Source of the DNA: a virus
Lineage: Duplodnaviria > Caudoviricetes
IMG/VR virus record: IMGVR_UViG_3300037067_013617
Coordinates: 1-64,000 of that record
Reading direction: 5' to 3' (one strand)
DNA: 64,000 bases
Shown: one piece after another, positions 1 through 64,000 of the stretch
Numbering within the stretch: position 1 is the first letter of the stretch
Layout of the letters: every line of letters starts with the position of its first letter
Made by a program: the position numbers and the translations under genes
The notes under the pieces: generated by a model
The model's database searches: none
Told to the model about the DNA's origin: nothing
Seen by the model: the letters and a program-made list of their open reading frames with translations, nothing else

Positions 1-132
1 TTTATTGTGTGTATATTATCATTGTTAAAGGCAGCGGCGAAGGATAATCGATGTTATATCTGCGGGAAAAGTATTAAGGAAGGGCAGGTTGCGTGTGATG
101 AATGCGAAGGGAAAAATGGGACGGAAGATTAA
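1..132 (+). CDS. 3' end of small hypothetical protein with hydrophobic segment and CxxC...CxxC zinc ribbon (5'-truncated by window edge)
   Basis: Frame 1 reads FIVCILSLLKAAAKDNRCYICGKSIKEGQVACDECEGKNGTED* ending at TAA 130-132; not in the ORF track. Confidence 0.5.
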   Translation, partial: FIVCILSLLKAAAKDNRCYICGKSIKEGQVACDECEGKNGTED

Positions 133-221
133 AAATTTGAAAGAACATATTGAATATTTAAATTTAGATTTAAATTTTAAAATAAAATTATAAAAAATTA
201 AAAACTTATAAGGAGAGTTTT

Positions 222-614
222 ATGAAAAAGTTATTAATTGCTATCATAGTTTTATTCTATTCCTTTAGCTATGCCGGAATATATGGAAGAATTGAAGCAG
301 GAAAAGACGTTGATGATAAAGACATATATTTTACCACTATTAACTTCGGCTACAAATTTACTCTATGGAACATTACCAGTAAAACCTATGGCGGCTGGTT
401 TACCTGGCAGGAAAATAACGCACCGTTTCTTGATACATATACTATCGGACAGTCGATACATTTTAAAGGATTTTTTATTGAAGTAAATCATTATTGCAAT
501 CATAGAGTATTAAGTGATACACATAAAAGCAAAGATGATTTGTGGAATAAATACAAAACAAATCCCCAAGCATTATCAACTGTCTCCATAGGCTATGAAT
601 TTGAATTAGAGTAA
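222..614 (+). CDS. Secreted protein, possibly outer-membrane beta-strand-rich
   Basis: AAGGAG RBS; N-terminal signal peptide (MKKLLIAIIVLFYSFSYA); amphipathic beta-strands; aromatic C-terminus GYEFELE. Confidence 0.6.
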   Translation: MKKLLIAIIVLFYSFSYAGIYGRIEAGKDVDDKDIYFTTINFGYKFTLWNITSKTYGGWFTWQENNAPFLDTYTIGQSIHFKGFFIEVNHYCNHRVLSDTHKSKDDLWNKYKTNPQALSTVSIGYEFELE

Positions 615-854
615 TTATCTCGGATTCGTTCTTACTTCTTGTCCTGCTTCTTGACTCATTTTTTCTTTTGTTGCATAAAATCTTTCTTTAGAAAATTTAA
701 TTATTCGATTATTTACAGGTATTTGAATAGATGTTTCATCTTCTAAAATTAAGATTCTTATATTAAAATTTTCTTTAGCAATAAAATCACCTTTGACCTT
801 TTTTATTTTATGCCAAAAAAATTTTCCCTTATAATAACAAGTATATAAAATCAT
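615..854 (-). CDS. Hypothetical protein following tail fibre (possible fibre-associated chaperone)
   Basis: 79 aa ORF with GGAAGG RBS directly downstream of the fibre gene; function inferred from position only. Confidence 0.45.
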   Translation of the reverse strand: MILYTCYYKGKFFWHKIKKVKGDFIAKENFNIRILILEDETSIQIPVNNRIIKFSKERFYATKEKMSQEAGQEVRTNPR

Positions 855-868
855 TTTTAACCTTCCTT

Positions 869-2398
869 TTATTTAATTCTCATAATATATCTTACAGATA
901 AATATTTGGGTAAATTTGAATTAGAAGCAAAAGTAACATCTTGAGTACGTATACAAGAACCACCTCCATCCGTTTTTGAATAAAAATTCTGAGTGGCAAC
1001 CGTAGCAGGATTGCATCTTGTTGCTCCAGAAGATCCAGTTGGTGATAATTCTATCATACTTATTGCTGTTCCAGCAGCATTATAAAATTGTAGTGTATAC
1101 TCTGGGCTTTGATCTCCGGTATAATTTGCCACTTGATGTTTATGGTTAGGATAAGTAAAAGCAGGTTGATCTTGAACAGTTATATCATTGTCTCCCCCTA
1201 TCCCCCCCGCACTTCCAGAAACATCACCCATTAGAAAACGATCATCTGTCAAGTTAGGTAAATAACGTCCTGCTCCATTAAAGATAGGAGAATCGGCATC
1301 GTTTAAAGCCGAACCATCACATTCTTTCCATTCATCAGATAATTCCATTGAAACAGATGTATATGATCCATTGCTACCATCACCAAAATATCCATGTAAC
1401 CAAGCTATAATGCTTCCAACAGGGACACTTCCTCCCAATAAATTTGCACATTTTTTTACATCATCTCCATCCGACCATGTACTTTTCTCATCAATATTTC
1501 TTATCTCAGTATCAGTTAAATCAGTTGTCGAAGCTCCGACATCTATTTCAGCAAGTTTAAACCATTCATCATCGCCTACATATGGCCAACGGTATGCTCC
1601 ACCTGCACTTACACCAAATACTATTTCGAGCGCATCTTTATCGGCATCGGTTACAGGCGGCTGTATTGCAAAATAACTGCTTTGTCCTGTACCTTCGCCT
1701 GTAAGTACAATAACATTACCTGTACCGGTTGATGCCATTGTATAACCGACAGCTGCGTTTATTAAAGCAATGATTTCGGCTCTGGTTGTAGCGGAAGGAG
1801 TTGATCCGCGAAGATCTATTTCTTGATAATCACCGTCTTCACCATTGCATAAATTCAAAAGATATTTTTCAGTTAAATCTATCGTAGTCGCTATCGCAAC
1901 TGTTCCGGTAAGTTCGGCTGCCGTTGCCGGTGTGGGTGTAGTCGTTCCCTTCTGTGCCCTAGCGCTTAAATAATACCGCATATCACGCTTAACTTCTTCC
2001 AACGTAACAATCGATGTACTTCCGGAAGGCACGGACATTACCTGTACGGTATCACTTTTATCGCTGACGACTTTGACCTGAGCTTCAATAATATCTGTAC
2101 GAGGAGTTCCATCAGCCGCTTGTACGGTTACAACCTGAGCGGTCGGCTCAAGACAGGGTAAAATTACATCAACTGATCTTTGAAAACAAACGCCTGAAGG
2201 TACATTTACAACCATTCCTGAATATGGTTCAACACGTAATCCAGAGCCAACTACAAGAGCTTTACCGGAATCAAATAAAAACATTTTAGCGAATGTACCC
2301 ATATTTCGGTATTCCAGTTCGCCAATTCTTTTCATTACGAGATCGGGCTCGATCTTCTGCCCGTCTGCCATATTTAAAACTCTGATATCGCGTGTCAT
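869..2398 (-). CDS. Tail fibre / baseplate fibre protein with phage tail-collar domain
   Basis: C-terminal collar signature VPVGSIIAW...WKECDGS...LPNLTDDRFLMG...NLPKYLSVRYIMRIK; at end of tail module. Confidence 0.8.
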   Translation of the reverse strand: MTRDIRVLNMADGQKIEPDLVMKRIGELEYRNMGTFAKMFLFDSGKALVVGSGLRVEPYSGMVVNVPSGVCFQRSVDVILPCLEPTAQVVTVQAADGTPRTDIIEAQVKVVSDKSDTVQVMSVPSGSTSIVTLEEVKRDMRYYLSARAQKGTTTPTPATAAELTGTVAIATTIDLTEKYLLNLCNGEDGDYQEIDLRGSTPSATTRAEIIALINAAVGYTMASTGTGNVIVLTGEGTGQSSYFAIQPPVTDADKDALEIVFGVSAGGAYRWPYVGDDEWFKLAEIDVGASTTDLTDTEIRNIDEKSTWSDGDDVKKCANLLGGSVPVGSIIAWLHGYFGDGSNGSYTSVSMELSDEWKECDGSALNDADSPIFNGAGRYLPNLTDDRFLMGDVSGSAGGIGGDNDITVQDQPAFTYPNHKHQVANYTGDQSPEYTLQFYNAAGTAISMIELSPTGSSGATRCNPATVATQNFYSKTDGGGSCIRTQDVTFASNSNLPKYLSVRYIMRIK

Positions 2399-2442
2399 AA
2401 ATTTAATCCTTAAATATCAATAAATTTTTGTCAACTTATATA

Positions 2443-3231
2443 TTACCCACCGGTTACAACTGTTGTAGTTTTAGATGCTGAAATATCAAGAGTAAGACCA
2501 CCGTCTTTTACACCATTATCTGCTGCTGTTAAATATAATAGATTAGCCGCAGATACCATTGCTTGCAAAGCAGTATTCAGTTCTGTCCATGTCACAAATT
2601 GTTTTGTATTACCATTCAGTTCGATTCGGGTAGATCCTGTTATTTTTACGATTGCACTTTTAACTTCTGCTGTTAATAAAGCATCTAATAATATATTAGC
2701 TCCTGATTTTGCATTAAAATCGGATACTGCATTCAATGTTGCACTTCCGGGTAATTCCCCTGAGAATATGCCGGTATAAAAAGCCAGATATGACCCTGAA
2801 AAATGGCCTGTGATAACATCGCTGGCATCGAATAAGGCCTTTGTTAAAGGATTTATATATTGAGCTTCGAGATTTGTATTTCCCCGTCCCTGATAGGGAT
2901 ATCTATTCACGACAAAAGGAGAAGTAACATTTCCATTCTCAAATCCCAGCATAACCATTTGCCCAGGGATGGGCCCTTCGTAAGTTCCATGGATATTTCC
3001 GGTAACAGGATCTACAAAAGCTCCGGGATATGCCACGCTGCCGACTTTTCCCCCTCTAGCGAGTTCTACCGTAACCATAGTTTGCCGATATAATGGTTCC
3101 GGTTGCGCAAATAATATTTCACCGGCAACCATTTGGTATGTTTCCGATGCCTGACGACGAAACGCATTTCCCTGAAAATTACGAACGTGAGTGTCTTGTC
3201 CTAAATTTTTAGATAATATTCGCTGTCTCAT
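2443..3231 (-). CDS. Baseplate central spike (gpV/gp5-like OB-fold)
   Basis: GPIPGQMVMLGFENG (P-x-x-G-x-x-V-x-x-x-F OB motif) followed by beta-strand repeats; immediately after hub gene. Confidence 0.65.
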   Translation of the reverse strand: MRQRILSKNLGQDTHVRNFQGNAFRRQASETYQMVAGEILFAQPEPLYRQTMVTVELARGGKVGSVAYPGAFVDPVTGNIHGTYEGPIPGQMVMLGFENGNVTSPFVVNRYPYQGRGNTNLEAQYINPLTKALFDASDVITGHFSGSYLAFYTGIFSGELPGSATLNAVSDFNAKSGANILLDALLTAEVKSAIVKITGSTRIELNGNTKQFVTWTELNTALQAMVSAANLLYLTAADNGVKDGGLTLDISASKTTTVVTGG

Positions 3232-5003
3232 ATTCTTGATACTGCATTTCTTATATTTTTTAAAGCACTGTATTCACCGTCGCCTAATCCAGCCTCAGGC
3301 GGCAATACCTCAAAATCGAATAATAACATTGCCGTCTGTGCCACACTTGTCGGCAAAGGCACGCCTCTTATCAAATTTAATGTCGTAGTAAAACTTAAAC
3401 TTTCGTTTTCTAAACTATAATCATGTGTCAGGGAATCAATATAATATATTCCGATGTCACGGATATTGTCAACTTTTCTACCGGATAATGATGGTAGATA
3501 AAGGCAATACATTCCCGGACGAGCGTAAGGGATATTTTTTAGAGTTACACTGCCTTCACGGAATCGGGATTGATTTCTAAACCATACTGCGAGTAAATTG
3601 CTAAGCATATTTTTTGCCAATACTCCATTTGGAATTCCAATTAAATTTTTAGCAATTCTTTCTACATAGCTTGCTGTCGCACCAAGTCCGATATAAGTAG
3701 AACAATCGATAGATTGTATCATCTCTCTCCGACCGAAAGTCGGAATACCTCCGCTTGCGAAAGGATTAAGCGGACCAACAGATTTCATCCCCTTATCAGT
3801 AGAATCGGCCATACCCGCGCAAGGCGATTTCGCTCCATACACAGTTCTGAAAACAGTTGCCTGATTTGCACAGTCAAAGCCTAAAGTCTTTTCCTGTATC
3901 ATATCATCTGTTATAATGATAAAATCTCCGCCGATAAGCATTTGTATAACGGATAGATCAAGCATTAATGTCTGCGCCAAATATGCGGTGTTGACTGTAC
4001 CCAGCAATGGATTCGAATATGGAGTTGTTCGCGCAACAACATAATTCAATCCGGGTAATAGCGCCGAAGGCACCCCAAATCCATCTGTAACTATTGTGCG
4101 GCCGCCGCTTTCGGTAAATAATTCCATCCAGGGATTCGGAATAAGAGATTGGATAAAAGACCATAAAGATTGAGATCCGCCAGCTGAATTAAGTTCATAC
4201 ATGCTGGAATCTAACGTCATAAAAGAGGCTAAAGATAAATTCGCTATTCCCCCGTAAGGATTCGGCCAGGCCACGAGTCGAAAGGATAACGGAAAACCAT
4301 CGCTCAGGGTAACGTATTCCGTTAGATTAGTTGCTATAAAAGCATTAAGAATAGCTTTTAATCCGGTTGCAATATTGACTCCGATTAAATTTGAAGTCAA
4401 AGATAATGCTTTCTGCATAGAATCTTTAATTTGCGTTTGCATACCATCAAGCAAAATCAAATCAAGACTAGTTGTTCCCTGATTATAAATGTTTCCTAAT
4501 TCTTCGACAATAACATTATATGATACGGATTTACTTTTATTTTCAATGCTTGTCGATTTATGACACGACCGTACCGTTCCCGTGGTAACGTGGTATCCGT
4601 CAATCCATAACTGGCATAATGTCATTGGTTTAAATAAATCTTCAAGATCAACGCCTAATTCTCCCCAAATTTTTGAATATAAATTAAAAGAAAATTTATT
4701 AAGTAATCTAACAATATCAGCGATAACTCTATTATCCGGTGTCAAAGTGAATGACAAAATACCCCCCGGATTTGTCCTGTCTTTTGTCCATTGAAAATTC
4801 GTAATAATTTTATTTATATCAGTTCCTATTATTTCAATAGGAACAAAGGGCAGTCCAAAGGGAGAAAATAATAATTGAATTTTAGGAACGACATGATTAC
4901 GCGGGTTGGCATACTCCATGCTTGCTTCATATCCGGCATTGAATATGATTTTTTTATCCCCTGATACTACCTGGCCAACAACTGTATTCTTTAGAAAGTT
5001 CAT
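3228..5003 (-). CDS. Baseplate hub protein (gp27/gpD-like)
   Basis: Follows tape measure; C-terminal GSVTLK..PYARPGM...YYIDSLTHDY...FTTTLNLIRG typical of myovirus hub proteins. Confidence 0.7.
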   Translation of the reverse strand: MNFLKNTVVGQVVSGDKKIIFNAGYEASMEYANPRNHVVPKIQLLFSPFGLPFVPIEIIGTDINKIITNFQWTKDRTNPGGILSFTLTPDNRVIADIVRLLNKFSFNLYSKIWGELGVDLEDLFKPMTLCQLWIDGYHVTTGTVRSCHKSTSIENKSKSVSYNVIVEELGNIYNQGTTSLDLILLDGMQTQIKDSMQKALSLTSNLIGVNIATGLKAILNAFIATNLTEYVTLSDGFPLSFRLVAWPNPYGGIANLSLASFMTLDSSMYELNSAGGSQSLWSFIQSLIPNPWMELFTESGGRTIVTDGFGVPSALLPGLNYVVARTTPYSNPLLGTVNTAYLAQTLMLDLSVIQMLIGGDFIIITDDMIQEKTLGFDCANQATVFRTVYGAKSPCAGMADSTDKGMKSVGPLNPFASGGIPTFGRREMIQSIDCSTYIGLGATASYVERIAKNLIGIPNGVLAKNMLSNLLAVWFRNQSRFREGSVTLKNIPYARPGMYCLYLPSLSGRKVDNIRDIGIYYIDSLTHDYSLENESLSFTTTLNLIRGVPLPTSVAQTAMLLFDFEVLPPEAGLGDGEYSALKNIRNAVSRI

Positions 5004-5009
5004 ATCGTA

Positions 5010-6590
5010 TTAACGTGTTATATAATCAAATAACATAGGCAATGCGCCTTTTTTCTGAAGTTTATTCATGAATTCAAACATATTATTTAAGGCGCTTGCC
5101 GATTGTGTTGCTGCTTCTCCTAATTTATTAATGGCAACGGTAACGGTATCTCCGGCCTTATCCGCTAAATTTATCATAGCTCTTTCCATCTTTAAAGAGG
5201 CCTCACCAAAAGTTTGCCCATATTTATAAATTAAATCTTCTCTTTGACGAATTTGTTTAATTCCCATCCCCACTGGTCCTGATTCTACAAATGCAGATTT
5301 ACCGGATAAAATGTCAGCGCCTTTTCCGGATACTCCTCCTGCCGTATTTTTTCCCATTAATAACATCTCAGCCTGAGATTGAGTTTCAGCAAATCCTTGC
5401 GGTACTGCAAAATCATAAAATCTTTGCCGACCTTCTGCTGTATTCCCAAATCTTGCGGCTGCATCTTTTAAAGTTCTTTGTTGTAAGGCAATCGGACTTG
5501 ACTCGGCTGTAAATTTACGCAGTAATGGATAAGCTGCGCCCGGAGCTATTTGCATTAAATCCTGGAATGTGCCGCCTTTATAATTTAATCCTTGCATTTT
5601 TGAGGCTTGCTCATCACTAAGAAAACCGGATTTTCTTAAACTCTCAACATATTCTCCTCCGCCGGGACCGGTTATTCTTTCCATTAACATTTTCTGCGCG
5701 GCCTGAGTCGCAAATAATCCCTGGGCAGATTGAACTTTTCCTGATATAACCTGCCCGCGTACACCGCTAAAATTTTTCATTATCGATAAAGCAGCTTCAG
5801 TGCTTTTCCCTGGAGTTTTCATCGCGATATTGGCCAGATCCCTCGCCATATCCTTAGACATATCACTTGTATTTATTCCTTGTTTGACAGCTTCAGTTAA
5901 GACATCGGCCATGCCATTAAGAAGCATCGGCAATTCCGCCTGAATACCCATTCCTGCACCAATATTAGCGGCTTGTGTATAATTTGCTCCGGCGCGGGAG
6001 AATTGCCCCGCCGTTCGCATAGTTTCTTCTGATGATAATCCGTAAATAGCACCGACATTTAATGCCGTTTGGTTTGGAATAGTTTTTCTTGAGAGAAATT
6101 TCCCCGTAGCCATTCCATAGGCTTTCATCCCCCCGCCCATCTGTCCCGCGGTATAAATTCCGGCGCCTTTTGTCTGGAATCCCCCGATCCCTGCCGTGGA
6201 TAATTGCTCGCTTACCTTTTGTATGTAAGCATTCCCAATTTGATTTATTTTTTGAGCAGCGATGCCTAATGTCGCTATTACTGCACCGAGAATAGGGATA
6301 GACGCGCCAACCCCGCCGATATGTGGTTGCCCGCCTCCTCCGCCGGGTGTACCTCCGCCACCACCAGGAGCTTTTCCGCCCATAGTACGAGCAAGGTTAT
6401 TATTGGAAGCAATAAGTTTCGTTATTGAATTATTGAGAGTTCTTAAAACAGTAATTGATTCTTTATTTCCAGAAAGAGATGCACCGGGTTGATTCCCGGT
6501 AGCATTTTTTTGAGCCTGAATAACTTTTTGCCGGATCCCCGCGGCCTGTTTTCCTATTCCTTTATATTCAAATTTTATTTTATAATCCAT
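5010..6590 (-). CDS. Tail tape measure protein (short, 526 aa)
   Basis: Gly/Ala/Met-rich helical composition; canonical position after tube and chaperones and before hub. Confidence 0.7.
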   Translation of the reverse strand: MDYKIKFEYKGIGKQAAGIRQKVIQAQKNATGNQPGASLSGNKESITVLRTLNNSITKLIASNNNLARTMGGKAPGGGGGTPGGGGGQPHIGGVGASIPILGAVIATLGIAAQKINQIGNAYIQKVSEQLSTAGIGGFQTKGAGIYTAGQMGGGMKAYGMATGKFLSRKTIPNQTALNVGAIYGLSSEETMRTAGQFSRAGANYTQAANIGAGMGIQAELPMLLNGMADVLTEAVKQGINTSDMSKDMARDLANIAMKTPGKSTEAALSIMKNFSGVRGQVISGKVQSAQGLFATQAAQKMLMERITGPGGGEYVESLRKSGFLSDEQASKMQGLNYKGGTFQDLMQIAPGAAYPLLRKFTAESSPIALQQRTLKDAAARFGNTAEGRQRFYDFAVPQGFAETQSQAEMLLMGKNTAGGVSGKGADILSGKSAFVESGPVGMGIKQIRQREDLIYKYGQTFGEASLKMERAMINLADKAGDTVTVAINKLGEAATQSASALNNMFEFMNKLQKKGALPMLFDYITR

Positions 6591-6598
6591 ATCGCCGC

Positions 6599-7021
6599 TT
6601 ATTCCGTTTTTTTATTAATTAAGCCTTTTGCCTGAAGAATATCCCATAGTTGCTGATGGGGAGTCGCAGGATTATCTTCTTTAAAAGTTATTTTTGTTTG
6701 TTCTATATCTTCTTCTTCCGATTTTATTCCGTATTTTTTATTTAAATCCTGTAATAATTTTTGTTTTTCCTGTAATAATTTATCTTTTTTTATATCGTCA
6801 AGATTTTCATTATGAAGATGAGCAAGATCAATTTCAGTTTTATCAAGCTGAATTGTTTTTAAATTTTTAATTTTATGAAATTCTTTTTGATATGAAACCT
6901 GAGTTGTCCATTCTTCTTTATCCGGGATAAAACCGATTAAATAAATTAAGAATATTTTTTGTTCTTCAAATAAATTATTTTTATCAAGATAAGACGGCCA
7001 GATATTAAAATATTTTAACAT
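6599..7021 (-). CDS. Tail assembly chaperone, frameshifted C-terminal part (gpT-like)
   Basis: Frame stays open upstream to 7078, where it begins inside an A9 tract in the preceding chaperone gene; lies between chaperone and tape measure. Confidence 0.65.
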   Translation of the reverse strand: MLKYFNIWPSYLDKNNLFEEQKIFLIYLIGFIPDKEEWTTQVSYQKEFHKIKNLKTIQLDKTEIDLAHLHNENLDDIKKDKLLQEKQKLLQDLNKKYGIKSEEEDIEQTKITFKEDNPATPHQQLWDILQAKGLINKKTE

Positions 7022-7046
7022 GAAGCCGTCTATAAAATATTTATTT

Positions 7047-7406
7047 TTACTTGCCTCCGATAATAGGTCTATTTTTTTTTAATTTTTCTTCGATGCTATT
7101 CGTATATGTTCTTATTTCATTTGCGACTTCATTTATGAGTTCGATGTCTTCCCACTTTATGCAGGATTCGCCTTCCTTAAATTCTTTCGGCATTTCGTCT
7201 ACACAAATATTTACTATCGCAATATTTTCAAAAAATATAAAATCCGAATCTGTCAATGCCGTTACGGGATTTCCATTTTGCAACATCATTCGTTGTTGTG
7301 CAATTTGTACCCGATCCATAGGGGACATATATCTTATTTTGAATTTATATCCCCTGACCGTAATATCTTTAATTCTTTCTTCTTGAAGGTTTAGAATATT
7401 TTCCAT
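7047..7406 (-). CDS. Tail assembly chaperone (gpG-like)
   Basis: 119 aa acidic protein between tube and tape measure; ends LKKN over TTA AAA AAA AAT. Confidence 0.7.
   Translation of the reverse strand: MENILNLQEERIKDITVRGYKFKIRYMSPMDRVQIAQQRMMLQNGNPVTALTDSDFIFFENIAIVNICVDEMPKEFKEGESCIKWEDIELINEVANEIRTYTNSIEEKLKKNRPIIGGK
7070..7082 (-). other. Predicted programmed frameshift/slippage site (+1 or -2)
   Basis: Minus strand TTAAAAAAAAATA; the shifted frame has TAA just before the A-run and is then open into 6599..7021. Confidence 0.65.
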
Positions 7407-7445
7407 TTTCTTTTTCCTTTATTTATTATTATTTTTATTATTAAA

Positions 7446-7904
7446 TTAGCTCGTCTGTAAACCCGGAATCATTCGGCTACCTTTCCATCGAGTAGAGCGC
7501 GTCATAAGAGAACCCTGCGCGACATTTAAATCTCCGCCTCCATATTGAACTCCTAAAATTGTAGCCAATACTATTAACTCATGAATATCCAATAGTGTGA
7601 AGGTATATAGTCCGTTACTATTGATATTGCTGTTCCCATCCGGTTGCCATCCTGGAAGGCTTACTGCTCCCGCGATTGATGCGCCCCTGAGCAAAAATGT
7701 ACCCATAGTCATATCCAGGCCGTATCCGGTACTGATAAAATCACGAAAACCATAATATCCTAATGTCTGGACCCCATCCAACATCATGTCTTCTGCAATT
7801 TGCAAATCCGTAGAATATGCTAGAACAGTATTATCCTGCATAATAAAACAATCTATACCTGACCCGACGGGTCCTCTTGGCGTACCTGCACTTCTAAATG
7901 CCAT
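7446..7904 (-). CDS. Tail tube protein
   Basis: 152 aa beta-rich protein directly after sheath; GGAG RBS. Confidence 0.8.
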   Translation of the reverse strand: MAFRSAGTPRGPVGSGIDCFIMQDNTVLAYSTDLQIAEDMMLDGVQTLGYYGFRDFISTGYGLDMTMGTFLLRGASIAGAVSLPGWQPDGNSNINSNGLYTFTLLDIHELIVLATILGVQYGGGDLNVAQGSLMTRSTRWKGSRMIPGLQTS

Positions 7905-7936
7905 AATATTTTATCTCCTTTCTTTATAGAAAAAAA

Positions 7937-9703
7937 TTATACGTTTTGTCCAGGAACAATAAACGTAAAGAAATTAAATGCGAATCTTGGCGTTACACTC
8001 ATTGTCAGAATTGCAGTAGTATTAAACTGTTCACCATTCTGAGAAAAGACTACGCCGCTGAAGGCTTTTTGTATGCCGTCAACACTGTCTGTTATCCATT
8101 TATAATCATCACGATATTTCGGGAACAAATAAGTTGTAATCCAGTTTTGAATTTTAGCAATTATTACTGAATTTGCAACGGTATCAAGACTTCTTATCTG
8201 TTCAATTATTTGCTCTTCGTAATCCTTTGTCAAAACATTGATAGCGTAAACAACCGAAGGATTAGTACGCGTTACCTGGCTACCCTGATATGTGGTGTTA
8301 TTTACTTTTATTTCAAATTGATTTCCGGCGGTTACATTGACTGTCCGTTGGATAAATGTTGCACCAGCCGCCGCGTAATCTTTTTGATCTTGAGTAGAAA
8401 TCTCAGGAGTAGAAATGACATTGAGATATTTAAATACAACATCCATTCCGACATTATTCGCGTATCTTAATCCTGCAATCATTGCATACAAATAATAAGG
8501 ATAAAAATCAGTCGAAGGAACTTCCTTGTTAACATAATCATACCGCTTGAAAGGACTTACACAATATTCAAAATATGCAGAATTGAGCGCTTTCATTTCG
8601 GTAATTCTGGTTGCTTTTGCTGTTGCACCTGATCCTGCACCAGCTCCGGTTTGCCTATATTTTTTTATTTCCATATCATTCATTCTATCAACATGATCCT
8701 GAACGAGTAAATGGATAGTGTGACTTCCGCTCATAGCTACAATATTATTCAGATCATAATCTTCAAGTTTGAGTAATGCCGCTTCCCAGTCGTCTGTTGT
8801 CGCCGCGGATACGGTACCGCCGGTAAAATACTGGAATTCAGACATATCATCAATTACTGTTCGTGCTGCCGCAGCATGTAACGTTGCAGTCATTTCATCT
8901 GTACTATTAAGTAACCGGATGATAGCCTCCGTTATGCCGACGCATGTATATTCAGAGGTAATATCCTCAGTAGTAACAGCGTCAAATACGGTTGTTATCT
9001 CATCACTTTGTCCTGTGAGTGTGCAGGTATAATTTTCCTGAGTATTTATATAGTTGATAAGGCTTCCTAAAGATGTAAAATCTGCAAGAGTAATATCAAG
9101 ATTATCGTCCGTGGCACCAGTACAAGCGGTTGTCAGCTTTGTTGCTGTAATAGTCATTGTTGCAGGGCTACCCGCTCCGGTGTATAAGATTTTCATCAGT
9201 GCAAGTGTTACATTGTCCTGTTTAATAACATCTTCGCCTTTATAGATGACTTCAACGAGTTTGCCAGTAGTAGATCCTGAGCTTATTTTTATTGCAGAGG
9301 TATTTCCATCTGTCCCAAATTTATTCCATGCGACATCTATAATTGAGGCTGCACTAGCCAGCAATTCTGTATCAGCTTGAGCCATCTGATTTACAACAAT
9401 ACATTTTGCCTGGGAAGGTTTTTTAAAACGAGCATCTTTTGTGGGCGTAAGAAAAAATTCAGCACCGTAATACAAATCTCCGCCGCCAAAAACGCTTAAG
9501 GCTTGTGCCTGGCCTTCGACGACATTTATAACATCTTCGACTTCATCATAGGCATTATAAGGAATTCCGCCTTTAGAGGCCTCACCCATTATAATAACTT
9601 CTCCGATTATAGAACCCGCTCCATCTTCCGCAGGAAAATTCCTTTGTGTATATGGACCTGGAAGTATTACTTTTCGTCCTGCAAAATCATAATAACGTGC
9701 CAT
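7937..9703 (-). CDS. Contractile tail sheath protein
   Basis: N-terminal FAGRKVILPGPYT, IMGEASKG, FGGGDL and FTGGT..ATTDDWEAALLKL motifs of SPO1/Twort-like sheaths; 588 aa. Confidence 0.9.
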   Translation of the reverse strand: MARYYDFAGRKVILPGPYTQRNFPAEDGAGSIIGEVIIMGEASKGGIPYNAYDEVEDVINVVEGQAQALSVFGGGDLYYGAEFFLTPTKDARFKKPSQAKCIVVNQMAQADTELLASAASIIDVAWNKFGTDGNTSAIKISSGSTTGKLVEVIYKGEDVIKQDNVTLALMKILYTGAGSPATMTITATKLTTACTGATDDNLDITLADFTSLGSLINYINTQENYTCTLTGQSDEITTVFDAVTTEDITSEYTCVGITEAIIRLLNSTDEMTATLHAAAARTVIDDMSEFQYFTGGTVSAATTDDWEAALLKLEDYDLNNIVAMSGSHTIHLLVQDHVDRMNDMEIKKYRQTGAGAGSGATAKATRITEMKALNSAYFEYCVSPFKRYDYVNKEVPSTDFYPYYLYAMIAGLRYANNVGMDVVFKYLNVISTPEISTQDQKDYAAAGATFIQRTVNVTAGNQFEIKVNNTTYQGSQVTRTNPSVVYAINVLTKDYEEQIIEQIRSLDTVANSVIIAKIQNWITTYLFPKYRDDYKWITDSVDGIQKAFSGVVFSQNGEQFNTTAILTMSVTPRFAFNFFTFIVPGQNV

Positions 9704-9788
9704 AATTTTATCTCCATTATTAAAATCTAATTATGACACTTTGCCGGTTAAAGCAGGCTCATTCGGTCTTTTTAATTAATTCTAAATA

Positions 9789-10073
9789 TTATTTTTCTGT
9801 TTCGTTATGAAACCTGTTTATAATTTCTTCCCATTCCTGTTTAGTTTTTTTAGGATTCGTTTTATCCTGCGACATAAACCATTTTCGAATTACATTATCT
9901 AAAACACGTTTGCGATTATAAAAAGATAAATATTGATTTAAAGATATAGTTTGAGAATTAACCCTAATAGAACTATTTCCAATCTGAACAGTTTCTTCTT
10001 TCGCTGTAACTTGTTCTATTTTATTCATAGGCATTTCGTCTTCGTCAATTTTATATTTATCTTTATGTCTCAT
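9789..10073 (-). CDS. Hypothetical protein (neck/tail region)
   Basis: 94 aa ORF overlapping the upstream gene; no recognised motif. Confidence 0.55.
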   Translation of the reverse strand: MRHKDKYKIDEDEMPMNKIEQVTAKEETVQIGNSSIRVNSQTISLNQYLSFYNRKRVLDNVIRKWFMSQDKTNPKKTKQEWEEIINRFHNETEK

Positions 10074-10836
10074 CTGTCCCTTCCTCTACCGTTTGAAAAG
10101 TTCCATTAAAATCATGTCCTGATAAAACATCATCGGCATATACAGTATAATTGTTAAATGTATTTAAAAATGTCAAGGAATATTCTGTACCATGTAGAGT
10201 CTTCCCGAAATTAAAATTTGTTAATCCTTTCGTGGTTTTAAATTTAAAATTCTGGATTTTGGAATTATCTCCGGCGAAGCCTACCTGAATAGATGCCAGC
10301 ATAGCGTCTATTAAATTTCCGAGTAAAATATCAATATCTGGATGCTCTGACCAACTGGAAATATTTATTTCTTCATTTTTATGCCATTCATTTCGCTGTA
10401 CTCTTAATCCGCCTGCTTTAGCTTTTTTATATTCTCCCATAATTAATTCAATTTGTTTTTTTGTGATCAGTACATCTTCCTGTATCTCGCGGATCGTTTT
10501 CATGTAGAATTCTTTTAAAATATCAATAAACTCACTGTCTACGACTTCAGGAATATACGATTGTCCCAGGGTAAAACCATCATCGGTCAATGCTCCGGGA
10601 GTGACAGAAATTGCAGGTAATATTCCGGATGCAAGAGGTGCTTCATTTCTATCGGGATTTAATTGAGATGTAAGCAAAGCTACCAATGGATGCTGCTTCG
10701 TAACAGATATTTTTTCTATTACATTATTAGTTAATCCGGCTATATCGCGATAGTCCAATTCAGTTTCAATTTGAGTTATAAAATATTCAATGGAATGAAT
10801 TTGATAATCGCTATATTTTGTTATTATTCTTGCCAT
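10063..10836 (-). CDS. Tail completion/terminator-like protein
   Basis: LPAISV motif and position just upstream of sheath. Confidence 0.55.
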   Translation of the reverse strand: MARIITKYSDYQIHSIEYFITQIETELDYRDIAGLTNNVIEKISVTKQHPLVALLTSQLNPDRNEAPLASGILPAISVTPGALTDDGFTLGQSYIPEVVDSEFIDILKEFYMKTIREIQEDVLITKKQIELIMGEYKKAKAGGLRVQRNEWHKNEEINISSWSEHPDIDILLGNLIDAMLASIQVGFAGDNSKIQNFKFKTTKGLTNFNFGKTLHGTEYSLTFLNTFNNYTVYADDVLSGHDFNGTFQTVEEGTDET

Positions 10837-10841
10837 AATTT

Positions 10842-12005
10842 TTATGCGAGTAATTTCGCAACATCATCCTTTGTGGTTTTTGACCAACTTTTACCTAAAA
10901 CAATAATCGGATATTGTTTATTCTCCGCGGAATTTGGCTGAGGCGCATCTTCGAAAATAATATATGATGGTTTATATCCGTACCTGACTGATATCCATTT
11001 TCCAACATCCGGTTTATTTCCTATCCATTTTATGTAACGGCCATACAGGATAAAATCAGTATCAATAGAATATATATTTCCGGATTCGTCAAGAATAGTA
11101 TCATTTAATGAAAAAATTTCTATTTCATGCAATCTATCCAAATCTTTTAAATGTTTTAACTGTTCATTTTTATATAATACAATTGCGGGTAAAACTATAA
11201 TATCTCCTCTTGTTAATTCCCAAAATGGATAGAAAGCCATTTTACATTCACCGCTGCTTAAATCATGTGTCCAGACTTCATTAGTATTTCTATTTACGAC
11301 ATCGGTATTGATGACTTTTGTTATGTCCGCATAATAATATTCAATATACATATTATCTGCATCAACTGTATTTTGAGTTGAAATTGTATTTCCTACAACT
11401 TCATAATTTTTTAATTCTTTGCCGGTATCATCATTCCATATCTTAATTACCTGAGCAATATCGGCGTAAGCGCCAAGAGGATTGCTCGATTGATATTGAG
11501 CATCAAATAAAGTTCCGTCGGCATACATCAATTTATTTACGGCATCAACTCGTAATTTTTCTCTGGCAACATATGTCCAACCATCAAAAGTATATGTAAC
11601 TCTTTTTTTTTCATAATTGATTGCATTATGGACTAATCTTATTTCAGCGTCGGAAAAGCTCTGTACTTCCAATTCAGTTATTCCGCCTTGTAATGCACTG
11701 GTAACATTTTGTACTTTTACGACTGAGCGTATTGGATTCCAGTAAGGAGTTATAATTTTTCCGGATATTCTGGATTGTTCGTCTGTGACTAAAAATCTCC
11801 GTTGATAACGATAAGTATAACCATCCCCGTTGCATATTTCACAATCAAATCGTGGGCTGCCATGATTCGAACTTACACACGGGCAGGAAATAGCCTGTTT
11901 AATTTTGCATAACTGGCCATGACTTGAAATTACTTTTTTAAATGATTCAGGATTTCCATAAACCGTTAGAGAACCCTGCTGCCCGATATTTACATTTTGT
12001 CCCAT
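10842..12005 (-). CDS. Neck/head-closure protein
   Basis: CPC...CEICNGDG zinc motif and ISVRY...PSYII near the C-terminus, as in SPO1/Twort-like neck proteins. Confidence 0.7.
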   Translation of the reverse strand: MGQNVNIGQQGSLTVYGNPESFKKVISSHGQLCKIKQAISCPCVSSNHGSPRFDCEICNGDGYTYRYQRRFLVTDEQSRISGKIITPYWNPIRSVVKVQNVTSALQGGITELEVQSFSDAEIRLVHNAINYEKKRVTYTFDGWTYVAREKLRVDAVNKLMYADGTLFDAQYQSSNPLGAYADIAQVIKIWNDDTGKELKNYEVVGNTISTQNTVDADNMYIEYYYADITKVINTDVVNRNTNEVWTHDLSSGECKMAFYPFWELTRGDIIVLPAIVLYKNEQLKHLKDLDRLHEIEIFSLNDTILDESGNIYSIDTDFILYGRYIKWIGNKPDVGKWISVRYGYKPSYIIFEDAPQPNSAENKQYPIIVLGKSWSKTTKDDVAKLLA

Positions 12006-12006
12006 A

Positions 12007-12393
12007 TTATTTTATCGTTCGTATATTTGTGACCGGATCTATTTTATTCAAATATTCATTGACTTGTATTAAAACATTGTCGGGAAGGTCCATGCTTTGA
12101 TACGTCTTCCTGATTTTGAAAATTTGTTCCTGCAACATCTTCCCCTGATTTTCAAATAATTTATTTCTTAATTCTATAATAGTTTGTCCGGATGGTATCA
12201 TCTGTGAATGATTTTGTGCGGATTCATCAACGATAAATCTAATCATTGCCATATAATTGTCAGTCCGTTTATTATCGACAAAATATCGTGAATATTCACC
12301 CTGTTTAAATCCATTTTTTTCAGCATCCGCGAGAGATTCCACTGATTCTATTTTAATTTTATGGATTCCTAATGTATATTCCTGTGTTATCAT
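12007..12393 (-). CDS. Hypothetical protein (likely start MITQEY at 12393)
   Basis: ATGA overlap with the stop of the upstream neck gene. Confidence 0.55.
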   Translation of the reverse strand: MITQEYTLGIHKIKIESVESLADAEKNGFKQGEYSRYFVDNKRTDNYMAMIRFIVDESAQNHSQMIPSGQTIIELRNKLFENQGKMLQEQIFKIRKTYQSMDLPDNVLIQVNEYLNKIDPVTNIRTIK

Positions 12394-13325
12394 CCGCCAA
12401 GCACTCCTATGAAAGTACGGCTGTATTTCGATCTGTTTAACGCGAACCATTCCTTTATTTCTTTCTGATATTGAATAATGCGAGCGCCAAACATAGCATT
12501 TGTCGCAGACATTGTGGTTGAAATACTTTCGGATACGTTATTTAAGCTTACGGAACGGCTGGCAATAGCTGCGGAGCGGCCATCTCCATATATATTCATT
12601 AGTGTGCAGGTTGCTATTTTTTTAATAATATTTCTTAATTCATCAGGAACATCCTGACAATTTTCATAACCGGTTTCATAATCAAGCAAAAATATGCGCT
12701 GTATATCCCTATCGAAAGGCGACCGTAAATAAGTATTCCATAAATATTGAAATTGATTTGTCCGGGCGGTCAGTAATCGAGGTCTAAAATAGCATACTCC
12801 GGTAAATCCTTTTTTGACAATGCGATATGGCATTAAATCCATAATTGTACTGCCGTAATAAGGATCAACAAAATTTGCAGTTAATAAATCGCGTACAGGT
12901 CTGCGGCGTAATTTTACTCTAAATTCTTTTCTTGCTTGTGTTAATCTAAAAGGATATCCTTCCTCTTCGATATAAAGCATTTCTTTTTGTTTTCGATCCA
13001 TTTTAGAAAGATAGGTACTATCATCAAAATCAGTTCGAGTTTCGACTATTCCATCCTGATCTATTCCGGCTGCATATCGAATACGTCGCGGTAAAATATC
13101 GATATTAAGATCAACCTCAAGAAAGCGAATTGCCAGTCTTGCATAATCGAGTAATTGATCATTAGTTATGACCTGACTATCCGTTTCGGCGATAAGAGCA
13201 TTTCCGAACATTTCATCATGCCGCAATTCCTCATGGGATATAAGAAGCCCCCATCGCGGGGCATGGTAATCATTTGTAATATCCGGATTATTAAACGCGA
13301 ATCCTATTCTTGTTTCTTCTGCCAT
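12390..13325 (-). CDS. Head-tail adaptor (neck) protein
   Basis: C-terminal IASRSVSLNNVSESISTTMSATNAMFGARIIQYQKEI closely resembles Twort-like neck proteins; likely start MAEET at 13325. Confidence 0.8.
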   Translation of the reverse strand: MAEETRIGFAFNNPDITNDYHAPRWGLLISHEELRHDEMFGNALIAETDSQVITNDQLLDYARLAIRFLEVDLNIDILPRRIRYAAGIDQDGIVETRTDFDDSTYLSKMDRKQKEMLYIEEEGYPFRLTQARKEFRVKLRRRPVRDLLTANFVDPYYGSTIMDLMPYRIVKKGFTGVCYFRPRLLTARTNQFQYLWNTYLRSPFDRDIQRIFLLDYETGYENCQDVPDELRNIIKKIATCTLMNIYGDGRSAAIASRSVSLNNVSESISTTMSATNAMFGARIIQYQKEIKEWFALNRSKYSRTFIGVLGG

Positions 13326-13407
13326 AATTTTGTCCCATAAAACAAATAATATCATACCTCTTCCGAAGTATGATATTATTTTAAATATTCATGTGTCAGT
13401 TAGTCAA

Positions 13408-13830
13408 TTACTTTTTATAGTAAATATAGACATCGCCTTCATCACTATCACTATTGGTAACAACTTCGATACCATCTTCGCCAACGACTTTGTAAGTCTG
13501 GTCGATTGTAGTAGCTCTGTCAATAGCATCTTCAGTTGCCATATCAATAGCATCGCTTATGTTTGATCCCGCTCCGCCTACTCTTACTCTGGCAGTACCC
13601 GATCCAACTGTAGCTTTAGCCTGGACAACAACATCTATAATTGTAGCGCCGACTGGAATATTAGATGCAGCAACACCGCTTGTTCCGGAAGAACTGGAAT
13701 CGATAGAAACAACTTCTACTCTAAGAGCAGACGATATTTCATTCATTCCCCAATTTTCCTGGAGATATTGCAGAGCACCAAGATTCGGCTGACCGGCGTT
13801 ATCGTCAAAAGCACTTTGATGAACAGTCAT
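13408..13830 (-). CDS. Putative head decoration/virion protein
   Basis: Beta-rich IPVGATIIDVVV...GDVYIYY fold typical of small capsid decoration proteins; downstream of MCP. Confidence 0.55.
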   Translation of the reverse strand: MTVHQSAFDDNAGQPNLGALQYLQENWGMNEISSALRVEVVSIDSSSSGTSGVAASNIPVGATIIDVVVQAKATVGSGTARVRVGGAGSNISDAIDMATEDAIDRATTIDQTYKVVGEDGIEVVTNSDSDEGDVYIYYKK

Positions 13831-13831
13831 T

Positions 13832-14116
13832 TTATTCGGTCTCCTTTATACTTAAAATTTTTTCGATCAATGATAATGAAGTAAAAGGTACTTGTTCGTG
13901 TGCAATAAGATAATCAATCATTTTTCGCATAAGTCCTATTTCTGATTCTTCAAATTCAAAAGCACGTATATTATTATCTTTTACTTCTTTTATATCATCA
14001 ATCTTTACTTTATCGATAATACATTTTGCCAATCTGATGTCATCTAACGATGCACGGATTGGCAAAATGTTCTGAAATTCTAATCTTTCCTGATACGTTA
14101 ATTCAAGATTAATCAC
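13832..14116 (-). CDS. Hypothetical protein
   Basis: Likely GTG start overlapping the upstream TGA (GTGA), with GGAG upstream. Confidence 0.5.
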   Translation of the reverse strand: MINLELTYQERLEFQNILPIRASLDDIRLAKCIIDKVKIDDIKEVKDNNIRAFEFEESEIGLMRKMIDYLIAHEQVPFTSLSLIEKILSIKETE

Positions 14117-14433
14117 GACAACACTCCATTTTTGATGAAGCCTTTCATATATAGAATCGCACCAGTAATCACACACCCATATTTAAGAGCTAATGGTGAA
14201 ATTTGGAAATCGAGAGAAGATAAACCTGTTATTACGGTTGCGCCATCGCCATCTTTGATTGATAAAGTGCCTGAACTGGCTACAATGTTTTCAAGATAAA
14301 ATATACCTTTACTAGCACTTAGATCAAGCGATGCATCTGTCTGATTTGCGATGACAACCTGCCCTCTTAATTTCTCGGCATTACTTATTGGGCCTATCGA
14401 TTGACTGTTTTTAATTCTATATGTCGCTGCCAT
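14113..14433 (-). CDS. Small virion/head-associated protein
   Basis: 106 aa beta-rich ORF immediately after MCP. Confidence 0.5.
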   Translation of the reverse strand: MAATYRIKNSQSIGPISNAEKLRGQVVIANQTDASLDLSASKGIFYLENIVASSGTLSIKDGDGATVITGLSSLDFQISPLALKYGCVITGAILYMKGFIKNGVLS

Positions 14434-14461
14434 GATTTAACCTTTTTTTTATTACATCAAA

Positions 14462-15964
14462 TTATATTGTATTGAAAAGATTCGGATTCGACTGATCAAC
14501 GCCTATATTGCGTATTTCAACCAACACATTCGGCTTATATGGTTTCAACACGCCATAAAGATTGATCAATCCCTGTGTGCCTCTGAAAGTTTTTGCCAGA
14601 TCCGTATTATGAATAGGCAACAACTGACTGAATGCAAGCACTCTGTCCTCACCGGCTGTAGTCTGGTCGATAATATACATACGGGATGTTCCAGGTATGT
14701 ATAGATTTTTATCGGCATATGTTACAGCAGCAAGCGGATTCGTAGAATCAACCTCAACCGTTGTAAGATATCGAAATACGCCGGATCCGGAAACTTGTTC
14801 GGAATATATTTCAAAACATTCCGGAGTCTTCGATCCTGCGTCGCCTGCGGCCGGTGTAATAGTAAGTGTTACGCCACCGCTAGCAGCGATAACGGAAGTG
14901 CTTTCCACTGCCGCGCAAGCTACTGATCTGCCATAAGCATTTCTAGCGCAAACACGATAGCTGTATTTCACAGCCGACGGTCTTACCGTAGCAGCCGCGA
15001 ATAAAGAACCAGTAAGTGTCGCGTTATTTGCGATAGAAAGAGCCGGCATAGACGGAGCTTTATCGCTCGTTGCGCCTTCAACCCATACCTTTGAGGTATT
15101 GTTGTAATATTTCGGAACGCCTTTGCTTTCAAATTCTATACCGAGTATTTTATCCATTCTCGGTACCATTTCGCCGTAAGCAGTCATGATACCACTTATT
15201 TTACCGCCGATTTTAATTCCAGCGTTACCCATTTCGACGATCTTGCGATCACCTGTTGAGGCAGCACCAGCTTCAATGATCTTATGAAGATTCTGCACGC
15301 CGGCCGGAGAAACATATATTTTTGCGTTTTCGGGATGTCCGTTGCCTTCGGTAATGAGCTGTCCAATGAGATTAAAAGTATTCATCGAGACATCTCCGCC
15401 GCGCATATCATAAATCTGATCAGAAGACGAATCAGAAATTATTTTGGCAAGGCCGTCAAAGGATTTTCCTACCCATGTAGAATTTCCTGTGTAGAATGCC
15501 CTGTCAAGATTTCTGAGAAGTCTGTTCATAGCAGAGCGCTGTGAGCGCGTTCTCTGATCTATGATAGTATTTGTGGCTTCAGCAACATCGCCTACTGTCC
15601 AGCCTTCACTCATGTATTTAACGATTGCGATCTGTTTTAAAAAGTCAGGATCACGGAATTCGGGATTTTCAAGCTGTCCCACGAATCCACCGTCATTGAT
15701 ACCAAGTCCTATCTGCTGATCGAATTCTTCAACAGTTGAAAATGCTTTGTTCTTATTTATATCTTGATATAAAGTAAAATCAGTAGCTTTCAATGTTAAA
15801 TCAACCAGCATACCCTCCAATGACTGCATAGTAAGCGACCCACCAGGCGTATTATACAGATCATCGGCACTACCCGGAGCAAGAAGAGCCTTGGCAAGTG
15901 CCTGCACTTGGGTTATCCCTTCCTCTCCATATTGAGATTCAGCTAATAATACATCTTCGTACAT
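14462..15964 (-). CDS. Major capsid protein (SPO1/Twort-like, cleaved after LAKA)
   Basis: QSLEGMLVDLT..DFTLYQDI.K.KAFSTVEEF, FDGLAK and YSYRVCARNAYGRS insertion domain; follows protease and scaffold. Confidence 0.92.
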   Translation of the reverse strand: MYEDVLLAESQYGEEGITQVQALAKALLAPGSADDLYNTPGGSLTMQSLEGMLVDLTLKATDFTLYQDINKNKAFSTVEEFDQQIGLGINDGGFVGQLENPEFRDPDFLKQIAIVKYMSEGWTVGDVAEATNTIIDQRTRSQRSAMNRLLRNLDRAFYTGNSTWVGKSFDGLAKIISDSSSDQIYDMRGGDVSMNTFNLIGQLITEGNGHPENAKIYVSPAGVQNLHKIIEAGAASTGDRKIVEMGNAGIKIGGKISGIMTAYGEMVPRMDKILGIEFESKGVPKYYNNTSKVWVEGATSDKAPSMPALSIANNATLTGSLFAAATVRPSAVKYSYRVCARNAYGRSVACAAVESTSVIAASGGVTLTITPAAGDAGSKTPECFEIYSEQVSGSGVFRYLTTVEVDSTNPLAAVTYADKNLYIPGTSRMYIIDQTTAGEDRVLAFSQLLPIHNTDLAKTFRGTQGLINLYGVLKPYKPNVLVEIRNIGVDQSNPNLFNTI

Positions 15965-15966
15965 GA

Positions 15967-16779
15967 TTATTTAGCCTCCTTTGCTATAAGATCGCGGATG
16001 AATTTTTTATGACTCTTATTTAGAATATTCGGATTCTTTCCGCTTGATTCAAATGCCGAGATAACTGTTCCAGCATCGGAATTGCCTTCTTTTGTAGCCT
16101 TGAAAAGTAACTGGTAAGCCAGTTTAGTTTCTTCAGGCGTAAAAAGTCCGTTCGGATCAACATTCTTATCGGCCTTAGACATATCCGCAACAATTACTCC
16201 TTTCCGGCCTACAGGTTTACCCATAAAGCCCTGAACAAGTGTTGCCTGGTCAATTTGCGCCTTAGCAGCTTTCTGCATAAGCGAGAATGATTTTTCCAGA
16301 TTAGCTGAAATTACTTCGTTCTGACCGACTATCATTTCTAATGCCTTCAGCATTTCCGAGTTGAATTCTCTTTGCGCAGCAAGATATGGACCAAAATCGT
16401 TGAGTTCAATTATTGCACCAGTATCGGTGTCAATATCCTCAAGGGCTTTTTCCATCTTGTCAGCAAAGAGTCCGGCATCTTTCATGCCTTTTTTGACGCT
16501 TGACTTATTTTCTTTCATATAACGAACCATGTGTTTCTTCATGTATTTTTCGTTATAATCGTCATCGTCATCATCAGGTTCTTTGTCTTTTCCGTCCTTA
16601 TCCTTGTCGTCCCCCTTGGCCTTTGATAAAGTCTGATCGGTTTCATCAGACCCATCCAGAGCTTTTTGGAGAGCCAGGAGGGAGTTTTCATCCTGCGGAT
16701 CGGCCTCAAAAGCAGCAATTATTTCATTTGCCACTTCCTCGGAGACACCTTTCTGTAACAATTCGTCTTTTGATAACAT
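15967..16779 (-). CDS. Head scaffolding protein
   Basis: Between protease and MCP; helical and charged; about 8 [LM]xK[AS] motifs; start MLSKDELL at 16779 after AAGGAG. Confidence 0.75.
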   Translation of the reverse strand: MLSKDELLQKGVSEEVANEIIAAFEADPQDENSLLALQKALDGSDETDQTLSKAKGDDKDKDGKDKEPDDDDDDYNEKYMKKHMVRYMKENKSSVKKGMKDAGLFADKMEKALEDIDTDTGAIIELNDFGPYLAAQREFNSEMLKALEMIVGQNEVISANLEKSFSLMQKAAKAQIDQATLVQGFMGKPVGRKGVIVADMSKADKNVDPNGLFTPEETKLAYQLLFKATKEGNSDAGTVISAFESSGKNPNILNKSHKKFIRDLIAKEAK

Positions 16780-16780
16780 G

Positions 16781-17665
16781 TTACTTTGCTCCTTTTTTTG
16801 ATTTAAAATATTTATCGATAAGGCCGAAACTCTTTCGGCCAAAATCTTCTTTTTTTTGTTGTTTAAAATGATCCATATATTCGGCTTTTCTCATCGGAAT
16901 ACGTCTTTCTTTAATACCTATAATAGTATCAATAAGATCAAGGCCGTCCTGATCGGAAAGAGTCAAATTTACAGGCTTTCCTTCAAGTGATTGCCTTGTA
17001 ACGGATCCGCCCGGCGTATTATACATATCCGATACAGACCCCGGCGCCATCAGTGCCTTCATTAAAACCTGTTCCTGTGCGATAACATTATCTTTATTGA
17101 CAGTAAAAGCGTCTATGTTATCAAATTCACAAATTATATCTTTAGCTTTTTGCAATAAGCGGACATTCATGCCGGGTGCTCGGTTCATTACATAAGGAGC
17201 CGGAGCAATAGCTAATTTATTCCATTTTATTTTAGGAATTATTTTATGAGTAGCGCCTTCGGCATCGTGAGTTTCGAGTATCATTTTACTGCCAGCCAGA
17301 GATGCGGCGTAGACAGGTTGATTCGCCTGAAGATGAGGCAACATTTCCTGTACGCGGGGATGTTTCTCCGTAAGTTCTGCGGTTACAACGGGCAATCCTT
17401 TTTCCCAGCGAAAAGCAACCGGTTTTCCTATAATGGCTGCGTTTTGCTCGGCCTTAGTAAGAGATTGACCATCGCTATCATGCCAGAAATCTATAACACC
17501 AATATCTAAAAAATTATTTACTTCGTCAGGAGAAAAAGCTTCTTTGAGAACAGTTTCCTGTTCCTGATCTTCGGTTAAATGATTTGCAATAATGTCAACG
17601 GTGACAATACCGGCTCTTGCTTTTTGGAGATTGGATATTTGAAGACCGTTTATTTGGAAAAGCAC
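16781..17665 (-). CDS. Prohead protease
   Basis: DQEQETVL, IDFWHD (catalytic His) and ASLAG (catalytic Ser region); internal copy of the MCP N-terminus. Confidence 0.85.
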   Translation of the reverse strand: MLFQINGLQISNLQKARAGIVTVDIIANHLTEDQEQETVLKEAFSPDEVNNFLDIGVIDFWHDSDGQSLTKAEQNAAIIGKPVAFRWEKGLPVVTAELTEKHPRVQEMLPHLQANQPVYAASLAGSKMILETHDAEGATHKIIPKIKWNKLAIAPAPYVMNRAPGMNVRLLQKAKDIICEFDNIDAFTVNKDNVIAQEQVLMKALMAPGSVSDMYNTPGGSVTRQSLEGKPVNLTLSDQDGLDLIDTIIGIKERRIPMRKAEYMDHFKQQKKEDFGRKSFGLIDKYFKSKKGAK

Positions 17666-17775
17666 TTTTGTATCAATCCTAAAATTGAAATTGATTACTT
17701 TTCCTTATACAAACGGATTATTTAAGTAGTTAAATATAATGAGAGATAAAGAGAAAGATTTTGTCAAGAAAAAAA

Positions 17776-17997
17776 TTATTTTGCCGTAATTTGATTATCG
17801 ACTAAATCTATCGTAATAACATGTTTACACTGCCTGCACTTAGCCTCGGCTGCCTGATCCATGAAATTAAAATATAGAATTGAAATATTCCGATACAATA
17901 TTTCCTTTTCATTTTTAATTGCAAATACAGAATTGCAATTAGGACACCTGAGCTTGACGCTATTTTTTATTTCTATCCCGTTCGTTATTCCGTACAT
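17776..17997 (-). CDS. Small zinc-ribbon protein (Mu Com-like)
   Basis: LRCPNCNSVF...EAKCRQCKHV. Confidence 0.55.
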   Translation of the reverse strand: MYGITNGIEIKNSVKLRCPNCNSVFAIKNEKEILYRNISILYFNFMDQAAEAKCRQCKHVITIDLVDNQITAK

Positions 17998-20569
17998 CTT
18001 TCTTTTTCCCCTTGGGAGTTATATTTTCACCTATTTTTTCAACCGTTTCTCCCGCGGGTTGTACGGTATTTTTTCCGGATAAGGCATCAGCTAATAGATC
18101 GGCCATCTTTTTTAAAATACCTTTTATTTTTGTTTTCGTATCTCCTGTATCATTCTTATCTTTTTTATTATCTGTTTTTTTTTTGTCAACACCTTTGTCA
18201 TCTTTCTTGTCAGAAACCTTGTCCGAATTCTTACCTGATTTAACCGATTTCCATGTCCCGTCGGCCATCTTCTGCCGCTTCGTCCCATCTTTGTACGTCC
18301 GGACTTCGCCTATCTCAGCTTTTTTTGCTTTTTGAAGATCGGTGAGGAGAAGAGAAAAGGCTTTTTGGAGAGAATTTTGTTTTTCATTAATCAATTCTTC
18401 TATAGCTTTTATTCTTAATATATTATGCTCTGGATTTTCTTTAAATATTTTTAATTTTTCTTTTAATGAACTTATTGCTCTACCTTTATAATCGAAATCT
18501 TCTTTAATTGCATCTATCAATGGTCTTTTCTCGTTAGCTATTTTTAATTGGTCTTCTGATAATATTGTTTTATATTTTTTGTCGTTATTGTTCATTCCAT
18601 TTTGTAACAATTCTTCTATAGCTTTTATTCTTCCTTTTGTTTCTTGTGTTTGAGCCAATTCTTTCTGTATTTTTAAAATTTTTGTTAATTCATTTTTACT
18701 TTTAGTAGAATAAAAATCTTTTAAATGATAACCCTTTTGAAAGGTTTCATCTTTTTTTTCTGTTTCTATTTGTTCTTTTGTTTTCCCCGTCCCGAATCCT
18801 TTATCTGCTTTTTCTTTTTTATATTTATCAAATATTTGTTTTGCCCATTGTGCCGGTGTAGAATCTTTAAATTCTTTTATATCAATAGCCGCCTGTAAAT
18901 GATCTTCCATAATAGATAAATTATTTAATCCACGTTTTCCTCTTGGTTTCGTATCAAGAGATTCTATTAACTTCATAGCAGCTTTTCGTTGTGGCTCAAT
19001 CAATGATTGTCTTTTTCTTAATTCATTTAATGGCAATTTAGATAAAAATTCTATATCAGATTGATGTTGCTGTTCAGTATAAGTTAAAAGATCGTCACTA
19101 TTAACTCCTTTTTTCTTGTTTTCTTCTTTTAACGACATAACGCTTGTTTTGTCGTTGGCTTTTTCTCCCTGTAATTTGGTTATTGCAATTTGAGCGGCAT
19201 TATATACAGAGACAGCTCCGCGCCTTGCCTGTTTTATTTTTCCAGGACCTGCGCCACTATTAGCATTTTGATCTCTTCCTGCATCTTTTTGATATTTTTT
19301 TAAAATTTCTTTTAATACATCAATATTTTTATTTCTACCAATAGCATCAAGAACTCTTTGACCATCTTTTTGGATAGATTCTGGAACAGCTTCTTTAAAA
19401 ACGTTATGTCCTATTATGTCATATATATTTTGTTTTGTTTTTTCATCTAAATCAGCTATCAATTTTTCCTCTTTCTTCCCCTCTCCGCTCATAGATTTTA
19501 TTTTATCGTCAAGAATTTGAATTGCATCTTTGGTGTCTAATTCCTCCATCCACGTTGATCCTTTCAATTTACCAGTTTCAAATTTATTTTTTAAATCTTT
19601 AAGATATGAAATATTATTTAAGGTTTTTAATGCTATTTTAAATCCTTCAGCGCCCTTTAATCCTTCCTTCCCCTTGCTTTCGCCACTCACTATCCCTGCA
19701 ACCTGTTTCATCAAACTTAAATTATAGCTTTTATTATCTTTACCGGGAACGGTCGTCTTTTTATCTCCGGACGGAGACCGTTTGATTTCTCCGGTAGCTT
19801 TATTTTTTGTAATAATTTCTTTCTTCTGAAATTTTTTATCCCATTTATCTTTATTCGATAAATATTCATTTACGTAATCACTGAAGACATCGATGCTTAC
19901 GCCGGATAATTTTTCTTTATTGGTTTGATAAATCTGCTTAATTTTTTCCTGAGCCTGCTTCGTATCTTTAAATCCAAAGAAAGACATAATGCCTGATAAG
20001 ATACTTCCCTTTTTTCCTTGCTCTTCTTTGTACCAATATCTATATCCGCCTTTCCCGTCCGACTCGCGTTTAACGTACTTTGTCATCCGGGCTTTTTCCA
20101 TTTTACCGGATTTTAATTTCTTTTCCATTGCCATAAGTGCCTGATAATAATTCTTAAATTCAGCAAGATGATTCGCAGCAATATGTTTATAAACTTCTTT
20201 CTCCGGAGGCATTTCGTCATGTTTATTATAATAATCACGAATAAAATCAAAAGTTTCTTTATGCTCAGATTCTATTTTAGTACCGAGTTCAAGAGCGGAT
20301 TTGTCCTCTTTCATATATTTTCCGCTTTCGCTTCCCGCGATGGCCAAGGCCTGTTGACGACTTGTAACTATGCCTCCGCTGCCACTATGCAGTTTCCCTG
20401 TCTTGAATTCATGCATTACTGCCTCAAATTTATCGTCCGGATTCTTTAATTTTTTGCGTTTAGCGGCTCCGGCGCCGAGCTTATCCGGATGTTTATATGT
20501 ACTGGAAGGGACTGCTTTATCCATCGGCACGAATACATTGTCGAAGAGTTTAAGGAATAATTTTTTCAT
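17960..20569 (-). CDS. Large multi-module head-associated (putative internal/ejected) protein carrying the KY..R..DGKGG tag
   Basis: DUF6496-like VMHEFKTGKLHSGSG..VTSRQQALAI; DUF5661-like GTKIESEH...IAANHLAEFKNYY; tag MEKARMTKYVKRESDGKGGYRYWY; several LQKA sites. Confidence 0.65.
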   Translation of the reverse strand: MKKLFLKLFDNVFVPMDKAVPSSTYKHPDKLGAGAAKRKKLKNPDDKFEAVMHEFKTGKLHSGSGGIVTSRQQALAIAGSESGKYMKEDKSALELGTKIESEHKETFDFIRDYYNKHDEMPPEKEVYKHIAANHLAEFKNYYQALMAMEKKLKSGKMEKARMTKYVKRESDGKGGYRYWYKEEQGKKGSILSGIMSFFGFKDTKQAQEKIKQIYQTNKEKLSGVSIDVFSDYVNEYLSNKDKWDKKFQKKEIITKNKATGEIKRSPSGDKKTTVPGKDNKSYNLSLMKQVAGIVSGESKGKEGLKGAEGFKIALKTLNNISYLKDLKNKFETGKLKGSTWMEELDTKDAIQILDDKIKSMSGEGKKEEKLIADLDEKTKQNIYDIIGHNVFKEAVPESIQKDGQRVLDAIGRNKNIDVLKEILKKYQKDAGRDQNANSGAGPGKIKQARRGAVSVYNAAQIAITKLQGEKANDKTSVMSLKEENKKKGVNSDDLLTYTEQQHQSDIEFLSKLPLNELRKRQSLIEPQRKAAMKLIESLDTKPRGKRGLNNLSIMEDHLQAAIDIKEFKDSTPAQWAKQIFDKYKKEKADKGFGTGKTKEQIETEKKDETFQKGYHLKDFYSTKSKNELTKILKIQKELAQTQETKGRIKAIEELLQNGMNNNDKKYKTILSEDQLKIANEKRPLIDAIKEDFDYKGRAISSLKEKLKIFKENPEHNILRIKAIEELINEKQNSLQKAFSLLLTDLQKAKKAEIGEVRTYKDGTKRQKMADGTWKSVKSGKNSDKVSDKKDDKGVDKKKTDNKKDKNDTGDTKTKIKGILKKMADLLADALSGKNTVQPAGETVEKIGENITPKGKKKDVRNNERDRNKK

Positions 20570-20585
20570 GAAAGATGCATCCTAA

Positions 20586-20629
20586 AAAATAGTTTAATAT
20601 TCATTTAAAATAGAATATTAAACTATTTT
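20586..20629. promoter_or_regulatory. Perfect 17-bp inverted repeat (operator or hairpin) abutting a minus-strand TTGACA
   Basis: AAAATAGTTTAATATTC-N10-GAATATTAAACTATTTT; TTGACA on the minus strand at 20629-20634. Confidence 0.55.
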
Positions 20630-20637
20630 GTCAAGAA

Positions 20638-21459
20638 TTATTCAATAATGCCTTTAAATCCGGAAGCAAGAATTTTAGATTTAATTTCATTTTTCCAAAA
20701 TAACGAAGGAATTCTTATAATACATTTTTCATTTAATGTCGGAATAATTTCTGGAGAATAAATTTTAACACCATTTACTGTTTTCCCTATTTTTGCCGGG
20801 GTTTCGTCGATTATTCCAGTTGCTATGCCATCCCATGAATATAAAAATTCTCTACTGGCGCCATAATAATAAATTGGATACTCATTTTGTTTTTTTACGA
20901 ATGTTAATATTAAAGTAGGAATTTTTAATTTTCCATTTAGAATTTCCTGTTGTCCAGCTTTTTCTTCGAGTATATCAAAATCCTTTTTAAATAATTTTAT
21001 TATACTTGCGTGATAAAAATGTTGAATATGTTCTTTGATTACCGGGATATATCCATTATTGTATTGACCGGCGTCCGGTACCATTACCTGGAAAGTATCT
21101 AAATATTTTTTAATATTTTTAATAACTCCTTGTAAGTTCCAGCAATGTTCAAGGAAATCAATATAATCAGGGATGGCCGGAAAATCATAATCATTAACTT
21201 GTCTTAAATCCGTAAAATTTAATCCTTTCCTGATAGTAGGTGTATATATATTGTCGTAATATTCTTGTTCATAATATTTTTTTAAATTCCTTAATTCTTT
21301 TCTTGTTAATTGATTAAATAAATGCGTACAATCATTACAACTTATAAATCGAATATCTTTATATAATAAAGATTGATCTATCTTGTAAGTTTTAATAACC
21401 GTACCTTTTCTTAAATTTTTAGATTCACATACAGGACATTTCATGATATCTTCTCCCAT
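20638..21459 (-). CDS. Sugar C-methyltransferase-like protein, apparently internally shortened
   Basis: N-terminal CPVC...CNDC zinc site; LEH, VPD and EHIQHF motifs; C-terminal YGA...IIDETPAKIGKTVNGVKIYSPE; no obvious glycine-rich SAM motif. Confidence 0.6.
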   Translation of the reverse strand: MGEDIMKCPVCESKNLRKGTVIKTYKIDQSLLYKDIRFISCNDCTHLFNQLTRKELRNLKKYYEQEYYDNIYTPTIRKGLNFTDLRQVNDYDFPAIPDYIDFLEHCWNLQGVIKNIKKYLDTFQVMVPDAGQYNNGYIPVIKEHIQHFYHASIIKLFKKDFDILEEKAGQQEILNGKLKIPTLILTFVKKQNEYPIYYYGASREFLYSWDGIATGIIDETPAKIGKTVNGVKIYSPEIIPTLNEKCIIRIPSLFWKNEIKSKILASGFKGIIE

Positions 21460-22700
21460 TCTTTTAATTTTTTATCTTCAGGATAACATTTCGCATATTG
21501 CTTGATACTTCCCTTGCTTACACTGGCCCATTGCCGACTACGCCTCAATAATGCCACAATTCCAATTCTATCATCATCATTAAAAGGTTTTGCATATTTG
21601 CCGAGTGATTCCTTAAATAGATATGAGCCGATATTGTTTCCGTACCATGATTTTTTTGATTTATTAATCCACATGAGCTCAGTAAATTCCTGTTGCCATG
21701 CGGAGAGCATTGATTCTGTATTATAAATTGCTTTTACACTTTCTTTATGTAAAAATAAATTATCTTTATGTAAATAAATCCATTTTATAGACTCGGCATA
21801 TTTTTCTTCTGTCGATCTTATGCCAGTTCTCCAATTATCAACAATAAATTTTTCTGGCTCATTATCCAGCACTACCGGCACGACACCCGTTGCCATTGCT
21901 TCCCCGATAACCTGTTCGCATGTACCTATATGCTTTTCGTATAACGGATATCCGAATACATCCATCTGCGCATACCATTGTAATAATTCATCTTGATTTA
22001 ATTGTCCCGTAATAACAAACTTATCTGTCAGCCCTTTTTCTTGAATTTGTTCTTTAAGTAATTCCAAATCCGGCCCGCCACCACATACAATAAATTTAAC
22101 ATTAGGAATATCAATATCAGCACATAAACTAACGAAATCGGGATGGATCTTACTATTGAAATCAATAGTCCCACAATAACCAACGTTAAAAGTATCTCCA
22201 TGAAGTACCTTTTTAATATTATAAAATTTTGTTAAATCGGATACGCTCCAAATAACACCAAACTTTTGTTTTTGTTTATCCGATAATTCCTGATATTCTT
22301 TTGCCTGATAACTTACCGGCGATGTAAATATAAATCTATCACACATATCGACTAATCTCTCAGGGATAACATAGGGCGGATTAAGACAGTTTGAATGTGA
22401 CCAGATAACAAGGCGACATTCAGGTATATTCTGCAAACACAGAAATTCATATAACAAAGGATTATTATACCAATGTAATAAAACAATATCATTACATTTA
22501 ATAAGATAATTAAGTTTTTCAGGCCAGTTTCTTAATCCATGATAAGCATCTTCAATTTGTACACTTCTTGAATCATTCGGATTGAGGCACCCTATTGTAT
22601 GTATATTTTTATTATCATGTTTAATTAAATTATCAATAACAGCTCCGACTCCGCCACCTAAATGTACAGCTACATGTAAAATTTTCATCGGCAACTCCAT
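21441..22700 (-). CDS. GT-B glycosyltransferase (GT4 family)
   Basis: KILHVAVHLGGGVG; FIVCGGGPD; DVFGYP...EQVIGEAMATGVVPV (Ex7E-like). Confidence 0.85.
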   Translation of the reverse strand: MELPMKILHVAVHLGGGVGAVIDNLIKHDNKNIHTIGCLNPNDSRSVQIEDAYHGLRNWPEKLNYLIKCNDIVLLHWYNNPLLYEFLCLQNIPECRLVIWSHSNCLNPPYVIPERLVDMCDRFIFTSPVSYQAKEYQELSDKQKQKFGVIWSVSDLTKFYNIKKVLHGDTFNVGYCGTIDFNSKIHPDFVSLCADIDIPNVKFIVCGGGPDLELLKEQIQEKGLTDKFVITGQLNQDELLQWYAQMDVFGYPLYEKHIGTCEQVIGEAMATGVVPVVLDNEPEKFIVDNWRTGIRSTEEKYAESIKWIYLHKDNLFLHKESVKAIYNTESMLSAWQQEFTELMWINKSKKSWYGNNIGSYLFKESLGKYAKPFNDDDRIGIVALLRRSRQWASVSKGSIKQYAKCYPEDKKLKEWEKIS

Positions 22701-22706
22701 AATATA

Positions 22707-24296
22707 TTATTCAAAAGAATATCCTTCTTCTTTAAATTTCTCTATAATATTATCATAAAAAGAATTTTTATTGATAAAATGATTATAATGCATATTCATT
22801 TTATCATCATCTCCCATATTTTGATATATTCGATATAACATATAATGAGCAATTGCCTGATTCGGATAATGATTTACTACGTTTTGAAAATATTTTAGAC
22901 AAATATCATATCTCTTGTTTTTAAAATTACTGTTTTGTAAATAATTAACAACAATATTCATGTAATATGCATATTCTTCTATCGCTTTTGGATCCACTCC
23001 CGGAGCTTTAATATTACATTTCCCTACGGTATAATCATTATAATCTTTACTCAAAAGATATCCGGCATCTTGACATTGCTGATATAAACGACTGCCTGCA
23101 ATAGGTACTACTATAAATATATGAGCCCAATCTATTTCAGTATCTAATAATATTTGTAAGGATTCCGCCCTGTCTTCATCTGTTTCAAATGGAAAACCTA
23201 TAATAATGAATGCATGTAACCGAATATCATATTGTTTAAGAATTTTAACTGCTTTAAATATCTGTTCCCGGCGCAAAGGTTTATTGATAATATCTTTTAA
23301 AATATGATCCGACCCGGATTCAATTGCAAGCGGCAACACTTTTATTTTACATTCGCTAAAGGCCTTAGCAATTTCTTCATCTATTTGAAATACCGCTACA
23401 CCATTAGGAAATTCAATATTAATATTTAAATTTTTAAATTCAGATAAAAGATATAGTGCCCGATCTTTATTCGCTAAAAAATGATCGTCTTCAATAAGTA
23501 ATATATCTAATTTATATTCATCGATATAATGTTTAACAGTTTCAAGCACTCGACGAGCTGACATCTTGCGGATTCTTTTTCCATGCACTGTGCCGTTGCT
23601 GCAATACACACAAGAGAAAGGACATCCCCTGGACGTATGGATGCTTACTTCGATTTTATCTTTTATGTCTTTGTCGATATATGATCTTCCATTATATTTT
23701 TTTAAATCAATATAACTAAAATCTATCAGAGGTATTTCATCAAGATTTTCAATAAAATCATATTGTGGTAGAATTCCGGTTTTAATCGTTTCTCTTGTAA
23801 TCCATGCAGGACTATTTATAGAATTCGTTTCCAATAATTTTTTAAATGGAATTTCCCCTTCGCCATAACATGCTAAATTTATTTCCGGTATTTCGTTAAA
23901 TAAATCTTGATATAAATTTGTTGCTAATCCTCCGCCTACAATCAATAAACATTTAGGAATAATTTCCCGACAAGTTGCTGCGATATATTTTAGATGGGGG
24001 AAACATGTATTGAAAAGGGCGGAAATACAAATACAATTCGGTTGGAAATCATTAAGTAAATTTTTTAAAGCATCAATTATATCAATTTGAGGATCTATTA
24101 TTTTTGAATTTATTAAAAGATCATTAATATCAAATATTCTTATATCGTGTTCTTTATTTTGATTGATATAAGATATAATTGATAATACTCCATAAGGCGG
24201 AGTCAATGTCGGAAGTTTCAACCCAGCCATCTTTGGGTTGTATTCATCAAATGGTAGATAAGGCGGAATTATAAATAATATTTTATTTCGCGGCAT
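22707..24296 (-). CDS. Cobalamin-binding radical SAM enzyme (class B methyltransferase-like)
   Basis: PPYGVLSI, IVGGG, GEGE (B12-binding domain); TSRGCPFSCVYC; IESGS; FIIGFPFET. Confidence 0.9.
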   Translation of the reverse strand: MPRNKILFIIPPYLPFDEYNPKMAGLKLPTLTPPYGVLSIISYINQNKEHDIRIFDINDLLINSKIIDPQIDIIDALKNLLNDFQPNCICISALFNTCFPHLKYIAATCREIIPKCLLIVGGGLATNLYQDLFNEIPEINLACYGEGEIPFKKLLETNSINSPAWITRETIKTGILPQYDFIENLDEIPLIDFSYIDLKKYNGRSYIDKDIKDKIEVSIHTSRGCPFSCVYCSNGTVHGKRIRKMSARRVLETVKHYIDEYKLDILLIEDDHFLANKDRALYLLSEFKNLNINIEFPNGVAVFQIDEEIAKAFSECKIKVLPLAIESGSDHILKDIINKPLRREQIFKAVKILKQYDIRLHAFIIIGFPFETDEDRAESLQILLDTEIDWAHIFIVVPIAGSRLYQQCQDAGYLLSKDYNDYTVGKCNIKAPGVDPKAIEEYAYYMNIVVNYLQNSNFKNKRYDICLKYFQNVVNHYPNQAIAHYMLYRIYQNMGDDDKMNMHYNHFINKNSFYDNIIEKFKEEGYSFE

Positions 24297-25029
24297 GTAT
24301 ATCCAGCCAGCCTAATGCTAAATTTTGATTATCAATTTCTTTCAATTCTTTATACTTCATGTACTGTGTCAAACATTCATCAAAAGATAAATATTTTTCA
24401 TCTCGAAATAAATCATCTCCGAATAATCCGGAATGATATTTCCCGAATTTATAATTTATTGATTTATCTGTTTTATCTTCATTATTTGCCTGGTTAATAA
24501 GTTTAAATTTAGTATAATCGCAAGCATATAAAAAACTAAAAATTTTATAATAATCAAAGCGCGATAATTCAAAACTTAAAAATAAAGGACCTTGACCAAC
24601 AAAGGATGGATCTATTAACCATGCAAATAGTTGCCGTATAACTAAAAAATCTAATCCTTCAATATCTGTTTTAATAAAATACGGTATTCCATATTCTTGA
24701 AATAGATATTTTAAATTTATTGTTTTTACTGATTGTTTAATAACAGTATCAGATGATTTCCAAAATGATACTTTAACGGGATCGCATGTGCTCCAGTCTG
24801 AATGTTCTTTATTGATATAAAATAAATAATCAATATCATTGATATCGTAAAATATCTTATTTAATAATATTAGTTGACCGGATTTTATTTCCGAAGCGAA
24901 TCGATCTGTTCCTTTGTATATTAATTCTGGATTTGCATCAACCGCTATTACTTTATAATCCTTTTTTAAATAATAATCAGTATCATCTCCATTATGAAAT
25001 CCAAGATCAAAAATTGTTTTTTCAAACAC
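24283..25029 (-). CDS. FkbM-family methyltransferase
   Basis: IFDLGFHNGDD...VIAVDANP; FIKTDIEGLD. Confidence 0.85.
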   Translation of the reverse strand: MFEKTIFDLGFHNGDDTDYYLKKDYKVIAVDANPELIYKGTDRFASEIKSGQLILLNKIFYDINDIDYLFYINKEHSDWSTCDPVKVSFWKSSDTVIKQSVKTINLKYLFQEYGIPYFIKTDIEGLDFLVIRQLFAWLIDPSFVGQGPLFLSFELSRFDYYKIFSFLYACDYTKFKLINQANNEDKTDKSINYKFGKYHSGLFGDDLFRDEKYLSFDECLTQYMKYKELKEIDNQNLALGWLDIHAAK

Positions 25030-26002
25030 TTAACATTCTCCTTAATATTTTTTCTGCTGATATATCTAAATTAACAGGCATCCCCCGGATCAATTGATCG
25101 CATTCTCTGCAAATATGATATTTATTTCCTTTGAGCATATTCATTTGAATATTTTTAAGAAATTTTCCGTCCCATATTTGTTTTACAGATTGCTTATTAA
25201 TATGTCCTAATAATATTCTTTGGTCCCAATCCAAGAAACAGATAGAGGCATAACCCGATGCTTGAAAAACCAGGGTATAAAATATATATGGACATATTTG
25301 AACATTATCTAATGGCTGCCCATATACTCCAACTTCTTTGTTTATATTATTAACTTTTGTATCGTACCAGCAATTCATCGTATGTTCAATACCCCTGCCA
25401 TCACTGATGGGAGTGAATATATCAAAGAATTGTTGTTGTTCTGCTTCAGATAAATAGTCGCCGTTGATCTTAATATATATTTCACATTGTTTTTTATGTT
25501 GATATAAATAAGTTAAATTTTCGATAAAATTATTCCAACAGATATTAAATCCACAAAATTTTTTATATTGTTCAGCATTTATTCCTTCAATTGAAATATT
25601 TATTCGATCTATACCGGCATCAATAATTTCTTCAACATTAGTCCTGCCATTTGATTTCGGAGATCGATTAAACAAACTTGCGTTTGTTGTAGTATCTACT
25701 TTTAATACCTTATTAGATTGCTTCGCATAAGCAACCATATCTGGAAATTTTTTATTCATCAAGGGCTCACCGAATCCATATAACCGTATTGTTTTTATTG
25801 GATTTTTAAAGTCCTGTAAATCATCAATTATTTTCTTATATAATTCAAAATCCATAACTTGCGGATTTCTTATCTTCGAATTCATACAAAATTTACATTG
25901 AAAATTACAGGCATTAGACGGATCAATGAAAATAACGTATGGAGATTCTAGGGGGATCTCATTCGCTAAATCAGTTCTATTTTCAAGTTGTATTCTTTTC
26001 AT
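25022..26002 (-). CDS. Radical SAM/SPASM-domain protein
   Basis: CNFQCKFC; GFGEPLMN; TTNAS; C-terminal CPYIF...IC..DW...CREC; likely start MKRIQL at 26002. Confidence 0.9.
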   Translation of the reverse strand: MKRIQLENRTDLANEIPLESPYVIFIDPSNACNFQCKFCMNSKIRNPQVMDFELYKKIIDDLQDFKNPIKTIRLYGFGEPLMNKKFPDMVAYAKQSNKVLKVDTTTNASLFNRSPKSNGRTNVEEIIDAGIDRINISIEGINAEQYKKFCGFNICWNNFIENLTYLYQHKKQCEIYIKINGDYLSEAEQQQFFDIFTPISDGRGIEHTMNCWYDTKVNNINKEVGVYGQPLDNVQICPYIFYTLVFQASGYASICFLDWDQRILLGHINKQSVKQIWDGKFLKNIQMNMLKGNKYHICRECDQLIRGMPVNLDISAEKILRRMLSV

Positions 26003-26009
26003 CTTTTCC

Positions 26010-26897
26010 TTATAAAAATATATGTTTACTTTCCCGTACTGAAGTCGCAACGGTACAATTTTCGCATAATTTTAAGTTCGAGATATTTCCTTTCTTTATT
26101 TCCTCTCGATAATGTTTAAATAATGCATGATTATATAATTCGATAGGATCTTCATACAATATGTTTCCGATATGTATTTCTCCGAATTGATCACCGCAAC
26201 AAAAACCTATTTCTCCATCGGAAAATATTTTAAATTTATATATTTCACCACAATATATGTTAGGTAATATTTTCGCATCTTTTGGTTTTTTTTGTAAATC
26301 ATCGCCTGCGTTATTTACATCGTATGCTAATATCATGTCGCCATATTTTTTATTTAATTTCTTTGACCAGAATTTTAAAAAATCATCCCATTCGTAATAA
26401 TTTATTTCCTGCCTTGTAAATCTAATTATTATTTTTACGTTTTTGTCTTGTTTCTCTCTTTCTTTTAGAAGAAAATCAATATTATTTATAATTCTTTCAA
26501 GTTTTAATCCCATCCTAATTTTTTCATAAACTGCTGAAGAAAATCCATCAATGCTAAAAATAAATACATCAATTCCCGCGGACAACAATTGTATAGTTTG
26601 GTCCTCGGTTAGATTCATTCCATTCGTAAATATTCCGACTTCGGTAAAATTATGATCTTTTGCTATTTTTATTTTTTCAGAGGTATGTGGATCAAGAAGC
26701 GTTTCTCCAAGTCCAAGCAATGTAAATATTTTAATATTATTTTTAATCGGCAACAATTTATAAACGATTTTTTCAAAAATATCGTTTGTCATAATTTCTT
26801 TTTTTCTGCTTCTCGCAATAGGACACATAATACATTTTGAGTTGCAATAACCGGCAACAGTCTCTATCTGTACTTGCGTTGGTATAATATTTTCCAT
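26010..26897 (-). CDS. Radical SAM/SPASM-domain protein
   Basis: CNSKCIMC; GLGETLLD; FTNG; FSIDG; C-terminal C...FCCGD...IGNI...CENC. Confidence 0.9.
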   Translation of the reverse strand: MENIIPTQVQIETVAGYCNSKCIMCPIARSRKKEIMTNDIFEKIVYKLLPIKNNIKIFTLLGLGETLLDPHTSEKIKIAKDHNFTEVGIFTNGMNLTEDQTIQLLSAGIDVFIFSIDGFSSAVYEKIRMGLKLERIINNIDFLLKEREKQDKNVKIIIRFTRQEINYYEWDDFLKFWSKKLNKKYGDMILAYDVNNAGDDLQKKPKDAKILPNIYCGEIYKFKIFSDGEIGFCCGDQFGEIHIGNILYEDPIELYNHALFKHYREEIKKGNISNLKLCENCTVATSVRESKHIFL

Positions 26898-27545
26898 TTA
26901 CATAATCCTATGCGTATTTATATTTGTATTGTATCTGCCTTTTTCATAAAAAGATTTAAAAACTCCTATTTCTGATAAGATAAGAATGTCATCCGGCCAT
27001 TTATTGCGAAGATTTTCAGCATATTGTCCATCGTCGCATGAAGATGCTTCCTGAAATCGTGTTTGTTTTAAAATATCTCCTCTTACGATCATTTGGCATA
27101 AATCAATATTAGCAACACGAATATCATTAAGATTATGTTGATATAAAGGAGCGGCAGGCCATTGATATGCAGTATCAGTAGGTGCCGGAGAGTTATCGCC
27201 TCTACTCGCTGAAAAAATAATTATTTTAGCATTTGTGAATTTCATTATTTTTTGAATAAATCCGGGAGCATACATATCATCATCTCCGAGAAATCCATAA
27301 TAATGATCGTCAATAATAGTTGCCAATTCAATAAATCTATTTAATTTTTCGTATCCTACCATATAATGATTTTTGATTTCGGACACAATGGGTTGGATAA
27401 AAGATTCTGTCTCTTTTTCAAAATATTTTATTTCATGTGGCTCACATATAGGATGCCAATAAACATCCATATTTTTAATATCTTTTTTAATTGTTTCATG
27501 TAAATATTCCCGATAAAAAGCCATAACTATATGGAAATTTAACAT
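26898..27545 (-). CDS. GT-A (GT2-like) glycosyltransferase
   Basis: YYGFLGDDDMY DxD motif; IDLCQMIVR; DDG. Confidence 0.7.
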   Translation of the reverse strand: MLNFHIVMAFYREYLHETIKKDIKNMDVYWHPICEPHEIKYFEKETESFIQPIVSEIKNHYMVGYEKLNRFIELATIIDDHYYGFLGDDDMYAPGFIQKIMKFTNAKIIIFSASRGDNSPAPTDTAYQWPAAPLYQHNLNDIRVANIDLCQMIVRGDILKQTRFQEASSCDDGQYAENLRNKWPDDILILSEIGVFKSFYEKGRYNTNINTHRIM

Positions 27546-27558
27546 TATTTTCGTCTCC

Positions 27559-28245
27559 TTATCTCATTGTTTCTTGCCCGCGAGTCATACTGCCAGGCTT
27601 ATCGACATGTTGACACTGTATCTTCGAATAATTAGCCAACCTGAAATTATTACCATTTCGATGTGCGTCATAGCTCATCCATGCATCTGGGAATGCTCCC
27701 AAATTTTCTGTACTCCATCGGAAAGGAATTTTTTCAATGACTTCGCGTTTATAAAGAGAACAGCCGCTAAGAACATGATGCGTTTCCTGAAAGATAGTAG
27801 GATCTTCAAATAATTTTATATCATGAAAACCATGATAATAAATACCTCCGATTATATCTGCTTTATCGATAACTTCCATGAAATAATGCAGCCAATCCGC
27901 GGGCGGAATGACATCAGACTCGACTATTATAAAATATTTACATTTAGTTTCTAAAAAAATATTTCTTAAAAAGGAAAGTGATTCCGCGACGTTTCTCTGG
28001 AACTGAGTAGTAGGATCATCCCGGTCTACAAAGATATGCGAAACATGTATATTCCGATGGACATTTATACTTTTTATAATATCTTTAATTCGTTCAGCGT
28101 AACTGGCATGAATTGTATTATCAACAACGTGGATAGATGCATCACCAATATCGGATTGTAAAAGATTTTTAAAAAATTGTTCATCGCAGTAGCTTTTGCA
28201 CTCGTGGCTATATATAGCAATAAAAAAATCAGTATAATTTATCAT
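27559..28245 (-). CDS. GT-A (GT2-like) glycosyltransferase
   Basis: IHVVDNT; YFIIVESDVIPP; GCSLYKREVIEKIPF; PD; C-terminal His. Confidence 0.75.
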   Translation of the reverse strand: MINYTDFFIAIYSHECKSYCDEQFFKNLLQSDIGDASIHVVDNTIHASYAERIKDIIKSINVHRNIHVSHIFVDRDDPTTQFQRNVAESLSFLRNIFLETKCKYFIIVESDVIPPADWLHYFMEVIDKADIIGGIYYHGFHDIKLFEDPTIFQETHHVLSGCSLYKREVIEKIPFRWSTENLGAFPDAWMSYDAHRNGNNFRLANYSKIQCQHVDKPGSMTRGQETMR

Positions 28246-28272
28246 AGGATATAGCCCCTTATTAATGTTTTA

Positions 28273-30654
28273 TTATTTTTTGATCTTAAATATTTGATTC
28301 TTATATCTATAGAAACCTTTTAATAGAGCGTCATTATTTTGCAAGAACTTATCTATTGATGGCATAATTTTTTCAACAAAAATTTCTTCTGTCGGATGAT
28401 TCGGACTTTTTACATCCATAATATCATTATTTTTTGTTTTAATCGCCCAATATTGTTCCATAGCACGTGCGAAACATTCACAAGTCCTATTTTGATATTT
28501 AGATGTCTGTTTTTTTACCATATTTTTTCTAAATGTACTAGCTATTTCACCTGCAATATCTTCCGGATTATCTGATGCATAATGTCTGCCTGTTTTTTCA
28601 CCGATATAATAATCCATAAAATGTCCCCACTCATGGGAGATAATAAAACCTGTTCCTTTGTCTCCATGTGCAGTTACACCAATTGCGTGCATAGAAGGAA
28701 TAAACAATCCGATAGCCTTTCTTGCGTGCATCATCTTATCACCAGCATGGGATATCTTTAGCCCAAATGTTTTAGCCATTGATGATTTATTCCCGAAAAC
28801 GGAAAAAAGATCATCCATTGCAGATTTAATTTCCTGAATTTCTAACTCATTTATTTCTGCTCCGTTTTGACGTTTTACTTTTACGCCGTAATCCTGTAAT
28901 AAATTATCTTTAGTTCCTTTGTCGCCGTATGCAGTTTCTTTTCCCTTCGTATATGTACTGTAATAATCTTCAAGCTGAATTTCCATATCTTCTGTTTTCT
29001 GTTTTAAATCCTGACGCAACCAACGATAAATTTCCCATAAATTTTTAGTTTCATAACGGCTCCCGCCGGTAAAGCTATTGATAAGATCCATTTGATGGTA
29101 AGAAATTTTATTCTCAGGCAGCATCGTAATACGCTTTTTCCTTGTACGCAATGCCTGGTCTTCTTTTAATTTAGCCTTTGCTTTCTTTAGATAATAATCC
29201 TGCGTTGCGGCGAATACATCTCTATTAACTATCGCAAAATTATTTTCACCTATTTCTTTTCCCCAATCTCTGATACTCGGAGCCATTCTTTTAGCATTAA
29301 GCGCTAACAAATATTTATCTTCACCGAGTTTATATGCAGGAATAAAATAATTTGACGATCTGAAATACGCTTCGTCAACTTCAGGAATATATGCCGGACG
29401 GGGATCGGTTAAAATAGTCTTTTCCTTTGCTAGATATATATCTTTCGGCCTTACCGCTGTATAATCTTTGGCTATATATTTTACAGGCTGTTTATCTTTG
29501 CCGCTGAATGGAATTTCAACCTCTGTATCAGTAGGATTAAATTTTGATACCGGCATTATTACATCCTCCTGTTTTATTTCAGGAATATCCAATATCTCAC
29601 GTTCAACTTCATTCCGTGTTTCCGGAGTCGCTTTATTTATAGCTTCTGCGATTTTAATGTCTTTTTTCTTCTGCTCAGGAGTTTCTTCTGTTGACATTTC
29701 GGCTGTCTCTTCCTCCTCCTCCGCCGGTTGTGCAGGAGCAGATTCTATAACCGGTTCGGCAGGAGTTTCTATCTTTTCTATGATTTTTTCTTTTTCAAAT
29801 CTTTTTAATTGTTCATTTTGACCATTTAAAACCTGAGTCCATTTATTAATATAATCAGTATAAACAGATTTTGTATCGAATGGAACTTCCCCTCTTTTTT
29901 CTCTATATCCTTTTATGGTTTTTTCCGTGTCTTTAATGTTTCTTTTTAAATTTTCTATTAAAAGAGATTGTTCACTGCTATCCATTTTATAAAAATTTTG
30001 TTTTATTTCATAAGATGATGGATTATCTTGTCCAGTTAATTCTTTTGCCCTTTCTTTTGAAATATCCGGTAAAATAGATGATTCTTCCAATATCTCAATA
30101 GCAGGTGTTTCCTTTTTCCCATAAATATTAAATATCTCCCGCATAACCTGCAATTTGAGCCCGGTCATACTCTCTTTCTTTTCTTTCTTTTCGGCAGGCT
30201 TTTCTTCTTTCTTTTCTTTTTTCTCAGGCGTTGTTTTTTGTTCTTTCTTTCCGGAAAAGAATTTATCCCACTTTTCTTTATTCATGAAATAAGCAGATAC
30301 ATGAGACTTCCAACTGTCCCAAGTTAAATTATATTTCTTCCCGATCTCATGCGATTCGTAATCTTTCATTACCTGTTTCATCGCCTGATTCTTATCCTTG
30401 AAATTAAAGAATCCGGCTATTTTTGACAACCAGCCTTCCTGTTGATCTGCTTTAAATTGATTATATTCTGCTTGAGTATAGAAATAACTGAATCCTTTAC
30501 CGTTGGCTTTCGGGACTCGTTTGACATATTTATGTCCGGGACGAATATCGCCGGAGGCTTTCTGTATATTTTGTGATTTAATATTATTTTTTTTACGATA
30601 GAATCCGAATGGAATATCTAAATAGTTATTTATAATTTTATTAATATCTTTCAT
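28273..30654 (-). CDS. Tagged polyvalent-type protein with C-terminal LPD1-like zincin domain
   Basis: Tag IQKASGDIRPGHKYVKRVPKANGKGFSYFY; C-terminal ISHEWGHFMDYY...ECFARAMEQY. Confidence 0.75.
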   Translation of the reverse strand: MKDINKIINNYLDIPFGFYRKKNNIKSQNIQKASGDIRPGHKYVKRVPKANGKGFSYFYTQAEYNQFKADQQEGWLSKIAGFFNFKDKNQAMKQVMKDYESHEIGKKYNLTWDSWKSHVSAYFMNKEKWDKFFSGKKEQKTTPEKKEKKEEKPAEKKEKKESMTGLKLQVMREIFNIYGKKETPAIEILEESSILPDISKERAKELTGQDNPSSYEIKQNFYKMDSSEQSLLIENLKRNIKDTEKTIKGYREKRGEVPFDTKSVYTDYINKWTQVLNGQNEQLKRFEKEKIIEKIETPAEPVIESAPAQPAEEEEETAEMSTEETPEQKKKDIKIAEAINKATPETRNEVEREILDIPEIKQEDVIMPVSKFNPTDTEVEIPFSGKDKQPVKYIAKDYTAVRPKDIYLAKEKTILTDPRPAYIPEVDEAYFRSSNYFIPAYKLGEDKYLLALNAKRMAPSIRDWGKEIGENNFAIVNRDVFAATQDYYLKKAKAKLKEDQALRTRKKRITMLPENKISYHQMDLINSFTGGSRYETKNLWEIYRWLRQDLKQKTEDMEIQLEDYYSTYTKGKETAYGDKGTKDNLLQDYGVKVKRQNGAEINELEIQEIKSAMDDLFSVFGNKSSMAKTFGLKISHAGDKMMHARKAIGLFIPSMHAIGVTAHGDKGTGFIISHEWGHFMDYYIGEKTGRHYASDNPEDIAGEIASTFRKNMVKKQTSKYQNRTCECFARAMEQYWAIKTKNNDIMDVKSPNHPTEEIFVEKIMPSIDKFLQNNDALLKGFYRYKNQIFKIKK

Positions 30655-31545
30655 TTAATCAATCTCCTCTAAATATATTATCGTTTTGTCGAACCATTCC
30701 TTTTCTATTTTTTCTTTTTTTATTATTTTATATTTTCCTTTAGGAATTACAATTTCTTTTTCATGCTTATATAATGAAAATGGACTTATGTCTACACCAC
30801 GAGTATTATTTGCAATTATAAATTTTAAATTGAATCGTTCTTTTGAACCATGTTTTAAATATCCTCCCGGAGCAGAAAATGAAGACATAGAATCAATTTC
30901 AAATATATCATTTTCTTTAACTGAATCGTATAATTGATCTTTGAAATCTTCAAATACTCTAAAAATTTCACCATTATATTTAGGAGCATTTTGAATATAT
31001 TTTTTTAATGTATTATATATTTCAAAATGATTTTTTTTTAAACCTATATTTTTTTCTTTATCAATAATTCCTTTATCTATCTTTTTAACAATACTGCTAT
31101 TCGCTATACCATCATTATCTTCAGTCCATGCCATTATATTAAAAAAATTTTCTTCATTTATATCTATTTTATCTTTTTGATTATTAATTAAAACTTTTTT
31201 TCCTGTACCCAATCCTATATTTTCCTCTGCTTTCCCTCCCTTTTTCCCTTGTCCTTCCCTATACCAATATTTCCAACCGCCTTTCCCGTCCGGTTCTCTG
31301 CGGATATACTTTGTCGGACGAGCCTTAGTCATATCAATTTCATAATCTTCATAACCAGTCTCTTCTATTCGTTTTATTTTAAGTACGGGTTTGTGATACC
31401 AATCATATGTAACCTGTTTATTAACCTGTTCAGTAATTTTTTGTTTTTCATCTTCAGATAATGTTTTAGTAGAATTATTATTCGGAAGATCAGCGTACAT
31501 GCTATGAATAATATTATTTTTACCATCTAAATATATTTTACTCAT
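30655..31545 (-). CDS. Tagged ADP-ribosyltransferase (VIP2/C3/Alt-like R-S-E clade)
   Basis: YNGEIFRV (R), SMSSFS (STS-like), VDISPFSLYKHEKEIVIPKG (ExE); tag MTKARPTKYIRREPDGKGGWKYWY. Confidence 0.85.
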   Translation of the reverse strand: MSKIYLDGKNNIIHSMYADLPNNNSTKTLSEDEKQKITEQVNKQVTYDWYHKPVLKIKRIEETGYEDYEIDMTKARPTKYIRREPDGKGGWKYWYREGQGKKGGKAEENIGLGTGKKVLINNQKDKIDINEENFFNIMAWTEDNDGIANSSIVKKIDKGIIDKEKNIGLKKNHFEIYNTLKKYIQNAPKYNGEIFRVFEDFKDQLYDSVKENDIFEIDSMSSFSAPGGYLKHGSKERFNLKFIIANNTRGVDISPFSLYKHEKEIVIPKGKYKIIKKEKIEKEWFDKTIIYLEEID

Positions 31546-33536
31546 TTTGTTACCTTTTTATATTCAATATTAAAATCATTTTTTAAAACAGAAGATTCTT
31601 GTACCAAATCCCAAAATATTTCCCGATGTATTTTCTCCGCTTTATATGGAGTTATTTCTTTTGATTTAACTTTAGGAGTTAAAATACTAAAAACTTTTTC
31701 ATTAATGCTATTTAAGACATTTATAAAAGTAGTATTTTTATTCTTCAAATCATAAGATTCTCCAAATTCATCTGAATTTCTTGATTTTTTTTTGTGACTA
31801 ATTTTAAAAGAATAAATATCATTTGGAGTCTTTACTCTTATTTCTTTTATTCCCAAACTCAGCGCTAAAAATACATCCTCAACACTAAATGATACATCTT
31901 CAGGATGAGTATGCGTCAATATTTCAATATTTCTTAATTGCTTTACCTCGTTCTCATCAAATTCTATTTTATCATATATTCCTTCTTTATGGAATAAAAT
32001 ATTTCCATCTCTATCGATAACATTTACTTTTTCCTTTCCTGAAGGATTTATATCTTTTTCTATATTGTTTGTTGTTAATAAAGATGCTTTAGAAGTTTCT
32101 GAATGACCGATTCTTTCCTCAAACCCGATTAAGTTATAATTAAATAATAAATTATGACTATCAAATTTCATTTTTAACTTTATATTTTCTTCATCATTTT
32201 CACCTTTAAATTTTTTTTTTATGTCTTCTTTATAAAAATATCTATACCCGCCTTTCCCATCGGGAGACCTGCGGACATATTTATGACCGGGGCGGATGTC
32301 ACCGATGGCTTTAGCAAGAGATTCTTTTTTTAAATCAGGATAATCTTTTAATACTTCATCAGGAACACTTTTACCTATTTTAAGAGCATTTTTAACTGCG
32401 TCTTTATGTCCTTTATATTTTTTCCAATCATTGGTAATAAAAATCACAGGTTCGTCATCGCCGCCTGTTCCGATCTGTCTTCCTTTTCCATAATGAGTAA
32501 TATTCCCACCTGCCATGCTTCCAGATATTGGCGTTACATATACACTTACGCCTCGTTCTTGTTTATTGTCCATGTGATTATAGCTTCTTCCGCTTTTCGG
32601 AGGTTGCCCTGATCTATAAAAATCTCGTTCCTCACCTAAAACATAAACATCGCCATCATTGTCTTTTGCATATTTTTTTGCTTCTTCGGCGTTATCAAAC
32701 ATTTTTATTCTTTCTTGTTCGTTCCATCCTCGGAATAACCATTCTGCTTTATTCTTCTTAGCAAAATCTATCTGTTCATCATAATTAGTGACGACTTGCA
32801 TGTCAGCATAAGTTATTGGAGTACTTGCTTCATCTTTTGTTAATTGCCAAATTTCTTTTTTCGGAGTTAATTTTTTTAAATGACTTTTATATTCCTGTTT
32901 AGTTCTATTTTTTTCTTTTTCTATATCTTCCGATTTATCTATTTCATATGCTTTGCTTTCCATTGCAAACGGTTGTAAATCTGATGCAAAATATCCTCCT
33001 CCGAATATATAATGTTTCTCTGGATCATACGTGATCGTTTCTTTACCATTATTATATTTGGCCTCAAACGATTTATTATTTAGAATTGCTTCTGATAATT
33101 TTTTACCAATATCAACATTGGCTTTATCTTCTTCATCTTTTATTTTATAATTTTTAATTTTTCCTAAAAATTCATTTTGTAACCTTTGAAGTTCAGGCTT
33201 AATTTCATTAAATTTATTTTCTTTAATTTTCAACAAAGAAGACGGTTCTTTTAATTCATTGTATAATCTTTGTTTTTCTTTATGAAAATCCACTTTCGCT
33301 CCTTTTGCTTCACCCTGCCCCTCCCTATAAAAATACCTCCATCCACCTTTGCCGTCAGCCTCTCTGCGAATATATTTTGTTATCCGAGCTTTCTCCATAT
33401 CCTCATAATAATCAGGATCTTCGTCAAGGCGCTTTATAGCCATTCTTGTCGCAATCAATACATTGCCTGCTTTCTGCAGCTCAATTTCTATGGCATCGCG
33501 AAGCTGACGCGGTGAGTAATTTTTAAAGAGTTTCAT
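31542..33536 (-). CDS. Doubly tagged polyprotein: DUF5661-like N-terminus, ART-like middle domain, C-terminal JAB/MPN-like domain
   Basis: Two tag copies; YRSG.PP.SGRSYN...ERGVSVY...GGDDEP; KEKV..IDRDG...LTHTHPEDVSFSVED (E...HxH...S..D). Confidence 0.7.
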   Translation of the reverse strand: MKLFKNYSPRQLRDAIEIELQKAGNVLIATRMAIKRLDEDPDYYEDMEKARITKYIRREADGKGGWRYFYREGQGEAKGAKVDFHKEKQRLYNELKEPSSLLKIKENKFNEIKPELQRLQNEFLGKIKNYKIKDEEDKANVDIGKKLSEAILNNKSFEAKYNNGKETITYDPEKHYIFGGGYFASDLQPFAMESKAYEIDKSEDIEKEKNRTKQEYKSHLKKLTPKKEIWQLTKDEASTPITYADMQVVTNYDEQIDFAKKNKAEWLFRGWNEQERIKMFDNAEEAKKYAKDNDGDVYVLGEERDFYRSGQPPKSGRSYNHMDNKQERGVSVYVTPISGSMAGGNITHYGKGRQIGTGGDDEPVIFITNDWKKYKGHKDAVKNALKIGKSVPDEVLKDYPDLKKESLAKAIGDIRPGHKYVRRSPDGKGGYRYFYKEDIKKKFKGENDEENIKLKMKFDSHNLLFNYNLIGFEERIGHSETSKASLLTTNNIEKDINPSGKEKVNVIDRDGNILFHKEGIYDKIEFDENEVKQLRNIEILTHTHPEDVSFSVEDVFLALSLGIKEIRVKTPNDIYSFKISHKKKSRNSDEFGESYDLKNKNTTFINVLNSINEKVFSILTPKVKSKEITPYKAEKIHREIFWDLVQESSVLKNDFNIEYKKVTK

Positions 33537-33540
33537 AATT

Positions 33541-33903
33541 TTACCTTAACTTAAAATCAAAATTTATTGCTTTTGCATTAAAAAATTGCTGACTAAAAAT
33601 AATAACTTTTTCAGGATCAAATTCCTTACAGGAAAATAAATTTATATAGCAATCATTATGTCTATTATCTTCTCTGCAATGTATCGTAATGCTGGATGTC
33701 ATTAAAAACTGGAATGCAGAAATTCCTTCTATGTCGCCTTCTCCGAATCTCTCCACGATGCATTCACCATAAGGCTTCATTTTTATTAATTGCAATATAT
33801 CATAAATATATTTTTTTATTGGTTCTTTTTGTGTTATGCATAATCTATCGCAGTCGAATAAATCAAGTATCAGTTCATAGCCCCAGTGCTTTTTCTGCTC
33901 CAT
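33541..33903 (-). CDS. speD: S-adenosylmethionine decarboxylase proenzyme
   Basis: WGYELILDLFDC...GISAFQFLMTSSITIH...YINLFSCKEFD; likely start MEQKK at 33903. Confidence 0.8.
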   Translation of the reverse strand: MEQKKHWGYELILDLFDCDRLCITQKEPIKKYIYDILQLIKMKPYGECIVERFGEGDIEGISAFQFLMTSSITIHCREDNRHNDCYINLFSCKEFDPEKVIIFSQQFFNAKAINFDFKLR

Positions 33904-33907
33904 GCTT

Positions 33908-34897
33908 TTATTCCCCCAAAGATTTAATTTCTGTTTTATATCCAAACGGCTCATTTAAATTGCCGGACTGAATCCATTCCCTGATTTTTTTCGTATTGGT
34001 CTGTCTTATCGAAATTAATCCGTCCCATCCTTTTTGGTAATTTGATAGATAAGCAGCCTCGGCCTCTTCTATATTGTCAAAGCCTAACATGATTTTATGC
34101 TCATCGAACAAATTATTTTTTCCCTGGTTGACAACGAAAGCTCTCGATGCCCCAATTTTATCTCCTATAAAAACATCAATAGGATCATTGTCAGCGGCCT
34201 CCGTTCCTATAATATAACCGTAATGATTTTTCATCTTCGTCAACCATTTCCGGCCAGATTCGTCAAACCCCCAGCGGACACTTCCTTTCGGATTTTCAAT
34301 GCGAATACGAAGTCCCTTATATTCAATTAATCCTTTACGGTAGTTACCGCTTTCTTTCTGCGCGGGAGTCGGATCGGTATCAGTATCAATATGCTTTAAT
34401 TGAAATTTTACCTTCTGTATTTCTTTCGTCGGATTCAATGTCTCTTCGATAATTGCCAGTATCTTATCTATCTTTTGCGGGAACAGAATTGCCGTCCCTC
34501 CGGCATCCTTCCACGGCTTCAGGTTCCTATCCATGTCATCGATCAATATACTTTTCTCGTCAATTACATACGGCGATTTATCAACTGCAAAAATAACGTC
34601 AAATTCTTTTCCGACATTTTCCTCCAACCACGAAATTTTATCCCATTTACAATACTGCATATTTTCCATCGGAGTCGTCAAGAATACGATTTTATATTTA
34701 TTCCGCAGCTGATTCAATAATTCCATGCCTTCAGGGACAACTTTCAATTTCCGGAAAAAATGAGGGTCTTGCAAACAGACCTGATTTATGGTAAAGGAAT
34801 CGTCTGCGTATGCGTTGCGGCCAAAGAATTCTTTATATCCGCGGGCGAAGTCAGCGATTACGCCATCGAGATCGAAAAATATTATTTGTTGTGTCAT
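33908..34897 (-). CDS. Fusion of HAD 5'(3')-deoxyribonucleotidase-like domain and polyvalent-protein inorganic pyrophosphatase-like domain
   Basis: FFDLDGVIADF...LIDD (HAD); PTPAQKESGNYRKG...IENPKGSVR...HYGYI.GT..AD.DPIDVF...FDEHKIMLGF; likely start MTQQ at 34897. Confidence 0.85.
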   Translation of the reverse strand: MTQQIIFFDLDGVIADFARGYKEFFGRNAYADDSFTINQVCLQDPHFFRKLKVVPEGMELLNQLRNKYKIVFLTTPMENMQYCKWDKISWLEENVGKEFDVIFAVDKSPYVIDEKSILIDDMDRNLKPWKDAGGTAILFPQKIDKILAIIEETLNPTKEIQKVKFQLKHIDTDTDPTPAQKESGNYRKGLIEYKGLRIRIENPKGSVRWGFDESGRKWLTKMKNHYGYIIGTEAADNDPIDVFIGDKIGASRAFVVNQGKNNLFDEHKIMLGFDNIEEAEAAYLSNYQKGWDGLISIRQTNTKKIREWIQSGNLNEPFGYKTEIKSLGE

Positions 34898-34898
34898 A

Positions 34899-35024
34899 TT
34901 ATCTTGCCTTATTCTTATATATTCGTATAGTTTCTTCATCTACCTGATTGTACCAAAATTTACGAGCAAATCGGGCAACTTCGGTTTCCCATACAGGAGC
35001 ATATTGTTTGAATATATCGATCAT
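34899..35024 (-). CDS. Possible 41-aa ORF (MIDIFKQYAPVWETEVARFARKFWYNQVDEETIRIYKNKAR)
   Basis: Fills the gap between two genes and stops 1 nt before the next ATG; below the ORF-track cutoff. Confidence 0.4.
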   Translation of the reverse strand: MIDIFKQYAPVWETEVARFARKFWYNQVDEETIRIYKNKAR

Positions 35025-35046
35025 TTATCAATTTACATAATCATAA

Positions 35047-36963
35047 TTAATTTTTTATTTTAGGAAATTTACAAATTGCTAATATCTTAGCATTTGTCAT
35101 CTCAATTTCTCCAGGATCGTTTCCTTCGTTTGTATTATTATTAGTTCCTAATAATAATATTTCATCTCCTAAACTTTTATATTTTTCTATTTCATCCATA
35201 ATTTCATCTATAGAATTTGAATCTGCTAACCATAATGCAGAAGTTCCATGTTCTGTATCTGTTATTTTTCCATCTGGTTGATAATAGGACGATTCAGCAA
35301 TATCTCCTATTTTAACTTTAACATGTTTTCCAGTTTTTGGATTTTTACTATTAATTCTTAATCCATAAATGTTATATTCATTCGATTTTAAAATATTTTT
35401 TATTTGTTTTTTAAATTGGTCTTTATAAGGTTTTTCTTTCTTCTTTTCTTCCCCTTTTAATTTTTTATATAATTCTTTTTCTAATTCATAAGCTCTATTA
35501 TATAAATTATCCATTTCATTTGTATCTTTTTCAGGCCATAATTCAGTCCTATAACCTTTTTCATCTTTTCCATATTTTTCTCGTAACCTTTCTTCAATTT
35601 CTAGTGCTTTATCTCTATATTCTTTTTCTCTTTTTTTTAATTTTTCCATATTGGCTTCATTTTCATTTTTTTCTCCTCCATGTTTTTCTTTTAATTCCTT
35701 AACTTTATCTTCCACGGTTTCACCTTCCTTTAATGAAATATGCATCCCATGAATAGTATTTCCTAAAGATAAAGTATCTCTTCCATAATCATAAATCCAA
35801 CCGCCCTTGCCGTCCGGCTTCTTATTCTTATATTTATGATTCGCTTTCGCCTTTTTCATCTCGTCCCAATCGATCCTGCCGTTGACGACCGGAACCATCG
35901 CCTTGCCTAACGTAATCCATTTATGACCGTCCTCATATCTATTCATTGCCTCAGCCTGCACTTCCTCCGGCACCTCTATATCTTTAATCTCGTCAAATAG
36001 CCCTTTCTTGAGGATAAAGCTATTGCTAGTAATATCGAATTTCGGTTGCAAATATTCGAATAATTGTTCCTTGCGGAGATCCCACATATCCTTGATAATG
36101 GCTTCTTTTCTTTTGCGGTCGAATATTGCCTCCAACAAATTGAGTCCTTTTTCGTCTTCAAATGCTAGGATATTATAAAAAGATTTACTTATAAGTAAAC
36201 TCTTGAGATACCATTTATAGACAGTGCAGAATACTTCTTCCTCGGATGATTTCTCCCACTCAAATTCATAGATAGCACCCGGCCTGAGCAATTTGAAATG
36301 TTCATAAAATTTCTTTCTCTCATCGAATTTAACACAATCGCGCCAGAAGATATGCCCGATCTCATGCATGGTATTATCGATATATTCCCTGTCATCATAT
36401 AGGCTGATATTGTTTCCAAGTATCATTGATACTATTTTTTTCTTTTTCTGGTCGTCTGTCGACTCTAAAAAATTAACAATTACGCTATGCGGAGGGAGAA
36501 AAAGTTCTCCGACCTTCAGATTGCCGAAAACCATATTAAACCGGTTAATTTGGTCGCCAAGAGAATCTTTCGGCCAGTCCTGCTTTCCCATAATAATGAA
36601 GGGATCGCGATTATCATTCGGTACTGGCGCAGTGGAATTCTCATCATCAGAAAGACGTAAAGGGGGTCTATCTTCAAAATCTTTCTCATCTTCAATTATA
36701 ACTGCTTTGACAAGGCGCTCAATACTGATTTTTTCTTTTTTATCGGATATGAATTTATCGTCTGTGGGGTCGAATCCGATTATTAAATTATTTTGAATAA
36801 AAAACGGGCTGGAATCTACAATCGCTTTTTTTAATTCTCCATGAGAATATTTTCCATAAGAAATATTATATTTTTTTTCTAAACTTTTTTTTATTTCTTC
36901 TATGGATGTTTCAGGAGAATATTTATTTTTTTCTGATAGTTTTAAAATTTTTTCTTTATCCAT
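35047..36963 (-). CDS. Tagged multi-domain protein: zincin-like HExxH domain plus divergent ART-like C-terminal domain
   Basis: TMHEIGHIFW...EEVFC; tag MKKAKANHKYKNKKPDGKGGWIYDY; C-terminal YGLR...HGTSA...GNDPGEIE. Confidence 0.65.
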   Translation of the reverse strand: MDKEKILKLSEKNKYSPETSIEEIKKSLEKKYNISYGKYSHGELKKAIVDSSPFFIQNNLIIGFDPTDDKFISDKKEKISIERLVKAVIIEDEKDFEDRPPLRLSDDENSTAPVPNDNRDPFIIMGKQDWPKDSLGDQINRFNMVFGNLKVGELFLPPHSVIVNFLESTDDQKKKKIVSMILGNNISLYDDREYIDNTMHEIGHIFWRDCVKFDERKKFYEHFKLLRPGAIYEFEWEKSSEEEVFCTVYKWYLKSLLISKSFYNILAFEDEKGLNLLEAIFDRKRKEAIIKDMWDLRKEQLFEYLQPKFDITSNSFILKKGLFDEIKDIEVPEEVQAEAMNRYEDGHKWITLGKAMVPVVNGRIDWDEMKKAKANHKYKNKKPDGKGGWIYDYGRDTLSLGNTIHGMHISLKEGETVEDKVKELKEKHGGEKNENEANMEKLKKREKEYRDKALEIEERLREKYGKDEKGYRTELWPEKDTNEMDNLYNRAYELEKELYKKLKGEEKKKEKPYKDQFKKQIKNILKSNEYNIYGLRINSKNPKTGKHVKVKIGDIAESSYYQPDGKITDTEHGTSALWLADSNSIDEIMDEIEKYKSLGDEILLLGTNNNTNEGNDPGEIEMTNAKILAICKFPKIKN

Positions 36964-37053
36964 TTATTTTTTTCCTGCTGAGATTTATTTATTATATGAG
37001 AAAAAAAAATAAATTTTGTCAAGAATTAAAAAATTTTAAAAAAAATAAAAATT

Positions 37054-37830
37054 TCACATTGTATATTCTTTTACTATCTCGCGGCAAAAAGAAGAAACGA
37101 CTTCATGTATCTGTTTATTGACTTCAGCCAATACTTTAGGGAAAACCGGCTCGGCAGCCACGCCCGGATGTATCCATCCCGTAGACTTTTCGCTTACTAC
37201 CCGGAATATTCCATATTGTTCATGATGCTGCCGGGTAACGAAACGGGATAAACCGGTAACATCCACATCTTTTCCTTTAATGGTTAAAGTACCAGATTTT
37301 AATCTTTTGCCGGATTTGACAATATTATGCATTTCTTGTGTCATTTCCCTGCCACCGAATTTAGATTGCATTGAGCCCTGTTCGGTCTTGCGCGGCGCGG
37401 CCACGGGGAAGGGAATGACCATGTATTTTACTCCGTCTGAGGATACTTTTGCCTTTTCGCTTTTGAGCAAGGCATCCTTGATACTAAACGATTTCATCCC
37501 CGTCTCGACCATTCGAACATACATCATATTCGGTTTATTTGATGTTTTATCGATTAAATCTTCGTCAACATATATCTCCCCGACATTTCCTGTAACTTTA
37601 GCTTTTATTGCAGCAGCATATTTGTCACCCCATCCTGTACTTACGTTTCTGGCCTCTGATTTCCAACTCTCTTGCATACCATACGTTAAAACAGCCACAA
37701 CAGAAGGAAAAGCCTCATCAATAGCTTCAACTATTTTTATAAATTGTTCTTCTGATAATTGAGAACCGACCGATTCTAATGTTTCTGCAATCGAATTCAT
37801 AATCATATTTTCATCTATATTAAAAATCAT
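37054..37830 (-). CDS. Virion morphogenesis (neck/tail completion-like) protein
   Basis: MVETGMKSFSIKDALL...YMVIPF...FRVVSEKSTGWIHPG, as in SPO1/Twort-like neck-region proteins. Confidence 0.7.
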   Translation of the reverse strand: MIFNIDENMIMNSIAETLESVGSQLSEEQFIKIVEAIDEAFPSVVAVLTYGMQESWKSEARNVSTGWGDKYAAAIKAKVTGNVGEIYVDEDLIDKTSNKPNMMYVRMVETGMKSFSIKDALLKSEKAKVSSDGVKYMVIPFPVAAPRKTEQGSMQSKFGGREMTQEMHNIVKSGKRLKSGTLTIKGKDVDVTGLSRFVTRQHHEQYGIFRVVSEKSTGWIHPGVAAEPVFPKVLAEVNKQIHEVVSSFCREIVKEYTM

Positions 37831-37850
37831 ATAATATCCCTTTAAAATAA

Positions 37851-37893
37851 TTGATTTTTATTTATTATATAAATACAATGGATAAAAAATCAA
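37851..37893. promoter_or_regulatory. Overlapping divergent sigma70-like promoters
   Basis: Plus strand: TTGATT(37851)-N17-TACAAT(37874). Minus strand: TTGATT(37893-37888)-N18-TATAAT(37869-37864). Confidence 0.55.
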
Positions 37894-37901
37894 GGAATAT
37901 T

Positions 37902-38765
37902 ATGAAAAAATATAATACTGGTATATATCAAATTGTAAATCAAATTAATAATAAAAGATATATCGGAAGTGCAGTAGATTTATATAATCGAAAACATATT
38001 CATTTTTCTACTTTAAAAAATAATAACCATAAGAATAAACATTTACAACAGGCATATAATAAATATGGAAAAAATAATTTTACATTTAAAATTTTATTAT
38101 TATGTGATAAAAAAAATTTATTATTTTATGAACAGCGAATTATTGATAGTTACTATTTTAATAGTTTATATAATTTACTTCCAAAAGCAGGAAATTGGTT
38201 AGGGCATAAACACACAGAAGAAACAAAACAAAAAATATCTATAATAAAAACAGGGAAAAAATTATCACAAGAAACTCGGAATAAAATGTCTAAGAGTAGA
38301 AAAGGTAGAAAAATATCAGAATATCAAAAACAAGCACTTATACAAGGCAAACGAAATGCTACCATATCATTAGAAACAAGAAAAAAATTATCTACTATAG
38401 CTAAAAATAGAATATTATCATTCGAAACAAAACAAAAAATTAGTAATAGTTTAAAAGGACGCATATTTACAAAAGAAACTAGAAGAAAAAAATCTTTAGC
38501 ACAAATGGGAAACAAAAATCATAGATTTGGAAAACATCCTTCGAAAAAAACCATAAAGAAGATGCAAGAGTCTCAAAAGAGAAGTAAACATCATTGTGCA
38601 AAAGCTATATATCAAATTGATAAAAATACAAATTCTGTAATAAAAACATGGTTTTGTATTAATGATGCGGCTGATTTTATATCTATATCTAGTACATGTA
38701 TTTCTATAGCTTGTAAAGATAATTCAAAAACCGCTGGCGGATATAAATGGCAATATGTTAAATAA
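37902..38765 (+). mobile_element. Free-standing GIY-YIG homing endonuclease with NUMOD3 repeats and NUMOD1-like C-terminus
   Basis: TGIYQI.NQINNKRYIGSA; repeated H/S.ETK.KIS motifs; KTAGGYKW; antisense to neighbours; start at 37902 after AAGGA. Confidence 0.92.
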
Positions 38766-38769
38766 AATC

Positions 38770-40167
38770 TTATTCTATAGCCTCCTCGAATATTCGACGG
38801 AACGAAGGACTTTCTCTATTTACAGGAATTGGATTAGATGTATTCCGTTTCCATTCGTCTAATTTAAAATTATATTGAGCTGCATCAACTGCTTGATAAA
38901 TATTATTATTAAATTGCACAATGTCATTACCAATTTTTTTTGGATTATTGGAGTCTATTTCTTCTTTTGTTTTTTCGGCATAATCTATTTGTTGTGGAAC
39001 GAATTTATATTTTTTTTGTTTATGCTCTACATCGTCTGTTTTGGAATTATAATATTCTTCATCTAAATTTATAGGTTGCATTGTAGCTTTATTATGGGGA
39101 TGGGCAGGACACACTGCATGAAACCATTCTTGTTTTTTTCTTCCAATATTATTTTTTCCGATCCACAATGCATAATTTGTATTTGGATCTTTAATCCCAA
39201 TATCGGATAATAATTCAGTATTTTCTCCAGCGATAATTGACGATGGAATCAATCGAGCAATAGTTCCTCGAACACTTACACAGAAATCACACGTCCCACC
39301 TATCCTAACGAAATATTGTGCCCTACTTGGATCTTTCAACGATGCCATTGCATCTGCTTCATAAGGTGCGAGTATCCCCATTTCATATATAGATGCCATT
39401 TCAGTCGAGGCAATTCTATTCCAGTTTTTCTTTAATGTTTCAGCACTGTATCTATTCGTTAAATTTTCATCTCTTTCTATATTCCAAAATAATTGACTTC
39501 CCACTTCTACCGGGCTCTTATTTTCTTTTATCCCAGTCTCAATCTGCTGCCGGATAGCTTCCTGTAACTCGTTGTTCGATTGTTTAACGTACATGGCGAT
39601 GGATGAATACGTCTTGTTCAGTGCATTCTTTTCCGATTTATTAAAGTCATATTTTTTATAGGCCTGAGCGAGCGCGGACGGCATTTTTCCGTTGTATTGA
39701 TCTGCAATAACCTGATGCAAGGATTGATTCTGATATGGTTTTTTCTTCTTTCTGAAGGCAGTCGTCTGTTTTCCCAGGATATGTGCCTTGATGGTTACGT
39801 CCTCGGCCACCGTGTCCGCGTATTCACTCCAATAATTATCAATAGCATTATTGAATTTACGCCATTGCCTCGGCGTTAGCGGTTTCCCCGATCCATATAT
39901 CTTTTCTTTATATCTAAATTTCGGAACTTTATAATGAAAAATATTTTTAAATCGGCTGAGAATAGAATCCCATAATTCGGCTTTCTGCATTGTCGCAGGA
40001 TGCTTTGTCGCTAATTTATATGCTTCTGATTCCTTTAATCCTAAATTAACAGCAACGCCGGTATAAATTTCATCGATAAGAGCAGACATATATGCGTTCC
40101 AATATTGCAATAATTCTGCTACATATTTAACGTCGTATTGTTCCTGCTCTTCCTGTTTCTTGTCCAT
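38770..40167 (-). CDS. MuF/SPP1 gp7-like head morphogenesis (minor head) protein
   Basis: WNRIASTEMA; TCDFC; CPAHPHN (variant of PxHPxC). Confidence 0.75.
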   Translation of the reverse strand: MDKKQEEQEQYDVKYVAELLQYWNAYMSALIDEIYTGVAVNLGLKESEAYKLATKHPATMQKAELWDSILSRFKNIFHYKVPKFRYKEKIYGSGKPLTPRQWRKFNNAIDNYWSEYADTVAEDVTIKAHILGKQTTAFRKKKKPYQNQSLHQVIADQYNGKMPSALAQAYKKYDFNKSEKNALNKTYSSIAMYVKQSNNELQEAIRQQIETGIKENKSPVEVGSQLFWNIERDENLTNRYSAETLKKNWNRIASTEMASIYEMGILAPYEADAMASLKDPSRAQYFVRIGGTCDFCVSVRGTIARLIPSSIIAGENTELLSDIGIKDPNTNYALWIGKNNIGRKKQEWFHAVCPAHPHNKATMQPINLDEEYYNSKTDDVEHKQKKYKFVPQQIDYAEKTKEEIDSNNPKKIGNDIVQFNNNIYQAVDAAQYNFKLDEWKRNTSNPIPVNRESPSFRRIFEEAIE

Positions 40168-40212
40168 GCTTCAGATTAAAAACAGATAATAAAAAAAGTC
40201 AATTATAAAATA

Positions 40213-40247
40213 GGAAACCCCTTATCGGGAGTGAATAAGGGGTTTCC
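40213..40247 (-). terminator. Rho-independent terminator-like hairpin
   Basis: 13-bp perfect stem GGAAACCCCTTAT/ATAAGGGGTTTCC followed by TATTTT on the minus strand. Confidence 0.55.
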
Positions 40248-40394
40248 GTGGAACATTAAAGCAAGCTGTAAAGATCGTATAACTTTACGCATCTCATATA
40301 AGCAGGAGTCTTATATGAGGGTAAATTAATATATATCAAAACACAGCAATTCTTTTTGTCAATTATTTTTTTTAAATATTTTTAAATAAAATGC

Positions 40395-40423
40395 TTGACA
40401 AATTGAGAGCAATAAAATAATAT
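40395..40423 (+). promoter_or_regulatory. Sigma70-like promoter for the plus-strand island
   Basis: TTGACA-N17-TAATAT with AT-rich upstream region. Confidence 0.65.
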
Positions 40424-40458
40424 CTTTATATTAAGAAATTAAAAAATGAGAAAAGACG

Positions 40459-40728
40459 ATGACAACTTACAAAACAATCAATGAAGCAATCGAAGCCGCA
40501 AAAAACCCGACGGAAGCAAACAATGGACAAAAAAATGCTTATGAAATATCGATTGAATTAGCCGAAACAGCTAAAAATTTAGTTGGAAAAACATTGAGCA
40601 AAGATGGAAAATCTATGAAAATTGAAAAATGGGTAAATCAGAATTATGTTGTATCCGCTAATGGCATATACATGATAAGCCCAGTAATGTACACAATCCA
40701 GATGTCAAAAAATTTTGAAATTAATTAA
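40459..40728 (+). CDS. Hypothetical protein (early-type)
   Basis: First ORF after the promoter. Confidence 0.6.
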   Translation: MTTYKTINEAIEAAKNPTEANNGQKNAYEISIELAETAKNLVGKTLSKDGKSMKIEKWVNQNYVVSANGIYMISPVMYTIQMSKNFEIN

Positions 40729-40781
40729 CAAATTCCGTCCGAGTCCGGCGGGCGTAAAATATCGGACAAAAAAGAGGGGAT

Positions 40782-41009
40782 ATGACACAAGTGCAATTAA
40801 ACGAATGGAAAAAACAAGCCGAAAAAGATAATTTACTTGATGATTATGAATATCATATCGGTATGGTAAGCAATCCATTGCCTTATCAACAATGGAAATT
40901 AAAATTTAACACTCTCAATGCAATACAGGCACGAGCCGATTATTATGATAATATGTCTCAATCATTAATAGATAAAGAAACAAAACTTTGCAATGAATTG
41001 GGTTATTAG
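40782..41009 (+). CDS. Hypothetical protein
   Basis: AAGAGGGG RBS. Confidence 0.6.
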   Translation: MTQVQLNEWKKQAEKDNLLDDYEYHIGMVSNPLPYQQWKLKFNTLNAIQARADYYDNMSQSLIDKETKLCNELGY

Positions 41010-41309
41010 CAGAGTCAAGCGGGCATTAGTCCCGCTGTAATGCGCAAGATCAGTGACAAGCCCTTGCAATCTTAATACCGGAATAAATACCGGACAAAAA
41101 AGAGGATGTATGGAAAGACAAAAAAATATTGAAAAGCTTATAGCATGGGCAAAAAATCAAGGGTATGTTTTTTGTGAAGAAGCTCTTGATGAATATGCAA
41201 AATTGATTGATAGAAATTTAACTCTTTTAACCGATTGGCATAATTCATTTGGTCAATATATAATAAGAGAAGAATAGCAGAGTCAAGCGGGCAATAAGTC
41301 CGCTGTAAT
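41007..41309 (+). repeat. Two copies of a 35-nt hairpin-containing repeat at gene ends (41007-41041, 41275-41309)
   Basis: TAGCAGAGTCAAGCGGGCATTAGTCCCGCTGTAAT and TAGCAGAGTCAAGCGGGCAATAAGTCCGCTGTAAT, both starting with the stop codon. Confidence 0.85.
41110..41277 (+). CDS. Hypothetical protein (start MERQK)
   Basis: ATG at 41110 after AAGAGG. Confidence 0.55.
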   Translation: MERQKNIEKLIAWAKNQGYVFCEEALDEYAKLIDRNLTLLTDWHNSFGQYIIREE

Positions 41310-41356
41310 ATATTAACTTGTCTGCAAATCAAAATTTTTGATAAAGGCTGGTAATT

Positions 41357-41788
41357 ATGAAAATAATAATTATTGTACTTATCCTTTTGCTTCCGTCAAT
41401 GTCATTTGAATCCATTAGCATTAAAGAATTTGTCCGGCAAGAATGCCGCCGAAATAAAATATCTCCTGCATTATTTATGAATCTTATTCATGCGGAATCA
41501 AGCTGGCGACCACACGCTATGGGAAAACTTATTAAAATCAAATACAAAGGAAAATATATTCACACGCGGGCTATTGGATTATGTCAAATTATTCCTGAAC
41601 TACATTATCAAGGAAATAAATATGATTTATTTAATCCAAAACTTAATATCAAAATAGGTATCAGAATATATAAAAATTGTCTGAGAAAAGCAAAAGGAAA
41701 TCGCGTTCAGGCATTAAGATATTATAACGGTCAGGTCAAAAATAAAAATAATAAATATATCGAAAAAATTTTAAAAAGGAGAATTTAA
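41357..41788 (+). CDS. Secreted SLT-family lytic transglycosylase
   Basis: Signal peptide; LIHAESS (catalytic Glu), AIGLCQI, NIKIG..Y, ALRYYNG. Confidence 0.88.
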   Translation: MKIIIIVLILLLPSMSFESISIKEFVRQECRRNKISPALFMNLIHAESSWRPHAMGKLIKIKYKGKYIHTRAIGLCQIIPELHYQGNKYDLFNPKLNIKIGIRIYKNCLRKAKGNRVQALRYYNGQVKNKNNKYIEKILKRRI

Positions 41789-41792
41789 TATT

Positions 41793-41954
41793 ATGCCGAT
41801 TATTATATTTGGAATTCTTTTTACTTGTTTTATCGTATTATTGCTGGCTGGAATATACGGATTTATAATGTTAATTCATGGTCCACTTCACCGCTCAGAT
41901 AAAGCAGACCATGAAATAAAATTATTATATGGAATTGATTTTACTAAGCTTTAA
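41793..41954 (+). CDS. Small membrane protein (53 aa)
   Basis: AAGGAG RBS; MPIIIFGILFTCFIVLLLAGIYGFIMLIH...; not in the ORF track. Confidence 0.55.
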   Translation: MPIIIFGILFTCFIVLLLAGIYGFIMLIHGPLHRSDKADHEIKLLYGIDFTKL

Positions 41955-43704
41955 CGTAAACCGAACCATCAATATTTTTAGTCGTCAGAACTTCTCTTAT
42001 ATCTTCATTCTGAATCAATGCCGCAGGCAGATCCAGTGCAACACCAATATCCTCATTCGCGAGCGCCCATTCCTGCAATACATCATTAACCTGATCCAGT
42101 GTATCAACGGCTATAATTACATCATAGTATTCTGTGCCATGTAATACCTGGCAATATCTAAGATTCTTGACGTTAGCCGTAGACGCTGCCGTTCCAGTAT
42201 AAGTCTCGGCTTCCGCACCATCGACAACTAATGTTTCATCGTCGAAACTATATCCGGCCTTATGAATTTTAACGATATATGTACCATCGTCCAGATTAAA
42301 GGTTACTTGTCCTGAACTATCGCTTAATTCCCTCGCGTATAATACTGTACCACCTGCATCAAATAATTCAACACTGGCTTCTACGATATTAGCGCCTATT
42401 GCATCATGGAGTGTTAAAACAACTACATTGCTGCCGGTTGGACCGCTTCCACCGCCGCCAACCCAAGTCGTATCGCCATGGTCACGAATAGCTTCATTAG
42501 AGTCATCCGCCGGATCAAAATTCCCAACAGGAGTAATCAATGTATGATTCTTGCTCATTAAACCTTTGAGTTTATCAACTATGTCATTATATTTTGTTAA
42601 AGCATCTGTAAGTGTTGCGAGGGTCGTAATATTAGCCTTAAAATCATCAGGAGTTGTAACGGCGTTACTGCCGACGTAATCAACTCTGGCATCAACTTTA
42701 CCCGTTGTTGTAAATATCAATTGATCCGTTTTAGTTTTAATGGCTCCCACTTCAGAATCAATATATCCGGCTATTGCGCCTAATGCCGATATAATACTGT
42801 CAATATCCGTATTTGCGGATATTGCAGCATCGGCAGCAGCTTGTGCCTGAGCGCTTGAAAGATTATTCAATGCCGCAATTAATGTTTGTAAAGCGGCATT
42901 GCCATAAGTGACTGAACTAACAATGGCTCCGGCATCAGCTGTTTGCTTAGTATTACCAGTATATGTATCAATAGTACCAACGACCCAATCCGCTAATTTC
43001 TTACCAATTGAACCAACGGCTGTTAAACCGGAAAGTAGCTGATTCCATATCGCAAGAATACCGGCAGAGGATAAGCTGAATCCGGTCTTATCAGATACGG
43101 CGATACTCTGTCCCGCCGTCAAATCAACAGTCTGATTAACTTTCGTCCCATTCGTTGTGGGAATGCCTCCGTTCGCTCCGGCTACGGCATCGGGTAAACT
43201 ATTGATGGTTCCCGTTGGCGTTGCCTTATTAAAAAATTTGGTAAAAGCTGCTGCAATTTGTCCTGCTGTTTCCGTTATCGCAGTACCAAGAATTTGGATT
43301 AAGTTTGCCTTAACAACGGTATCGGGGTCCCATCCGATTGTAGGCGGATCGGCTTTGACAGCGGCAGCAATATCTAAATCTGTCGCTATTGCAGTAGTTG
43401 TGAATTCTCCTATAAACCCTGTCGGATTAACCGAACTAACAGCCAATGTACAAAATACCGCATATTCAGAATTAGCAAGAAACCCATTAGCAGTTGTACC
43501 TGGAACCGCTACCTCAGCGCATCCATTGGGATAGCTTACATGAGTTAATATATACGGAGTTGCGGTATAGACAGGAGCTGCCGAAGCGGCCGCGCCTTTC
43601 AGCCTTACATACGCGGCATGGTCTGTGCCATCGGCGCCTGTACCTGTGATATCATTGATACCAAAATTAAAAATAAATGTACTTTCAAGAGCTTTATATT
43701 GCAT
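41944..43704 (-). CDS. Virion fibre/appendage-like protein with Ig/transthyretin-like domain and shared C-terminal module
   Basis: Ala/Thr/Gly-rich; SDSSGQVTFNLDDGTYIVKIHKAGY; C-terminal ~75 aa homologous to N-terminus of 48758..49867. Confidence 0.6.
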   Translation of the reverse strand: MQYKALESTFIFNFGINDITGTGADGTDHAAYVRLKGAAASAAPVYTATPYILTHVSYPNGCAEVAVPGTTANGFLANSEYAVFCTLAVSSVNPTGFIGEFTTTAIATDLDIAAAVKADPPTIGWDPDTVVKANLIQILGTAITETAGQIAAAFTKFFNKATPTGTINSLPDAVAGANGGIPTTNGTKVNQTVDLTAGQSIAVSDKTGFSLSSAGILAIWNQLLSGLTAVGSIGKKLADWVVGTIDTYTGNTKQTADAGAIVSSVTYGNAALQTLIAALNNLSSAQAQAAADAAISANTDIDSIISALGAIAGYIDSEVGAIKTKTDQLIFTTTGKVDARVDYVGSNAVTTPDDFKANITTLATLTDALTKYNDIVDKLKGLMSKNHTLITPVGNFDPADDSNEAIRDHGDTTWVGGGGSGPTGSNVVVLTLHDAIGANIVEASVELFDAGGTVLYARELSDSSGQVTFNLDDGTYIVKIHKAGYSFDDETLVVDGAEAETYTGTAASTANVKNLRYCQVLHGTEYYDVIIAVDTLDQVNDVLQEWALANEDIGVALDLPAALIQNEDIREVLTTKNIDGSVYVKA

Positions 43705-45211
43705 TGATCAGTCCTCCGTTTATTCCTACCATTGCTCCCCCGCCTGTTCCGCTTATTGTAATTGGATTTTCCAAAACTACGGTTACGCCGTAAGCTGTTA
43801 CATAATTTCCATTTGGAATTTTATTAACGATAGAATCTCCACCCGAAGCAGATGCAATTTCGGCCTCGGTATAAGTCGCAAGAGCCCCGCCGACAGCAAC
43901 ATCAAGATCAGCATTACTTCCAAGTCCTATTCCAATAAGAATGCCATCGTCATCTGCATCTTGTACGTAATATCTTGATCGGATCCATTCTCCTGCGCCG
44001 CCTTCCGTAATTAAAGCCCATGCTTCTTTTGCACCTATACCGAATAATCCTGTTTTTCGTACCCAACCTGTTGCCGTATCATAAGCACATCCAGTCACAG
44101 AATATAATGGTTCGCCATTTGCACCTTGAAAACTGCTATATGCACCTCCGGAACTATAGGCACCGCCATTGTTATCTGACATTCCAGAGCGATCACCTTG
44201 TCCGCCGACTACGATTGTTTTTGCAGGGTAAGAAGGAGATGGGGCGGTAGGAGCAAGCTCATAAACCCCCACATCCCAACTTCCAGTTCTAGTTGTATTT
44301 AAAAAATCGTAATTAAATGGATAAGTTACGTCACCTGATAAGTCAACACCTATATCTTTTAATCCAGAACTTGATCCTATTGTAGCGTTACAAGCTCCCG
44401 CAGTTACATTGGTAAAATAAGCCCCAGAGCCAATAGCACATGCAACTACTGTTGAACTAAAAGAACCGTCTGAAGAAGCATTATTGGAATGGTTTTGAGT
44501 GCCATTATAATATCCGGCAGTAAATGATCCAGAAGTACCCGCGTAGCAATTTTTTAACGTATTCGTTCCATTTGTAGAACCATAAAATCCATACACTGAA
44601 GCATTTATTGATACACAATTATATATCGTTATTGCAGAGGAACTTGCACACGTAAAACCTCTTTTTCCGCCATATGCTACGCAGTTTATAAATATATTTC
44701 CAGTACCGTAGTTATAAAAACAATATCCATTGCTTCCTACTCCTATATCATATCCAACACAATTTATTATTTTGCAATATGATGAGTTATTTATACTTAA
44801 GCAATTATCTCCGTTAGCGGAAGAATTTTTAATTCCTATACCTTTAATTACAGTATAAGATACTGCCGATATATCTAGAACACTAGTATAAGCTCTACTA
44901 ACTATCAGTCTATATCCAGCCGTTCTATTAATATTGCATTTTGCATCGCCAAGCGTTTGTATTGTAATGAATCTAGTTGCATCTGTAGTAAAACCTGTTA
45001 TATTACAATAAGCTGTATCGTTTAGGGCATCCCATCCGGTACCGCCTATAATTTCGCATACTTCTAATTCATCAGCAGTTACTAAGTTTCTAGCCCTAGC
45101 TGCAACCCATGCAGCCATTGATGTATATGCATAAGCTCCGTATTTAGTAGTCTCAGCTCCACTTAAAGAATATCCGGTTGGATAAATACAACTATATACT
45201 GTAGTAGCCAT
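43694..45211 (-). CDS. Right-handed beta-helix (pectin-lyase-like) protein, putative receptor-binding/depolymerase
   Basis: Repeating NC-x-x-Y/G ladders; YDFLNTTRTGSWDVGVYE terminal motif. Confidence 0.7.
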   Translation of the reverse strand: MATTVYSCIYPTGYSLSGAETTKYGAYAYTSMAAWVAARARNLVTADELEVCEIIGGTGWDALNDTAYCNITGFTTDATRFITIQTLGDAKCNINRTAGYRLIVSRAYTSVLDISAVSYTVIKGIGIKNSSANGDNCLSINNSSYCKIINCVGYDIGVGSNGYCFYNYGTGNIFINCVAYGGKRGFTCASSSAITIYNCVSINASVYGFYGSTNGTNTLKNCYAGTSGSFTAGYYNGTQNHSNNASSDGSFSSTVVACAIGSGAYFTNVTAGACNATIGSSSGLKDIGVDLSGDVTYPFNYDFLNTTRTGSWDVGVYELAPTAPSPSYPAKTIVVGGQGDRSGMSDNNGGAYSSGGAYSSFQGANGEPLYSVTGCAYDTATGWVRKTGLFGIGAKEAWALITEGGAGEWIRSRYYVQDADDDGILIGIGLGSNADLDVAVGGALATYTEAEIASASGGDSIVNKIPNGNYVTAYGVTVVLENPITISGTGGGAMVGINGGLINAI

Positions 45212-45589
45212 TTATTCCTCGGAAAATAAAACTTTATTATTCTTTATAGATAAGTTTTCTTTGAATTTCTCATCTTCATATCTTGCTAAATGATTTGGCA
45301 TGTCTGTTATTTCAATCCAGTCTTTTCCTGATTTATATACATGTTTTATCTCTGGTTCGTCAAAAGTCCATTCTATAGTTCTTGATTTTCGTACAACTCT
45401 TATTTCTGGTATAGACGTATCATGGTTCGATTTAGTTAATAAAAAAGAATCTGATATCTTTACAATATTAAATTGTATTTTTTCAGAAGAGCTAAATTGA
45501 TGATTATCGGGAAAAATTCCTATAACATCATTCACTTCAGCCTTTCCTTCTTTTTTTGTAATATTATTTATAAGTAATATCTGAGACAT
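45212..45589 (-). CDS. Hypothetical protein (possible fibre chaperone)
   Basis: 125 aa ORF between two beta-helix genes. Confidence 0.5.
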   Translation of the reverse strand: MSQILLINNITKKEGKAEVNDVIGIFPDNHQFSSSEKIQFNIVKISDSFLLTKSNHDTSIPEIRVVRKSRTIEWTFDEPEIKHVYKSGKDWIEITDMPNHLARYEDEKFKENLSIKNNKVLFSEE

Positions 45590-45609
45590 ATTTTTTAAAC
45601 CCCCCCTTT

Positions 45610-46602
45610 TTATATTGTTATTAAAGTTCCCTTACCATCGGGATCGTTTTCATCATAAACATAATTCTCCGACCATTCCGGTGTTATCGTATTTGTCGCA
45701 AAGTATCCCCATGCACTATCACTCGGTAACAAAGTAAGTCTATTATTTGTTATAGAATAAGGCAATGTAGTGCCAGTTGTACCAGTCAAATGTATAACAT
45801 ATGAAGATGATTCAAATAAATTCCCTGTTACTGAAACCCCATTTGTTATAACATACCCACTAGCAGGTTGATTAAAAAATGCTCCAGTACAGTGCACACG
45901 AACAAGTTCATCATCCATTAAAATTCTATTATTTGATACTATTACTCCATCACCTTCACTTGACCAAATACTCATTCCCACGCAATGATCGTTTGAATCT
46001 ACTTTATATAAAACATCATGTATGTAGTTTTGAGATATAATCGTTTGCCCATTTGTATTATATGCCATTACTCCGGCATCACAATGATGTAAATTATTTC
46101 GTCTTAAAATACTATTTGTAAGAGATAGACAATTATGCGCCCAATCTTCATTTAATAATTCTCCCGAAACTTCACAATCCTCCATAGTCCCACCAACTAA
46201 TTCAACAAAATACATTCCTGATTGTAAAGCTGTTGGACGAAATAAACAATTTTTAAAAACCGTCCCGCCTTCAGGCGCACGTAAATATTTTGTATAAGTA
46301 AAAATTTTATTCTCAATAGTCTGATTCCCATAAACATATAAATAACCACCAGTGCCCCCGATCCATTGTGCCTTGCCGGCATCAGCACCATTTAAATCAA
46401 AATCCGTTAAAGCCGAATAATCTCCCTTTAATCCTATATTTAAAGTAGTTAAATTCCATCCATAAAGAGTACCTGGGGGTGGAGTACTACCACTCTTCAA
46501 AAACATTCCATATTTAGAATATATCCCCTTCTTAAATTTCCATAATGGACTCGGAGGAAATACTGACTTATCTATTTGGTATAATTTATCTAACATTTTC
46601 AT
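45610..46602 (-). CDS. Beta-helix protein
   Basis: ILRRNNLHHC, IISQNYIHD, VIVSNNRI, VSVTGNLF parallel beta-helix repeats. Confidence 0.7.
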   Translation of the reverse strand: MKMLDKLYQIDKSVFPPSPLWKFKKGIYSKYGMFLKSGSTPPPGTLYGWNLTTLNIGLKGDYSALTDFDLNGADAGKAQWIGGTGGYLYVYGNQTIENKIFTYTKYLRAPEGGTVFKNCLFRPTALQSGMYFVELVGGTMEDCEVSGELLNEDWAHNCLSLTNSILRRNNLHHCDAGVMAYNTNGQTIISQNYIHDVLYKVDSNDHCVGMSIWSSEGDGVIVSNNRILMDDELVRVHCTGAFFNQPASGYVITNGVSVTGNLFESSSYVIHLTGTTGTTLPYSITNNRLTLLPSDSAWGYFATNTITPEWSENYVYDENDPDGKGTLITI

Positions 46603-46654
46603 AAGAAATCTTCTTTATCTGATTTTCCGGTGTTCTGAAAGAATATTTATTCAT

Positions 46655-47143
46655 TTACTTAAAAGCCTTCTGAGCCACAATTTCTACACCAAAACTTCCT
46701 TTATCTTTAGGAATAATAAAACTGCATCCAATTGCTGCAAAATCCAATTGATATAAATACCCAGGATGAGCGAAATATCCTATTTTATTATTCCATCCCA
46801 TTCCTAATTGAATAATATGCCGTGTCGTATTTTGTGCCTCAAATTCAAACATAAAATCTGCTGATTTACAATCGTCATAAGCTCTGCCATATAATTTATT
46901 CCCTTTTGTGTCTGCGACTACTTTAATATCCGAATTTGCACAATCCTTAGCTATTTGACAATCGGCGGGATTATTAATATCGGTATTTGCAGTATTTGTT
47001 TGATGTTGTGTCGGTCCAATTTCCGAATTCACAATTTTTAATTTTATATTCGGAAAATATATTTTAGTTGTTAAAACAGCAATAATTATTGAACAAATCC
47101 AACATCCGGCTATAATTTTATTTTTCATTTTCTTCTTCTTCAT
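46655..47143 (-). CDS. N-terminally anchored membrane protein (possible spanin-like)
   Basis: N-terminal TM helix and C-terminal amphipathic beta-strands; in the lysis cluster. Confidence 0.45.
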   Translation of the reverse strand: MKKKKMKNKIIAGCWICSIIIAVLTTKIYFPNIKLKIVNSEIGPTQHQTNTANTDINNPADCQIAKDCANSDIKVVADTKGNKLYGRAYDDCKSADFMFEFEAQNTTRHIIQLGMGWNNKIGYFAHPGYLYQLDFAAIGCSFIIPKDKGSFGVEIVAQKAFK

Positions 47144-47390
47144 TGTTTAATGTTTTTAATTTATCTAAAAATTCCTTTTTATCGCTTTCCCGTCTATCAT
47201 TTTTTTTTCTAAAAGGCCTGTTTGCAAAATGTTCTCCTACGTTCCCGCCAATCATTATCCCTGCCAAAAAAATCATAAATTGGATCATTAAATCCAATTT
47301 ATTAATAGCGGCACTGGTAATATATAAAATATTAGCATTTAATAAAAAAATAAGACCAATTATAATTTTTCTTAGTCCGGTTAATTTCAT
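47118..47390 (-). CDS. Putative holin (2 TM)
   Basis: Two hydrophobic helices, GGNVGEHF motif and charged C-terminus; near endolysin. Confidence 0.55.
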   Translation of the reverse strand: MKLTGLRKIIIGLIFLLNANILYITSAAINKLDLMIQFMIFLAGIMIGGNVGEHFANRPFRKKNDRRESDKKEFLDKLKTLNNEEEENEK

Positions 47391-47605
47391 CTGACTATAT
47401 CCTTGACATCAGAAATACGAACAGGAGAACAGCCAAAATTATATTCAATATGTCCGTTGCTATTTGTGCATTCCCATTTTACAGTAAGTAATAAAATAAT
47501 AAATGCCCAAACGATAATTTTATTCTCACGAATAAAATTCCAGTATTTTGAAATAGAAACCGATGCATTATAATTTTTTTTCATATTCTTGTTATTCCGT
47601 AACAT
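47387..47605 (-). CDS. Small membrane protein (lysis cassette)
   Basis: One TM segment followed by a Cys-containing tail. Confidence 0.45.
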   Translation of the reverse strand: MLRNNKNMKKNYNASVSISKYWNFIRENKIIVWAFIILLLTVKWECTNSNGHIEYNFGCSPVRISDVKDIVR

Positions 47606-48168
47606 TCTTTATCAATTTTTATAATATTAAATTCCTTACTAAAATATTCCTGCAATTTATCCCAATTAAAATTTCCAGGGCAATTTTTATATTTCCCGCT
47701 GTATTTCTGCCCGTTATAACCATGTCCACAAATGGTTCCGACCGGAAACAACCCTGAATAAGCATCAATCATATTAAATAGAGATTGATACTGCTCATTA
47801 GTATATTCAAATTTATTATCTACTTCGCCATTGATAAGTTCAATACCCAATGTAAATCGATCATGATGTCCGGAACTCGAATGATAACAAAAGAAAAGAG
47901 GAGATAAAATATTATAGACATTCCCATTCCTGTCTATTTCGGAATGGAATAATGATATTCCCTTTTTATACTGTTCTTCACGAGTGGTACCATCCGGCAT
48001 AATACCACCTCTAGCCATCCAATTTAATACTCCTGTTGCTGACGATGCTATACCGGCTCCATGTATAACAATTTCTTTAATATCTTCGACGGAACGAGTA
48101 AGTACGTTTTCAATCTCTTGATCTTTTATATATTTTTTATAAATTCTGTTATCGTTTATTATATTCAT
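47581..48168 (-). CDS. Endolysin, N-acetylmuramoyl-L-alanine amidase (Amidase_2)
   Basis: IVIHG; H..IDRNG; YHS; LGIEL; CGHG; KNCPG zinc ligands. Confidence 0.88.
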   Translation of the reverse strand: MNIINDNRIYKKYIKDQEIENVLTRSVEDIKEIVIHGAGIASSATGVLNWMARGGIMPDGTTREEQYKKGISLFHSEIDRNGNVYNILSPLFFCYHSSSGHHDRFTLGIELINGEVDNKFEYTNEQYQSLFNMIDAYSGLFPVGTICGHGYNGQKYSGKYKNCPGNFNWDKLQEYFSKEFNIIKIDKECYGITRI

Positions 48169-48172
48169 GTTA

Positions 48173-48442
48173 TTATTCCTTTTTTCCGTTTATTACCCCT
48201 TGATGATATTGTAAATGCCCACTGATAATGGAATGAGTATTTTCAATTTCAGAATGGATTTCTTTTATTTCTTCATTTATACGTAAACTATCTTTTTCAT
48301 AATTATTTTTATTATCTCTTTCCATTTTAAAAAGATTATCTAGTTGTTTATCATAAGAAGAAATTATTTTGGCAAGCAATGCAGAAAATATAACCCCAGC
48401 AGTGCAAACCCAAAACCTAACATCATTGAATAAGCTATCCAT
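48173..48442 (-). CDS. Single-TM coiled-coil protein (holin-like)
   Basis: N-terminal TM plus heptad region, just upstream of endolysin. Confidence 0.5.
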   Translation of the reverse strand: MDSLFNDVRFWVCTAGVIFSALLAKIISSYDKQLDNLFKMERDNKNNYEKDSLRINEEIKEIHSEIENTHSIISGHLQYHQGVINGKKE

Positions 48443-48454
48443 TTATTTAATTTC

Positions 48455-48694
48455 CTATTGATCTGCCTTTTCTCGTAATTCATTTCGCCTTCTTTTATTT
48501 ACTTCTATATTAAATATTTGTAAAAATTTATCAATGAATAATTCTCTATCTTTATACTCTACCGGATAAGCATACCGAAAATCAAAACCATCAAACAGAG
48601 CATCGATAAATCCCATACATAAATCCTCAGCAGACCTATTATGGTCAGCGAAATACAACTGATTTGCAACCCGTAAATATAAATTTTTCGCCAT
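48455..48694 (-). CDS. Hypothetical protein
   Basis: 79 aa ORF with AAGGGG RBS. Confidence 0.55.
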   Translation of the reverse strand: MAKNLYLRVANQLYFADHNRSAEDLCMGFIDALFDGFDFRYAYPVEYKDRELFIDKFLQIFNIEVNKRRRNELREKADQ

Positions 48695-48757
48695 GCCAAC
48701 CCCTTACTTCTTATCATAATTTTACCATCCGATAATTATAATTTTAGATGCTTATTA

Positions 48758-49867
48758 TTAAGAAACTGTTCCAAAAGACCTCACTCTTTGAATTTTCTGT
48801 ACCGTAGGAGAAGATGAATCTTTTTCGACTATCATCCTGCCAACCAATACGCAGCCTTCTTTAATTGCATCTGGCAAATCAGTAATCATATCAGATTCTT
48901 TCGCTTCTGCTAACGTACTGAATTTACCTGATAGAACATTAAACATAACTTTATTCGCGCTATCAATTGCCCGAAATAAGTAATTTATAACAAACTCTCC
49001 ACCGGCCAGAGATGCCAATCCTGACCCGCTTTGATATTGAGTATTATTTATTTGATTATCAGCGGATGTCTGCCAATCCCCGCCAGTATCTTTATACCAG
49101 AGATGCATATCCGCATCAGAATCTTCAGTATCCATCGCGAGACAAGTAATGTCGCCTGTTCCGGTATTAACTACAATAGCATCAACATCGACATATAATG
49201 TAACGGCAGCAAGATCGAAATCATCAACTATAATAAATTCCTGCCGACTTTTTTGATTTTGTAATAATTTTTCCGGAAGAGCGTATCCGGCCTGGCCAAT
49301 AGGAATTACATTTACTTCGCTATCAAAATATAAAATAGCACATACCGGAATAATTGAACTATAATTAAAACTTGCTGCGGATGTATATAATTTATAAACA
49401 GGCGCCCCTGCGGTATAATCAATTCCAATAAAATTAACTTCATCTGCTACAAGAGTAAAGCTGGCTGTTGCAATAGTATATTCACCGAATATCCCTGTAA
49501 ATAATGCAGTTGACCATAAAAAGGCAGTACAGGCCGGCATAACATATAATCCACTGACTAAAACTTTCGGAAGAGTCGGGAACGTCCCGGATACTCCGGC
49601 ATATCTCGGAAAATCCATATAAGCGCTAACTGCCGACTTTACATAAACATAATTATCGAGATCAAGATTTGTAAGCAGTTCGCTAATATCTTTATTTTGG
49701 ATCAATTCCGCAGGGAGAGTCAGCTCTTCACCGATGTCAGTGTTTGCCAATGCCCATTCCTGCAATACATCATCCAATTCATCAAGATCGGTAAGTCCGA
49801 CTAATACGTCATAATACTCTTCATCGTGTAATATCTGACAGTATCTTATATTCTTTGCTGTTGCCAT
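48758..49867 (-). CDS. Virion structural protein with N-terminal module shared with 41944..43704
   Basis: Acidic and beta-rich; directly after portal; shared RYCQ.LH..EYYDV...QEWALAN.DIG module. Confidence 0.65.
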   Translation of the reverse strand: MATAKNIRYCQILHDEEYYDVLVGLTDLDELDDVLQEWALANTDIGEELTLPAELIQNKDISELLTNLDLDNYVYVKSAVSAYMDFPRYAGVSGTFPTLPKVLVSGLYVMPACTAFLWSTALFTGIFGEYTIATASFTLVADEVNFIGIDYTAGAPVYKLYTSAASFNYSSIIPVCAILYFDSEVNVIPIGQAGYALPEKLLQNQKSRQEFIIVDDFDLAAVTLYVDVDAIVVNTGTGDITCLAMDTEDSDADMHLWYKDTGGDWQTSADNQINNTQYQSGSGLASLAGGEFVINYLFRAIDSANKVMFNVLSGKFSTLAEAKESDMITDLPDAIKEGCVLVGRMIVEKDSSSPTVQKIQRVRSFGTVS

Positions 49868-49881
49868 ATTATTGTATCCTC

Positions 49882-51462
49882 TTATATTAACATAATTGCT
49901 TTATTCATAGCTTCATCGGCTATGTCATCTATTTCTTCATCAGAAAAATTATCAGGGTTGCCTTCACCGCCCTGTGATTGCATTGATTGTGCCTGTTTAA
50001 ATTGTAAAAATACGGGATCAAGAATAATATCTCCCATGCCATCCTTAAGCGGCGGTAAATCTTCTTCTGCCCGAATTTCATTAATCGTATGCGTTGTTTT
50101 AACTTTCTTTTCTCGAAGTTCTACCTCGAAACTTTTATCTTCGGTAGATAATCCGTTAAATTTAAAAATAAAATCTTTAGCAAAATCATATCCGCTAACT
50201 TTTGCAAATTTATTTACTATGTATGCAAATCCACCAAGCAGTTCACGCACACCGCGATTCTTAGAGAATAATTGTTTTGCGTCCTGATTTTCGGAAAGTA
50301 CGGCCTGCGCCTGGTTTAATCGAAGTCCTAACTCCGCAGCATCAACTCCCATAACGGAACATGTAAGCGCCCCTACAAATTCCATATATTTCTGATATTC
50401 CATGTCCCGATTATTCGGAAACATATTAAGAACTTTGGCGTCACCATTAAGCAGCGGAATATTCCATTGCCCGTCCATAGCCTCAAAATTAGCTGCCCAT
50501 TCGTCCTGTGCGTCTTCTAGTTCCTCAACAGTATATCCGGATTCCTTGCCCATCGCAATAGCTATTTTAGGGATAGACCCGCGGGAAAGGCCGTTACTGT
50601 TAAATGTAACAGCATTCATAAAAGCTACTATCGCTATATTCGCTTTCTCCGTGACAGATAGACCTTGTTTATAATATCGGACTTCGTTTAATTCATTGCC
50701 GAGATCATAAACAACATCATTTTCACGAAAAGCTGCTGTAACACCTCCACCGGCGCTACCATATAATAATTCCTGGATATATGCAATTTCTTCCATCGGC
50801 GGGACCTGTTCGAGTTTTGCCTTTCTTAATGCATCACTGACTTTACTTAATCCGTTTGGTATGCCGAAGCCTATTTGAGATAACGATCCGTAAAATCCTC
50901 CAGGAAGAACGGGAAGAATCGTTGCACCGTCAAGCACCCACAGTGCCACCGTTTTGCCTGAGCGATCTCTTTCAATTTCCCATACGACTTTATCAATTAA
51001 AATTCTATCCCGAACATATTTAACTAATAAATCTTTAAAATCATCGTGTTTAGGTTCAGCACCCTGATAATCCGGCCGGTATGTTTCCTGAACTAAATTT
51101 TCTAAGAATTCTTTTTGTTTTTTTTGATTAGAATTGAGTGTTGCTTTCGGATCTTTTAAAACGAATTCCCATCCGGGAACGTCTTTATCATGGGATATAT
51201 GAGAAAATTCAAGAGCTTGCTGAATGCGAAGAGTTATAATCGCCCCGACAATACCATTACGCCTTTCGATAAGGCGCAATAGTCTATCAGGTATTTTATC
51301 TTTTGGATAAACAACATGATTAAAAGAAGTGTTATTGAGCCAGTCGTACTGAACGCCTTTCGCAACAGTTTTAAAAACCCTTTTATCGAGTCTTTTGACT
51401 GCCGATTTAGCTTCTTTTATTGCTTTATCATAATCAATTAGTTGCTGTTCCTTCGTTGCCAT
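49882..51462 (-). CDS. Portal protein
   Basis: VRDRILID; LDGATILP; GLS..E; NNRDMEYQKYMEF...GVDAAELG; TINEIRAEEDLPPL..GDIIL. Confidence 0.92.
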   Translation of the reverse strand: MATKEQQLIDYDKAIKEAKSAVKRLDKRVFKTVAKGVQYDWLNNTSFNHVVYPKDKIPDRLLRLIERRNGIVGAIITLRIQQALEFSHISHDKDVPGWEFVLKDPKATLNSNQKKQKEFLENLVQETYRPDYQGAEPKHDDFKDLLVKYVRDRILIDKVVWEIERDRSGKTVALWVLDGATILPVLPGGFYGSLSQIGFGIPNGLSKVSDALRKAKLEQVPPMEEIAYIQELLYGSAGGGVTAAFRENDVVYDLGNELNEVRYYKQGLSVTEKANIAIVAFMNAVTFNSNGLSRGSIPKIAIAMGKESGYTVEELEDAQDEWAANFEAMDGQWNIPLLNGDAKVLNMFPNNRDMEYQKYMEFVGALTCSVMGVDAAELGLRLNQAQAVLSENQDAKQLFSKNRGVRELLGGFAYIVNKFAKVSGYDFAKDFIFKFNGLSTEDKSFEVELREKKVKTTHTINEIRAEEDLPPLKDGMGDIILDPVFLQFKQAQSMQSQGGEGNPDNFSDEEIDDIADEAMNKAIMLI

Positions 51463-51856
51463 TTTCGCCTATTGACTTATCATCAACCGGCGGATTCGGA
51501 TATGAAGGCGGAACATCTTTTTTGGATTTGTCTTTTTTGGCAGCATTTTCTTTCACCTTCCCGTCCTTACCTTTTCCGGTAGACGTAGAATTTTTATCGG
51601 GTGCTGCCTTTTCTTTATCGATATCATCATCTGCGGATGCATCGGGAGACTTCTGCACGGGTATAGATACAATATTAGAATTAGAATTAATATATACCGT
51701 GTCGTCAAGCACAATTTTGCCACCCTCCTCAGAAATTACTATCGCCATCATCGTCCAAAAGAAAGCCAATATTTTCGGGACGTTATTATCTCCTTTCGGC
51801 AAAGAATCTTTAGGTGTTCTCGCCCAGGCCTGTTCAAAAGTTTCCTGAAATTTCAT
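51434..51856 (-). CDS. Hypothetical protein with low-complexity K/D tail
   Basis: AAGGAG RBS; 140 aa. Confidence 0.55.
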   Translation of the reverse strand: MKFQETFEQAWARTPKDSLPKGDNNVPKILAFFWTMMAIVISEEGGKIVLDDTVYINSNSNIVSIPVQKSPDASADDDIDKEKAAPDKNSTSTGKGKDGKVKENAAKKDKSKKDVPPSYPNPPVDDKSIGENGNEGTATN

Positions 51857-51871
51857 AATTATTTTTTCTCC

Positions 51872-52039
51872 TTATATTTTTGTTTTTAAATCATCGACTA
51901 TTTTTTTAGGATCGTATTCATGGCGATCTGCAAATTCTGATTGTTTGCCCTTATTAAATTGATCAACGGAAGCGTAATACCCCACAACTCTTGAAAAAAT
52001 AAGACAAGGAATTTTCTTTTCGATTGCAATATCATTCAT
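51872..52039 (-). CDS. Stand-alone NrdD-type glycyl-radical C-terminal peptide (55 aa)
   Basis: MNDIAIEKKIPCLIFSRVVGYYASVDQFNKGKQSEFADRHEYDPKKIVDDLKTKI; ATGA overlap with upstream stop; not in the ORF track. Confidence 0.75.
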   Translation of the reverse strand: MNDIAIEKKIPCLIFSRVVGYYASVDQFNKGKQSEFADRHEYDPKKIVDDLKTKI

Positions 52040-52302
52040 TTCATTACCTTCCTCAACGCTGTATTTATTCGTTTATGATTAAACGATTTATCAAATAGTT
52101 CCTCAATAGCATGATAAATTTCATGCGTAACTGTCTCCGTAAACAAATCTTTAAATGCTAATTCTTTATTTTCGGCGCAACAATTTAACATAGTATCAAT
52201 ATCAATAACAACCTGCGCAATTCCTTTTTTCTTTACTGAACCTTTAATATATCCACCGAATCCGCGACCAAGTAATTGTTTAAAATTAACGGTAACTTTC
52301 AA
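52036..52302 (-). CDS. Small HExxH (zincin-like) protein
   Basis: ETVTHEIYHAIEE. Confidence 0.55.
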   Translation of the reverse strand: MKVTVNFKQLLGRGFGGYIKGSVKKKGIAQVVIDIDTMLNCCAENKELAFKDLFTETVTHEIYHAIEELFDKSFNHKRINTALRKVMK

Positions 52303-53297
52303 ACTACCCTGCCTTCAATAATTTTTTTATTATCTATATGCCAAAAATTTTCATCATATCTTTCGTATTTTGCAAATCCATTATTCCATTTATTAAGCGG
52401 CATATATTTTGGATGCAAATCACAAAGACATCCAATTGACCAGCAAGTTATTAACTTACCTTTTATACTCGGCTCCGGATGTTCTGAAGTTTGATGATAA
52501 TGACCACCTGCTGTATTATCTTTTGTTCTTAAAAAGAAAGTACGCGCAGGGTTTGCCGGGCTAGTAATCGCGTTCTTGTATTCATGACCATGTATCACAT
52601 AAAGTCCAGATATATCAATATATCTATCTTCTGGGATATATTCAATTCCCATGTTAAATAAATCAAGTAATACTTCAAGTCTGAATTCAGTTAATCCATA
52701 TAATTCGGGAGCTTTATTCTGTAAATATAATTCAAATCTTTTTTCATGATTTCCAAATTTATAATATATTTTAGTTCGTGGATAAACTCGTTTTAATTCT
52801 AAAAGAAAAGATTTCATTCTATCTCTTTCTTCAGGAAAAGTTATTATTGTTGGATCCTTACAAAAATTAGATATTTCAAAACAATCCATCCCGTCCCCAT
52901 CAATAATAAAAAAATCAGGATTAAAATCATGTGTATTATTAAACATTGTTTCTATCGCTGATATACTATGAAATGGGACATGTGAATCAGCAATAATTAT
53001 TCCCTTATCTCCAGTAATAAAAAAAGGTTGATAATCGCTTTCGATACTTTCTGGTAAATTATATTTCTCAGCTCGTTTCTCAGGAATTAAATATTTATCA
53101 GATATTATTTTTTTTAAATGAGTCTTACCGAATGCTCCCTTACGATATCTTATCATCGATCTAACGGAATCAACATCTTTAAATAATAATTTATTTTCTT
53201 TATATATTTTTTTGGCGAGTGTTAATTTTTCCAGATTAGGAAATTTATCCAAATAATTTTCAATAATTTGTTGCTTGTCTTTTGTATTCGAGGCCAT
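52299..53297 (-). CDS. Calcineurin-like metallophosphoesterase
   Basis: ADSHVP; GDGMD; GNHE; IHGHE; GHYH. Confidence 0.88.
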   Translation of the reverse strand: MASNTKDKQQIIENYLDKFPNLEKLTLAKKIYKENKLLFKDVDSVRSMIRYRKGAFGKTHLKKIISDKYLIPEKRAEKYNLPESIESDYQPFFITGDKGIIIADSHVPFHSISAIETMFNNTHDFNPDFFIIDGDGMDCFEISNFCKDPTIITFPEERDRMKSFLLELKRVYPRTKIYYKFGNHEKRFELYLQNKAPELYGLTEFRLEVLLDLFNMGIEYIPEDRYIDISGLYVIHGHEYKNAITSPANPARTFFLRTKDNTAGGHYHQTSEHPEPSIKGKLITCWSIGCLCDLHPKYMPLNKWNNGFAKYERYDENFWHIDNKKIIEGRVV

Positions 53298-53307
53298 TTA
53301 AGCTCCT

Positions 53308-53664
53308 TTAATCTAATTTATTTTTAAATAACATTAAATTTTCTAAATTATTAAAAACAGGAATGCCTAATTCGTTTGCTCTTGCTATTTCCATCTGTGT
53401 ACCTTTACTGTTTTCCCATCCGGGAACTAAAAATATGCAATCGCTAACTTCGAGCCATGGTTGGCCATTATCAAAATAATCATTGTATTCATAGTCTCCT
53501 ATTTGAAGTCCTATTAAAAAATCAACACAAGGCACATAAACACAAAATCCAGCACTTCTAACTTTATCTGCCCATTCAATCATCCGATGCATATTTTTGA
53601 TATAACCAATTGCATCAGAATTAAGAGCGCCAGCGATATAAACTTTAATCAATTTCTTCATCAA
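53308..53664 (-). CDS. Nucleoside 2-deoxyribosyltransferase-like (DUF4406-type) protein
   Basis: KVYIAG...SDCIFLVPGWENSKGTQMEIARANELGIPV. Confidence 0.8.
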   Translation of the reverse strand: MMKKLIKVYIAGALNSDAIGYIKNMHRMIEWADKVRSAGFCVYVPCVDFLIGLQIGDYEYNDYFDNGQPWLEVSDCIFLVPGWENSKGTQMEIARANELGIPVFNNLENLMLFKNKLD

Positions 53665-53926
53665 ATTTTAACCAACCTTTTTTAATCATAATTAAAGATA
53701 TATAACCAAATAAATCACACGTATCTGATTTTCTTAAACCTTCTTTACTGTTTTTTATTCTCGAACATTTATCATTAGCTCGTACACATAATTCTAATAT
53801 TTCAGGATCATCAATCGGAAATATCTGCAAAGGATTAATCGCAGAATCACCATATCGCCTGTTTTTTTCTTTTAAAAATTCTTTGAAATTATTAAATAGT
53901 ATATCTATTTTTTCCTGTGTCTCCAT
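53645..53926 (-). CDS. DUF1599/nucleotide-modification-associated (MazG-like fold) protein
   Basis: LKEKNRRYGDS...RANDKCSRI...DLFGY. Confidence 0.7.
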   Translation of the reverse strand: METQEKIDILFNNFKEFLKEKNRRYGDSAINPLQIFPIDDPEILELCVRANDKCSRIKNSKEGLRKSDTCDLFGYISLIMIKKGWLKFDEEID

Positions 53927-53929
53927 TTA

Positions 53930-54289
53930 TTAGTTCCCCCTCATCGCTATGTCATATTGCTTAGCTTTAATTGATTCATAGATCACAATGTCGGTAAGTT
54001 TAACGAGATGCGTCTGCGCAAACGCCCGGTCGAAGAAAGGTACAAACTTTAACTCTTTAATAAATGATAGCAGTTCCCGTCCCTTGAGCGGTACCACATT
54101 CGGATTATTCTCCATGCCTAATTTATTGCGTTCTTTGACGCGAAGCAGCTCTGGGAGTTGTAATGTTTTATTCCATTCTTTCTGCTGTTTCTCTGGTAAT
54201 AATCTTTTCCCACCTGCATAACAAAGAAAGTAGTTTTCTGATAAATAAATTCTGAAACCCAAAATATCTTCATAACTGTTATTCGACAT
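53930..54289 (-). CDS. Hypothetical protein
   Basis: AAGGAG RBS; 119 aa. Confidence 0.55.
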   Translation of the reverse strand: MSNNSYEDILGFRIYLSENYFLCYAGGKRLLPEKQQKEWNKTLQLPELLRVKERNKLGMENNPNVVPLKGRELLSFIKELKFVPFFDRAFAQTHLVKLTDIVIYESIKAKQYDIAMRGN

Positions 54290-54335
54290 TATTTTTCTCC
54301 TTTGCTCTCTTTTTTGAAATACTATACTTATTTTG

Positions 54336-55817
54336 TCAAGAATCTTTTTTTATTACGCCCATCCCTATCTGTAAACTCAAGTCGTCGCCGCGGATAACTT
54401 GCTTTCGTTTCTTCTCACCTCGAAGCTCTTTCATTATCTCTTTTTTCTTTTTCCGTTCTGTTTTAAATATATCCCTTATTTTTTTACGCTCTGCTTTCTT
54501 AGCATCTAATAAAGTTTTTTTCTCTTCTGTTTTATTTCCTGATAAGACCGAAGGCTTTCCAAAAGATGGTAATACAAATTTTCCATATTTAATCATACTC
54601 GCAAGGGAGTCCGGTGCATCATCGGGCTCAGCGCCTTCCTCATAATCTGTAATTTGTACTAGATAGTTCAAATCCGTTTCATTCGCCCATCTGATTTTTT
54701 TCCATATTTTATAAATATAATTTGTAATTTTAATATGTTTATTCTCGCTTTCGTGATAAGCAATTGCTTTCATCCCTTTCTCAATTAAAGCCTTAACTAC
54801 ATATCCCTTGTCATCATTTTTTTCTTTATATATTACACTACAATGATATTTATTATAATATTCCTGTATCTTATCCATGTAGTCATCTATATGACAATTA
54901 AAATTAAATCCAATAGCCTGAAAAGGATGATCGGGATCAGTAGTCCTTGAAAAAAATGTCAATGCTCCTGTATCTGTCCCTTCGTATTTTGCATCAATAT
55001 GTCCGAAGCAGGACTCCCTATAATCCCAATCTCCAAAGAAGGGATTCGTAAATAATTGATTATCACTTGCAATATGTTTTAACTGATAATTAATTGCAAA
55101 CAATACAGGTGTAGTAATTTCAATTAAATGTTTGATATGCTCAGGAGTAAATGCTGCTAATCCGCTTTCATACACTGTAACTTTTTTAGGTTCCGGTAAT
55201 AATCTCCAGCCATCCATTTTATGCCACGGCGTGCCGTTGAAAGCAATAGCTTGTCCAGGATCAATAATATTTGTTCTTAACTCCCGAATAAACTCATCTG
55301 TATTTTCTCGTTCAGCCTGAGACAATCGATCCTTTAAAGTAATAATGTCGTCACATAATACTTTATCTCCATGCGTACCCGTAATATTTGGAGACATTCC
55401 AAAGGCATTGATATTACCTTCTTTCGTTTGTGTTTCTTTCAAACTCCATTGAAATTTATCTGCACGATCCATAATAATTTCATAATCAAACCCATAAATT
55501 TCATAAAAAAGAGTATGCATTGCTGATGATTTCATCTGCCGCGTTATTACTTTCAAAATATCACTTGCGGCAGTAAAATCTTTTCTGATAAGGATGATAC
55601 GGTCATTGAAATGGAATAAAAGCCACCAGATAGAGCCTACAATGGCTACAGCGGTTGTTTTATAGCTTCCACGATGTGCTTGCATTGAAACATCTTCCTC
55701 GGCTGTCCAACAATACTTAATCCAATCCGAATGGATGTCTACTAATTTAGTGTATCCTAAATAAGTTCCTAACAAGTGAGGTTTATTTGTCAGTTTTTTC
55801 GCTAGCGAGCGATTCAT
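54336..55817 (-). CDS. terL: Terminase large subunit
   Basis: Walker A AHRGSYKTT; TGTHGD..LCDD Walker B; GTPWH; nuclease HID...DDAPDS. Confidence 0.92.
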   Translation of the reverse strand: MNRSLAKKLTNKPHLLGTYLGYTKLVDIHSDWIKYCWTAEEDVSMQAHRGSYKTTAVAIVGSIWWLLFHFNDRIILIRKDFTAASDILKVITRQMKSSAMHTLFYEIYGFDYEIIMDRADKFQWSLKETQTKEGNINAFGMSPNITGTHGDKVLCDDIITLKDRLSQAERENTDEFIRELRTNIIDPGQAIAFNGTPWHKMDGWRLLPEPKKVTVYESGLAAFTPEHIKHLIEITTPVLFAINYQLKHIASDNQLFTNPFFGDWDYRESCFGHIDAKYEGTDTGALTFFSRTTDPDHPFQAIGFNFNCHIDDYMDKIQEYYNKYHCSVIYKEKNDDKGYVVKALIEKGMKAIAYHESENKHIKITNYIYKIWKKIRWANETDLNYLVQITDYEEGAEPDDAPDSLASMIKYGKFVLPSFGKPSVLSGNKTEEKKTLLDAKKAERKKIRDIFKTERKKKKEIMKELRGEKKRKQVIRGDDLSLQIGMGVIKKDS

Positions 55818-56394
55818 TAAAAATGTCCTTTATAGCTTGAGCGCTTTCTTTGTCATAATTAAAAGTTACTTTTAATTTTTCTTGGATCATTCCGAGTACA
55901 CGGAGCAGGTCCGTACTTACTTTTTCTTTATCAACTATTTCAATTGTATTCTGAACATTCTCGCCGAACTGATTGATAGTCTTTTTCTGTCCTATCTTTT
56001 TAATAATAAAAGTATTGATCTTATTAAAATCTTTAATTTTCATCTCGCCGTCTTCATCAAATTCAACGACATCATGTATATCGGCATTCGCCATCTTTAA
56101 CAAATTCTCAAATGTCTTACCAATCATATCCTCTTTATTTTTCCAGAGATTATCATAATGCTCTCTTAGCGCAGCTGCAATCTTAACATTTCTTAATGTA
56201 GCACTTGCTCGAACAGCAGCAGATTCAATAGTAACATTCGAATAAACCGATTGATATGCCTTTGTTGCGTTCCCGCTAAATTTAAGATAAGCTAAAAAGA
56301 ATTCTTTATGTTTCCCCGATAATTTATCAAACGCCGTCTTGCTCTCAGTGGATTCTGACGACTTTACTTTCTTCTTTCTTGCCATCCGGCACAC
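55783..56394 (-). CDS. terS: Terminase small subunit
   Basis: F..AYL..GNATKAY..VY...AAVRASATLRNVKI HTH; directly upstream of TerL. Confidence 0.85.
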   Translation of the reverse strand: MCRMARKKKVKSSESTESKTAFDKLSGKHKEFFLAYLKFSGNATKAYQSVYSNVTIESAAVRASATLRNVKIAAALREHYDNLWKNKEDMIGKTFENLLKMANADIHDVVEFDEDGEMKIKDFNKINTFIIKKIGQKKTINQFGENVQNTIEIVDKEKVSTDLLRVLGMIQEKLKVTFNYDKESAQAIKDIFNESLASEKTDK

Positions 56395-56545
56395 CTCTAT
56401 ACAATATATAAATATTCTTTAATAATTCTTCAGGAACTTTTACTTTTGCTTCCGTTATTATTTTCAATAATTCCTGTACGATAAAATCTTTTATTTCAAT
56501 TTCTTTTTTTAATTTAAGAATTTTTTCCGATTTGTTGCGTTTCAT
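56345..56545 (-). CDS. Hypothetical protein
   Basis: 66 aa ORF between RusA and TerS. Confidence 0.45.
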   Translation of the reverse strand: MKRNKSEKILKLKKEIEIKDFIVQELLKIITEAKVKVPEELLKNIYILYRGVPDGKKEESKVVRIH

Positions 56546-56953
56546 TCATTCCTCCCAGCTAACAGTAATTTCCGTCCGCGGATTATTCGAATAATATTTT
56601 AAAATTTCCCCGGCATATACCTGAGCGTCATCATACCATATCAATTTGCTTCCAGAGTCCAAAAAAAATTTGTCCAAATTATCGCGATCCTTCTTCTTTA
56701 GGAACGGGGCCATATCCGATTCTATATTCTTAATCTTTTCAGTCTTCGCCGGCGCAAAGAAAAAAGTATTATCAACCCGCGTTGGCACATTCTTTGGAAT
56801 CATTTTAAATCCATCCGGCAATTGCTCCGCCATTTGTCGCCGGCATTGCGCCATATCAGCGGCCGACGGGTTATACCAGTTCCCGTGGGCGCCCTTCCTG
56901 GCACGTTGCTTCGGAACAGGATTGCCTGTAATGGTTATTGTTAAGGAGTTCAT
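56546..56953 (-). CDS. rusA: RusA-family Holliday junction resolvase
   Basis: GNPVPKQRAR; KDRDNLDKFFLD...DDAQV; PRTEITV. Confidence 0.88.
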   Translation of the reverse strand: MNSLTITITGNPVPKQRARKGAHGNWYNPSAADMAQCRRQMAEQLPDGFKMIPKNVPTRVDNTFFFAPAKTEKIKNIESDMAPFLKKKDRDNLDKFFLDSGSKLIWYDDAQVYAGEILKYYSNNPRTEITVSWEE

Positions 56954-57564
56954 TATGCGTTATTATATTTATAAAGAGTTTTAATTCGACTCTTACCGGA
57001 AATATCATGTTGTTTAATAATTTTCTTCTCTTGAACCAATTCATATAAAATTTTATGCCGGAGCATAGGATCTTTTAATCCTCTTGTTCCATGAACAATA
57101 TTTGTAAGATCAGTCCATTCCTCTCTAACTAAAAGAAAAGTATATATTTTATTCTTCCATTTTAAATAATATATTTCATCTTTTTTTTCTTTATATTTTT
57201 TAGCTGATATTTCTCCAATATTTATAAATTCATTTTCCTTAATTATTTTATACATAATAATATCAATAAAATAAGACGAACCCTGATCAGCATTAAAAAT
57301 TAAATTTTTTATTCTATTATGCATCAAATCTTGAGAAACGGTTTCTTCTACAAAACATTCTATTTGATGAATCATAAATTGTTCATGGGAACCATTAATC
57401 ATTCTGTCATCAAAAGAAGACTTAATTAATTCTGTAAAAATATCCAAAAAATAATAAATATGTTCATTCAAAGCAAAAATTTTTCTTTCTGAATACGCAT
57501 TACCTTCTTGTCTATTTTTAAAGACTACGTGTTCAATTACTGGGATCAATTCATTTATTAACAT
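56953..57564 (-). CDS. Hypothetical protein (possible C-terminal winged helix)
   Basis: 203 aa ORF; C-terminal helix plus 'wing'-like segment. Confidence 0.5.
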   Translation of the reverse strand: MLINELIPVIEHVVFKNRQEGNAYSERKIFALNEHIYYFLDIFTELIKSSFDDRMINGSHEQFMIHQIECFVEETVSQDLMHNRIKNLIFNADQGSSYFIDIIMYKIIKENEFINIGEISAKKYKEKKDEIYYLKWKNKIYTFLLVREEWTDLTNIVHGTRGLKDPMLRHKILYELVQEKKIIKQHDISGKSRIKTLYKYNNA

Positions 57565-57748
57565 AATACTCCTCTACTTTTAAAATATTTTCTTTTACAA
57601 GATAAGCAGCTATGATATTTTCAATTAAATCAGATCTACTACAATGTTTTTCTTCTGCTATTTTATTGATTTTAGGAATTAAAAAATTTTGAATAGTTAT
57701 AGGCATCAATATCCTTTTTTTATCTGGATCAACTTTTCTATTAGCCAT
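57551..57748 (-). CDS. Ribbon-helix-helix DNA-binding protein
   Basis: ILMPITI...KINKIAEEKHCSRSDLIENII. Confidence 0.7.
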   Translation of the reverse strand: MANRKVDPDKKRILMPITIQNFLIPKINKIAEEKHCSRSDLIENIIAAYLVKENILKVEEYYVNK

Positions 57749-57819
57749 TTCTTTTATCCTTTATATTTATATTGAATTATAATATAGATATAAATATATA
57801 ATTTTAAGTCAACCAAAAA

Positions 57820-58212
57820 AATACGAAAGTGTAAAAAAAATACAAAAGACAAAATAATACACTTATGTTTTATTAAATTTTAATTATTAGTCGCATCTAA
57901 CTTTTTTATGAAGAAAAAATATAATCATTAGTAATGCATATTTTTACACTTTTGTATTACTGTTATTATATTTTCTTCCTTATTAATAGTTCTTAATATA
58001 TAAAAAATATATATTATAAAATATATATAAAAGTGTAAAAAAAGATAAGTGTCTATCTTATTAGGATAAATTGAAAAAAGATATTAATAAAAAAACGCCA
58101 TTTCTTACACTTAGTTATTAGTTTATTATTAGGTGTAAAAAGTGTGAAATGCAGGGGTATATTTTCTTAAAATCTCCTGATAAGGTAAACACTTTTGTTT
58201 TTTTACACTTAA
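57820..58212. repeat. AT-rich non-coding region with ~9 AAGTGT(AAAA) repeats in both orientations (origin- or operator-like)
   Basis: Direct copies near 57827, 58031, 58047, 58131 and 58140; inverted copies near 57858, 57941, 58105 and 58200. Confidence 0.7.
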
Positions 58213-58218
58213 GTTTAG

Positions 58219-58250
58219 AAAAAACCCTGTCGGTATTCCCGGCAGGGTTA
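58219..58250 (-). terminator. Rho-independent terminator
   Basis: Minus strand AACCCTGCCGG-GAATA-CCGACAGGGTT followed by a T-tract. Confidence 0.7.
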
Positions 58251-58372
58251 AAGTTAAACTGGGAGGTTTTAAATGAAAATAGTTTCACATTTCATCATCC
58301 TTTGAAGGATAATAGTTTTGGTAAAATAAAATTATTACTTTATCAATGTTTCCTGTCAAGCTGTTTTTAAAA

Positions 58373-58588
58373 TTAAGTTTGTTTTAGATAAGACTTATTG
58401 CTGGCATACCCTGTTTTGCTGTTGCCGGTCCGCCCCTGGACGACTCTAACCGCGATATTAGTCTTTGAGTAGTCTCTATGCATGAGCGCCCGGCAGGCAT
58501 CACATATTATATGCTCAGGGAACTCTCCTGCCGTCCATTCCTCTTTCTCTCTATCGCATTTAGGACAAACATAATCAGCTCGTTTCAT
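58373..58588 (-). CDS. FmdB-like zinc-ribbon protein
   Basis: DYVCPKC...ICDAC..LMHR. Confidence 0.65.
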   Translation of the reverse strand: MKRADYVCPKCDREKEEWTAGEFPEHIICDACRALMHRDYSKTNIAVRVVQGRTGNSKTGYASNKSYLKQT

Positions 58589-59565
58589 TTGATACCCTCG
58601 ATTATTTCTAATCTCTTTTTATTTATTTGACTAAGTAATAAATTGTCCCAGATGTATTCATAACTCTGGAGATAATTACTATGCCGGAAATCTTTGCTTT
58701 TGATAACTTTCTCCAATAAATAAGAGAAATTATCAATATCTTTATATCGGATAGTGCCCGGCTTATCAAATTCAGGAAAGTCCGGAACAATAGACACGGA
58801 TCCCGCGTATGTCGCCTCTAACCAGCTGATATTGCTTTTCCCTCTATTAAATATATTATCCAGTAAGGGATTAATTTGAATAGCCGATTTAAGTTCTCTT
58901 ATAAATTTAAAATAATCAATGATGTCGCATTCTTTAAAACTGAAAAATGTCTTAATGCCTTCTGTAATGTACCATAAATCGCTGCCCATAAACGTCCACG
59001 CCCATTCGGGATAAGTTTTTGCCAGACTGAATATCTTTTCCTTGACTGACCGAATATCTTCCCTGTGAGTGTTGGACCCGCGCCAATTGATAGAATTAAC
59101 CGTTTCCGTAACTTCTTTAAAAGGATACTGATAATCATTATGAGCATTATTGATCACAATTATATTAGGATTAAATTTTGAATAATAATCCTTCATCGCC
59201 TGCGTAGATACCGTTACAATATCGGAAAATTTAATACATTCTTCTATGTTTTTTAATAATTTAGGCTGGACCTTATGCATTTCCCATACCGGGTTATATC
59301 GTGGAATTTCATGCAGAATATCATCATAATCTACCCATATCGGGATATTAAAGTCCCTGGCCATGTGAAATGCCTGCATATCGGGATCGCGGGAAGGCCG
59401 CTCCATATAGAAAAGATCGACTCCGGCCAGCGACGGCCAGGTAATCTGCGCGGGTACCTTGATTTCGATATTTTTACTAAGTCTGTTTAAATACTGGAAA
59501 ACACCAAGGCTGCGGTAATAGGATACGCCTGAATATGGAATTGACTCATAGATTGATAATATCAT
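58585..59565 (-). CDS. GT-B glycosyltransferase (phage type)
   Basis: GVSYYR; WVDYDD; DIVTVST; INWRGSNTH; PL.DNIFNRGKSNISWLE. Confidence 0.8.
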   Translation of the reverse strand: MILSIYESIPYSGVSYYRSLGVFQYLNRLSKNIEIKVPAQITWPSLAGVDLFYMERPSRDPDMQAFHMARDFNIPIWVDYDDILHEIPRYNPVWEMHKVQPKLLKNIEECIKFSDIVTVSTQAMKDYYSKFNPNIIVINNAHNDYQYPFKEVTETVNSINWRGSNTHREDIRSVKEKIFSLAKTYPEWAWTFMGSDLWYITEGIKTFFSFKECDIIDYFKFIRELKSAIQINPLLDNIFNRGKSNISWLEATYAGSVSIVPDFPEFDKPGTIRYKDIDNFSYLLEKVIKSKDFRHSNYLQSYEYIWDNLLLSQINKKRLEIIEGIK

Positions 59566-59594
59566 TTGTCTTTTCTCCTCGTCTTTTTTTAGAG

Positions 59595-59623
59595 AGTATG
59601 AAAAGTAAATGATAATCTGTCAA
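59595..59623 (-). promoter_or_regulatory. Sigma70-like promoter for the glycosyltransferase
   Basis: Minus strand TTGACA-N17-CATACT, with GAGGAG RBS downstream. Confidence 0.6.
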
Positions 59624-59631
59624 GGAAAAAT

Positions 59632-59847
59632 CTAATTCAAAAATCCGAAACCAATAATTTCGGTCAATTTCGAATACATATTCCCGATAAGATCCTGCTT
59701 ATTTGACAGCCTCTTTGAAATATCTTCTATGAAACCGCTTTCCCACTCGTTTAAAAGTCTGCCTGAGCAATGCTCATTTGCCTCTAATGCATCCTGAATA
59801 GCGTTTATGAGTGCAATTCTTCGAGATTCACTGAATGGCTTATTCAT
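59632..59847 (-). CDS. Hypothetical protein
   Basis: LNEWESGFIEDI motif common in small phage proteins. Confidence 0.55.
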   Translation of the reverse strand: MNKPFSESRRIALINAIQDALEANEHCSGRLLNEWESGFIEDISKRLSNKQDLIGNMYSKLTEIIGFGFLN

Positions 59848-59858
59848 ATTCTTACTTC

Positions 59859-60095
59859 TTAATCGTGCCTTTTACATCCGGCACTAATTACTTTCCCATA
59901 CGGCGCATAGTATCCACATTCACAAAACCAGTACCGGACATCAATAATGTTTAGTATATTGCATTCCCATCGTTTATACTGTTTTGGCTTGATATTATTT
60001 ATTGCCCGGTTGAATTCTTTTTTAGTGTCTTTGATGATTTTGTTATTTTGCGCGATAGCTTGATCGCATATTTTATTTATGATTGCTGTTGTCAT
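59859..60095 (-). CDS. Hypothetical protein
   Basis: 78 aa; C-terminal CEC...GC.RH. Confidence 0.5.
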   Translation of the reverse strand: MTTAIINKICDQAIAQNNKIIKDTKKEFNRAINNIKPKQYKRWECNILNIIDVRYWFCECGYYAPYGKVISAGCKRHD

Positions 60096-60100
60096 TGTTT

Positions 60101-60421
60101 TTATTCCTCTATTTCTTCGATTTTCATTCCGGTTGCGCGTTCGATCAAATCACGCGTTTCTCTTAAAAAATATTTATCTGTTGAATCATTATTCGAATAA
60201 TTATAAATATTTATCAACGCCTTTAACATTTCCGGCGCTGCGGCAATAAGACGGGCGTTGGCTTCACTTTCTTCTAATTTATCTAAATCATTCGGCGGTA
60301 TTCCGTTTGAGTTTAAATCAAATTTAAAACTATGTTCTGAGGGAATACCGACATGCCATTCTCGATATTTATGTTTAAAAAATACTACCCACTTTCCCGG
60401 TGTATGTTTTAAATTACTCAT
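60101..60421 (-). CDS. Conserved phage hypothetical protein (KHTPGPW...ANARLIAAAPE family)
   Basis: KHTPGKW...EANARLIAAAPEML. Confidence 0.7.
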   Translation of the reverse strand: MSNLKHTPGKWVVFFKHKYREWHVGIPSEHSFKFDLNSNGIPPNDLDKLEESEANARLIAAAPEMLKALINIYNYSNNDSTDKYFLRETRDLIERATGMKIEEIEE

Positions 60422-60431
60422 TGTTTTTCCC

Positions 60432-60614
60432 TTAATCCTCTATCAAATAACTAGCTGTAAAACAACAGGCTATTATTCCTATACAATTCAAGAAAAACCA
60501 TAAGAGGACTTTTATATAATCATCCTTTGATATAAATAGGCACCAATATGATAGCCCTATGAACCATATCAAGCAACCAACATATACCATATAACCTAAA
60601 TTTTTCTTACTCAT
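60432..60614 (-). CDS. Small 2-TM membrane protein
   Basis: Two hydrophobic helices; GGAG RBS. Confidence 0.55.
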   Translation of the reverse strand: MSKKNLGYMVYVGCLIWFIGLSYWCLFISKDDYIKVLLWFFLNCIGIIACCFTASYLIED

Positions 60615-60674
60615 TCTTTTCTTTTCTCCTTTTTCCCTTGTTTACGACATAACCCCCCTTTTGTCGTAGTTAAA

Positions 60675-60866
60675 TTATGCATCTAATTCTAATGGCTTAT
60701 GATCTTTTTGTTCGTGATGAAAGACTTGTCCTAAATCACGCATATCAACTGATTGCCCGCACGCTTTACAAATATAATAATTTTCTATTTCGGGGACATC
60801 TATTTTATTCCCATTTTCATCCACCGGATGCCCGGTTATTCCTGTCGCAATGTTATTTGTTTTCAT
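60675..60866 (-). CDS. Small zinc-binding hypothetical protein
   Basis: CKACGQSVDMRDLGQVFHH. Confidence 0.6.
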   Translation of the reverse strand: MKTNNIATGITGHPVDENGNKIDVPEIENYYICKACGQSVDMRDLGQVFHHEQKDHKPLELDA

Positions 60867-60895
60867 CTTTGCTTTCTTCCCCCCTTTTGTCGTAG

Positions 60896-61126
60896 CTATT
60901 TAAATGGTAAAATAGCAAATTCTTTCATAATTTTTCTTCGTTCCAAGGCTTCATTAATTTTCTTTTCAATAATTTTATCAATTTTCTCATCCAGGATTTT
61001 ATCTTCTATTTGAGGAATACCAACCTGATTTTTGCCTGCGGCCTTTTCAAATACCCGAACGTGATCTACATCTGTCTGTTCAGTTAATGCTTTTAATTTT
61101 TTTAAGAAAATCATTTTTATCATCAA
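60896..61126 (-). CDS. Hypothetical protein
   Basis: ORF ends at the TAGCTACGACA junction motif. Confidence 0.45.
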   Translation of the reverse strand: MMIKMIFLKKLKALTEQTDVDHVRVFEKAAGKNQVGIPQIEDKILDEKIDKIIEKKINEALERRKIMKEFAILPFK

Positions 61127-61278
61127 CTGATATTTCTAGTCCTAAATTTCCATCTTTATAAACTGCTTGCATAAATATTTTTCCTTTTCTATATTTGTCG
61201 TAGCTATATAATCGATAAAGCATGTATTAAATCTTTTTGAGATTCAAAAACTTTTCCTTCCCTACGAATATGTCGTAG

Positions 61279-61653
61279 CTATTTTTCCCTTAAAAATAAT
61301 AACTTAAATTTTTCTTTAAAAGATAAGCTATCAATATATTGGATCAATAATTCTTTTGAGAAATTATAATTATTTAATTGAATTGAATTTTGTAATTTTT
61401 CTTGTAATTTATTAGAAAGCTCTTTTTGATTTTTTAAGATTTCTAATACAAAATTCATTAAATATGACACACTTGCTTTATCATCCCCACCGGTTGCACA
61501 AATATCCCGTAAACCATGGAATAGGCGATGAAGAAATGGATCGACATAAAACAATTCCTTCCATTCTTTTGTTCTAAAAATTATTTTATTTAATTCTTGA
61601 AATATTATATATGGCATTATTTTTTTCCTTTTCTCTCTGTCAACAGACCGCAT
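61279..61653 (-). CDS. Hypothetical protein
   Basis: ORF ends at the TAGCTACGACA junction motif. Confidence 0.5.
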   Translation of the reverse strand: MRSVDREKRKKIMPYIIFQELNKIIFRTKEWKELFYVDPFLHRLFHGLRDICATGGDDKASVSYLMNFVLEILKNQKELSNKLQEKLQNSIQLNNYNFSKELLIQYIDSLSFKEKFKLLFLREK

Positions 61654-61679
61654 TGACAGTAATATTAAAACATAAATTT

Positions 61680-61943
61680 TTATTTTTCCCTTGCTTCCAG
61701 CATGGCATCGGCGATGAGATAAGCGTATTTTGTAACGTCATTTATATTAATTGCTTTGAAAGATGTATTTGGCATTCTGCCTCCATAGATTCCCTGCATA
61801 GCTGCCGCCGCGAAATAATCCCGCTTAGTTATCCCTTCCTGTCCATCTTCTGCAAAATCAAAATCATTATCGACAGTCTGCTGCCCCATCTGTTTCAGCG
61901 ATTGAACCGGAAACGCCGATCCGCCGTTTTTTTTGTTAGCCAT
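61680..61943 (-). CDS. Conserved phage hypothetical protein (GGxAFP...RDYFAA.AMQG family)
   Basis: GGSAFP...GITKRDYFAAAAMQG...AYLIADAML. Confidence 0.75.
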   Translation of the reverse strand: MANKKNGGSAFPVQSLKQMGQQTVDNDFDFAEDGQEGITKRDYFAAAAMQGIYGGRMPNTSFKAININDVTKYAYLIADAMLEAREK

Positions 61944-61965
61944 AATTTTATTTCTCCTTTATTTT

Positions 61966-62457
61966 CTATTCCGTTAAAATATTATTTCCCTTAAAATCGA
62001 AATGTAAAAGTTTTTCGATTTTAGGAGTTATTTCGATCAATCCCCGCTCTAATCCTTCAAATCCATCCTCGGCGCTGTTTACTGTTTTTAATTGCCGGGT
62101 AATTTCCTGTTGCTTGGTAAATAATTCCGTTTTAAGAATATTAGCATAATCCATTGCTTTTGGAATAAAATTTTTATATTTCAACCATGCCGATTGAGCA
62201 TCAGCTACATATTGATTTGCTTCAACAACTCTTTGCTTCCATTGTGATATTTCTTCATCGCATTTATCTTTTACTTTTTTAATTTCATTTTTAGTTTTTT
62301 TCTCTGCCGCTTCCTTTTGCATTTCGATTGCATCTGCGTATCTGGCTCGCTGTTCGTCCAATTGCTTCATCCAGTATTTTTCATCTTCGATGCGCTGTTT
62401 CGATCTCGCTTCGATCTCTATTTGCTTTTCGGACTTGCTCTTTAGGAAATTAAACAT
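61966..62457 (-). CDS. Coiled-coil hypothetical protein
   Basis: AAGGAGGG RBS; heptad-rich. Confidence 0.6.
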   Translation of the reverse strand: MFNFLKSKSEKQIEIEARSKQRIEDEKYWMKQLDEQRARYADAIEMQKEAAEKKTKNEIKKVKDKCDEEISQWKQRVVEANQYVADAQSAWLKYKNFIPKAMDYANILKTELFTKQQEITRQLKTVNSAEDGFEGLERGLIEITPKIEKLLHFDFKGNNILTE

Positions 62458-62467
62458 CAGCCCTCCT

Positions 62468-62878
62468 TTATACCCATTTTCTTACTGTGCATCTTGCATA
62501 ATCTTTATTATCCCTTCTGAAAAAAGAATCCTGTGAATTAAAAGAAAGATCGGGTTCCCAATCCGGCGTTAAATGCTGTAAACAATATTCTTTTGCTTTT
62601 TCATAACAAACTTTATCTTGATCTTTGTAGTTAATATTTTCAGGTATTTCAAATTCAATTTTATCCCATTCCATTTTTTTGCCAATTCTATCTAATCCAT
62701 AAATCTCCATATCGCAATGGATATTAGATCGCCGGGATAATAATTGACAGGTTTGTTTTTCATCAAAATGAATATCTAAAAATTTTATGGATGCATTATC
62801 GTCCCTAATTTCTAAATGTAATCCTTCCGCATTAAATAATAAAGTAGCTTCTCCTTTAATAATGTTCATATTATTCAT
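62468..62878 (-). CDS. Hypothetical protein
   Basis: 136 aa ORF overlapping the upstream gene. Confidence 0.6.
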   Translation of the reverse strand: MNNMNIIKGEATLLFNAEGLHLEIRDDNASIKFLDIHFDEKQTCQLLSRRSNIHCDMEIYGLDRIGKKMEWDKIEFEIPENINYKDQDKVCYEKAKEYCLQHLTPDWEPDLSFNSQDSFFRRDNKDYARCTVRKWV

Positions 62879-63344
62879 TTCCTTTTGTATAATTTAATAA
62901 TTTAGGCATTTTTCCTGAAGCAGCTATTTGCTTTAAATCGGGAATAAGATGGGATCCCAATGTTTGTCCATCCGGCATTATTACTTTCATGCCGAATTCT
63001 TCCTCAAAGGTTGAAATTCCATCATTTATAAATTCAAGTTTAGCCTTGACGCCGATAACCATTGCCCGCCATCTCTGCCGGATAGCCTGCTCATACGTAG
63101 CTTGTGCCTGATTTTGTTTTCTATTTCGTCCCATATCTGTTTTAAGAAATTCTTCTTTTTTAGGCAATGGGACATCGTATTGGATCGATAAATTATTATA
63201 TTCGAACATTAAATATAATTTATCTTCGTCTTCCATCGTACCAAATCTTTTTGCGCCATAATTCCGAAGTATTTTTTGGATTTCTGCTTGTGATCTTTCG
63301 ATGGAAACGCTGGTATTTTGTGCATATTTAGCCATTGTTGTCAT
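62871..63344 (-). CDS. Conserved phage hypothetical protein
   Basis: YAQNTSVSIERSQAEI..IL..YGA...RQRWRA...VKAKLE...FEEEF. Confidence 0.7.
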   Translation of the reverse strand: MTTMAKYAQNTSVSIERSQAEIQKILRNYGAKRFGTMEDEDKLYLMFEYNNLSIQYDVPLPKKEEFLKTDMGRNRKQNQAQATYEQAIRQRWRAMVIGVKAKLEFINDGISTFEEEFGMKVIMPDGQTLGSHLIPDLKQIAASGKMPKLLNYTKGNE

Positions 63345-63494
63345 CTTCTCCCTTTCTCTCGACTTTTTTTTCTTCCTGTTCCATCGGCAGTTTACATTTT
63401 TTGCAAGTTACGGTCTGAGGCAAACTACCGATATCGTATTCGAACTTAATCACTCCCCCGCATTTCTTACACTTAAAAGTCTCTGTTTTGAATT

Positions 63495-63896
63495 TCATTC
63501 TTTGATCTTTACGAAAAATGAAGCGTCCATGTCTTTTATCGGGGTACCGCGCATTCCGCAGACATCACAAAATTCACCCTCATTCGCGGATATAAGATAT
63601 TTACTCCGGGTAAATTTAGACTCGGTAACACAGGTTACTTTTCGGATAATTTTACTTTCTTTCGGCAGAAGATTACTTCTAACCAAATCTCCTACTGCAA
63701 AAATTTCATGTGTAACGGAATTTGGTTTTATAATCTTATTCTTTTCTTTTCTCTTGTTTCTGCCGAGTATTTGAAACGCCAATTTAATTCGTAGACCATA
63801 GAGCCAGCTATGCACGGCTCCTAAAAAATCATTGATTAAAGCATTCCGGCTTTTTCTTATCGCACGACGTAACCGTTTAACATTTTTACCGCTCAT
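63495..63896 (-). CDS. Hypothetical protein
   Basis: GAGGA RBS; basic N-terminus and CDVC motif. Confidence 0.55.
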   Translation of the reverse strand: MSGKNVKRLRRAIRKSRNALINDFLGAVHSWLYGLRIKLAFQILGRNKRKEKNKIIKPNSVTHEIFAVGDLVRSNLLPKESKIIRKVTCVTESKFTRSKYLISANEGEFCDVCGMRGTPIKDMDASFFVKIKE

Positions 63897-64000
63897 GTTT
63901 TATCCTCGTTATTGTAATTGTTGTTGCAATGATGCAATTTTCTCCCATGTCCGGGAATAATCAAAAAGATGAATAGCAGGGAGTTGACCTATTCTTTTGG

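Follow-up and report, generated by a model that had tools for sequence, protein, structure and literature searches.

A candidate two-part cassette for loading, cutting and delivering enzymes in the heads of tailed phages

Polyvalent proteins are thought to be an injected phage arsenal, and to our knowledge the evidence on how they enter the head and are split comes from just a few model phages, T4 and P1. Here we describe, in an uncultured phage and in hundreds of related metagenomic phage proteins, a two-part cassette of roughly 30 residues that seems to represent a means, not described before, of loading such enzymes, cutting them apart and delivering them. Its first part, a short preface, matches the putative prohead-protease site of the phage's own capsid and scaffold proteins; its second part is a predicted beta-hairpin that would be kept on the cargo. 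Sequence, structural models and analogy with known phages together incline us, at slightly better than even confidence, to the reading that the cassette loads head-region enzymes, cuts them apart and delivers them, with the hairpin as their common handle. If this is true, the packaged effectors of uncultured phages would be recognisable from sequence alone, their domain boundaries and mature N-termini would be predictable, and a short tag for loading proteins into capsids would be at hand.

A repeated cassette in the head region

The stretch of DNA analysed (the window) comprises positions 1 to 64,000 of the IMG/VR virus record IMGVR_UViG_3300037067_013617, a genome of 91,942 bp (92 kb). An earlier reading of the letters and open reading frames of this stretch (the sequence-only reading) had pointed to six copies of a motif of about 25 aa in five head-module genes, every copy starting at [LMI]xKA. 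All six were found at these places on the minus strand, between the portal gene and the protease, scaffold and capsid genes, and they follow the pattern [LMI]xKA-x(3-9)-KYxx[RK]xPDGKGGxxYxY. Copy 1 (20030..20101) occupies aa 157-180 of an 869-aa protein (17960..20569) and consists of a MEKA preface, a 3-residue linker and the hairpin core KYVKRESDGKGGYRYWY; copy 2 (30478..30567), at aa 30-59 of a 793-aa protein (28273..30654), has an IQKA preface, the 8-residue linker SGDIRPGH and a hairpin core whose turn is one residue longer. Copy 3 (31261..31332; MTKA and hairpin) is found at aa 72-95 of a 296-aa ADP-ribosyltransferase (30655..31545). Two copies share a 664-aa protein (31542..33536): copy 5 (33327..33398; MEKA and hairpin) is the first, at aa 47-70, and copy 4 (32232..32318; LAKA and hairpin) is internal, at aa 407-435. 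Copy 6 (35785..35859; MKKA and hairpin) lies mid-protein, at aa 369-393 of a 638-aa protein (35047..36963). An HMM built from the six copies scored 49-62 bits on its own copies in a search of the genome; no seventh copy was found, no other score rising above 6 bits when the 91,942 bp were read in six frames.

The tag is joined to differing cargo, as the sequence-only reading had claimed for each copy, although the 869-aa and 638-aa proteins also have domains upstream of it. In the 869-aa protein these are DUF6496 and a weak DUF5661 match that ends right at the preface, while downstream of the tag there is a helical module common to the 793-aa protein, followed by a long charged region. In the 638-aa protein the tag sits between a conserved N-terminal module with a HEIGH motif and a variable C-terminal part. 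The ADP-ribosyltransferase (ART) cargo proposed for the 296-aa protein was borne out by a match to Pfam ADPrib_exo_Tox (E = 3e-5). Of the LPD1 zincin proposed for the 793-aa protein, the C-terminal zincin-like region (HEWGH) held up, with a strong match to phrog_22901, whereas the LPD1 assignment itself is weak, its E-value of 0.0038 falling under Pfam's cut-off; a relative's protein with a recorded LPD1 match aligns only to aa 70-194 of the 793-aa protein, not to its C-terminal zincin region. The two cassettes of the 664-aa protein accompany two cargo segments without family assignment. Two divergent ART-like domains and a JAB domain had been suggested here, and we could confirm neither: Pfam gave no match for either, the middle part of the protein gave no usable match, and the Atlas JAB/RadC feature scores of 0.78-0.82 are under the usable level. 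In predicted structures, the C-terminal segment of this protein resembles C-terminal domains fused to MuF/minor capsid proteins. An InPase/NT5C gene in the same block carries no tag, and the polyvalent repertoire recognisable in the window is confined to the ART, the weak LPD1 match and DUF6496/DUF5661.

AlphaFold models of 56 copies give a beta-hairpin with strands at 20-25 and 31-35 (pLDDT about 89) after a coil preface, in keeping with the basic/aromatic beta-hairpin that had been proposed. The predicted hairpin, KYxxRxPDGKGGWxYxY, is 17 residues long and one of its faces is basic and aromatic; the models suggest that the core is free-standing and kept on the cargo. Its conservation is about 60-70% identity, compared to 22-28% for the capsid proteins of the same phages. 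No Pfam family covered the tag at E <= 0.01 in the six copies (a single copy had a match, at E = 0.1, to one unrelated family), none of the Pfam LPD models (LPD1-40) covers it, and the Pfam search gave no match between the tag and a known nucleic-acid-binding family. Local matches to DUF3892 were seen in two foreign copies only, and neither of their E-values (8.7e-4 and 7e-3) reaches the cut-off.

The preface and the cut-site motif of head proteins

The module includes the hydrophobic-x-K-[A/G/S] preface, which is found in 201 of 212 copies, against 13% at random positions (7-fold over control), and it is present in 86 of the 88 copies whose profile alignment had left the preface out. In all copies the hairpin starts 3-9 residues after the site.

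That the same motif would recur at the capsid protein and through the scaffold and protease had also been claimed, and this agrees with our counts. The major capsid protein (14462..15964, minus strand) has LAKA at aa 23-26 followed by LLAPGS, a probable maturation site. The scaffolding protein (15967..16842, minus strand, with a likely true start ATG at 16779) has 7 [LMIV]xKA sites where 0.85 are expected, and the prohead protease (16781..17665, minus strand) has 5 hydrophobic-x-K-A sites where 0.62 are expected. With a wider motif, which brings the scaffold from 7 to 11 cut-site motifs, it is the top outlier among 88 ORFs (11 vs 2.2, p = 2e-5), while the motif count over the whole proteome shows no excess (122 vs 109). 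The AlphaFold model of the protease, of modest quality (pLDDT 62), is matched best, among PDB structures, by gp21, the capsid assembly protease of T4 (5jbl, E = 4.5e-4, probability 1.0), and next by herpesvirus assemblins; a protease of predicted assemblin fold is thus encoded beside the scaffold and capsid genes, and its C-terminal part copies the N-terminal arm of the capsid protein. Sequence searches of the PDB with the 465-aa, 586-aa, 505-aa and protease ORFs gave nothing useful. The portal gene (49882..51462, minus strand) marks the upstream end of the head region with the tagged genes; BLAST of the 586-aa ORF against a Herelleviridae portal gave no match.

The enrichment, 5- to 9-fold in scaffolds, extends to other phages. 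Six K-A pairs of the scaffold are invariant across relatives that are only 35-49% identical, and these relatives show the same enrichment (8-9 vs 1.9), as do a distant lineage with a PF04860 portal (6 vs 1.3) and most IMG/VR loci (8-13 vs about 2). The tag-free Bacillus phage YungSlug has 14 sites vs 1.6, and in a Leptospira LE1-like phage the K-[AGS] motif is enriched in head proteins despite the absence of the hairpin. HK97 gp5 reads FNK103-S104 at its known maturation cut, and has three more such sites in its delta domain.

In a further lineage (H-type), represented by two contigs, the tag preface reads L-A-H-A. The protease-capsid fusion of these contigs has 7 and 8 hydrophobic-x-H-[AGS] sites where the expectation is 0.9 (p = 5e-5 and 7e-6), and its K-type sites number just 1, so that preface and head-protein motif co-vary, as seen in two related contigs. 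A related-locus search yielded no further H-type members, a pattern scan of viral contigs gave one unrelated match, and a metagenome pattern scan gave 8 short contigs, only one of which reaches the capsid gene; two other loci were too short for this comparison.

From the enrichment, the invariance, the co-variation and the FNK-S site of HK97, we infer that the motif is cleaved, and that the tag preface corresponds to the prohead-protease site of the capsid and scaffold proteins. The cut had earlier been placed after KA; since the HK97 gp5 cut falls between K103 and S104, the bond cut is probably K|A instead.

Spread of the cassette and exchange of modules

Searched against 1.84 billion representatives, the profile of the six copies matched 274 protein clusters at E <= 1e-3. 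The best 150 of the matched proteins contain 234 copies, often 2-4 and up to 4 per protein, and one contig has at least 12 copies across four adjacent genes. The varied Pfam domains beside the tags support the idea, put forward in the sequence-only reading, of a portable cassette joined to many different enzymes. Pfam matches in 114 carriers include DUF5661 (14), which is the commonest partner domain of the tag, ART-PolyVal (11), NUDIX (11), ddrB-ParB (8), InPase (6), Zeta toxin (6), RelA/SpoT (5), LPD1 (4) and Kinase-PolyVal (4); SAM lyase, DarA_C, DNA methylase and SNF2 are also found among the carriers.

The geometry of the carriers is that of Pfam domains flanked by tags, with a median tag-to-tag distance of 254 aa. 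The first tag is 60 aa or less from the N-terminus in 81 of 147 proteins, and a tag near the C-terminus is seen in only 5 of 147. Leaders upstream of the tag vary from 0 to more than 300 residues; in 13 proteins the cassette lies inside the first 18 residues, and some of these have no residues to remove (e.g. M-A-KYIRK...).

Here, in four further loci and in most IMG/VR loci, the tagged genes have the portal gene on one side and those for protease, scaffold and capsid on the other. Most tag-bearing loci have a distantly related common capsid protein, at the 22-28% identity given above, and part of the evidence from 'independent lineages' is therefore common descent in one broad phage group. 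Among GenBank phages, tblastn with the 296-aa protein, the 37-aa tag, a 343-aa gut-phage carrier and a 950-aa four-tag carrier gave no match, nor did a megablast of the region, and these tblastn searches found no cultured tag-bearing phage; when the tag region of the 296-aa protein served as query in a word-indexed homologue search, the sole match was the protein itself. In prokaryotes the exact pattern is very rare, with 3 stretches on 2 MAG contigs in 185,579 genomes scanned by DNA pattern rather than by profile, in line with a restriction to phages.

Sequence comparison indicates that relatives swap modules at the tags. Two relatives have the C-terminal unit of the 664-aa protein, which starts precisely with its second tag, as a separate tagged protein; this in silico result fits the earlier suggestion that polyproteins consist of separately tagged units. 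The 46-residue leader before the first tag of the 664-aa protein is common to relatives, and the 638-aa protein joins its conserved N-terminal module to a variable part after the tag. The cassette, present in hundreds of protein clusters, is passed on jointly with its cargo.

A proposed mechanism, its rivals and related systems

We suggest that the first part of the cassette acts as a protease recognition site in an unstructured stretch, the same as on the scaffold, on the protease itself and at the N-terminus of the capsid protein, and that the second part is a self-stabilised hairpin 3-9 residues on. Tagged polyvalent proteins and their single-domain relatives would be built into the procapsid, where the prohead protease would cut them at every cassette; each enzyme piece would then begin with a short linker and the hairpin, stay in the head and be delivered with the DNA. 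The hairpin would most likely serve as a shared handle that gets the pieces into the head or keeps them there, binding something that all these phages have in common, for example DNA or the protease. Several points, the untagged InPase/NT5C gene of the block among them, speak against this. The scaffold, the capsid protein and the protease carry the same motif, and presumably are cut at it, without a hairpin, so the hairpin should not be needed for cutting; and as one loading signal would be enough per polyprotein, several tags per chain are not explained by loading alone. We are more tentative, and would rather doubt than believe it, about the broader claim that the hairpin is a portable encapsidation/retention handle across a broad group of tailed phages with HK97-type specificity, binding a universal partner such as DNA or the protease. 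If this broader claim were true, anything placed behind a hydrophobic-x-K-A-linker-hairpin would be loaded, cut free and injected, which would amount to a general packaging rule for polyvalent arsenals and a ready-made tag for protein delivery by capsids.

The hairpin might instead only dock or present the site to the protease, as an exosite or by holding the site open, with loading left to other parts such as the DUF5661/DUF6496 leaders. The constant spacing of 3-9 residues past the site would suit such a role, as would the confinement of the hairpin to phages with the K/H-[AGS] motif in their head proteins; moreover, DUF5661, the commonest partner domain, ends at the preface in the 869-aa protein like a removed propeptide. 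However, the hairpin-free sites of the scaffold, capsid protein and protease count against docking too, and so do the 13 proteins that begin with the cassette, some of them without anything to remove, which argue that the hairpin matters on the mature protein; we consider docking alone unlikely. A hairpin that stays on the cargo after the proposed cut could also act in the infected cell, by binding nucleic acid, by localising the enzyme or by capping its N-terminus against degradation. Its basic/aromatic face, its modelling as an independent hairpin and its conservation far above that of the capsid protein, as for a universal target or a self-contained fold, are all consistent with this. Such a role, however, does not account for a tag seen nowhere but in head-module genes, in phages that share a single protease specificity, and against it there is also the lack of a match to any known nucleic-acid-binding family, the likeness to DUF3892 being only weak and local; we hold it to be as improbable as docking.

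The tag would have little to do with the head at all if it were a mere conserved linker between the domains of large late proteins that undergo neither packaging nor cleavage, and if it resembled the scaffold motif by coincidence or through shared composition. The tagged proteins are indeed rich in K and A, and a few additional K-A sites occur in those of 869, 793 and 638 aa. But the preface stands 7-fold over control with no excess of the motif proteome-wide, scaffolds that evolve fast keep their K-A pairs unchanged, a preface with H-A goes along with a matching change of motif in the capsid polyprotein, the gene position from portal to protease is conserved, and the set of cargoes is that assigned to virion-delivered polyvalent proteins (PMC5512222). 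We thus regard a mere linker as very improbable, and retain the handle as our preferred reading.

Polyvalent proteins were proposed to be delivered with the DNA and to be encoded among late virion genes by Iyer, Burroughs, Anand, de Souza and Aravind (2017, PMC5512222), and their proposed processing agent is a set of built-in zincin-like metallopeptidase domains. The carriers have, like polyvalent proteins, disparate domains in one polypeptide, including SAM lyase, DarA_C and methylase with SNF2. Both draw on the same repertoire (ART-PolyVal, LPD1, InPase, ddrB-ParB, RelA/SpoT, Zeta toxin, Kinase-PolyVal and methylase-helicase) and both are placed among late/virion genes, here between the portal at 49882-51462 and 14462-17665. 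The searchable text of PMC5512222 holds no description of the cassette or of prohead-protease sites between domains, and we offer a head-protease site with a hairpin kept on the enzymes as a candidate alternative to processing by metallopeptidases.

In T4, the internal proteins and Alt have a capsid-targeting sequence upstream of the cut, which is discarded by gp21 (motif L/I-x-E), and the head proteins of phiKZ and SPN3US have propeptides (PMC9026906, PMC5694885, PMC10052503). The likeness to these phages is that cargo enzymes, including an ART, have a cut-site motif in common with capsid and scaffold, a correspondence that here extends to the H-type co-variation; T4 cargo is processed in the procapsid and ejected. 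In contrast to T4, where the conserved element is upstream and removed, here it lies downstream of the putative cut and would be kept: rather than a targeting peptide upstream of the site we find variable leaders, with the hairpin following the site. The motif also differs, being hydrophobic-x-K/H and then A/G/S, and polyproteins contain the cassette repeatedly. Another likeness is offered by P1 DarB, a giant antirestriction protein of the polyvalent kind whose signal is short and N-terminal; its N-terminal 30 residues are capsid-targeting and sufficient to load a reporter into the head, the P1 capsid protein is cut at E120|S121, and no consensus signal among Dar proteins is reported (PMC9024508). 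The tag profile gave no match to P1 DarB, DdrB, DdrA, DarA or Ulx, and the P1 Dar proteins are thereby ruled out as tag carriers.

The model of the window's protease falls in the same assemblin fold class as the HK97 gp4-type proteases. The motif is common to HK97, Herelleviridae, Bacteroides DAC and Leptospira LE1-like phages, in which the sites are described, or were seen in this analysis, only in capsid, scaffold and protease, whereas here the site comes with a hairpin and is distributed among enzyme cargoes. This suggests that hydrophobic-x-K|[A/G/S] is the common cut rule of this large group of phages, a suggestion that stands independently of the tag.

A tag cassette in the head-module genes

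A conserved, portable cassette opens enzyme units in the head-module genes of this phage and its relatives, and the units are exchanged at the tags. It consists of an [LMI]xKA-type preface, a linker of 3-9 residues and the hairpin KYxx[RK]xPDGKGGxxYxY. All six copies lie exactly where the sequence-only reading had placed them, each with its preface. A profile built from the six scores them at 49-62 bits, while nothing further in a six-frame translation of the whole genome exceeds 6 bits, which excludes a chance origin.

The window covers the first 64 kb of one 91,942-bp contig from an uncultured phage, and nearly all genes are on the minus strand. In transcription order, the terminase large subunit (54336-55817) and the portal (49882-51462, minus) are followed, after ~13 kb of genes with no assignment, by four tagged genes (35047-36963, 31542-33536, 30655-31545 and 28273-30654, minus; proteins of 638, 664, 296 and 793 aa), an eight-gene radical-SAM/glycosyltransferase island (20638-28245, minus), the fifth tagged gene (17960-20569, minus; 869 aa), the protease (16781-17665, minus), the scaffold (15967-16842, minus), the major capsid protein (14462-15964, minus; phrog_752) and the tail sheath (7937-9703). 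The island, made up of radical-SAM, glycosyltransferase-like and methyltransferase-like genes, interrupts the run of tagged genes directly upstream of the 869-aa gene and is absent from the corresponding place in the close relatives L004-L006. The tagged genes are also interspersed with an NT5C+InPase gene that lacks a tag and with a gene resembling AdoMet decarboxylase (33908-34939 and 33541-33954, minus). A GIY-YIG/NUMOD3 homing endonuclease (37851-38765, plus) sits on the opposite strand between 38770-40167 and 37054-37830, whose counterparts adjoin each other in L005.

With regard to cargo, the ART proposed earlier was recovered. The LPD1 zincin suggested for the 793-aa protein does give a match, albeit a weak one, and the L006 protein with a recorded LPD1 aligns only to aa 70-194, outside the zincin region. 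The JAB domain assigned to the 664-aa protein could not be confirmed: the JAB/RadC feature scores below a usable level, and the nearest predicted structures (TM 0.6) are domains at the C-terminus of MuF, minor-capsid-protein and portal fusions; the middle part of this protein gave no usable hit. The 869-aa protein carries DUF6496 and DUF5661 upstream of its tag, and has the tag together with a helical module of 70 residues in common with the 793-aa protein.

Capsid proteins of Bacteroides DAC phages, Herelleviridae and Leptospira LE1-like phages share 25-29% identity with that of the window. Counterparts of the protease align around conserved D/E, H and G-x-S-like positions; for its AlphaFold model, of modest confidence (pLDDT 62), the best match is the T4 gp21 capsid protease 5jbl (E = 4.5e-4, probability 1.0), with herpesvirus assemblins ranking after it. 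The C-terminal part of the protease (aa ~198-235, VLMKALMAPGSVSDMYNTPGGSVTRQSLEG) duplicates the capsid protein's N-terminal arm (aa 20-57, ALAKALLAPGSADDLYNTPGGSLTMQSLEG), and a cut-site motif precedes the arm in both; L004-L006, the distant lineage L007 and Bacillus phage YungSlug show this mimicry too, and it may be a route by which the protease enters the procapsid. The listed scaffold start is a TTG overlapping the protease gene; alignment with relatives places it at the ATG at 16779 (MLSKDELLQKG).

The preface and the head-protein cut motif

The preface is identical to, and co-varies with, the cut motif of the head proteins. The repetition of the KA motif remarked on in the sequence-only reading holds, when counted as [LMIV]xKA, for the scaffold (7 versus 0.85 expected) and the protease (5 versus 0.62 expected), and the capsid protein has one such site, at aa 23-26, preceding LLAPGS. 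For the broader hydrophobic-x-K-[AGS] pattern (K-type) the scaffold is the strongest outlier among 88 ORFs (11 versus 2.2); the whole proteome shows no enrichment (122 versus 109). Of the foreign copies whose upstream sequence is long enough, 201 of 212 have this pattern within 18 residues, compared with 13% of random positions, and the spacing to the hairpin is either 3 or 8-9 residues. Where the preface lies outside the profile alignment, 86 of 88 copies still have it. As read from these sequences, the preface belongs to the module and is the predicted head-protease site.

The head proteins of every inspected carrier phage are marked by the preface motif. In L004-L006 the scaffolds have 8-9 sites (1.9 expected), the capsid protein carries L[TA]KA-LLAP at aa 24-30, and the positions of the protease sites are conserved. 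Six K-A pairs are invariant across scaffolds of only 35-49% identity. L007, with a PF04860 portal, has 6 scaffold sites versus 1.3 and a capsid protein N-terminus reading NLSKA-GSIGYQ, and in most IMG/VR loci a 230-270-aa ORF adjoining the tagged gene holds 8-13 sites (~2 expected). In Bacillus phage YungSlug (Herelleviridae), which lacks the tag, the scaffold holds 14 sites against an expected 1.6, and the protein annotated as procapsid protease holds 9. The pattern recurs in Bacteroides phage DAC19 and in a Leptospira LE1-like phage; the LE1-like genome has the site motif, but the hairpin was not found in it. The cut-site motif predates the tag.

HK97 gp5 reads F-N-K103-S104 at its known point of delta-domain removal, with three further sites in that domain. 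By this analogy the cut would probably fall between K and the small residue, i.e. K|A and not after KA as proposed earlier. Overall, we consider it probable that the prohead protease cleaves at the preface.

What we regard as the best argument for the preface being a protease site is a joint change of P1 in head proteins and tag preface, seen in only two related contigs, L009 and L081, of another lineage. Here the capsid gene is a protease-scaffold-capsid fusion and the tag preface is L-A-H-A; the fusions contain 7 and 8 hydrophobic-x-H-[AGS] (H-type) sites versus 0.9 expected (p = 5e-5 and 7e-6), every one of them in the N-terminal part and one being VLMHA-DDD at the expected capsid-domain boundary, and only one K-type site. 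The window's own head proteins contain no H-type sites. DUF7211 proteins of the H-type lineage (L009:2529-3155, L071:447-1364 and L077, minus strand) start with Y-L-A-H-H followed by G-I-K-G-x-K-W-G-V-R-R; this short motif behind a similar preface may be another tag family.

Spread of the tag and exchange of modules

Among 1.84 billion representative proteins, the six-copy profile matches 274 clusters at E <= 1e-3, including 41 at E <= 1e-10. In the best 150 proteins there are 234 copies; 67 of these proteins carry two to four each, and carrier lengths reach 3,135 aa. IMG/VR gave 56 tag-bearing loci. Pfam domains in 114 carriers include DUF5661 (14), ART-PolyVal and NUDIX (11 each), ddrB-ParB (8), InPase and Zeta toxin (6 each), RelA/SpoT (5), and LPD1, Kinase-PolyVal and DUF6496 (4 each), as well as SAM lyase, DarA_C, cytosine methylase, SNF2 helicase and ferritin. 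This repertoire is that of the phage-type polyvalent proteins (Iyer et al., PMC5512222); the accessible portions of that paper contain no description of the motif and no mention of prohead-protease sites.

Tags border the domains, for example immediately behind the end of an ART-PolyVal domain (417/420), and a 1,750-aa carrier reads tag, unknown, tag, ART, tag, SAM lyase, tag, DarA_C, InPase. In 81 of 147 proteins the first tag falls in the first 60 residues, and only 5 of 147 have any tag near the C-terminus; the median tag-to-tag distance is 254 residues, about one domain. The densest example seen is IMG/VR contig 3300032397_000006 (L046), with at least 12 cassettes in four adjacent genes (7844-20066) and cargo that includes a DRAT-like ART, SAM lyase, DarA_C, InPase, DUF5661 and Zeta toxin.

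In L013 (287 aa) and L006 (296 aa), the unit that ends the 664-aa protein (aa 418-664, from the second tag) occurs as a tagged protein on its own. Since the leaders of these two proteins match that of the 664-aa protein, the 664-aa gene seems to have arisen by inserting "tag plus module" behind the leader and ahead of the tag. L005 has the N-terminal module of the 638-aa protein on its own; in L006, L011, L013 and L036 an InPase/NT5C module is fused behind it, with a tag between or behind the two in L011 and L036; the 793-aa protein corresponds to the C-terminal two-thirds of a 1,179-aa protein in L036. Such exchange of units among relatives supports the cassette idea.

No GenBank phage matched the tag and no cultured carrier was found; among 185,579 prokaryote genomes, only two MAG contigs contain the exact pattern PDGKGGWxYxY. 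The motif string is not mentioned in the searchable literature, and Pfam gave no family for the six copies at E <= 0.01, the sole match up to E = 10 being unrelated (E = 0.1). The capsid proteins of most carrier lineages are distantly related to one another (22-28% identity), so these lineages are not fully independent.

Possible roles of the hairpin

In an AlphaFold model from an alignment of 56 copies, strands 20-25 and 31-35 flank a DGKGG turn (pLDDT ~89), and the preface is coil (pLDDT ~67). The cassette is thus modeled as an exposed predicted cut site with a self-contained hairpin, basic and aromatic, behind it. Lying downstream of the inferred cut, the hairpin would be retained on the cargo; 13 proteins have the cassette within their first 18 residues, and some of these have no residues that a cut could remove, suggesting that an N-terminal hairpin on the mature piece is the conserved outcome. 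We propose that carriers would be incorporated into procapsids, that the prohead protease would cut them into hairpin-headed enzymes, and that these would be ejected.

Whether the hairpin acts as a handle for loading or retention we regard as evenly balanced. It could instead be a protease-docking element; the scaffold, capsid protein and protease are rich in cut sites and lack the hairpin, which argues that it is dispensable for cutting. Alternatively, the motif might be a plain linker, or the hairpin might have a host-side function. The motif is conserved by position (K0 and Y1, 99% each; R/K4, P6, G10, G11, an aromatic residue at 12, Y14 and Y/F16), and the hairpin is ~60-70% identical to the window's copies in phages whose capsid proteins are 22-28% identical.

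The T4 capsid-targeting sequence and the phiKZ/SPN3US propeptides come closest among known systems, together with the P1 DarB N30 signal (PMC9024508). In T4 and phiKZ/SPN3US the signal precedes the cut and is discarded, and the motif is x-E, whereas the hairpin here lies downstream and would be kept; the P1 signal has no sequence likeness to the tag.

Two local likenesses to the hairpin were also seen. Positions 41-66 of Pfam DUF3892 give sub-threshold local matches (E = 8.7e-4 and 7e-3) to copies in the foreign carrier P0007 (aa 471-492) and in L046:7844-13093 (aa 714-733), which may reflect a related hairpin or chance. At the C-terminus of the 869-aa protein (17960-18340, aa ~745-775), LQKA, another cut-site-like motif, is followed by KKAEIGEVRTYKDGTKRQKMADGTWKSV, a hairpin-like basic and aromatic stretch; L004, L011 and L036 conserve this C-terminal module.

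Follow-up and report, generated by a model that had tools for sequence, protein, structure and literature searches.

In the 64,000-nucleotide stretch of viral DNA analysed here (the window), which belongs to a tailed phage with a complete genome of 92 kb, we find eight abutting or overlapping minus-strand ORFs, numbered g1 to g8 in their 5' to 3' order, that fill exactly the interval 20638-28245 assigned to them by an earlier interpretation made without database searches (the sequence-only reading; Table 1). That reading had placed the contiguous block within the head module, and the positions of the TerL, portal, MCP and sheath genes agree with this. It had also described the two flanking genes as tagged; they share a repeated motif of ~30 aa, and their orthologues in L004 carry DUF5661. 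All eight products of the block are predicted to be soluble and to be free of transmembrane (TM) segments.

Table 1. The eight-gene block, its boundaries and landmark genes (window positions)
Feature	Positions	Strand	Length	Assignment or description
g1	27559-28245	-	228 aa	GT-A fold glycosyltransferase, family without Pfam model
g2	26898-27545	-	215 aa	Small GT-A glycosyltransferase, mainly viral family
g3	26010-26897	-		Radical-SAM enzyme, Cys-rich C-terminal SPASM/twitch domain
g4	25022-26050	-		Twitch-like radical-SAM enzyme, most conserved member of the cassette
g5	24283-25029	-		FkbM-family SAM methyltransferase
g6	22707-24296	-		Cobalamin-binding (class B) radical-SAM enzyme, TPR-like tail
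g7	21441-22700	-		GT4 (GT-B) glycosyltransferase
g8	20638-21459	-		C-methyltransferase-like protein without SAM-binding motif-I region
GT_58585	58585-59565	-		Remote glycosyltransferase
Upstream insertion boundary	28246-28272	-	27 bp	Junction after 793-aa gene, without terminator
Downstream insertion boundary	20570-20637	-	68 bp	Spacer upstream of 869-aa gene
TerL	54336-55817			Head/tail landmark
Portal	49882-51462			Head/tail landmark
MCP	14462-15964			Head/tail landmark
Sheath	7937-9703			Head/tail landmark

Two of the glycosyltransferases, g1 and g2, combine a GT-A fold with a DxD-type motif, the former through its model and an ExD motif and the latter through a DDD motif and Atlas structural matches. 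For g1, Pfam GT2 is reached only below threshold (18.5 bits, cut-off 23.3) and none of its 85 homologues has a Pfam domain over the GT region; its AlphaFold model (AF2; pLDDT 94.8) is a clear GT-A fold, which Foldseek matches in the PDB to COLGALT1, POMGnT1, WrtF and TarS (TM 0.6-0.69), and both residues of E109-x-D111 are invariant in 30 homologues. A Pfam search with g2 gave no match; its DDD88-90 is invariant among homologues, and its Atlas model resembles GT2 clusters (TM 0.70-0.84), of which the nearest are 100% viral. The g2 family amounts to 369 cluster representatives among 1.84 billion proteins, and judged by the sources of its homologues the g1 family is probably mainly viral as well. 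The third enzyme, g7 (PF00534, 57.7 bits), has homologues in 62 loci, mostly directly behind a g4 homologue. The fourth glycosyltransferase that had been noted far from the block, GT_58585, is real (phrog_7162, 2e-26), and a PDB sequence search with it and the neighbouring 729-aa protein returned no match. We found g2-like domains fused to GT2 and also to a GT_58585-like domain, the latter pair forming one protein (P0253); moreover, GT_58585 homologues with 46% identity adjoin the cassette in L089, L090 and L091, and the gene is kept beside the glycan cassettes of both complete sister phages. From this shared gene context we regard GT_58585 as functionally linked to the block.

The only radical-SAM genes of the genome are g3, g4 and g6. 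Each carries a CX3CX2C motif (at C18, C48 and C225, respectively) and a Radical_SAM domain (PF04055) above the Pfam cut-off of 29.5 (51.7, 73.3 and 76.0 bits), which places all three in the radical SAM superfamily. The sequence-only reading had called g3 and g4 SPASM enzymes, and both do score above the Pfam SPASM cut-off (26.2 bits for g3), but whereas the SPASM subfamily is defined by 7-8 conserved C-terminal Cys and two auxiliary [4Fe-4S] clusters, g3 has five C-terminal Cys besides its CNSKCIMC motif, and in g4 only five are invariant (C227/253/271/314/317). Because the best fold match of g4 is BtrN, a one-cluster twitch enzyme, and because of this Cys count, g3 and g4 are probably twitch-like with one auxiliary cluster. 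The radical-SAM cysteines of g4 (C48/52/55) are invariant in 27 homologues, homologues occur in 67/84 loci, and its AF2 model (pLDDT 87.8) has BtrN, BlsE and DesII as best folds, with sugar-acting enzymes ranking above peptide maturases; the nearest PDB sequences to g3 are BlsE and BtrN. In g6 we see the class B architecture of an N-terminal B12-binding and a radical-SAM domain (PF02310, 36.3 bits, cut-off 32.1; PF04055, 76 bits), with a CPFSCVYC motif and a predicted methylase activity. Residues 453-505 match TPR, the nearest PDB sequences are AprD4 and TokK, and there are at least 1585 homologues. Every named NCBIfam equivalog falls far short of its cut-off, which leaves g6 outside the characterised subfamilies. 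The solved proteins nearest to the three enzymes (BtrN, BlsE, DesII and AprD4) act on sugars. BtrN, DesII and BlsE are the best fold or sequence matches to g4 and g3, and the class B methylases TokK and GenK share the architecture of g6, at just 13-17% identity and a TM of ~0.5-0.6, a likeness that does not give the reaction type; their substrates are small antibiotic precursors, whereas the phage context is a glycan or glycoprotein.

Of the two methyltransferase-type genes, g5 matches PF05050 (FkbM) at 28.5 bits (cut-off 22.7) and TIGR01444 at 34.4 bits, slightly under the cut-off of 37.7, and has homologues in 45 loci. In the other, g8, a four-Cys zinc ribbon (Cys 8/11/41/44, invariant) is combined with one half of a class-I methyltransferase domain and with a C-terminal domain like that of C-methyltransferases; the protein is 273 aa long, whereas its L004 homologue has 330 aa and those of other viral cassettes have 395-397 aa. 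A Pfam search gave no match and its Atlas matches are Methyltransf_23 and C-methyltransferase clusters; the motif-I region is gapped in g8 and is also missing from the L004 and L087 homologues. Of the marks of a TylC3-type NDP-hexose C-methyltransferase, g8 has the zinc ribbon and a C-terminal domain weakly like Methyltransf_14, but it lacks motif I. We conclude that g8 is degenerate and, to judge from its sequence, probably not a methyltransferase, a correction to the earlier gene list, whose two GT-A, FkbM, B12-radical-SAM, GT4 and two further radical-SAM assignments stand.

In two complete sister phages the flanking head genes adjoin each other and the block is absent from that site, which shows it to be an insertion in the head module. 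The sisters carry different glycan cassettes elsewhere, beside a GT_58585 homologue. A glycan cassette of some kind, along with the conserved GT_58585, is present in each of the three complete genomes of the lineage. The block lies inside a unidirectional head-gene array and trails the upstream head gene by 27 bp without a terminator; at the equivalent place in L101, one of the sister phages, a T-run comes after a hairpin. The downstream spacer contains a promoter-like site (TTGACA-N16-TATTTT, 20634-20607), and L101, which lacks the cassette, has an 84-bp spacer with a comparable TTGACA element; a scan for promoters and terminators is uninformative (97 promoter-like sites found, 92 expected). 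In other phage lineages the neighbours of the cassette are genes for a primase, transposase, RNA ligase, HNH and TnpB proteins, and since these are often non-structural, position says little about the target. The weight that had been given to the head-module location is lessened, the position being conserved neither in the sisters nor in other lineages.

The core of the block, g4 to g7 (radical-SAM, FkbM, B12-radical-SAM and GT4), recurs in ~65 of 80 bacterial and archaeal loci at 36-49% identity, and these loci also hold NDP-hexose 4,6-dehydratase, RmlC, RmlD, a TylC3-like C-methyltransferase, rhamnosyl O-methyltransferase, GT2 and GT10. In 18/80 loci, which come from at least 9 families, flagellin genes are no more than 10 kb from the core, and directly adjoin it in Pseudolabrys, against a chance expectation of ~1% (a rough figure from flagellin positions). 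The likeness to bacterial glycan-tailoring loci that had been proposed is thereby borne out. The remaining 62/80 loci have no flagellin gene within 10 kb, and their products may be lipid-linked polysaccharides; ABC-2 permease genes, followed in five bacterial genomes, were not consistently near the cassette. Additional support comes through a Geobacteraceae protein in which two GT2 domains and two rSAM/SPASM modules are fused, which ties these radical-SAM enzymes to glycan synthesis. Among viruses, variants of the cassette occur in about a dozen IMG/VR contigs (at least 9 distinct after removal of near-duplicates), and the closest protein matches have 65% identity and lie on contigs of 130-147 kb. 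Neither the block nor g2 or g6 has a close relative among 50,697 GenBank phages searched by megablast and tblastn, where Streptomyces phage SF3 (23.6%) was the sole match. A recent, near-identical capture of a host LPS locus, which the sequence-only reading had named as evidence against its own interpretation, is ruled out because the g4 copies from viruses group together in the tree, on long branches, and identity to bacteria is only 36-49%.

Taken together, we conclude that the block is an accessory, horizontally mobile cassette for glycan assembly and tailoring. With a probability of roughly 45%, the glycan that its soluble enzymes make is methylated, tailored by radical chemistry and attached to a protein, most probably one of the virion. 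Flagellin decoration is a cytoplasmic, carrier-free form of protein glycosylation, and the flagellin-linked homologues therefore fit a protein acceptor; likewise, that g2 and probably g1 are mainly viral fits virus-specific acceptor steps. The sequence-only reading had reported no genes for sugar-nucleotide synthesis or a flippase, and this holds across the whole 92-kb genome, where tblastn with labelled 4,6-dehydratase, RmlC, RmlD and GMD queries gave no match and no ORF has four or more TM-like segments, which also speaks against a Wzx/Wzy- or ABC-transporter-dependent polysaccharide locus. Set against a soluble cassette of the flagellin-island type, the phage block has the homologous genes and no membrane machinery; linkage to an acceptor gene, flagellin, is seen in 18/80 bacterial loci. 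While the glycan part of the earlier interpretation is upheld by these 6-deoxyhexose homologues, its acceptor part is not: we identified no glycan acceptor, no window ORF has a Ser/Thr-rich tract (maximum 12 S/T per 30 residues), and the Ser/Thr-rich insertion domain that had been ascribed to the MCP finds no support in its sequence, with a peak of 9 S/T per 30 residues. Phages that have the block at this site and phages that lack it share a collinear MCP of equal length and with the same C-terminus, so there is no cassette-specific extension, and with no Ser/Thr tract in the window ORFs an acceptor tract of the mycobacteriophage type on a capsid or tail-tube C-terminus was not found. A ~188-aa ORF that recurs in other viral cassettes was rejected as an acceptor, since its product is a small SAM methyltransferase and the 92-kb genome has no copy of it.

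The gene identities, homology, insertion and lack of membrane machinery are results of the analysis; each chemical step, as well as the acceptor, is inferred. In the proposed scheme the phage would provide soluble enzymes only and the host would supply NDP-sugars, SAM, cobalamin and reductant. The GT-A enzymes g1, g2 and GT_58585, together with the GT4 enzyme g7, would make a short glycan directly on the acceptor in the cytoplasm. This glycan would be O-methylated by g5, and g6 would add a methyl group to a sugar carbon that is not activated. Hydrogen abstraction from a sugar by the twitch-like g4 and g3 would leave the residue oxidised, epimerised or deoxygenated, and g8, its SAM site lost, may serve as a scaffold only or be decaying. 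By analogy with flagellin decoration the likeliest acceptor would be a co-produced phage structural protein, and a hypervariable glycan would then alter the virion surface in shielding, stability or adsorption.

A less likely, if serious, competitor is that the enzymes remodel host glycans, acting on undecaprenyl-linked O-antigen or capsule precursors or on the host flagellin glycan, with superinfection exclusion or lysogenic conversion as the outcome. Known seroconversion modules use membrane proteins, however, and the 92-kb genome encodes no polytopic one; moreover, the block sits in a unidirectional head-gene array with no preceding terminator, unlike the usual lysogen-expressed moron, and the mainly viral g2, and probably g1, would be odd for enzymes with a host acceptor. 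Host remodelling would nevertheless suit the bacterial homologues, whose loci serve cell-surface glycans, and a cassette that is accessory and variable in position, and a 299-aa tyrosine recombinase encoded at 68962-69861 makes lysogenic conversion possible, although this protein may be just a Xer-like resolvase. Host O-chain modification was also proposed for glycosyltransferase genes in a study of pelagimyophages (PMC7029224). We consider it improbable that a modified sugar is instead built on the bases of the phage DNA to evade restriction. A passage of PMC12619734 citing Pyle et al. 2024 states that phage glycosyltransferases can hypermodify DNA with diverse glycans, the GT-A families are mainly viral, and GT_58585 has the terminase and non-structural genes nearby; yet the core is common to bacterial glycan and flagellin loci and not to known DNA-modification clusters, the genome's only radical-SAM genes are the three in the block, no modified-nucleotide precursor enzyme was seen in the block, and the complete genome lacks PF00303 (thymidylate-synthase family, hydroxymethyl-pyrimidine synthase), and with it any thymidylate-synthase-like hydroxymethylase, which rules out hmC/hmU-based DNA glycosylation. 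We give very little credence to non-glycan chemistry, be it RiPP-like modification of a peptide or protein side chain or synthesis of a soluble glycosidic small molecule, since, although SPASM-type and B12-radical-SAM enzymes are typical RiPP maturases with weak NCBIfam matches here, the TPR tail of g6 could bind a protein and the closest characterised relatives come from antibiotic pathways, the NCBIfam RiPP models all score far below cut-offs, the fold search puts sugar-acting enzymes at the top, and in bacteria the context consists of NDP-6-deoxyhexose synthesis and glycosyltransferases, including GT2-rSAM fusions. We reject a RiPP cluster for the block itself, as its genes abut or overlap (the only gaps being 27 and 68 bp) with no precursor-size ORF between them, although a precursor peptide may be encoded at another place.

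The cassette can be compared with several known systems. Bacterial flagellin/6-deoxyhexose islands, such as those of Pseudolabrys (L014), Nitrospira (L020) and Geobacteraceae (L034), share with the phage the g4-g7 homologues (36-49% identity), frequently in unchanged order, soluble enzymes and a TPR-like tail on the g6 homologues. They differ in encoding a dehydratase, epimerase, reductase and intact C-methyltransferase, none of which is in the phage block, whereas g1 and g2, GT-A enzymes known mainly (g1 probably so) from viruses, and the degenerate g8 are additions of the phage. In the open-access papers and preprints searched, we found neither biochemistry on such rSAM/FkbM/B12-rSAM/GT4 islands nor any work on radical-SAM enzymes in O-antigen loci or in the glycosylation of flagellin. 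We know of no radical-SAM enzymes in the glycosylation clusters of mycobacteriophages. The passage of PMC12619734 that cites Freeman et al. 2023 places the virion glycans of these phages on the C-termini of capsid and tail-tube subunits, and as far as that passage goes they resemble our case in having glycosyltransferases among structural genes, no carrier or flippase genes and an accessory, variable trait; the phage described here differs in having no C-terminal extension or Ser/Thr tract and in belonging to an unrelated lineage. Pelagimyophages and cyanomyophages carry glycosyltransferases and radical-SAM cassettes in a hypervariable 'host recognition cluster', according to reports that are descriptive and lean towards host O-chain modification or 'antibiotic synthesis' as its role (PMC7029224; PMC12801897). 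They too are myoviruses, and their hypervariable region differs among close relatives, matching the swapping of cassettes between this phage and its sisters, a likeness at the level of description.

To our knowledge, virus-encoded glycosylation of bacteriophage particles is documented in few systems, all of which use ordinary glycosyltransferases. The cassette described here is compact and carrier-free, and its three radical-SAM enzymes come from families without a known reaction. It is seen again in about a dozen contigs of uncultured phages and in hundreds of loci in bacteria, many of the latter with flagellin genes as neighbours. With eight soluble genes and no pathway genes, it offers a small, tractable system for learning which reactions these widespread, sugar-acting radical enzymes catalyse. 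A glycan on the virion, if that is where it sits, would matter for phage adsorption, for stability and for recognition by the immune system, and would account for the swapping of whole cassettes among close relatives. At present we can only tentatively suggest, with more doubt than we attach to a protein-linked glycan in general, that the phage places on its own particle a glycan modified by its three radical-SAM enzymes (C-methylation with radical oxidation or epimerisation), using a toolbox common to flagellin islands and swapped among close relatives like a serotype locus. If this is true, it would be the first case in which virion glycosylation depends on radical-SAM enzymes, and the diversity of flagellin glycans would have a counterpart among viruses.

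The IMG/VR record that holds the window (91,942 bp, rated complete, with the window as its first 64 kb) describes a myovirus whose minus strand carries nearly all of its genes (see table). The eight-gene block of glycosyltransferases (GTs), radical-SAM (rSAM) enzymes and methyltransferases proposed by the sequence-only reading, here g1 to g8, is confirmed at the gene level by its ORFs, families and models: the eight ORFs abut or overlap, and Pfam, NCBIfam and PHROGs place five of the eight proteins above curated cut-offs. We consider it firm, with a probability of about 0.85, that this cassette serves glycan tailoring. For g1 only a sub-threshold GT2 match was obtained; its AlphaFold model (30 homologues as input, pLDDT 94.8) matches GT-A glycosyltransferases in the PDB, and its E-x-D motif is invariant. 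Although g2 has no family match, it shows an invariant DDD motif and an Atlas model structurally matching GT2 structures, and g2, and probably g1, represent GT-A families found mainly in viruses. The C-methyltransferase likeness of g8 stands in part: it has an invariant four-Cys zinc ribbon, its class-I methyltransferase domain is represented by the second half, and its C-terminal domain weakly resembles that of sugar C-methyltransferases, but the motif-I SAM-binding segment kept in bacterial relatives is absent. The protein is 273 aa long, its nearest relative 330 aa and the versions from other viral cassettes 395-397 aa; judging by its sequence, g8 is probably inactive as a methyltransferase.

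Features of the phage genome and related loci (coordinates without a locus name refer to the phage's own record)
Feature	Position	Remark
Large terminase	54336-55817	
Portal	49882-51462	
Major head protein (MCP)	14462-15964	
Tail sheath	7937-9703	
Block, g1-g8	28245-20638	
g3, g4		Radical_SAM plus SPASM proteins; above curated cut-offs
g5		FkbM methyltransferase; above curated cut-offs
g6		B12-binding plus Radical_SAM protein; above curated cut-offs
g7		GT4; above curated cut-offs
GT_58585	58585-59565	
Copies of ~30-aa motif	30247-30531, 31237-31332, 32190-32336, 33312-33398, 19820-20080	
Two-domain protein	33908-34939	
294-aa protein	16781-17665	
Segment shared by MCP and 294-aa protein	15779-15916 and 16946-17083	minus strand
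Tyrosine recombinase	68962-69861 (L118:12963-13862)	outside the window
Spacer, sister phage	L101:5620-5704	
Glycan cassette, sister phage G010	L116:4617-17088	
Glycan cassette, sister phage G011	L117:1588-11142	
B12-rSAM homologue	L090:13437-15911	
IS605-type TnpB/OrfB gene	L086:13389-14615	
Transposase gene	L089:7511-8578	
GT2-rSAM/SPASM fusion	L034:15878-19957	Geobacteraceae

All three rSAM enzymes (g3, g4 and g6) carry the CX3CX2C motif, beyond which only five cysteines of g4 are invariant among 27 homologues. The g4 model (pLDDT 87.8) has BtrN as its best fold match, then BlsE and DesII, with the peptide maturases CteB, SuiB and anSME ranking below, and PDB sequence searches agree; such searches also place AprD4 and TokK closest to g6, which bears a TPR-like tail. 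Weak as they are (13-17% identity, TM about 0.5-0.6), these matches agree with a sugar as substrate and with one auxiliary cluster of the twitch type, without fixing the reaction. Both g3 and g4, labelled rSAM-SPASM earlier, have Pfam SPASM matches above cut-offs, but they look twitch-like, with only five further invariant cysteines in g4. Among the open-access papers and preprints searched, none reports biochemistry on these rSAM families.

The g6 family has at least 1585 homologues, many with 40-65% identity, and in 80 bacterial and archaeal loci fetched around them g4 and g7 homologues lay within 10 kb in about 65, usually as g4 then directly g7, and g5 homologues in about 40. Beside this core, the three loci annotated in detail (Falkowbacteria, Rhizobium and Geobacteraceae) encode an NDP-hexose 4,6-dehydratase, a 3,5-epimerase and, in two of the three, an RmlD-type reductase; their further enzymes are GTs of the GT2 or GT10 family, a rhamnosyl O-methyltransferase and a TylC3-like C-methyltransferase that is intact. 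The Geobacteraceae locus also holds a 1359-aa protein with two GT2 domains and two rSAM/SPASM modules in one chain, a fusion that ties such rSAMs directly to glycan synthesis. Several other bacterial loci encode proteins of 1290-2360 aa downstream of their cassettes. With flagellin proteins from five of the locus genomes as queries, 18/80 loci from at least nine families showed a flagellin gene no more than 10 kb from their g6 homologue, and in Pseudolabrys such genes are directly adjacent. Going by the flagellin positions in those five genomes, a random 21.6-kb stretch would hold one in ~1% of cases (a rough estimate, the loci not all being independent). Two Nitrospira genomes apparently have a flagellin gene ~3 kb past the fetched locus, assuming that contig numbers match. 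These genes, with the 6-deoxyhexose genes of the annotated loci, fit the likeness to bacterial flagellin and glycan loci that had been noted from the domain mix.

No close homologue of the block was found in isolated GenBank phages. In L004, an 80%-identical IMG/VR relative, it occupies the same site with ten genes including a fourth rSAM, and a g2 profile search returned ten further viral contigs, several of them near-duplicates. In nearly all of these contigs g2 is accompanied by g4, g7 and a g8-like protein, while g1, g3, g5, g6, extra methyltransferases, and a sulfotransferase or GDP-mannose dehydratase vary. The further GT gene reported apart from the block, GT_58585, is present and belongs functionally with it, since a 46%-identical homologue adjoins the cassette in three contigs (L089, L090, L091) and one database protein fuses a g2-like to a GT_58585-like domain. 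In a maximum-likelihood g4 tree that left out the near-duplicates L086, L091, L093 and L097, all nine viral rows formed one group (SH-aLRT 98), whose sister is a small group of both bacterial and archaeal sequences. This single viral group rules out a recent capture from a host, and the cassette looks like a lineage long circulating among phages. Possible vehicles for its movement are an IS605-type TnpB/OrfB gene within the L086 cassette and a transposase gene next to that of L089. In L090 the counterpart of the B12-rSAM enzyme is encoded by an ORF of 824 aa; its halves match g6 residues 3-230 and 228-487, and about 1 kb of extra sequence separates them.

Two complete sister phages (G010 and G011; 84.9 and 83.6 kb, with direct terminal repeats) share the head-tail gene order wholly, with MCPs 69-70% identical, and in both of them orthologues of the 793-aa and 869-aa genes flanking the block are directly adjacent: the block is an insertion. 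At the empty site of a sister phage (L101), the 84-bp spacer contains a hairpin with a T-run and then a TTGACA promoter-like element, which hints at sigma-70-type signals in the host; in the window the terminator part is replaced by the block and a TTGACA element still precedes the 869-aa gene. With no terminator between them, co-transcription of the block with the upstream head genes is suggested. Both sister phages still have rSAM genes, and the glycan cassettes beside their GT_58585 homologue are different ones. Among the genes in these are a g1 homologue (52%), methyltransferases, B12-rSAM enzymes (24-31%), a dehydratase-like gene, and some that share 44-46% identity with genes of the bacterial islands. 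The G010 cassette comprises roughly twelve genes, among them a B12-rSAM of 543 aa, an rSAM of 350 aa, a dehydratase-like gene and a g1 homologue. With cassettes in our phage and both sisters, every complete genome of the lineage keeps one, of varying content and position.

Placement in the head module is true of the window but is not conserved in other phage lineages, where the cassette neighbours are a primase and transposase (L089), an RNA ligase and TnpB (L086, L098), an HNH endonuclease (L090), an SMC-like gene (L087), or virion and adaptor genes (L096), and it is therefore weak evidence for a virion target. The "tag" noted on the flanking genes corresponds to a recurring ~30-aa motif (copies 70-72% identical) in these large genes and in genes upstream of the block; L004 orthologues of the motif-bearing genes match DUF5661. 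A separate two-domain protein joins an N-terminal 5'-3' deoxyribonucleotidase-like part (phrog_2643) to a domain known from minor head proteins and DarB-like polyvalent proteins. Residues 17-62 of the MCP share 65% identity with a stretch (residues about 195-240) of the 294-aa protein encoded next to it. This pairing recurs in L004 and may reflect a docking or cleavage motif that the N-terminus of the MCP has in common with a protease- or scaffold-like protein.

As to what receives the glycan, a virion or other phage protein is a tentative proposal, at somewhat under even odds. In flagellin glycosylation, soluble cytoplasmic enzymes act directly on the protein with no lipid carrier. Neither g1-g8 nor GT_58585 has a TM segment, no sugar-nucleotide genes were found, and no ORF in the whole genome has four or more TM-like segments, in keeping with the earlier remark that nucleotide-sugar synthesis and flippase genes are absent; the lack of TM segments and sugar-nucleotide genes, the bacterial flagellin link and the mainly viral g2 (and probably g1) point to a cytoplasmic protein acceptor. 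The Ser/Thr-rich MCP insertion named earlier as a place to look for the glycan is not borne out. No window protein contains a Ser/Thr-rich tract, the MCP does not differ between phages that have the block here and those that lack it, and we found no non-enzyme gene travelling with the cassette, all of which speaks against a virion target or is at least unhelpful to it. Modification of a host glycan, for example in lysogenic conversion, is unlikely but credible, given a tyrosine recombinase of 299 aa (PF00589 at 80.9 bits; orthologue in G010 at 50% identity) that is an integrase or Xer-like resolvase. DNA glycosylation is very unlikely, because the genome has no thymidylate-synthase-like gene and its rSAM genes are confined to the block, and non-glycan chemistry is barely plausible, a RiPP pathway being improbable as a precursor gene would not fit into the block and the bacterial relatives lie among sugar-metabolism genes.

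Judged by genes, the uncharacterised bacterial flagellin and 6-deoxyhexose glycan islands are most like the phage block, although they carry pathway genes that it lacks. Mycobacteriophage virion glycosylation resembles it in principle, but the acceptor feature reported for that system (glycans on C-termini of capsid and tail-tube subunits; Freeman et al. 2023 as cited in PMC12619734) does not recur in our phage. For pelagimyophages and cyanomyophages, cassettes combining GTs with radical-SAM enzymes in hypervariable regions have received descriptive accounts only (PMC7029224, PMC12801897). The cassette is real, well defined and rare in phages, and is a new form of virus-encoded glycosylation.
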